Assembly (NCBI GenBank): GCA_031459535.1
Contig: JAVKIJ010000043.1
Location: forward strand, 1-26,469
Reading direction: 5' to 3'
From: Candidatus Fervidifonticultor quintus
Lineage (GTDB): Bacteria > Sysuimicrobiota > Sysuimicrobiia > Sysuimicrobiales > Humicultoraceae
Length of the DNA stretch: 26,469 nt
Shown here piece by piece: positions 1 through 26,469 of the stretch. Each line of letters opens with the position of its first letter. The first letter of the stretch is position 1. The notes beneath the pieces are model-generated. The model was not told the DNA's origin. It saw only the letters and a list, made by a program, of their open reading frames with translations, and made no database searches. Made by a program: the position numbers and the translations under genes.

Positions 1-134
1 GAGATGGTGAGGGTGAGCACGGGATGATCCCGGCCCAAGAGCTTTCCTGGCCTGGTACTCGCTTCACAAGCAGGTCAGGTCTCATAGCATCTCATCTCGA
101 CGCCATTTCCGGGACGGGCTCCTAGGCGACGACC

Positions 135-1046
135 ATGCGGCTGACGCGCCGCCAGTTTCTCCAGTATGTCGGTGCCGGGAGCCTGGGCATCACTACTTCT
201 CCGCGTCGCCGGTGACGGCTGCAGATGTGCGGCCTGACGCTGTGGCGCCTGCAGGCATCCTGGTCGACATCGCGCGCTGCATCGGATGCCGTAGCTGCGA
301 GGCCGCATGCCAGACCTACCACGGGTTTCCGCCCGGTCCGGCGGCCGACCTGGGACCGCAGGCCTGGACCTATGTGGCTCTCCGGCGGCTGCGCACTGCA
401 CGTCCGCACATGAGCCTTGGTGACGGCGGCAAGCACCAGCGTACGTTCAAGGTCCAGTGCATGCACTGTCTGGACCCGGCCTGCGCCTCCGCGTGCCCGG
501 TGGGCGCGCTGCGCAAGAGCGCGAGAGGACCCGTCATCTACGACGCCGGGCGCTGCATCGGCTGCCGGTACTGCATGGTGGCCTGTCCGTTCCAGGTCCC
601 TCGCTTCGAATGGCACAGGCCGCTCCCGGTGATCACCAAGTGCAACATGTGCGCCGAGCGCCAGGCGCGCGGAGCCCAACCCGTCTGCGTGGAGGCCTGT
701 CCCGCCGGGGCCCTGCAGTTTGGCCCGCGGGCCGACCTGCTCCTGGAGGCCGCCCGGCGCATGCGTGCTCACCCCGGACGCTACGTGCCGGCCGTCTACG
801 GCGCCGAGGAGGCCGGCGGGACCTCGGTCCTGTACATCTCGGACGTGCCGTTCGAAGAGCTCGGGTTCCCGGTGGTGGTCAGAGAGGCCCCTGTCGGCGT
901 ACACCTGGAAGGCGCTCGGCAAGGTCCCCGGCGTCGTGGTAGGCCTGGGCGCCACGCTCACCGCCGTGGAGGCCCTCAGCCGGAGGCGACGCGAGCGCCA
1001 GGAGTCCGCAGCTCTGGCCGACCGGAAGGGAGGGACCCCTCCATGA
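135..1046 (+). pseudogene. hybA: HybA-like Tat-exported 4x[4Fe-4S] subunit with C-terminal membrane anchor, interrupted by two frameshifts
   Basis: ATG135 reads MRLTRRQFLQYVGAGSLGITT (twin-arginine motif TRRQFL) but stops at TGA 213-215. The Fe-S core is in the -1 frame (ORF from 212: CIGCRSCEAAC, CMHCLDPACASAC, CIGCRYCMVAC, CNMC..PVCVEAC). A second shift near 885-891 returns to the original frame for the anchor LSAYTWKALGKVPGVVVGLGATLTAV, ending at TGA 1044-1046. Confidence 0.82.
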
Positions 1047-2221
1047 CGCCCGGCCGTCACCGCTCGTCCGGCCGTCTCTGCCTGTGGCTGATGGTGCTGG
1101 GCGGGGTGGCGATCGCGGTTCGGCGCTACCTGTACGGCATCGGTGCGGTGACCGCGCTCTCGGACCGATTCCCCTGGGGGCTGTGGGTCGGCTTCGACAT
1201 CCTCTGTGGGGTGGCGCTGGCCGCAGGGGGATTCACCATGGCCGCCATCGCGCACGTGCTGCACGCCAGGCGCTATCAGCCGTTGGTGCGCCCGGCCGTC
1301 CTCACCGGCTTCCTTGGGTATCTGCTCGTCATCATCGCACTGCTGGTGGACCTGGGGCGGCCCTACCGTATCTGGCATGCGCTCGTCATGTGGAATCCCC
1401 GCTCGGTCATGTTCGAGGTGGCCTGGTGCGTCATGCTCTACACGGCCGTCCTGGCCCTGGAGTTCGGCTAGGTGGTCCTCGAGCGCATGGGGCGGACCAC
1501 GCTGCTGCGGCTTGCGCACCTGGCGCTTCCGCCGTTGGTCACAGCCGGCGTGATCCTGTCCACGCTCCACCAGTCGTCGCTCGGATCGCTCTTCCTCATC
1601 GTGCCCGGCAAGTTGCATCCGCTGTGGTACACGCCGCTGCTGCCGGTGTTGTTGATGCTCTCGGCGCTCGCGGTGGGCATGGCCGCCGTGACCGTTGAGG
1701 CCTCCCTCAGCGCCCGTGCCTACGGCCGCACCCTGGAACTACCCCTACTGGCCGAGCTGGGGAAAGCCACGTTCGTAGTACTGGCGGTCTACCTGGCGGT
1801 CCGGATGGCCGACCTGGTCCAGCGCGGCGCCTGGGTGTTGGCGTCGGGTGCGTCCGTCGCGGCCCAGCTCTTCCGGGTCGAGCTGTGGGTCGGCGGCGTG
1901 GCCCCCCCTGGTCCTGCTGGCCTCACCCCGGCTCCGACGCTCAGAGCGGGGCCTGACCTCGGCAGCGGTGCTCGTGGTGGCGGGGGTCGTGCTCAACCGC
2001 CTCAACGTCTCCATCACGGGGATGCTGGCCGGCAGCCATGCGCGCTACGTCCCCACGTGGATGGAGGTGCAGATCACCCTGGCCATCGTGGCCGCTGGCC
2101 TGCTGGCCTACCGCTGGGCCGTGGAGCACCTACCGGTCTTCGAGGCCGCCAGCCGGCCTGTCGCGACCGCTCCGGCACGGGACCGGCCGGCCGGGGCGCC
2201 GGCGCCAGCGGGCATCAGGGC

Positions 2222-3262
<1,041 letters not shown>

Positions 3263-3263
3263 C

Positions 3264-4874
3264 TCACCCGACCCTGGCGGCCCGGACTTCGTACCCCAGC
3301 ACGACCCGGGCCACGCCGGCTGCCGTGAGTGTCACCACCAGCAGCGAAGCCGTGAGGGCAGCCGCGCCTCCCCACGCTCCATTGACGATGAGCGACAAGA
3401 TGGCAAAGGTGGCCACCACGTGGCCAGGCGACACGAGAAACACCACAATGCTCACATTGACCACCGAGCGGATGAACGACACCGCGAACGTATCGGCGAA
3501 TGCCTTCCGCAGCAGCGGCAGGTAGATGTCCCAGACGAGGTGCAGGCCCGTGGCGCCCAGGTTGCTGGCGGCTTCCTCGATGGCGCGCTCGATCTGCCGG
3601 AGTCCCGCCAGCGCCGTCTGGTAGCCCAGCGGGAGGTGCCAAAAGGCCAGGGCCAGGGGGAGGATCCAGAAGGTTCCGGCCAGGTCCAGCGGAGGCTGGT
3701 TGAACGCCAGCACGTACCCGACCCCGACGAACACTCCGGGCAGCGCGCCCGGTAGCATGGACAGAAAATCCATGGCGCGCCGCAGTGGTGTGTCTCGAGA
3801 GACCAGGAACGCGGCCAGTAGCGCCAAGGTCGCCGTCATCAGTGCGCTGGTCCCGGCCAGCTTCAGACTATTGACCAGGGTGCCCAGGCGATCCGCGGAC
3901 AGGCGCCAGTGCTCCAGCGTGAGACTCCAGTTGTATCCCCAGGCGGTCACGCACGCTCCGACGGCGATGGCCGCGTAGACCAGCACCACCAGCACCGACA
4001 TGGTGGCGCACACCGCAAAGACCGTCCACCGCCACCGCGAAGGTGTCGGAGGAGGCTCGATCCGCCCGCCCCGGCCGGTGATCGTGACGTACTGCCGCCG
4101 CCCCACCACGTAGCGCTCGAGGAGAAACAGCGCCGTGGTGGGCAGTATGAGAATGGAGACCACCAATGCCGCGCCGCGCAGGTCGCCCATCCCTTCCAAC
4201 CGGAACCATGCTTCCGTGGCCAGCAGAGGAAACCCGCCTGCGATGATCACCGCGTTGCCGAAGTCTGCCAGGACCGTGATGGCCACCACGAGCAGCGCGC
4301 CGGTGATCCCAGGACGGGCCAATCCCAGGGTGATGTCCCGGAGGGCCGCAGCCTCATCGGCCCCCAGATCGGCCGCGGCGTACTCCAGGGTGGGGTTGAT
4401 GCCCCTCAGGACGCCGGTGACCACCAGGGCGGCGTAAGGGAAGAATGCCACCGTCTGGACGATCCACAGGCCGGGCCATCCGAAAATGTTCACGTCGAGC
4501 CCTAACAGCGACCGGGTGATCAGGCCCTGCCGGCCAAACAGGAGGATATAGGCGAACGCCACCATGAACGGCGGTGCGAACAGCGGAAGCTGAGCGACGG
4601 CTCGGAACAGGCCGGCCCAGGGGATGTCGTCTCTGGTGAAGGCGAGCGCAAACACGGCCCCTACGGCCGTAGCGGTCGCACTGGACAGCACCATCATGAT
4701 CAGACTGTTCCTGGTAGCCTCCATCCACCGGACGCTGGTTGGAATCGCCAGGTAGTCTGTCAGGCGCGGGAACAGGAGCACCCGGACCGTGGGGTGTAAC
4801 ACGAACACCAGTAAGAGGAGGCCCATCCCGGCAAACGCTGCCAGGAGGCCTGGGTCCCTCAGGGCGCGGCGCAT
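3264..4874 (-). CDS. ABC transporter permease with duplicated TM domains (FbpB/ThiP-like)
   Basis: About 12 hydrophobic segments and two EAA-loop motifs (LEYAAADLGA, IEEAASNLGA). It lies 1 bp from the ATPase start. Confidence 0.92.
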   Translation of the reverse strand: MRRALRDPGLLAAFAGMGLLLLVFVLHPTVRVLLFPRLTDYLAIPTSVRWMEATRNSLIMMVLSSATATAVGAVFALAFTRDDIPWAGLFRAVAQLPLFAPPFMVAFAYILLFGRQGLITRSLLGLDVNIFGWPGLWIVQTVAFFPYAALVVTGVLRGINPTLEYAAADLGADEAAALRDITLGLARPGITGALLVVAITVLADFGNAVIIAGGFPLLATEAWFRLEGMGDLRGAALVVSILILPTTALFLLERYVVGRRQYVTITGRGGRIEPPPTPSRWRWTVFAVCATMSVLVVLVYAAIAVGACVTAWGYNWSLTLEHWRLSADRLGTLVNSLKLAGTSALMTATLALLAAFLVSRDTPLRRAMDFLSMLPGALPGVFVGVGYVLAFNQPPLDLAGTFWILPLALAFWHLPLGYQTALAGLRQIERAIEEAASNLGATGLHLVWDIYLPLLRKAFADTFAVSFIRSVVNVSIVVFLVSPGHVVATFAILSLIVNGAWGGAAALTASLLVVTLTAAGVARVVLGYEVRAARVG

Positions 4875-4896
4875 GCGGCGGGAGCGAGACTGGGAG

Positions 4897-5910
4897 CTAC
4901 CGGCCGATGTCTCTGGTCCACCGCTCGCGGATGCGGGTCATATGGGCGATGGCCCACTCCCTGTCGTACTTGACAAGCCTGATGCCTTCGAAGGCGGGCA
5001 TGCCCATCGGGCTGGGAACGTCGGGACGCACAGGGTAGGTGAGATGGTACTTCACGGCAATGTCCTGGGCGAGGCGGGAGAACACGAAGTCCACGAACTC
5101 TCTGGCGCCATCGGGGTTGGGGCCTCCCTTGATGATCGAGACTCCACCGATCTCGAACCCGGTGTCGGCGGGGATGACGATATCGATGGGGACGCCGCGG
5201 TTCCTGGCGATCAGGCCGACGTGAGCCCAGTTCATGCCCAGGATTGCTTCTCCGCGCTCGACCAGCGTCATGGCCGCGGGCACCGTCGGGGCAAACTGGG
5301 AGGTGTTCACGCTGAGGGCCTTGAGATATGCCCAGCCTCGCTCCTCCCCCAGCCTGAAGAACTGGGTGGCCAGGAAGATGTACCCGCCGCCGGTGGTGAC
5401 AGGACTGGGTAGCGCCAGATGCCCCTTGAACGCCGGTTGCAGCAAGTCGTCCCATGTCCTCGGCAGGGGAACGCCCGCCGCTCCTAGCGTGCGGTCGAAC
5501 AGCGGACGGTTCACCACGATGCCGAGGACCCCCAGGTACCAGCCGCTCCAACGACCCTGAGGATCGAGGAAGTCCTTGCTGACCTTTGCCTCGCCGACGG
5601 CCGGCGACCGGTACGGCATCAGGATCCCCTCGGCGGCGAGCGGCGCGTGGAAGTCGATGGACCCGCCCACGAAGATATCAGCCCTGGGTCGGGCCTTCTC
5701 GGCGACGATGCGGGCCGCGACGGTTCCCGCCGCTGCCACGGTGAGCATCTCCACCTGAATTCCCGTGCGCTCGGTGAACGCCCGCACGATCCGGCTGATG
5801 ACCGTCTCGTCCATGGCCGCATACACCACGACCCTCCGGGGCTGCGCCATCGCTGGCGACACCCTGGCCATGCACGCGATCAAGAGCAGCAGGATCGGTA
5901 CGACTCTCAT
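4897..5910 (-). CDS. ABC transporter substrate-binding protein (Fe3+/2-aminoethylphosphonate/thiamine-like family); substrate not determinable
   Basis: The true start is ATG5910 (MRVVPILLLLIACMARVSPAMAQ, a Sec-type signal peptide) after GGAGGAAGG. Motifs are AEKARPRADIFVGG, LPRTWDDLLQPAFKG and LPSPVTTGGGY. The ORF-track extension to 6432 overlaps the protease and is spurious. Confidence 0.9.
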   Translation of the reverse strand: MRVVPILLLLIACMARVSPAMAQPRRVVVYAAMDETVISRIVRAFTERTGIQVEMLTVAAAGTVAARIVAEKARPRADIFVGGSIDFHAPLAAEGILMPYRSPAVGEAKVSKDFLDPQGRWSGWYLGVLGIVVNRPLFDRTLGAAGVPLPRTWDDLLQPAFKGHLALPSPVTTGGGYIFLATQFFRLGEERGWAYLKALSVNTSQFAPTVPAAMTLVERGEAILGMNWAHVGLIARNRGVPIDIVIPADTGFEIGGVSIIKGGPNPDGAREFVDFVFSRLAQDIAVKYHLTYPVRPDVPSPMGMPAFEGIRLVKYDREWAIAHMTRIRERWTRDIGR

Positions 5911-5935
5911 GTCCCTTCCTCCTATGACTAGATGA

Positions 5936-6436
5936 TCAGACCCCTGGTTCCGTGACGCAAGGCCTGGCGAGCGAGGCGCCGTCTGCCAGCATCCACCCCC
6001 TGATGATCTCCCGCGCCCGTCTGACGACCGCTGGCAGGGCGGCCCGCACCGGGTCTGAGAGGTCGGTCCCCAACCAGACCTCGGGCGACCGCTCCACTGC
6101 CAGCACGCGAATCTCGTCGGGGAGATCGAGTCCGGCGGCCGCGCCGATAGCCAGGGCCTCGCCGTACCCCACGTAGTGCGCCGAAGGGCTGCGCACCGCA
6201 TCCGGTGCCAGGGTGAACTCCTGGACTTCGCCGACCGCCGCGCCGGCGACTTGGCTGTCCAGCAGCAGAACCTTCCGGACTCCGACGACCGCGTCCAGCA
6301 ACGCCAGCCCCGATCGGGTGGTCGTCTCCACGGGCAGCCCCTCCTCCCGCAGCGCCTCGGCCGCCAGGAGCCCCACGGCGTCGTCGCCCAGCAGGTCGTT
6401 GCCGACTCCCAGTACCAGCACCCGTTCAGCAATCAT
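5936..6436 (-). CDS. [NiFe]-hydrogenase maturation endopeptidase (HyaD/HycI family)
   Basis: VLVLGVGNDLLGDDAVG N-terminal motif, LLLDS and SAH metal-ligand positions. It lies directly downstream of the large subunit. Confidence 0.92.
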   Translation of the reverse strand: MIAERVLVLGVGNDLLGDDAVGLLAAEALREEGLPVETTTRSGLALLDAVVGVRKVLLLDSQVAGAAVGEVQEFTLAPDAVRSPSAHYVGYGEALAIGAAAGLDLPDEIRVLAVERSPEVWLGTDLSDPVRAALPAVVRRAREIIRGWMLADGASLARPCVTEPGV

Positions 6437-6460
6437 CGCGCCGGCTGACGCTGTACCTCC

Positions 6461-7984
6461 TCATCGCCGGATCTCCCGCACCAGGCTGCCCTGGTGGTCA
6501 TAGATGGAGACCAGCAGCGGCATCTGGCCCGGGAGCGAGTGCGTGCCGCAGCCATGGCAGGGGTCGTAGGCGCGAAACGCCATCTCCACCATGTTCAGCA
6601 GTCCGTCGTCCACCTGGCCCTTGTGGATCAGCGACTTCGCCGCCCGATCCACCGACATGGCGATGCGCGCGGCATTGTTCTGCGTGGCGACGATCAGGTT
6701 GGCCTTGGTGATCAACCCCTGCTCGTCGGTCTCGTAGTGGTGGATGAGGGTGCCGCGCGGGGCTTCCACGACGCCGACGCCCACAGTGGGCACGGCGGTG
6801 GGCAGCACGCGGATCTCAGAGCTGGTAATGTCCGGGTCGTGGGCCAGCTCTTGCAGGCGCTCGGCCGCGTACAGCAACTCGATGACGCGGGCCCAGTGGG
6901 TGGCCAGGGTGTGGTGCACGGGCTTGCCGCCCAGGGTGGCGAAGAACTCCTGGTAGGCCGCTTGGGCCAACGGCGTGGCCATGCCGTCGGCCGCGTTCAG
7001 GCGCGCCAGCGGCGCCACGGCGTACACCCCGCTGTCCGGTCCCTCCGCGAAACCTCTCCAGCCCACGGGTTTGAGATAGCAGAACTTGATGTAGCTCCAC
7101 GGCTCCACGTGCTCGGCGACGTAGCTCAGGTAGTCCTGGGTCTTGAACTTCGCGTACTCCCGGCCGGCCGGGTCGACCACCCGCAGCTCGCCGTCGTAGA
7201 AGTTCACACGGTTGGCGGCGTCCACGAGGCCCATGTAGTAGGTCTTGTGGGTGTAGGCGTCGGACGTAATCAGCTTCACGTACTCGGCGTTGCCCAGCAC
7301 GACCTTGCGCAGCACGTCCAGGGTGAACTTGCCGAACTCGACGGCCCGCGCCGCCACGTCCTGGAACCGCGGGAGCTCGTCGGGCGTAATGCCCTTGGCG
7401 ATGCCGCCCGGGAGGCCAAAGACCGGGTGGATCGCCTTGCCGCCCAGCAGCGTCATCAGCTCGCGGATCTCCCGCCGCATGGCGATGACCTGCTTGCCGA
7501 CCTCGACCCCCACGGTGGCCACGACCCCCAGCACGTTGCGCTGCTCCTTGGGCGCGGTGGGGCCCACGACGAAGTCGGGGCCTCCCAGGAAGTAGAAGTG
7601 GATCGCGTGGTCCTCGATCATGAACAGCGAGTAGAAGAGTTCCCGGACCTTCTTGGCCGCGAGCGGTGGGTCGACCTTGTACAGGTCGTCCAGGGCCTTG
7701 GTGGCCGCCATGTGGTGGGCCGTCGGGCACACCCCGCAGATGCGGGAGGTGATCTGGGGCATGTCTTCGGCCGGGCGGCCGCGCGCGAACGCCTCGAACC
7801 CGCGCAGCTCCGGGACCTGGAAGTACGCGCGCTCCACCTCACCGGACTCGTCCAGGAAGATGTCGATCTTGCCGTGGCCCTCCAGGCGGGTGACTGGGTC
7901 CACCGTCACCCGACGGCGGCGCATGTACGCCTCATTGCTGCGCTGCTGCGCCAGATTCCATGCCTGCTGCGTCGCTTCTTCCAT
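6461..7984 (-). CDS. mvhA: Group 3c-type [NiFe]-hydrogenase large subunit (MvhA); alternative start at 7924
   Basis: DPVTRLEGHG, L1 ITSRICGVCPTAH, EAPRGTLIHHY, and L2 AFRAYDPCHGCGTH followed by a 25-aa cleavable tail. GGAGG overlaps the hdrB stop. The hdrA/mvhD/mvhG context supports group 3c. Confidence 0.93.
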   Translation of the reverse strand: MEEATQQAWNLAQQRSNEAYMRRRRVTVDPVTRLEGHGKIDIFLDESGEVERAYFQVPELRGFEAFARGRPAEDMPQITSRICGVCPTAHHMAATKALDDLYKVDPPLAAKKVRELFYSLFMIEDHAIHFYFLGGPDFVVGPTAPKEQRNVLGVVATVGVEVGKQVIAMRREIRELMTLLGGKAIHPVFGLPGGIAKGITPDELPRFQDVAARAVEFGKFTLDVLRKVVLGNAEYVKLITSDAYTHKTYYMGLVDAANRVNFYDGELRVVDPAGREYAKFKTQDYLSYVAEHVEPWSYIKFCYLKPVGWRGFAEGPDSGVYAVAPLARLNAADGMATPLAQAAYQEFFATLGGKPVHHTLATHWARVIELLYAAERLQELAHDPDITSSEIRVLPTAVPTVGVGVVEAPRGTLIHHYETDEQGLITKANLIVATQNNAARIAMSVDRAAKSLIHKGQVDDGLLNMVEMAFRAYDPCHGCGTHSLPGQMPLLVSIYDHQGSLVREIRR

Positions 7985-7999
7985 GGCTGTCCAGCCTCC

Positions 8000-8869
8000 T
8001 CAGGCCACCGCCAGCGCGGCCGGCACCAGCTCGGTGCCGATCCCCAACCGCTGCGGGGATGCGCCGAGCGCCAGGCCCATCAACTGGGTGAAGTAGAGAA
8101 CCGGCATGGCAAAGCCGGTCCGGAAGGTGCGGTTCACGTGCCGCTGGTAGCATTCCAGGTTGAGCTGGCAGAGCGGGCAGACCGTGGCGATCACCTGCGC
8201 CTGCCCGTCGGTGGCGCTCTGGAGCAGATCGCGCACCATGGCCAGCGCCGCCTTGCGAGCGGTGACGATCAGCGAACCCCCGCAACAGCGGAGGCGGTGG
8301 GCGAACGGCACAGGGGTGGCGCCGATGGCGGTCATCAGGTCCTCGAAGAAGTGCGGCTGTTCCACCTCGTCGAGCTCCGCATGCTCCTTCCTCGGCCGCA
8401 CCACCTGGCACCCGTAGTACGCGGCCACCCGCAGGCCGGTCAGCGGCCGGACCGCGCGCTTCTTGATCTCCTCCAGTCCCACGTCCTCGGCGAACACGTT
8501 GATCAGGTGCCGGACCTGGATGGCGCCCGTGAACCTGAGGCCGTCGGCCTCCAGGGCGTGGTTGACGTGCTCGGCCAGGTCTGGCTCCTTCTGCAGGTGC
8601 GCGTTGGTGAAGTACATGTTCTTGTAGCACCCGCTGCACGGGGCGATCAGGTCGTGGCCCTCGCGTTCGGCGATGGCCAGATTCCGCGCGCATAGCGTGT
8701 AGGCCAGCAGCTCGTCCACGTGGAAGTAGGCCGTGGCGCCGCAGCAGTTCCAGTCCTCCAGCTCCTTGAGTTCCACGCCCAGGCGCTGCGCGGTCTCCAG
8801 GGTGGAGACGTGGTAGGAGGCGGCCATGCGCTCCAGGGCGCAGCCGGGGAAGTAACTGTAGGTTCTCAT
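8000..8869 (-). CDS. hdrB: Heterodisulfide reductase subunit B (two complete CCG domains)
   Basis: Start is ATG8869 (MRTYSYFPGC), an ATGA overlap with the hdrC stop. Motifs are YFPGC..WNCCGA..APCSGC and YYGC..RCCGG..VCPLC, plus C-terminal PVLYFTQLMGLALG. Confidence 0.93.
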   Translation of the reverse strand: MRTYSYFPGCALERMAASYHVSTLETAQRLGVELKELEDWNCCGATAYFHVDELLAYTLCARNLAIAEREGHDLIAPCSGCYKNMYFTNAHLQKEPDLAEHVNHALEADGLRFTGAIQVRHLINVFAEDVGLEEIKKRAVRPLTGLRVAAYYGCQVVRPRKEHAELDEVEQPHFFEDLMTAIGATPVPFAHRLRCCGGSLIVTARKAALAMVRDLLQSATDGQAQVIATVCPLCQLNLECYQRHVNRTFRTGFAMPVLYFTQLMGLALGASPQRLGIGTELVPAALAVA

Positions 8870-9429
8870 GCGGCCCTCCCGATCGGGACGATCCTGGCCA
8901 GCACCCTCCGCAGCCGCTCGGTGTCCCGTACGCGGCTGGGCGCCAGCGGCAGCCGCCGCTTGCGCAACAGGCCCAGGGCCACGAAGGCCTCGTCCAGCAG
9001 CCCCCGCAGCCCATGGCGGAACACGTAGGGCGCCGCCAGTTCTGGCTCGAAGGAGCGTCCGTACTTGAGAATCATGCGCACAAATCGCCTGGAGAAGTCG
9101 GCGCCCAGCACGCCGCGCGGCACCTTGTTCTGCCACAGGGTGTAGCGCTTGAGCCCGTACATCATGTAGGCGATGTCAATGCCCTTGGGGCAGCGCACGG
9201 TGCACTGGTAACACGAGGCGCAGGTCCAGAAGGCATTGCTGGCCAGGACCTGCTTCTTGAGGCCGAGCCGGATCATGGCGATGAGCTCGCGCGGCGAGTG
9301 ATCCATGTACTTGGCGGCCGGGCAGGTGGCCGCGCATGTGCCGCACTGGATGCAGGCGTGGAGCGGGTTGCCCTCGGTGGCGTACAGCACGTTGACGATC
9401 TCGTCGGCGAACGTGGGTCTGGTGGCCAT
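8866..9429 (-). CDS. hdrC: Heterodisulfide reductase subunit C (2x[4Fe-4S])
   Basis: CIQCGTCAATCP and WTCASCYQCTVRCP. ATG9429 has GAGGTG 6 nt upstream. It is adjacent to hdrB. Confidence 0.9.
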   Translation of the reverse strand: MATRPTFADEIVNVLYATEGNPLHACIQCGTCAATCPAAKYMDHSPRELIAMIRLGLKKQVLASNAFWTCASCYQCTVRCPKGIDIAYMMYGLKRYTLWQNKVPRGVLGADFSRRFVRMILKYGRSFEPELAAPYVFRHGLRGLLDEAFVALGLLRKRRLPLAPSRVRDTERLRRVLARIVPIGRAA

Positions 9430-9439
9430 GGGATGCACC

Positions 9440-9862
9440 TCAGCGGCTCCCCGCCTTTCGCTTGCGGGCCGCCTCTAGCAGCGCGGCCACGCGCTCCAGG
9501 AGCAGTTGGGGATCCACGGGCTTCTCCATGAGCTCGTCTACCGGCAGCAGGTGGGGGTGCACCGGCTGGCCGGGGAAGAGGAAGGCGATCTGCTCCCGCA
9601 GGCCGGTGATGATCAGGACCGGGATGTCGGCGAGGCGGGGCTCCTTGCGCATCTTCCTGGCCAGCATGATCCCCTCGGCGCCCCGGCCCATCAGGATGTC
9701 CAGGAGCAGCAGGTCGTACGGTTTGCTCCGCAGCGCCTCGAACCCGTCCTTGGGATTATACGCCGCGTCCACGGCGTACCCCGCGGACTCCAGGATCCCC
9801 CGGAGGCCGTCCACGAAGTCGGGATCATCGTCGATGATCAGCAGTTGTGCTTGCGGGTTCAT
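9440..9862 (-). CDS. Single-domain response regulator (receiver only)
   Basis: Start is ATG9862 (MNPQAQLLIIDDD) after GGAGGTG, an ATGA overlap with the upstream gene. It has the phospho-Asp in LLLDILM, ITG and EKPV, and no output domain. Confidence 0.88.
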   Translation of the reverse strand: MNPQAQLLIIDDDPDFVDGLRGILESAGYAVDAAYNPKDGFEALRSKPYDLLLLDILMGRGAEGIMLARKMRKEPRLADIPVLIITGLREQIAFLFPGQPVHPHLLPVDELMEKPVDPQLLLERVAALLEAARKRKAGSR

Positions 9863-11019
9863 GCCGCACCTCCCTGAGGCGAAGTCTGCAACACCCGGTC
9901 CGCCGGGGGCGGGATGCCGGCAGTGCCCCGCAGTGCTGGCAGGGAGATTACGAACGTGCTCCCCGCGCCAGGGGCGCTCTCCACGGTGATTGAGCCGTCG
10001 TGCGCCTCGACGATCCGGCGAGTGATGGCCAGGCCCAGGCCAGCGCCGCCTTCCTCCGCGCGACCGGCTGCGCCCCGGTAGAAGTCCCCGAAGATGAAGG
10101 GCAGCTCGTCGGGCGGGATGCCCGGGCCCATGTCCCGGACGGCGATCACCACCCGGCCGTCCCGCTCCTCGGCGGTGATCTGGACCCGGCTGCTGGCCGG
10201 GGAGTACTTCACGGCGTTGCCCACCACGTTGACCAGCGCCTCCACCAGGGCGCCCTCGTCGCCCAGGACGGCGCTGGACGGCTCGACCACCGTGGTGACG
10301 ATCTCGATGTCCTTGGGCCGCGCGTAGGGTTGGACGCTCTCGACGGCCTTGGCGATGACCGGCGTCACCGGGGTCGGCTTGAACTGCTCGCGGATCTTCC
10401 CGATGTCGGTCGAAAAGGCCCGCAACCATGTCTGGATCATGCGCAGCAGATCGTCGATGCGCGCCTTCGTCCGCTCCAGCCTGGCCCGCTGTGCCTCGGT
10501 GAGGACCCCGGACAGCTCCGCGGCCAGCAGCATGAGGTTCTGCTGCACGGCGGCCAGGGGCGCCCTCAGTTCGTGGGCCACAATGGCGGCGAAGTTCTCA
10601 CGCAGCGCTTCTCGTTCCCGCCGCAGCGCTGCCGCCTCCAGCGCCAGCCTCCGCTTCTCCAGGCCTCGTTGCGTCACCAGGCGGAACTCGTCGGGCGTGA
10701 AGGGCTTGGGCAGGAAGTCGTACGCGCCCTTCTGCATGGCGCCTACCGCCGAGTCCAGGGTGGCGTAGCCGGTAATGACGATGGTCACGATGGAGGGGTC
10801 GAGGGCCCTGATGCGCTCTAGCACCTCGAAGCCCGAGAGGCCCGGCATCTTGAGGTCGACGAACACCACGTCCGGCCGGAGCTCCTCGACCCGTCGCAGC
10901 CCCAGGGCGCCGTCCATGGCCGTGGCCACCTCATAGCCGCTGCCTTCGAGGATCTGGCTGCAGGCGTCGAGCACGATCTCCTCGTCGTCGATGATGAGGA
11001 TCCGCGGCTTCTGATCCAC
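9859..11019 (-). CDS. Hybrid receiver-histidine kinase (REC-HisKA-HATPase), cytoplasmic
   Basis: REC: ILIIDDE, FVDLKMP, ITGY, LPKPF. H-box AHELRAPL, N-box NVVGNAVKY, DMGPGIP and GAGLGLAI. No TM segments. Confidence 0.92.
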   Translation of the reverse strand: MDQKPRILIIDDEEIVLDACSQILEGSGYEVATAMDGALGLRRVEELRPDVVFVDLKMPGLSGFEVLERIRALDPSIVTIVITGYATLDSAVGAMQKGAYDFLPKPFTPDEFRLVTQRGLEKRRLALEAAALRREREALRENFAAIVAHELRAPLAAVQQNLMLLAAELSGVLTEAQRARLERTKARIDDLLRMIQTWLRAFSTDIGKIREQFKPTPVTPVIAKAVESVQPYARPKDIEIVTTVVEPSSAVLGDEGALVEALVNVVGNAVKYSPASSRVQITAEERDGRVVIAVRDMGPGIPPDELPFIFGDFYRGAAGRAEEGGAGLGLAITRRIVEAHDGSITVESAPGAGSTFVISLPALRGTAGIPPPADRVLQTSPQGGAA

Positions 11020-11022
11020 GGC

Positions 11023-13029
11023 CTACGGCGCCTCCGCATTCCCGACCGGCAGGCGGATGAAGAACGACGTGCCCTTCCCGACCTCGCTCTCTACCGCGAT
11101 GGAGCCTCCGTGCTCCTTGACGATGCCGTAGCTGATGGCCAGCCCCAGCCCGGTGCCGTGTCCGAGGCCCTTGGTGGTAAAGAAGGGGTCGAAGATCCGC
11201 TCCAGATCCTCCGGGCGGATCCCGTGCCCGGTGTCAGTGATCTCCACCTCGATGATGGCTTCCGCCGGGTCGAACCGTGTGGCCAACCTCAGGCGTCCAC
11301 CTCCGTCCATGGCCTCCGCTGCATTGATGATCATGTTCATGAAGACCTGTTGCACCTGGGACGGGTCCAGGTAGGCAGAGGGGAGATTGGGCTGGAGCGA
11401 TTTCTCGATCTCGATGTTGTGAAAGAGCGCCTGGTTCTCCACCAGCGACACGCACTCCTGGAGCAGCGCGTTCACGTTGGTGGGCCTCTTCTGCGGTGTC
11501 TGCGGCCGGGCGAAGTCGAGCAGGCCGCGGACGATGTCTCGGCACCGGTCCGCCTGGTTGACGATCTTCTGCAAGCTGGCCCGCAGCGGGCTGTCCGGTG
11601 GCGCCTTCTCCAGCAGCAGGTGCGCGTAGGTGATGATCCCTTGAAGCGGGTTGTTGATCTCGTGGGCCACGCCGGCAGAGAGCTGACCGATGATCGCCAG
11701 CCGTTCGGACTCCCTGATCTTTCTCTGGGCGAAGTCCTTGAGCTGCTCGTTCCGTTCCTTGAGGGCGGCGGCCATGCGGTTGAAGTTGTCGGCGAGGTCC
11801 TGCAGCTCGTCGTTGGTCCTGAGATGGACCCGGGCGTCGAGGTTGCCGTCCGCGACCTGCCGGGACGCGGAGACCAGTTGCGTGACCGACGAGGATACCC
11901 CCCGAGAGATCCGGTAGGCAACGGCCGCGGATGTCAACGCGCCGGCCAGCACGATGGCCAGGAAGACACCCACGGTTCGCCGCCTCAGGTCCACGTATTT
12001 TTGCTCCAACACGCCCACGTAGAGGATGCCCACGACCTGGCCGGCGAGGTCCCGTAGGGGTTCGTAGGCGGCAATGTACCAGTTGGTCACCACATAGGCG
12101 CGGCCGATCCAGGGCTGTCCTTCCACTGCGACCCGCTGGTAGACGTCCTCGGCGATGCGTGTGCCGATGGCCCGCGACCCGTCCGGGTTCCTAACGTTGG
12201 TCGCGATCCGGACGTCGTCGAGGAAGAGGGTGGATGTACCGATGTCCTGGCCCCGGTACTGGACCTTCGCGAAGACGGTCTCCTTGATCTTGTCCACGAT
12301 CTCGTAATTGCGGTTTAGCAGGATCCCTCCATAGAGGACCCCGATCTCGTGGTTGCTCGCGTCCAGCACCGGCGCGGCCGCCATCAATGCCAGTCCGGCC
12401 GTCAGCTCCATGTCGGGCCGGAACCGCGCCTTTGGTGTCTCCACGAACCGGATCCGAGCCCTCTCGGCCAGATGGGGCGACTCCCGCCGCAGGTCCTCAA
12501 GGGTGACGAGCGTCACGGCAGCGACTGGCTCCTTGCGCTCCAGCGCCGCGGTGACAACCCCGTCGTGCCGCAGACCACCACCGGTGGCCCCGGCGTGGCT
12601 CGTCCGCAGGAGGACCACGCCGTCCTTGTCGGCGAGTGTCAGGAAGTCCAGCCCCTCACGCTCCCTGATCCTCGACAGATCACCTGACACCTGACCGACC
12701 TTCCGCGCCAAGAGCGCATCCCGGACCACATACCGACCGGCCGTCAGGCGCACGACGTAGTTCACGTGGTTCAACCGGCCCAGCAGGATCTCCCGAGCAG
12801 CGTTGAGGTTGTTGCGGACCGTGGTCTCTGCCTCTGACTCGATCAGGTGGCCGATGAGCCGGGTCCCCACCACGCTGAGGGCGACCACGGTCACCAGGAT
12901 GACGACCAGGAAGCTCAGGATGAGCTTGGTCGCGATCGGGAGGATGATCCCATCCCGTCGCAGGATCAGGCGGGCGAGCGCCTCCCTTGCGTCCGTCGTC
13001 CAGGCTGCCGGTCGCCCTACCGCGCCCAT
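11023..13029 (-). CDS. Membrane sensor histidine kinase (TM, extracytoplasmic Cache-like domain, TM, HAMP, HisKA, HATPase); start approximate
   Basis: TM1 LILSFLVVILVTVVALSVVG, Cache-like TLFLDDVRIATNV..RAIGT..YIAAYEPL..VGILYVG, TM2, HAMP (DELQDLADNFNRM), H-box AGVAHEINNPL, DTGHGI, FDPFFTTK and GTGLGL. The ORF-track extension to 13443 overlaps mvhG. Confidence 0.92.
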   Translation of the reverse strand: MGAVGRPAAWTTDAREALARLILRRDGIILPIATKLILSFLVVILVTVVALSVVGTRLIGHLIESEAETTVRNNLNAAREILLGRLNHVNYVVRLTAGRYVVRDALLARKVGQVSGDLSRIREREGLDFLTLADKDGVVLLRTSHAGATGGGLRHDGVVTAALERKEPVAAVTLVTLEDLRRESPHLAERARIRFVETPKARFRPDMELTAGLALMAAAPVLDASNHEIGVLYGGILLNRNYEIVDKIKETVFAKVQYRGQDIGTSTLFLDDVRIATNVRNPDGSRAIGTRIAEDVYQRVAVEGQPWIGRAYVVTNWYIAAYEPLRDLAGQVVGILYVGVLEQKYVDLRRRTVGVFLAIVLAGALTSAAVAYRISRGVSSSVTQLVSASRQVADGNLDARVHLRTNDELQDLADNFNRMAAALKERNEQLKDFAQRKIRESERLAIIGQLSAGVAHEINNPLQGIITYAHLLLEKAPPDSPLRASLQKIVNQADRCRDIVRGLLDFARPQTPQKRPTNVNALLQECVSLVENQALFHNIEIEKSLQPNLPSAYLDPSQVQQVFMNMIINAAEAMDGGGRLRLATRFDPAEAIIEVEITDTGHGIRPEDLERIFDPFFTTKGLGHGTGLGLAISYGIVKEHGGSIAVESEVGKGTSFFIRLPVGNAEAP

Positions 13030-13043
13030 CTCGGTGGTCAGTC

Positions 13044-14060
13044 TCAGGCGGCCGCCGTTGCCGCCTGAGCATCGGGCGGCGGCTCGGTGACCTTGCGCCG
13101 CAGCCGGGATGCGGGCAGCGAGTACCGGTAGAAGGTCCCGACCGGATCTGGAATCGTGGCCAGGATCGCCTCGATCGCCTGTGGGTCGGTGGCGTCTGCC
13201 AGCGCGCCGATGGCCGAGGCGACTTTGGCGCCGTAGTCGCGGACCCGGGAGGTCGGGCCGAAGCACCCCGTGCACGGCATGTGACCTCTTGGACACAGGG
13301 CCTCGCAGCCTCCCCGCGTGGCCGGTCCCAGGCACAGGAGCCCCTGAGCAAGCAGGCAGGTATTGGGATCTACCAGCACCTGGTGCGGTCGCTTGAATCC
13401 CGACAGCAGCAGCCGCTCGGGCTTGGTGGCCTTGAGCGGGCACTGATCACACAGCGCCACATCCGGAGCCAGCACGCTACCCTTCGGCGGGAGCTGGCCG
13501 GTCAGGATGGCATCAACCGCGTCCTTGATCAGCTTGGGCGTGGGCGGGCAGCCGGGCAGGTAGTAGTCCACGTCGATGACCTGGTCCAGCGCGCGGACGG
13601 TACGGCGGAAGGCGGGGAGGGTGAGCTGGCGGCCGTCCTCCCGCCAGGCCTCGGCCGGCCGGACCCCGTCCTGGTTCTGGACTGACGGCGCGTCGCTGTA
13701 GACGCACCGGAGGATGGACTCCCGGTCCCACAGGTTGGCGAGCCCGGGGATACCGCCCAGGTGCGAGCAGGCGCCGAAGGCCACCACGAGCCCGGCCTTG
13801 CGCCGCAGCAGGTGGGCCATCTCCTCCTGCTCCGAGGTGCGTATGGCGCCGTTGATGAACGCCACCGCGATGGACCCGTCCGGGGCAGCCTCGACGTCGC
13901 CGCGCTTGAAGTCCAGGGCCACGGGCCAGAAGACGATGTCCACGGCCTGGGTGACCGCCAGCACGTCCTCGGCCAGGTCCACGACCGCCTCCTCGCACCC
14001 GCCGCATGACGCGCACCAGTAGAACGCCACACGGGGTTTGGCAGTGGGTTCCGCAGACAT
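13044..14060 (-). CDS. mvhG: [NiFe]-hydrogenase small subunit (MvhG)
   Basis: Start is ATG14060 after GGGAGGTG. Motifs are WCASCGGCEE, GACSHLGGIPGL, LPGCPP, CDQCP and CLLAQGLLCLGPATRGGCEALCP..PCTGCFGP. No Tat leader, so it is cytoplasmic. Confidence 0.92.
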   Translation of the reverse strand: MSAEPTAKPRVAFYWCASCGGCEEAVVDLAEDVLAVTQAVDIVFWPVALDFKRGDVEAAPDGSIAVAFINGAIRTSEQEEMAHLLRRKAGLVVAFGACSHLGGIPGLANLWDRESILRCVYSDAPSVQNQDGVRPAEAWREDGRQLTLPAFRRTVRALDQVIDVDYYLPGCPPTPKLIKDAVDAILTGQLPPKGSVLAPDVALCDQCPLKATKPERLLLSGFKRPHQVLVDPNTCLLAQGLLCLGPATRGGCEALCPRGHMPCTGCFGPTSRVRDYGAKVASAIGALADATDPQAIEAILATIPDPVGTFYRYSLPASRLRRKVTEPPPDAQAATAAA

Positions 14061-14065
14061 TCCGC

Positions 14066-14584
14066 TCACCTCCCGTCCGATGCCGCCGCGGCCACGGCGG
14101 CCTCGGCGGGGACTTCGCCAGCGAGCATCTCGGCGTCCCACCGGCGCCATCGGCCCGGCAGGTCGAGCCGGCCCAGGCTGCGCAGCGTGGCGGTCATCTC
14201 CGCCACGACCCGCGCCACCTTCTCGCCTTCGGACGCGGAGATCCACTCCAGGCGCAGGCGTTCGTCCTCGATGCCCATCTCCCGCAGCATGCGCCGCAGC
14301 AGGGTCATCCGCCGCAGCGCCTTGTAGTTGCCCTCGGCATAGTGGCAGTCGCCTGGATGACAGCCTCCGATGAGCACGCCGTCGGCCCCCTGCGCGAAGG
14401 CCTCGACCACGAACTGGGGGTCGACGCGCCCCGAGCACATCACCCGGATCACGCGCACGTTGGGCGGATACTTCATGCGCGAGGTTCCGGCCAGGTCGGC
14501 TGCGGTGTAGGTGCACCAGTTGCAGAAGAACGCCACGATGGTCGGTTCCTGTCCGTCTGTCGTCCCGACTCGCTGCTCTTCCAT
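14066..14584 (-). CDS. mvhD: MvhD [2Fe-2S] subunit
   Basis: [43 protein letters not shown] and [15 protein letters not shown]14584 follows GGAGGGA. Confidence 0.95.
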
Positions 14585-14605
14585 CGCCACTCCCTCCGTG
14601 CGCCG

Positions 14606-16609
14606 CTATGCCGCCGCCAGGATGCCCTGGATCTCGGCGAAGACCTGGTCGTCCTCAAAGAGATGCTGGCGGATCGAGCCCGACGGACAGGCGGCAACGC
14701 AGACGCCGCAGCCCTTGCACAGGGCCTCGGTGATCTGCGCCTTGGCCGTCGCGGCATTGAACGTGATGGCATTGTACGGACACAGCGGGATGCAGGTCTT
14801 GCATCCCGAGCACTCGTCTTCCAGGATGTAAGCCGTATTGGGCTCCAGCTCGATTTGCCCCACGTCGATGAGCGCCAGCGCCTCGGCGGCCGCCGCTCCG
14901 GCCTGGGCCACCGAGTCGGGGATGTCCTTGGGCCCCTGGCAGGCACCGGCGAGGAAGATCCCGTCGGTGAAGGTGCTCACCGGGGCCAGCTTGGGGTGCC
15001 GTTCCAGGAACCACCCTTCATTGGAGCACGAGATGTTGAATAGGCGGCGCACCTCCTGGGCGTCCGGCTGCGCCTCCAGCCCCACGCTGAGCACCACCAT
15101 GTCCACCGGGATGCGCCGGACCATGCCGGCCAGCGTGTCCTCGACCTGGATGACCAGCTTGCCCTGCTCCTCGGGAGTCTGGGCCCAGTCGGACACCTGT
15201 CCCACCTTGCCCCGGATGAAGCGGATGCCCTCGTCGAGGGCCCGGTTGTAGAACTCCTCGAACCCCTTGCCGGGGGTGCGGATGTCGATGTAGAAGTTGC
15301 AGACCTCGGCGCCGGTGCGCTCGCGGATCAGGTGCGCCAGCTTGATGGAGTACATGCAGCAGACGCGGGAGCAGTAGACGTTGTAGTTCGTGTCGCGGGA
15401 GCCGACGCAGTGGATGATGCCGACCCGCTGAGGCTTGCGGCCGTCGCGCATGACGATCTCGCCGCCGGTGGGCCCCGAGGCGTTGATCAGACGCTCGACC
15501 TCCAACGCGGTGTAGACGTTGGGATAGACGCCGTACCCGTAGTACGGGATGCGACGGGCATCGAAGGTCCGGAAGCCCGTGGCCAGGATGATGGCGCCGA
15601 CCTCGATCTCCTCGGTGGTCTCGGTCTGCTTGAAGTTGATGGCGTTGCGGTCGCCGCAGGCCTCGACGCAGGTCTTCTTGCACCGGCCCGACTTGAACTC
15701 GATGCACGCCTCGGGGTCGATGACCACCACCTGGGGGACAGCCTGTGGGAAGGGCATGTAGATCGGCTTGCGCTTGCTCAGGCCCAGGTTGAACTCATCA
15801 GGGGTCTTGCCTTCCTTGTAGACGCACGCTTCGATGCACTCCCGGCACCCCACGCAGAGCTCCTCGTCCACGTAGCGCGGCCGGCGTCGGACGGTCACCT
15901 TGTAGTTGCCCACGAAGCCCTCGACCTTCTGGACGTCCGAGTAGGTCCACAGGGTGATGTTGGGGTGGGCCTTGACCGCCGTCATCTTAGGCGTGAGGAT
16001 GCACGCGGCGCAGTCCAGGGTGGGAAAGGTCTTGTCGAACTGGGCCATGTGGCCGCCGATGGTGGGCTCGCGTTCCACCAGGTAGACGTGCTTGCCGGCG
16101 TTGGCCATGATCAGCGCCGCGTGGATCCCCGCGATCCCTCCACCGACCACCAGGACGTTGGGGTTAACGGGAACGGTGCGGCGCTCCAGCGCTTCGTGGA
16201 AGACCACCCGCTGCACCGCGGCCCGGACCAGATCCATGGCCTTGCGCGTGGCGGCCTCCCGATCGTCGTGCACCCAGGAGTCCAGCTCGCGCACGCTGAC
16301 CATCTGGAAGTAGTAGGGGTTGAGACCGCCGGCGGCCGTGGCGCCGCGGAACGTGTGCTCGTGGAGCAATGGCGAGCACGCCGCTACCACCACCCGGTTC
16401 AGCCGGTGCTCCTCGATGTCTTTCTTGATGAGCTCCTGACCAGGGTCGGAGCACATGTACTTGTAGTCCCGGGCGATGACCACGTGGGGCAGTCTGGCCG
16501 CGTAGGCAGCCAGGCGCCCGACGTCCACGGTCCCGGCGATGTTCGTGCCGCAGTGACAGATGTAGACCCCGACGCGCGGGCCGCCGTTGGGCGAATAGGC
16601 CTCAGGCAT
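14606..16609 (-). CDS. hdrA: Heterodisulfide reductase subunit A (FAD/Fe-S, bifurcating type)
   Basis: VYICHCGTNIAG, MCSDPGQ, AACSP, VVGGGIAG, FDKTFPTLDCAAC, an inserted ferredoxin domain, ALEVERL, HCVGSRD, CSRVCCMYSIK, GACQGPKDIP, and C-terminal CSGCKTC..CP / CKGCGVC..CP. Confidence 0.96.
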   Translation of the reverse strand: MPEAYSPNGGPRVGVYICHCGTNIAGTVDVGRLAAYAARLPHVVIARDYKYMCSDPGQELIKKDIEEHRLNRVVVAACSPLLHEHTFRGATAAGGLNPYYFQMVSVRELDSWVHDDREAATRKAMDLVRAAVQRVVFHEALERRTVPVNPNVLVVGGGIAGIHAALIMANAGKHVYLVEREPTIGGHMAQFDKTFPTLDCAACILTPKMTAVKAHPNITLWTYSDVQKVEGFVGNYKVTVRRRPRYVDEELCVGCRECIEACVYKEGKTPDEFNLGLSKRKPIYMPFPQAVPQVVVIDPEACIEFKSGRCKKTCVEACGDRNAINFKQTETTEEIEVGAIILATGFRTFDARRIPYYGYGVYPNVYTALEVERLINASGPTGGEIVMRDGRKPQRVGIIHCVGSRDTNYNVYCSRVCCMYSIKLAHLIRERTGAEVCNFYIDIRTPGKGFEEFYNRALDEGIRFIRGKVGQVSDWAQTPEEQGKLVIQVEDTLAGMVRRIPVDMVVLSVGLEAQPDAQEVRRLFNISCSNEGWFLERHPKLAPVSTFTDGIFLAGACQGPKDIPDSVAQAGAAAAEALALIDVGQIELEPNTAYILEDECSGCKTCIPLCPYNAITFNAATAKAQITEALCKGCGVCVAACPSGSIRQHLFEDDQVFAEIQGILAAA

Positions 16610-18608
16610 GAGCGGACACCTCCACAGTCAGCGCCTCCTCGACCAGTTCAGCCACGTCCTTGACCACGAGTTTGCCTTCCAGGCCGGAAGTCTTCACCGC
16701 ATCGCGAAACATGGCGAGCTCCTTGGGGCACGCCACAGCCAGGGTCTCCACGCCGTCCAGGCTGGCAGCTTCCCGGACGCGGCTCTCGGCGGGCCGCTCC
16801 CGCAGGCCGGCAGCCTCCTGCATCCACACCCGCCCGCCTCCGGCTCCGCAACAGTAGGAGCCGGCGCGGGTCCGTGGCATCTCCACCAGCTCTCCCAGGG
16901 CCGCCAGCACCCGCCTAGGCGGCTCGAACACACCGTTGTACCGGCCGAGGTAGCAGGGGTCGTGATAGGTGATGCGCCGGCCCCGCGCCCGCGCCGGACG
17001 CAGCCGGCCCTCCTGGCAGGCCTGGTCGAGCACCTCGGTGTAGTGCAGCACCGGCCAGGACGCGCCCAGGACCGGATACTCGTTCTTCAGCGTGTTGTAG
17101 GTGTGCGGATCGGTGGTGACGATCTTCTCGAACCGGCACTTGCGCATCGCCGCCAGGTTCTTCTCCGCCAGCATCTCGAAGAGGCCTTCCTCGCCGACGC
17201 GGCGGATGTCATTGCCGGCGGTGCTCTCCGCGTCGTAGAGGATGCCGACGTCCACCCCCGCGCGGCGGAAGAGCCGCGCCACGGCCCGGGTGGCCTCGCG
17301 GGCCTGCGGATCATACGACGCGAAGTCGCCCACGAACCACAGATACTCGGCGGGTTCCTTCCGGATGTCCTTGATCGGGACGGCCAGCCCTTGGGTCCAG
17401 CGGGCGCGCATCTTGGGCGACTGCCCGAACGAGTTACCATAGCGGGACGCCGCCGTGAGCGCATCCTGGAGATGCGAATCCACCTCGCCGCGACCGACCA
17501 GGTGACGGCGCATCTCCACCAGCTTGGGGATGGGCTCGATGAAGACCGGGCACGCCTCGTGGCAGGCGCCGCACGTGAAGCAGGCCCAGATCGTCTCCGC
17601 GTTGACCACCTGACCGATCAGGGCCCGGGCCCCGTTGCGGCGAGCGCGCAGGTGAGCGCGCAGGTCCAGCACGAGCCCCTTGGGGCTCAGCGGCGTCCCC
17701 GAGAGCCACGCGGGGCACGCGGCCTGGCACCGTCCGCACTCGGTACACGCCTCCAGGTCCAGCAGGTGCTTCCACGTGAACTGCTCGATGGAGAAGACGC
17801 CGGGATCCGACGCCTGGGCTCCGCCCGGGCTCGGGTTGCTGGTCCCGTGCAACCTGCCCATGGGCTCCAGTGAGCGGAAGAAGATGTTGAGCGGGGCAGT
17901 CAGCACGTGCAGAATGCCCGAGAACGGCAGATACGCGATGAAGGCGAACGCCAGCACGGCATGGCCCCACCACGTGTAGCGGTGGAGCCTCTCGAGCACG
18001 CCCGCTTCCATGCCGCGAAAGGCCTGCGCCGCGATCCACCCGCCTGGCGACCACAGCGCCCACGGGTCCCGGGTCGCGACGATCCGCAGCCCTTCCACCG
18101 CAAAGCCGGACAGCAGGATCAGGAAGGTGAGGACGAGCAGGACCGAGTACCGGTCCGACCGGCGTGGCTCCCTCAGCCGCGCCGGTCGTAGCACCCATCG
18201 TCGGAAGAGCGCCATGCCTGTACCCACCACGGCCAGGATGCCGAAGAGGTCCACGACCAGGGCCATGAAGTACAGGTAGAACGGTCCCCGCAACGTGGGA
18301 ACCCCCAGGTACTCTTCCAGCATGACGAGGCATGTGGCCGCAAAGAGCACCACGAATCCCCAGAACAGCGAGGCGTGCAGGATGCCCGCGTACGCCTCCC
18401 GGAGAATTCGGACCTGCGCCAGGCCGTGGGCGATCAGACCGGTCAGACGGATCCACGGGTGATCCCACCGAACCTCGGGCCGGCCGCGCAGCCACCGCCG
18501 GACCGTGGCGACACACCCCCAGACGAACGCCGCGACAAACGGTAGGAAGAGCAGGTAGATGAGTTTGTGGGCAGGGATGTTCCAGTACGCCTCGCGGAAC
18601 GGAGTCAC
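16602..18608 (-). CDS. Membrane-anchored Fe-S oxidoreductase: NarI/cytochrome b-like TM domain + 2x[4Fe-4S] + two CCG-type domains (HdrF/FadF/EMO-like ETF partner)
   Basis: N-terminal TM helices carry candidate heme His residues (ILHASLFWGF, WWGHAVLA, ILHVLTAP) and ILLSGFAVEGLR. Further motifs are CTECGRCQAACP, CFTCGACHEACP, YHDPCYLGR and CCGAGGG. GTG start overlaps the etfA stop (GTGA). Confidence 0.88.
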   Translation of the reverse strand: MTPFREAYWNIPAHKLIYLLFLPFVAAFVWGCVATVRRWLRGRPEVRWDHPWIRLTGLIAHGLAQVRILREAYAGILHASLFWGFVVLFAATCLVMLEEYLGVPTLRGPFYLYFMALVVDLFGILAVVGTGMALFRRWVLRPARLREPRRSDRYSVLLVLTFLILLSGFAVEGLRIVATRDPWALWSPGGWIAAQAFRGMEAGVLERLHRYTWWGHAVLAFAFIAYLPFSGILHVLTAPLNIFFRSLEPMGRLHGTSNPSPGGAQASDPGVFSIEQFTWKHLLDLEACTECGRCQAACPAWLSGTPLSPKGLVLDLRAHLRARRNGARALIGQVVNAETIWACFTCGACHEACPVFIEPIPKLVEMRRHLVGRGEVDSHLQDALTAASRYGNSFGQSPKMRARWTQGLAVPIKDIRKEPAEYLWFVGDFASYDPQAREATRAVARLFRRAGVDVGILYDAESTAGNDIRRVGEEGLFEMLAEKNLAAMRKCRFEKIVTTDPHTYNTLKNEYPVLGASWPVLHYTEVLDQACQEGRLRPARARGRRITYHDPCYLGRYNGVFEPPRRVLAALGELVEMPRTRAGSYCCGAGGGRVWMQEAAGLRERPAESRVREAASLDGVETLAVACPKELAMFRDAVKTSGLEGKLVVKDVAELVEEALTVEVSAHA

Positions 18609-19603
18609 GACGCCGCCGCCATCCCTTTCCGCTTCTCGATTTCATCCTTCAGCACGGGCAGGAGCTCGAACATGTCCAGCACCGCGCCGTAGTCTGCCAC
18701 GTCGAAGATGGGCGCGTTGGGGTCACTGTTGACGGCGATGATCAACTCGGCGTCTTTCATCCCCTCCACGTGCTCCGGGGCCCCGCTGATGCCCAGGGCG
18801 AGGTAGAGTCGGGGTTTGACGATCAGGCCCGACTTGCCGATCTGCCGGGACAGCGGTAGCCACCCCTGGTCTACCGTCGGCCGCGACCCGCAGACGGCTC
18901 CGCCCAGTGCCTGCGCCAGGTCCTCGGCGAGGGGCAGGTTCTCTTTCCGCTGCAGGCCCCGGCCGACGGCCACGAGCACGGGCACCTTGGTGATGTCCAC
19001 ATCGCCGGCCGCCGGCTCGAGCAGCCGCCGGACCTTCATCCGGATGTCCAGCGCCGGCGGGGGCGGCACGTTCTCGATCTGGGGAGTCCGGTCAGAGAGG
19101 CCGCTTTCGGCCGGGAAGGCGCCGGACAGCACGGTCACCGCCGCCGGCCGCTCGACAATCTGGGCCTCGGCCAGGAGCTTCCCCCCGCACATCTGGCTGG
19201 TGACGACCAGCCGGTCGTCTTCCACCGCAACGTCCGTGGCATTGACAGCCAGGGGCATCTTCAGGCTGCCGGCCAGCACGGCGGCCAGATCCATCCCGAT
19301 GGACGTCGCCCCGAAGAACACGACGCGCGGGCCTCGGTGCTGTACCAGGTCGCGCAGCACGGCCGCATGCGCTCCGGGTGTGAACTCAGCCAGCGACGGG
19401 TCTTCCACCGAGATGACCACATCCGCGGCGCCCAGTGTGCTCGCCAGCGGCTGCGTCCCTGCGCCGAGGATCACCGCGGCTAGCCTGCCGCCGAGTGCGT
19501 CGGCGATCTCGCGGCCCTTGCCCAGCATCTCGTAGGTCGATCCGGCGACCGTTCCCCGCAGGTGCTCCACGTAGACCCAGACGTCCTGTCCCGATGCGCT
19601 CAT
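18605..19603 (-). CDS. etfA: Electron transfer flavoprotein alpha subunit
   Basis: VWVYVEH, VAVGRG, LGGAVCGSRPTVDQGWLP..RQIGKSG, LYLALGISGAPEH and IIAVNSDPNAPIFDVADYG. Confidence 0.93.
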   Translation of the reverse strand: MSASGQDVWVYVEHLRGTVAGSTYEMLGKGREIADALGGRLAAVILGAGTQPLASTLGAADVVISVEDPSLAEFTPGAHAAVLRDLVQHRGPRVVFFGATSIGMDLAAVLAGSLKMPLAVNATDVAVEDDRLVVTSQMCGGKLLAEAQIVERPAAVTVLSGAFPAESGLSDRTPQIENVPPPPALDIRMKVRRLLEPAAGDVDITKVPVLVAVGRGLQRKENLPLAEDLAQALGGAVCGSRPTVDQGWLPLSRQIGKSGLIVKPRLYLALGISGAPEHVEGMKDAELIIAVNSDPNAPIFDVADYGAVLDMFELLPVLKDEIEKRKGMAAAS

Positions 19604-20364
19604 CGCAGCAACCCCCGGTCCGCCAGAATCGTCGCGATCTGTCCGGCCACGTCCTGGGGCGAGCCGGCCAGGATCGTGGCTCGCTCGGCAGGTTGGGGTT
19701 TGAAGAGCCTGCGGATGGCGGGCCCGGGGAGGGTCTGGCGAGCCGATACCGGCCGCTCGGTGAGGCTGCGGCTCTTGCGCGTCTCCCGGATTCTCGCCAC
19801 CGGTACATACCGGGGCGGCTGAGGCGCCGAGAGCACGCCCATCACCGCTGGCGGGACCACCTCGATCTCAGCGGCAAAGCCCCCAGGGTACTCTTTCTGG
19901 ACGACCAGCGTGCCGTCTGCCAGCTCGACCGAGCGCGTGACGCCGACGAACGGCAGGCCCAGGAGCCCCGCCAGCAGCCCGGCCGCATGCCCGTCGTGAT
20001 CGTCGATGGCGTAGACCCCGGTGAGGACCAGGTCGGCCGGGGAGGCCCCGAGCGCGTCGGCGAACACCTCGGCCGCCGCTCGCTTGGTGAGAGGCCCGGG
20101 GAGGCCCGTGAGTTTGACCGCCTCATCGGCCCCTTTCGCCAGCGAGGAGAACAGCGCTTCGTCCACGTCCCCGTAGTCCAGGCCGAACGTGGTCACCCGG
20201 GCGCCGTGACGGTCCTTGAGCAGCAGGGCTTGCTCCAGGGCGTGCTCGTCGCTCTCGCTGAGCACGTAGCGCATCCACTGGGTGTCCAGCGCCACCCCGG
20301 AGGTGTCGATCTCCAGTTCCTCGACCAGGTCGGGCACCATGCTGAGCAGCACCGCGATGTTCAT
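19600..20364 (-). CDS. etfB: Electron transfer flavoprotein beta subunit
   Basis: Start is ATG20364 (MNIAVLLSMVPD), an ATGA overlap. Motifs are SDEHALEQALLLK, LAKGADEA, DLVLTG..AID..DG..LAGLLGLP and PRY. Confidence 0.9.
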   Translation of the reverse strand: MNIAVLLSMVPDLVEELEIDTSGVALDTQWMRYVLSESDEHALEQALLLKDRHGARVTTFGLDYGDVDEALFSSLAKGADEAVKLTGLPGPLTKRAAAEVFADALGASPADLVLTGVYAIDDHDGHAAGLLAGLLGLPFVGVTRSVELADGTLVVQKEYPGGFAAEIEVVPPAVMGVLSAPQPPRYVPVARIRETRKSRSLTERPVSARQTLPGPAIRRLFKPQPAERATILAGSPQDVAGQIATILADRGLLR

Positions 20365-21587
20365 GCCGCCGCCCCTCCGCGCATGGACTGATCCAGCAGC
20401 TCGAGGATGTCCCGCACGACCATCTTGCCTTCGTTGCCGGTAGACTTCAGGGAGTCCTCGAAGCGTGAGCTCTCGAAGGGGCAAGCCACGGCCAGGATGC
20501 CGGCGCCCGTGGCCAGGGCGTGACCGATCCGGCGGTCCGAGAGTCGTTCGTTGGCGGCCTGCCAGATCACCGTGTCCAGCCACATGCCGCCCCCTCCGCC
20601 GCCGCAGCACAGGGCGTTCTCCCGGCTGAAGGCCATCTCCACCAGGCTGACGCCCGGGATGGCCCGCAGCAGCGCCCGCGGCGCGTCGTAGAGCCCGCAC
20701 ATGCGGCCCAGGCAGCAGTTATCGTGGTACGTCACCTTCGCCTCGACGCGATGGGTCAACAGCGGCTTCAGCGCATCCAGGCGCTCCGCCAGGAACTGGA
20801 CGTAGTGCTTGACCGGATAGCGCTTTCCCAAGGTGGGGTAGACGCGGGTCAGCGAGTTGTAGGCGTGGGGATCGCTGGTGATGATCTCCCGGTACTCGTA
20901 CTTCTCGAGCAACGACGCGTTGTGCTCGACCAGGCTCTCGAACAAGCCCTTCTCCCCCGCCAGGCGCTCGCAGTCACCGATGCAGCGCTCCTCGGGCCCG
21001 AGGATGGCGAAGTCGACGCCCAGTGCGCGCAGGATCCGCGCCATGGCCTGGGACTGCACCATGTTGCGAGGGTGATACGACGGATAGCACTCCACGAGCC
21101 AGAGGACGTCGAACGGGCGGCGCAGCTGGGAGGCCACCGGGACAGGCACGCCGGCGCCCTTGGTCCACTCCAGTCGCTTGCGAGGGCCCTCGCCCAGGGA
21201 GTTGCCGTAGCGATACGTGTTGTCCAGCGCCCGCTTGAACTCCCCGGGGAGCTTGAGACCGGCATTGATGGCCGCGTCGCGTAGCGCCGGGAACAGGATG
21301 TCGGTGATCTTCAGGCCGGTGGGACAGCGCGCCGTGCAGTTGTAGCACGAGACGCACAGCCAGAGCGTGTTGCTCTCGAGGACGCGGTCCAGCAGGCCCT
21401 CTCTAGCCAGATAGATGGCCTTTCGGGGGGTATACTCCATGGCGAAGGCCAGCGGGCAGGCCCCCCCGCACACCCCACACTGAATGCACGGATTGAATGC
21501 TTTCCGCCAGTCCGGCAGGGACCCAAGAAACAACGAGGCGTGCGCGTCCCCCCTTGACGCAGCACCGTGCTGGTCGGCCGTCACCAT
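20361..21587 (-). CDS. Soluble HdrD/GlcF-like protein: HdrC-like 2x[4Fe-4S] domain + CCG domains
   Basis: CIQCGVCGGACP, LWLCVSCYNCTARCP, YHDNCCLGR, LCCGGGGG and ACPF. GGGAGG RBS upstream. No TM segment. Confidence 0.88.
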   Translation of the reverse strand: MVTADQHGAASRGDAHASLFLGSLPDWRKAFNPCIQCGVCGGACPLAFAMEYTPRKAIYLAREGLLDRVLESNTLWLCVSCYNCTARCPTGLKITDILFPALRDAAINAGLKLPGEFKRALDNTYRYGNSLGEGPRKRLEWTKGAGVPVPVASQLRRPFDVLWLVECYPSYHPRNMVQSQAMARILRALGVDFAILGPEERCIGDCERLAGEKGLFESLVEHNASLLEKYEYREIITSDPHAYNSLTRVYPTLGKRYPVKHYVQFLAERLDALKPLLTHRVEAKVTYHDNCCLGRMCGLYDAPRALLRAIPGVSLVEMAFSRENALCCGGGGGGMWLDTVIWQAANERLSDRRIGHALATGAGILAVACPFESSRFEDSLKSTGNEGKMVVRDILELLDQSMRGGAAA

Positions 21588-21656
21588 AGTGTCGCCTCCC
21601 GGAGAGTGTCCCGCGGTGCTCTAATCCCCCCCGACCCCCTGCGGAGGCTCCCTCAC

Positions 21657-21730
21657 TCCCATTTCACGCCAGTCGGCCGGGATTGAGAATACGGTACCGC
21701 CCTTATCCTCGAGTGGGAGGAAGTGCCCAT
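21657..21730 (-). promoter_or_regulatory. Candidate activator-dependent promoter of the hdrD-etf-hdr-mvh operon
   Basis: On the minus strand, an imperfect inverted repeat TAAGGGCGGTACCGTA (21705-21690) is followed by a 23-nt spacer and TGAAAT-GGGA (21666-21657). A second GGG..CCC element lies at 21730-21713. The geometry matches 25837-25908. Confidence 0.35.
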
Positions 21731-21866
21731 GCCGCCCGGCCGCCTGACGGCGCCTCGGACCGAAGCCCTAGGGTCGCCGCCCGACGCCTGCCATGCGCAG
21801 ATTCAGTGGGAGAGCGGCCGCCAGCCTCCAGGTGGCCGGTCGGTGCTGCGGCGGCGCCACGCGCCA

Positions 21867-21875
21867 TGGTATTAT
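21867..21875 (+). promoter_or_regulatory. Candidate extended -10 promoter element for the acyl-CoA synthetase gene
   Basis: TGGTATTAT matches TGnTATAAT with one mismatch. It is an AT-rich island about 90 bp upstream of ATG21967. Confidence 0.5.
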
Positions 21876-21966
21876 CTGTCGGCGGCCCCGCCGCCCGGGC
21901 GGTCTGCCCGGGGCTGCCTCGGGGCCCGACGAAAGGCAAGAGGATAAGGACCGGGAGCCCCCAGCG

Positions 21967-24081
21967 ATGCGTGACCTCTCAGCGTTGACCCAGCCGCAGA
22001 CCGTGGCCGTGATCGGCGCGTCCCGCGACCCGTCCAAGGTCGGCCATGCCATTTTCCGCAACATCCTGGCCGGTGGGTTTCAGGGCGCGGTCCACCCGGT
22101 CAACCCCAGCGCCCGCGCCATCGGCGGCGTGCGCGCGTACCGCTCGGTGCAGGACGTGCCGGACCCCGTGGACCTGGCCGTGGTCATCACCCCGGCGCCC
22201 ACGGTGGCCGGGGTGCTGGACGAGTGCGGAAGGGCCGGCGTGCGCGGCGTGGTGGTGATCTCCGGCGGCTTTCGGGAGGTCGGCGGCGAGGGTCACCACC
22301 GCGAGGAAGAGGTACGTGGGGCGGTGGCTCGCTGGGGCTTCGCGCTGATCGGCCCCAACTGCCTGGGCGTGATCAATACGGCGGGGGAGGTGCGCCTCAA
22401 CGCCACGTTTGCCGGCAAGATCCCCCTGACGGGGAATATCGGGTTCATCTCCCAGTCCGGTGCGCTCACGGCGGCCGCCCTCGACTACGCCGCCTCGAAG
22501 CGCATTGGATTCTCCAAGGTCTTCAACCTGGGCAACAAGGCCGATGTCACCGAGCTCGATCTGCTCGAGCTGCTGGCGGCCGATCGCGCCACCTCGGTGA
22601 TCCTTCTCTATGTGGAGGAGTTGTCCGAAGGTCGCCGCTTCATTGAGACAGCGCGGGCCATCAGCGAGCAGCAGCCGCCCAAGCCCATCCTCGTGCTCAA
22701 AGCCGGGCGTACGCCCGCGGGCGCGCGCGCCGTCTCGAGCCACACCGGGTCGCTGGCCGGGAGCGACGAAGTCTACCAGGCCATCTTCGCCCAGGCAGGC
22801 GTGCTGCGGGCCGAGAGCATCGAGGAGCTGTTCGACTATGCGGCGGCATTCTCGCGCCAGCCGCTACCGGCCGGCCGGCGCGTGGCGATCGTGACCAACG
22901 CCGGTGGTCCGGGCATCCTGGCCACCGACGCGTGCGTGCGCCAGGGGCTGGAGCTGGCCAGGCTCTCTGGGGCGACCGTGGAGGCCGTGCGGCGCGTGGC
23001 TCCTCGCGAAGCGTCCGTTGCCAACCCGGTGGACATCATCGGTGATGCCGATGACCGCCGGTACGACGCCACGCTCGAGGCCGTCCTGTCGGATGGCGGG
23101 GTGGACGCGGCGATCGTCCTGGTGACGCGCCAGGCCACCATTGATGTGGAGGCCACCGCGGACGCCGTGGTGCGCCGCTCACGCGCATCGGGCAAGCCGG
23201 TTCTGGCGTCGTTCGTCGGCGCGCTGGCGGTGGAGGCCGGCGTCGCGCGCCTGGAAGACGGCGGAATTCCCCACTACTCGTTCCCCGAGGCGATCGCCCG
23301 GACACTGGCCGCCATGGTGCGCTATCGGTCGTGGATGACGCGGCCGCGCACCGGGTACCGCACCTTCGACGATGTGGACCGCGCCCGTGCTCGCGCCATC
23401 GTGGAGCGCGCACCGTCTGGGTTTCTGCTCGAGTCCGCGGCGCTGGAGCTGCTGGAGGCCTACCGGTTCCCCGTGCTGTCGTGGCGTGTGGCCTCCAGCC
23501 CCGAAGAAGCCGCCCAGCGCGCGTCTGAGATCGGCTTCCCGGTGGCCCTCAAGGTGCTCTCTCCGGAGATCATCCACAAGGTGGACGTAGACGGCGTCCG
23601 GCTCCACCTGGCCACGCCCGGGCAGGTCGCCGACGCCTACGAGGCCATGATGCAGGCCGTGCGCCGATACCGGCCACAGGCCGCGCTGCACGGCGTGCTG
23701 GTGCAGACCATGGCCCAGCGGGGTCGCGAGGTCATCCTCGGCCTCACCCGCGATCCCCAGTTCGGCCCCGTGCTGGTCTTCGGGCTGGGCGGGATCTACG
23801 TCGAGGTGCTCCGGGACGTGTCCTTCAGGCTCGCACCGATCCGCGAGTACAGCGCCTGGCGCATGGTGGAGGACACCAAGACCTCGGCGATCCTGCGGGG
23901 CGTGCGCGGCGAGCCGCCCTCCGACCTGGACGCGCTGGTCACCTGCCTGCTGCGTCTCTCCCAGCTGGCGGTCGAGTGCCCCGAGGTCGCCGAGCTGGAC
24001 ATCAATCCCCTCTTCGCCTACGCGCAGGGCCACGGCGCGGCGGTGGCCGACGTCAGGATCCGGATCGAGCCGCCGGGCTAG
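21967..24081 (+). CDS. ADP-forming acyl-CoA (acetate-CoA) synthetase, fused alpha-beta (ACD family)
   Basis: VAVIGASRDPSKVG, LIGPNCLG, ISQSGAL, LGNKADV, phospho-His SSHTGSLAG, TNAGGPG, NPVDIIGDA, ATP-grasp GFPVALK..IIHKVDVDGV, DPQFGPVLVFGLGGIYVE and ELDINPL. No GNAT domain. Confidence 0.92.
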   Translation: MRDLSALTQPQTVAVIGASRDPSKVGHAIFRNILAGGFQGAVHPVNPSARAIGGVRAYRSVQDVPDPVDLAVVITPAPTVAGVLDECGRAGVRGVVVISGGFREVGGEGHHREEEVRGAVARWGFALIGPNCLGVINTAGEVRLNATFAGKIPLTGNIGFISQSGALTAAALDYAASKRIGFSKVFNLGNKADVTELDLLELLAADRATSVILLYVEELSEGRRFIETARAISEQQPPKPILVLKAGRTPAGARAVSSHTGSLAGSDEVYQAIFAQAGVLRAESIEELFDYAAAFSRQPLPAGRRVAIVTNAGGPGILATDACVRQGLELARLSGATVEAVRRVAPREASVANPVDIIGDADDRRYDATLEAVLSDGGVDAAIVLVTRQATIDVEATADAVVRRSRASGKPVLASFVGALAVEAGVARLEDGGIPHYSFPEAIARTLAAMVRYRSWMTRPRTGYRTFDDVDRARARAIVERAPSGFLLESAALELLEAYRFPVLSWRVASSPEEAAQRASEIGFPVALKVLSPEIIHKVDVDGVRLHLATPGQVADAYEAMMQAVRRYRPQAALHGVLVQTMAQRGREVILGLTRDPQFGPVLVFGLGGIYVEVLRDVSFRLAPIREYSAWRMVEDTKTSAILRGVRGEPPSDLDALVTCLLRLSQLAVECPEVAELDINPLFAYAQGHGAAVADVRIRIEPPG

Positions 24082-24105
24082 CGTGTGCCCCCTTGTCCTT
24101 CACCT

Positions 24106-25155
24106 ATGGCCAGCATCCGCCGCGTGCTGAGGCGTCTGGGGCGCGCGCCGTTGCTGTACAAGATCCTCGGGGCCAACGCCGCCATCGTGGTGGCGGGCGC
24201 CGTGGCGGGCACCAGCATCTCGCTGGCGCACGGCGCCCGGCACCCCGGCGCCCTCCACTACGACCTGATCGCGGCCTTCGCGGCAGCCGGCATAGGCGCC
24301 AGCCTGCTCGTCAACTTCCTGGTCCTGCGGGCGGTGCTGCGGCCACTGGACCACCTGCAGCGAGCGGTGGACGAGGTGCGGGCCGGGCGCCGCGGTGTGC
24401 GCGTGCACCGCCACGGTCCTTCCGACGAGCGCTTCGACCACCTGATCGACACCTTCGACCGGATGATCGCCACCGTCGAAGATCACGCGGAACGGCTGCG
24501 CCGGCTGCCCGGCCAGATCCTCCGGGCACAGGAGGAGGAGCGCCGGCGGATCGCCCGCGAACTGCACGACGAGGCCGCTCAGTCCATCACGACGCTGCTG
24601 GTCAGGTTGCGGCTGTTAGAACAGGCCGAGACACCCCAGGTGGCAGCGGCGCGCATCCGCGAGCTGCGCGAGCTCACCGTGCGCGCCCTGGAGGATGTGC
24701 GTCGCATCGCCGTAGAGTTGCGGCCCTCGGTGCTGGATGACCTGGGGCTCCGGGACGCGCTGCACGCCCACATCGATGCCCTCAACGCCCAGGGTGGGAC
24801 TCGAGTCCAGTTCACCGCGGATGCGCTGGACGGCCGCCTGCCACCCGAGGTGGAACTGGCGCTGTATCGGGTGGCGCAAGAAGCGCTGACCAACGTGCGC
24901 CGGCACGCGCGGGCTTCGCAGGCCGAGGTGCACCTGCGCTGGATCGGGGACAGCATCGTGCTCGAGGTCGCCGACAACGGGGTGGGGTTCGATCCTGCCC
25001 ATCCCCGCCTCGAAACCGATGGTCTTGGCCTGGCCGGCATGCGGGAGCGCATGGCCCTCATCGGCGGTGACCTGGTGGTGCAGTCTGCGCCTGGCCGGGG
25101 CACGGTGGTCGTCGCCCGGGTGGACCTGGCCCGGTGGCGGTCGCGCCATGGCTGA
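24106..25155 (+). CDS. NarX/UhpB-type sensor kinase (2 TM, HAMP, HisKA_3, HATPase); start may be 24085
   Basis: Two TM helices with a short loop, HAMP, QEEERRRIARELHDEAAQ, LRPSVLDDLGL, QEALTNVRRHA, DNGVGF and GLGLAGMRER. Confidence 0.92.
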   Translation: MASIRRVLRRLGRAPLLYKILGANAAIVVAGAVAGTSISLAHGARHPGALHYDLIAAFAAAGIGASLLVNFLVLRAVLRPLDHLQRAVDEVRAGRRGVRVHRHGPSDERFDHLIDTFDRMIATVEDHAERLRRLPGQILRAQEEERRRIARELHDEAAQSITTLLVRLRLLEQAETPQVAAARIRELRELTVRALEDVRRIAVELRPSVLDDLGLRDALHAHIDALNAQGGTRVQFTADALDGRLPPEVELALYRVAQEALTNVRRHARASQAEVHLRWIGDSIVLEVADNGVGFDPAHPRLETDGLGLAGMRERMALIGGDLVVQSAPGRGTVVVARVDLARWRSRHG

Positions 25156-25810
25156 CCCGATCCGCATCGTCCTGGCCGACGACCATCCGGTGCTGCGCAC
25201 CGGGCTGCGTACGCTGCTGGAGCAGGAGCCCGACATGACCGTGGTGGGCGAGGCCGGCGACGGCCACGAGGCCGTGGCCCTGGCGCAGCGCCTGCGTCCC
25301 GACGTGGTCATCATGGACATCAGCATGCCCGGGCTGGATGGTCTGGAGGCCACGCGCCAGATCCGCGCTGCCGGACTAGCTACCGGGGTGCTCATTCTCA
25401 CCGTGCACGCCCAGGAGCGCTATCTGTTCCCCGTGCTCCGGGCCGGGGCGTCCGGCTATCTCAACAAGACCGCCGCCGACACCGAACTGGTACAGGCGGT
25501 GCGTACCGTGGCCTCGGGCGGCGCGTTTCTGCGTCCCGCGGACACGCGGCGCCTGCTAGAGGACTTCGTGGCGGGAGTGCAGTCGGGCGAAGAGCGCGAC
25601 AGCTACGACCGACTCAGCGATCGCGAGCGCGAGGTGCTGAAGCTGGTGGCCGTGGGCCACACCGCCCGCGAGATCGCCGAACAGCTCAACATCAGCCCCA
25701 AGAGCGTCGAGACGTACCGCGCCCGCATCATGGAGAAACTGGAACTCTCGACGCGGGCTGACTTGGTCCGCTATGCGCTGCGCCGGGGGCTCCTGACCGG
25801 GGAGGCCTGA
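25148..25810 (+). CDS. NarL/FixJ-family response regulator (REC + LuxR HTH)
   Basis: Start is ATG25148 (MADPIRIVLADDH), overlapping the kinase end. Motifs are MDISMP, GASGYLNK and LSDREREVLKLVAVG..IAEQLNISPKSVETYRARIMEKL. Confidence 0.95.
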   Translation: MADPIRIVLADDHPVLRTGLRTLLEQEPDMTVVGEAGDGHEAVALAQRLRPDVVIMDISMPGLDGLEATRQIRAAGLATGVLILTVHAQERYLFPVLRAGASGYLNKTAADTELVQAVRTVASGGAFLRPADTRRLLEDFVAGVQSGEERDSYDRLSDREREVLKLVAVGHTAREIAEQLNISPKSVETYRARIMEKLELSTRADLVRYALRRGLLTGEA

Positions 25811-25836
25811 TCCTCGGTCCGGCACCCGAACCCCTG

Positions 25837-25908
25837 TCGGGGAAATTCCCGCGCCAAGTCTGGGAGATCTCCCGATTTCACGCTGCCGGTTCCTGCCGCA
25901 GGATGGGA
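25837..25908 (+). promoter_or_regulatory. Tandem palindromic operator boxes and candidate -10 element, probably a NarL/LuxR-type activated promoter
   Basis: TCGGGGAAATTCCCGC (25837-25852) and CTGGGAGATCTCCCGA (25860-25875, perfect core GGGAGATCTCCC) are 23 bp apart. CAGGAT-GGGA begins 23 nt after the second box. The site is directly downstream of a NarL-family gene. Confidence 0.55.
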
Positions 25909-25922
25909 ACTGGTGAGCGCCC

Positions 25923-26342
25923 GTGGCGTTCCGCATCCTGCTCGCTGCCGGGCACGACGACTACCGCCGCAGCCTCCGTGAGCTGATCGAAGCGGCCAGG
26001 GCCCTGTTGCCCGTGCCCCTCGAGGTGGACGAGGCGGCATCGGTGGAGGGAGCTCGCGAGCGGCTTGCCTCTGCGGCCACCGACGCCCTGCTGGTGGATT
26101 GGAGCCTGGCTGGTGCCGACACGCTGGCTGCGGTGCGGGGTCTGCTCGCCGAGCATCCCGATCTCCGGGTGCTGGTACTGATCCCGGACGTCCGCCGCCA
26201 GTACCGTGAGGCGGCCTGGAGCGTCGGGGCCTGCGCCTGCGTGCCGCGTGAGCGCATCGACCCCGAATGGCTGCAGGCGATGCTGTGCGTGATGAGTCGC
26301 GCCAAGGAACGCGAGGCGCGGGCGCACCGGCGGGTGGAGTGA
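25923..26342 (+). CDS. Atypical single-domain receiver protein
   Basis: Receiver-like pattern RILLA..RRSLRELI..EAASVEGA..ALLVDWSL..HPDLRVLVL..AAWSVGACACVP. The acidic pair and conserved Lys are degenerate. Confidence 0.7.
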   Translation: MAFRILLAAGHDDYRRSLRELIEAARALLPVPLEVDEAASVEGARERLASAATDALLVDWSLAGADTLAAVRGLLAEHPDLRVLVLIPDVRRQYREAAWSVGACACVPRERIDPEWLQAMLCVMSRAKEREARAHRRVE

Positions 26343-26469
26343 TGACCGAAAGACCGAGGCCCATGCCGGTGCGCTTGGGCGCATCCATTGCGGCTGCCGT
26401 CGTGGTCCTAGTGGGGTTGGCGGTGGGGGTGGCGGCGCCGCCAGCGCCGTCCGCGCCGGCCCGCAGCGG
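26342..26469 (+). CDS. 5' end of a putative exported or membrane-anchored protein (truncated by the window edge)
   Basis: ATG26342 overlaps the previous stop (TGATG). It reads MTERPRPMPVRLGASIAAAVVVLVGLAVGVAAPPAPSAPARS, a basic n-region plus hydrophobic h-region, and is open to the window end. Confidence 0.6.
   Translation, partial: MTERPRPMPVRLGASIAAAVVVLVGLAVGVAAPPAPSAPARS

Follow-up and report, generated by a model that had tools for sequence, protein, structure and literature searches.

In the MvhADG-HdrABC complex of methanogens, the high-potential branch of electron flow leads to the heterodisulfide. A further described system is class II benzoyl-CoA reductase: the high-potential electron passes from the HdrA-type BamE via the HdrD-like BamD to an ETF, for which menaquinone reduction through an EMO has been proposed. 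The gene cluster analysed here lies in a window of 26,469 nt (the whole stretch of DNA that was analysed) and resembles both. It contains all parts of an MvhADG-HdrA complex close to the solved methanogen enzymes, and its HdrA, HdrD-like, EtfAB and HdrF-like proteins parallel BamE, BamD, ETF and EMO. We propose, at a probability of about one half, that the product of the cluster is a flavin-based electron-bifurcating hydrogenase in the cytoplasm that follows the methanogen design, except that its high-potential branch would lead to the membrane quinone pool rather than to the heterodisulfide. Whether the arrangement had been described was left open in the initial annotation; its gene context was already noted in Chloroflexi in a 2021 preprint, and our literature search found neither a characterisation of the cluster nor any electron-transfer step shown biochemically.

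Layout and gene content of the cluster

The ORF list and reading of the sequence gave 14 co-directional ORFs between positions 5936 and 21587, all on the minus strand, to which all gene coordinates below refer. Neighbouring genes share ATGA overlaps at 20361-20364, 19600-19603, 9859-9862 and 8866-8869 and a GTGA overlap at 18605-18608, and hdrF and hdrA overlap by 8 bp (ATGCCTGA, 16602-16609). The remaining junctions are gaps of 15, 5, 14, 3, 1, 15 and 24 bp, so that the co-oriented 14-gene run with these overlaps and no gap above about 25 bp, as initially annotated, was borne out. The same applies to the domain content named there, for which Pfam and NCBIfam returned HdrD-like, EtfB, EtfA, a membrane protein with NarI-like, Fer4 and CCG parts, HdrA, MvhD, MvhG, HdrC, HdrB, MvhA and the maturation protease. 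No terminator-like site was found on the minus strand of 4500-22500, and a single one on the plus strand, vs 5.5 expected in shuffles. The co-directional run extends past 5936, as the gene for an ABC-transporter binding protein begins about 25 bp beyond. In relatives, the transporter is not a conserved neighbour of the cluster: binding-protein and permease queries matched 0/75 loci and the ATPase query only four of the 75, none from close relatives. Contigs from one RNA library, in which DNA carry-over is possible, map to every one of the cluster's 30 bins and span the hdrB/mvhA and response regulator/hdrC junctions, which lends weak support to the reading proposed below.

HdrA (14606-16609; NCBIfam HdrA2, 4.5e-255) is a flavoprotein with the presumed bifurcating FAD, residues 11-664 of which match 5ODC_A (1e-212). 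MvhD (14066-14590; Pfam FlpD, 3.7e-58; NCBIfam VhuD, 1.3e-40) is the [2Fe-2S] protein that connects the hydrogenase to HdrA, and MvhG (13044-14060; Pfam Oxidored_q6, 1.9e-21; NCBIfam VhuG, 5.3e-59) the small subunit of the [NiFe]-hydrogenase. Its group 3c-like large subunit MvhA (6461-7984; NCBIfam VhuA, 1.1e-119) matches the solved 7T2R_D (1.8e-117) and 5ODC_F (2.9e-109) and contains ICGVCPTAH and AYDPCHGCGTH, i.e., both Ni-Fe cysteine motifs, by comparison with the reference motifs printed in PMC6085437. The hydrogenase maturation endopeptidase (5936-6436) was recognised by TIGR00072 (1.3e-21; 77.1 bits vs a cut-off of 47.45), with no Pfam match at 1e-3.

At the other end of the run, a soluble HdrD-like Fe-S protein of 408 aa (20361-21587; Pfam CCG, 4.5e-20; Fer4_8, 1e-11) joins a CCG/NCB domain to an HdrC-like one with sites for two cubane [4Fe-4S] clusters; among solved structures it matches 9OJN_A (3.7e-46) and HdrC chains (about 4e-17). 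EtfB (19600-20364; Pfam ETF, 3.5e-15), the beta subunit of the ETF, stands beside EtfA in the window, an adjacency conserved in the loci. EtfA (18605-19603; Pfam ETF, 1.7e-34; ETF_alpha, 1.6e-30), the alpha subunit, which contains the FAD domain, has 4KPU_A as its best solved match (1.4e-56). The fourth protein, of 668 aa, is an HdrF-like membrane protein of the EMO/EtfD type (16602-18608). Pfam detected Nitrate_red_gam (1.7e-5) and one CCG stretch in it, and five TM helices are predicted alongside an NCB domain and two motifs for cubane clusters. The protein matches the solved mycobacterial EtfD/EMO (9OJN_A, 9.2e-87) across both its TM and soluble parts, and H78, H216 and H234, invariant in 61/61 sequences, are three histidines that it has in common with that enzyme.

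Cofactor ligands of the CCG proteins

Three CCG proteins within one cluster had led to the suggestion of a shared thiol/disulfide shuttle. HdrB (8000-8869), which carries a complete CCG motif pair (7BKB_B, 3.9e-52; 5ODC_B, 7.9e-48), has the full set of 10 cysteines at the two-cluster site of disulfide reduction in 37/37 sequences; of these positions, the HdrD-like protein retains 6/10 and the HdrF-like protein 4/10. Throughout the HdrD-like family, C291, C327, C328, C369, E372 and D239-P240-H241 are invariant, with the four second-motif cysteines, Glu372 and Asp239 present in 64/64 sequences, whereas the other first-motif positions hold cysteine in a minority of these 64 or in none. First-motif cysteines are absent from all 61 HdrF-like sequences, in which D428, D500 and H502 are invariant. 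Thus, the ligands of the distal non-cubane cluster are lost family-wide in both proteins, and those of the proximal cluster (four cysteines, a carboxylate and the D-P-H histidine) are all retained. Because of this distal-cluster loss, the shared shuttle is not supported: HdrB is the sole cluster protein predicted to be fit for disulfide reduction, and the ligand pattern of the other two fits an electron relay, not disulfide chemistry. In SaEMO-ETF, the two non-cubane clusters are at distances of 12 and 13 angstrom from the flavin, so that the proximal one could suffice as electron acceptor.

An optional signalling and HdrCB cassette

Genes 8-10 (9440-13029) form a two-component signalling set between mvhG and hdrC that was absent from the initial annotation. 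It consists of a sensor histidine kinase (11023-13029; Pfam sCache_3_3, 5.3e-33, HAMP, HisKA and HATPase_c), a hybrid in which a receiver precedes HisKA and HATPase (9859-11019; Response_reg, 1.1e-29; HisKA, 3.3e-8; HATPase_c, 5.4e-30) and a receiver-only response regulator (9440-9862), in which Response_reg (2.4e-17) was the sole Pfam family found and no DNA-binding output domain was detected. HdrC (8866-9438; Fer4_8, 6.9e-12; TIGR03290, 6.3e-21), with two [4Fe-4S] clusters, and HdrB follow. Across loci, HdrC-HdrB is always accompanied by the genes for the kinase, the hybrid kinase and the receiver; the five genes constitute an optional cassette, which occupies four different insertion places in the cluster and is absent from 15/50 full-length loci. 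In two of five cassette-less genomes checked, no HdrB homologue was found at E<=1e-20. A relative from the same genus (L142) has the cluster without the cassette, and one further relative retains the kinase alone, with the cassette HdrB not encoded elsewhere. These cases suggest that the MvhADG-HdrA complex can work without HdrCB. In cassette-less genomes, the HdrD-like protein is then the only candidate partner for the high-potential exit of HdrA.

Conservation of the linkage and host genome context

For the neighbourhoods of 75 loci, the queries were restricted to 14 proteins from the window, six from the flanks and two for beta-oxidation. In 58 of these loci, from several phyla, HdrA follows the HdrF-type gene in the same orientation, either immediately or with the cassette in between; of the other 17, 16 are interrupted by contig ends and one lacks the HdrF-HdrA link. 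The hdrF-hdrA junction is kept across phyla, its stop and start frequently overlapping, and EtfB-EtfA-HdrF-HdrA occurs in 15/60 further genomes from the host's genus, family or order. The linkage of the etf/hdrF block to the hdrA/mvh block thus holds in relatives. The arrangement is far beyond chance, with the same gene set recurring in 58/75 loci from several phyla.

The host is a hot-spring bacterium. Its genome (only 88.9% complete) encodes MenA, with MqnA not found, a heme-copper oxidase, beta-oxidation genes, and ACS/CdhC, Fhs and MetF of the Wood-Ljungdahl pathway. The host-genome screen proposed in the initial annotation recovered MenA, TusA and acyl-CoA dehydrogenase, whereas McrA, DsrC and sulfite-reductase-type genes were not found. 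Another contig carries a separate canonical ACAD-EtfBA-EMO set, the EMO of which retains 9/10 cysteines. Because of this set, and because no acyl-CoA dehydrogenase was found in any of the 75 loci, the cluster ETF is, judging by gene distribution, a dedicated one, separate from the beta-oxidation ETF.

Proposed electron path and alternatives

H2 would be oxidised at MvhA and its electrons passed from MvhAG via MvhD to the flavin of HdrA, from which one electron would go uphill to ferredoxin (low-potential branch). The other would move to the HdrD-like adaptor (two cubane clusters and one non-cubane cluster), on to the FAD of the dedicated EtfAB, then to the HdrF-like EMO-type membrane protein (one non-cubane and two cubane clusters, heme b) and from there to menaquinone. 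Reduced ferredoxin could be used by CODH/ACS of the Wood-Ljungdahl pathway, and menaquinol could enter respiration. HdrC-HdrB would provide an optional second high-potential exit to a disulfide, which may be controlled by the signalling set; as the window carries a fully competent HdrCB, a disulfide may be the main acceptor here. The gene content, the conserved linkage, the ligand patterns, the accessory nature of the cassette and the genome context are shown directly, and we infer the steps, partners and direction of this path; H2 uptake is the preferred direction, and the system could run backward. A chain joining H2, ferredoxin, ETF and quinone, as initially suggested, is supported as the best reading, with the route from BamE to menaquinone as biochemical precedent.

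Run in reverse, the same wiring would confurcate electrons from reduced ferredoxin and from ETF/menaquinol, derived from fermentation or beta-oxidation, at HdrA to form H2; H2-evolving disposal of acyl-CoA electrons was the example given in the initial annotation. Group 3 [NiFe] hydrogenases and HdrA modules can in principle work in both directions, and the beta-oxidation genes, a second, 3b-like hydrogenase in the genome and an ADP-forming acetyl-CoA synthetase that adjoins the cluster divergently in the window and in three Armatimonadota loci would all be compatible with such a direction. However, the lack of acyl-CoA dehydrogenase in the loci and the separate genes for the beta-oxidation ETF and EMO weaken this example, reduced ferredoxin derived from H2 has an obvious use given the Wood-Ljungdahl genes, and confurcation from about -74 mV and about -450 mV is, by our own estimate, feasible only at very low H2, which makes H2 formation rather unlikely. 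Alternatively, two independent systems could be co-located, MvhADG-HdrABC reducing a disulfide and HdrD-EtfAB-HdrF taking electrons from another donor to quinone. The complete HdrABC with a fully liganded HdrB and the TusA and DsrE-like carriers encoded elsewhere in the genome would suit this, as would a relative (G056, 96% complete) in which HdrD-EtfBA-HdrF is preceded by a different Pyr_redox_2 flavoprotein, Mvh is absent from the vicinity of the block and a search at E<=1e-50 gave no HdrA homologue; therefore, the Etf block can apparently work without Mvh-HdrA. Such independence is clearly unlikely, though, in view of the hdrF-hdrA junction kept across phyla, the missing HdrB partner for HdrA in many clusters (including the two whole genomes above) and the lack of a conserved substrate dehydrogenase in the Etf block among the 14 window, six flank and two beta-oxidation queries.

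EtfA is closer to bifurcating ETFs (4KPU_A, 6FAH_A, 5OL2_A) than to non-bifurcating ones, and the cluster ETF may thus be more than a simple relay. If it bifurcated by itself like Fix/EtfABCX, NADH would deliver electrons to quinone via HdrF and to a low-potential carrier via HdrD/HdrA, giving two coupled bifurcating flavins, and class II benzoyl-CoA reductase is a precedent for coupling two bifurcation modules. This is very unlikely, as EtfB has the non-bifurcating W3A1 ETF as its best solved match (1O94_C, 7e-19) and lacks the GDTAQVG stretch, a putative diagnostic only, of the aligned bifurcating 5OL2_B and 6FAH_B, and EtfA lacks an N-terminal ferredoxin domain (Pfam). The slimmest chance falls to the HdrD-like protein acting mainly as a redox sensor or regulator rather than as an electron conduit. 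Among 56 longer homologues (715-2040 aa), 45 have HTH_11, mostly with WYL, fused to an HdrD-like part 46-52% identical to the window protein; such fusions hint that some lineages use it for sensing. In one of them (P0004), the C-terminal half shares 67-69% identity with HdrD genes from clusters in Anaerolineales. Yet a DNA-binding domain is lacking in the window protein, the 63 HdrD homologues of the 75 loci are all unfused, the N-terminal part has no match in any of the 47 orthologues detected across 301 genomes from a single order, and a fusion would be compatible with electron transfer.

The bifurcating hydrogenase with a quinone-directed branch is our preferred reading. New here are the distal-cluster loss in the HdrD-like and HdrF-like families and the optional five-gene cassette. 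The cluster is widely conserved and suggests a destination for the "easy" H2 electron in non-methanogens.

Gene order, junctions and expression

The window is an entire 26.5-kb contig of a 3.1-Mb genome (138 contigs, 88.9% complete, 5.2% contamination), and 14 genes follow one another on its minus strand (5936-21587). Genes 1-4 encode an HdrD-like protein, EtfB, EtfA and a 668-aa membrane protein (HdrF-like) with a NarI-like domain, two ferredoxin-type motifs and a CCG, or non-cubane-cluster (NCB), domain. Genes 5-7 encode HdrA, MvhD and MvhG, genes 8-10 a Cache/HAMP sensor kinase, a receiver-kinase hybrid and a receiver-only regulator, and genes 11-14 HdrC, HdrB, MvhA and a maturation protease. 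The initial annotation had listed the redox genes correctly and omitted the three signalling genes, which together with hdrCB sit between mvhG and mvhA. The overlaps that it named are exact (ATGA at 20361-20364, 19600-19603, 9859-9862 and 8866-8869; GTGA at 18605-18608), including the ATGCCTGA overlap at 16602-16609, and all other junctions in the run are gaps of 1 to 24 bp. Between 4500 and 22500 we found no terminator-like site on the minus strand; a scan of the same interval for sigma-70-like promoters, which is uninformative for the host phylum, returned no site either. The co-directional run continues past the protease, over a gap of ~25 bp, into an ABC transporter that is not conserved beside the cluster at other loci.

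The plus-strand region 21793-25810 encodes an ADP-forming acetyl-CoA synthetase (CoA-binding plus ATP-grasp domains) divergent from hdrD, followed by a HisKA_3 kinase and a LuxR-type response regulator. The three nearest Armatimonadota loci have such a synthetase gene too: in L010 it directly adjoins hdrD in divergent orientation, and in L040 and L008 it lies 2.4-4.2 kb upstream. Positions 1-2476 contain overlapping long ORFs (122-1618, minus; 1472-2476, plus) that matched no Pfam family at 1e-5.

Three hot-spring DNA data sets, two of them possibly the source of this DNA, contained 97% of the sampled words of 11700-21600, and one RNA library from the same study contained 35%. Every one of the 30 bins of 5000-22500 received contigs of the RNA library; hdrB/mvhA (7494-8560) and the regulator/hdrC junction (9338-9662) are spanned by single contigs, and one contig extends 76 nt upstream of hdrD. 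These contigs, among which DNA carry-over is possible, give no level, strand or transcript ends and do not prove a single transcript; the cluster is probably expressed. DNA runs with small shares (0.06-0.07 of words) have no bearing on habitat.

Conservation of the linkage between the etf/hdrF and hdrA/mvh blocks

Using the HdrF-like protein as query and one genome per species, we obtained 154 stretches encoding a relative, kept 75 loci and mapped the 14 window proteins on them by tblastn. An HdrF-type gene, HdrA and MvhG or MvhA were found on one strand at 50 of the 75 loci; at 8 further loci HdrA was reached before the sequence ended, and 16 were interrupted by a contig or locus end before HdrA. 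A single locus, L073 from a MAG labelled as archaeal, had another context. According to their labels, the hosts comprise Armatimonadota, many Anaerolineales and other Chloroflexota, Planctomycetota, Ignavibacteria/Bacteroidota, Zixibacteria and MAGs labelled Acidimicrobiia. Nearest among them are the Armatimonadota (74-81% identity), and 47 of 301 genomes of one Anaerolineales-level order possess the cluster.

Closer to the host, a search covered 61 genomes from its genus, family or order, including the window's own and the unpublished G030, on which no result is based. The order EtfB-EtfA-HdrF-HdrA recurred in 15 other genomes of this set, with HdrA 76-92% identical. One exception was G056 (96% complete), which has HdrD-EtfBA-HdrF and lacks an HdrA homologue at E<=1e-50 in a search of the genome. 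Thus, the two blocks are not unlinked in relatives, and their linkage, as proposed in the initial annotation, is borne out by 50 plus 8 of the 75 loci and by the 15 related genomes: the cluster is real and conserved. At the G056 locus (L140, contig C10) there is no Mvh beside HdrD-EtfBA-HdrF; upstream lies a Pyr_redox_2 flavoprotein that shares 37% identity with a part of HdrA, and downstream a fused Fer4_11 plus NrfD protein.

Subunits and their solved relatives

MvhG, MvhD and a full-length HdrA are encoded together. HdrA aligns end to end with chain A of the methanogen complex 5ODC (residues 11-664, 1e-212), and its K423 is aligned to K409 of 5ODC_A, which we take to be the lysine adjoining flavin N5. 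Among solved structures, MvhA matched 7T2R_D, the large subunit of a bifurcating NiFe-HydABCSL enzyme (1.8e-117), and 5ODC_F, the MvhA of the methanogen complex (2.9e-109). With ICGVCPTAH and AYDPCHGCGTH it fits the published L1 and L2 motifs ICGxCxxxH and AYDPCxxCATH (PMC6085437) except at one position, G for A, and its score with the VhuA model (1.1e-119, 399.7 bits) is under the model's cut-off of 800. HdrC matched Fer4_8 and TIGR03290, and HdrB also matched 5ODC (7.9e-48), with all 10 cysteines present.

The HdrF-like protein matched 9OJN_A, the mycobacterial ETF:menaquinone oxidoreductase (EtfD/EMO), in two stretches covering transmembrane and soluble parts (9.2e-87). It has five predicted transmembrane helices, and three histidines, H78, H216 and H234, do not vary among the 61 sequences of the family. 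EMO has a single heme and no energy coupling according to the accessible text of a preprint (10.64898/2026.08.18.745454). The solved relatives of the two ETF subunits differ in type: EtfB was closest to the non-bifurcating W3A1 ETF (1O94_C, 7e-19), with bifurcating chains next (1e-14 to 3e-13), and the best matches of EtfA were bifurcating ETFs. Folding of a complex of EtfA, EtfB and the HdrD-like protein, with a 49-row alignment for each, gave a median score of 0.75, compared with 0.64 for a control in which EtfA was replaced, and carries no weight for or against binding.

Cysteine ligands of the CCG proteins

We aligned the CCG proteins on the ten HdrB cysteines that bind two non-cubane clusters. 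All ten are kept in the window's HdrB and in a fused HdrCB elsewhere in the genome (contig C57), nine in an EMO paralogue on contig C105, six in the HdrD-like protein and four in the HdrF-like protein. These patterns hold for the families: HdrB keeps 10/10 cysteines in 37/37 sequences from the loci; the HdrD-like family has four second-motif cysteines and a Glu replacing the fifth, invariant in 64/64, with first-motif positions that are mostly not cysteine; and the HdrF-like family has no first-motif cysteine in any of 61 sequences, and four second-motif cysteines plus Asp (58 sequences) or Glu (3). Eight N-terminal cysteines of the HdrD-like protein are invariant, as are C291, C327, C328, C369 and D239-P240-H241, and an Asp-Pro-His is invariant in both families at the position of the Cys-x-Gly-Cys of HdrB. 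In the accessible preprint texts, the first-motif ligands (C42 and C81 of HdrB) are assigned to the distal cluster and a histidine to the proximal cluster of EMO (10.64898/2026.08.18.745454), and the proximal cluster of BamD likewise has a histidine (10.64898/2026.04.10.717634).

The cysteine patterns and these ligand assignments suggest that the HdrD-like and HdrF-like proteins each relay electrons through a single non-cubane cluster, and of the proteins encoded in this run HdrB only could perform methanogen-type disulfide reduction. This removes the basis for the suggestion that three CCG proteins share one thiol/disulfide shuttle: HdrB alone keeps 10/10 cysteines, against 6 in the HdrD-like and 4 in the HdrF-like protein. 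The cysteine patterns predict ~4 irons, not 8, per NCB domain, which provides a quick test.

Two further observations concern HdrD homologues. In one case, at locus L055, the gene has an internal TGA at residue 113 and is otherwise intact. Either a mistake in sequencing or a selenocysteine codon would account for it; as there is no second example, the selenocysteine reading was set aside. Among 56 longer homologues of the HdrD-like protein (715-2040 aa), 45 are fusions of an HTH_11 domain (in most with WYL; YafY-like) to an HdrD-like part. These fusions (P0001-P0045), none of which is in the window, are 46-52% identical to the window's HdrD-like protein. P0004 aligns in its C-terminal half with HdrD genes of Anaerolineales clusters at 67-69% identity; its N-terminal part had no match in the collected loci or in the window's own genome, and the fused N-terminal part was covered by none of the 47 orthologues from 301 genomes of one order.

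A mobile cassette of signalling and hdrCB genes

The sensor kinase, the hybrid, the receiver, HdrC and HdrB behave as a cassette. All five genes are present at 30 of the 50 full-length loci and none at 15; the remaining 5 have single or weak matches only: L008 has just the kinase, L020 a remnant of HdrB, and the others regulators of low identity that are unrelated. Among these 50 loci we found neither a complete hdrCB without the signalling genes nor the reverse. The cassette occupies four positions: between hdrF and hdrA (Anaerolineales and others), between mvhG and mvhA (the window, L009 and relatives), between hdrD and etfB (G025, G015 and G046), and upstream in inverted orientation (L069). 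As the counts come from related genomes and the events are not independent, the four positions are the stronger argument.

Within the window's order-level group, cassette-type HdrB (E<=1e-70) was found in 14 of 94 genomes. In the 13 genomes other than the window's, the next gene encodes MvhA in 10 and EtfB in 3, and in 11/11 genomes with sequence there HdrB is preceded by the receiver-only regulator and HdrC; in this group it is therefore seen solely within clusters of this type. The cassette is dispensable. One genome of the same genus has the cluster without it (L142), and another (L008/L130) has the kinase alone between mvhG and mvhA and no cassette HdrB elsewhere. Of five cassette-less genomes from other phyla, two lack an HdrB homologue at E<=1e-20 and three have HdrB in separate hdrCBA operons. 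The L020 remnant (L020:5454-5666), which has 24% of the HdrB length and lies between hdrF and hdrA, and the lone kinase of L008/L130 look like relics of cassette loss.

Genomic context

A second ETF/EMO set on contig C105 shows that beta-oxidation has its own ETF and EMO: genes for a 3-hydroxyacyl-CoA dehydrogenase, an acyl-CoA dehydrogenase (ACAD), EtfB, EtfA and an EMO 45% identical to the window's HdrF-like protein are followed by methylmalonyl-CoA mutase. Near the cluster, an ACAD was detected at 0 of 75 loci (tblastn with one ACAD query, E<=1e-10). The disposal of acyl-CoA electrons, offered in the initial annotation as an example of the cluster's use, is not supported in view of these 0/75 loci and the separate ACAD-EtfBA-EMO set.

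Contig C57 encodes formate-THF ligase, MetF, a 1717-aa HdrA-like fusion, MvhD and the fused HdrCB, with CdhC (acetyl-CoA synthase) further along. The 1717-aa ORF (L084:5341-10494), located between MetF and MvhD, combines a cyclic-nucleotide-binding domain, GltD-like and HdrA-like flavoprotein modules and ferredoxin domains; the set resembles the Hdr-MetF module of Moorella type, here with a giant fusion that is unusual. A 3b-like hydrogenase is encoded on contig C99.

Of the host genes that had been proposed as informative, menaquinone synthesis is represented by MenA, and TusA is present as well, as is a heme-copper oxidase. Searches of the 88.9% complete genome for DsrC, McrA, the sulfite reductase family NIR_SIR and MqnA of the futalosine pathway found none of them; for McrA (MCR_alpha), the positive control was detected in both methanogens. 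A DsrC-linked role as in sulfate reducers was dropped, DsrC and NIR_SIR not having been found. On contig C71 (L129 and L004), genes for a peroxiredoxin-like protein, a DsrE-like protein, TusA, an unassigned 216-aa ORF and a 636-aa Fer4 plus CCG protein stand in one row. They may form a module for sulfur carriers that has an HdrD-like protein of its own. This row, unlinked to the window, is a candidate source of a thiol/persulfide carrier for HdrB.

Comparison with known systems

All six subunits of methanogen MvhADG-HdrABC, the H2:CoM-S-S-CoB, ferredoxin oxidoreductase (5ODC, 8RVU), are present and close in sequence, and electrons presumably enter by the same path and reach the same bifurcating flavoprotein. 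However, no methyl-CoM reductase was found in the 88.9% complete genome, and CoM-S-S-CoB is an unlikely acceptor; conserved HdrD-like, EtfAB and membrane EMO-type genes are added, HdrCB is optional, and the genes stand in another order, with signalling genes among them.

The plan resembles that of class II benzoyl-CoA reductase (BCRII) of Geobacter metallireducens, for which the accessible text of a preprint gives the high-potential route BamE (HdrA type), BamD (HdrD-like), ETF, EMO, menaquinone (10.64898/2026.04.10.717634). As far as that text goes, both systems have an HdrA-type flavoprotein, an MvhD-like adaptor, an HdrD-like protein with a disrupted distal cluster, an ETF acceptor and an EMO-type membrane outlet. 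The input is BamGHI there and a [NiFe] hydrogenase here, and the low-potential acceptor a tungsten ring reductase there and presumably ferredoxin here, where the ETF and EMO-type genes are moreover inside the operon. The likeness of the HdrD-like protein to BamD (a two-cubane HdrC-like domain, the disrupted distal cluster and the proximal histidine) is set by the preprint text only, in which the proximal cluster of BamD has five Cys plus His, whereas the window's protein has 4 Cys plus Glu.

With EMO/EtfD (M. smegmatis 9OJN; S. aciditrophicus, accessible text of 10.64898/2026.08.18.745454) the HdrF-like protein shares the single chain, the NarI-like transmembrane domain, two cubanes, an NCB domain, the three histidines and adjoining etfBA. 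EMO proteins have two non-cubane clusters with nine or ten ligands between them; the distal one varies, yet both solved EMOs carry it. In contrast, the HdrF-like protein lacks all five distal ligands, has Asp or Glu for the proximal fifth Cys and has no adjoining ACAD; the orthodox paralogue, with 9/10 Cys and an adjoining ACAD, is the one on C105.

A related context in Anaerolinea and Dehalococcoidia (Fig. 6B of 10.1101/2021.08.23.457424) comprises ETF-QO, ETF beta, ETF alpha, HdrD, HdrC2, HdrB2, HdrA2, a hydrogenase Fe-S subunit and HycI, and electron bifurcation was suggested for this group 3c hydrogenase/HdrA2B2C2D/EtfAB arrangement in the accessible part of that report. The report is brief and confined to Chloroflexi, whereas the window is from an Armatimonadota-type hot-spring MAG with the cassette placed elsewhere. 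The wiring, the pattern of cluster loss and the cassette are not in the accessible parts of published reports, of which closed supplements may hold part; the accessible text of 10.1101/2024.08.04.606487, PMC5736913, PMC11650866, PMC10290634, PMC13083937 and PMC9723716 does not describe the cluster, and our full-text literature search found no biochemical study of it.

Possible route of electrons and implications

By its gene content, the cluster would be a new variant of HdrA-based bifurcating systems. We infer the transfer steps, partners and direction as follows. MvhAG would oxidise H2 and MvhD would hand the electrons to the HdrA flavin, from which the low-potential electron would go to ferredoxin and the high-potential electron through the HdrD-like adaptor to the FAD of a private ETF. 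From the ETF the electron would go to the one non-cubane cluster of the HdrF-like protein and then to menaquinone, with HdrCB as an optional second exit. The general chain of H2, ferredoxin, ETF and quinone put forward in the initial annotation is thus supported by analogy with BCRII, whose plan it follows. Loss of the distal cluster need not block docking of the ETF, because the S. aciditrophicus EMO-ETF complex places the flavin at distances of 12 and 13 angstrom from its two non-cubane clusters (accessible text of 10.64898/2026.08.18.745454).

As to direction, we prefer H2 uptake, since the Wood-Ljungdahl genes of the host call for reduced ferredoxin and the ETF has no dehydrogenase linked to it; the reverse, H2-evolving operation is a serious rival. 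Regarding the cassette, a Pfam search found no DNA-binding domain in the three signalling proteins. One conceivable, though improbable, reading is a phosphorylation-controlled gearbox for the bifurcating hydrogenase: lacking such a domain, the receiver would act on the enzyme itself and, prompted from outside, would switch the high-potential exit of HdrA from HdrCB and a disulfide to the quinone pool or back. The quinone route would then lead over the HdrD-like protein, a dedicated ETF swinging between two single-cluster docks, and the HdrF-like protein. If true, this would be post-translational routing of bifurcated electrons by an outside signal; the mobile signalling-HdrCB cassette is a second handle on the system.

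Mvh-type hydrogenases with HdrA are found in many bacteria that are not methanogens. Their role in such taxa has been called "a unique functional role" (PMC6085437), and the acceptor of their high-potential electron there is an old question. The cluster names candidates for it, namely the HdrD-like adaptor, the private ETF and the EMO-type quinone reductase, and so offers an answer, open to test, on the function of Mvh-HdrA beyond methanogens. Should the wiring hold, H2 would feed ferredoxin and the respiratory chain together, a new member would join the small set of flavin-based bifurcating reactions, and the finding would bear on the use of H2 in hot springs, soils, sediments and wastewater sludge.
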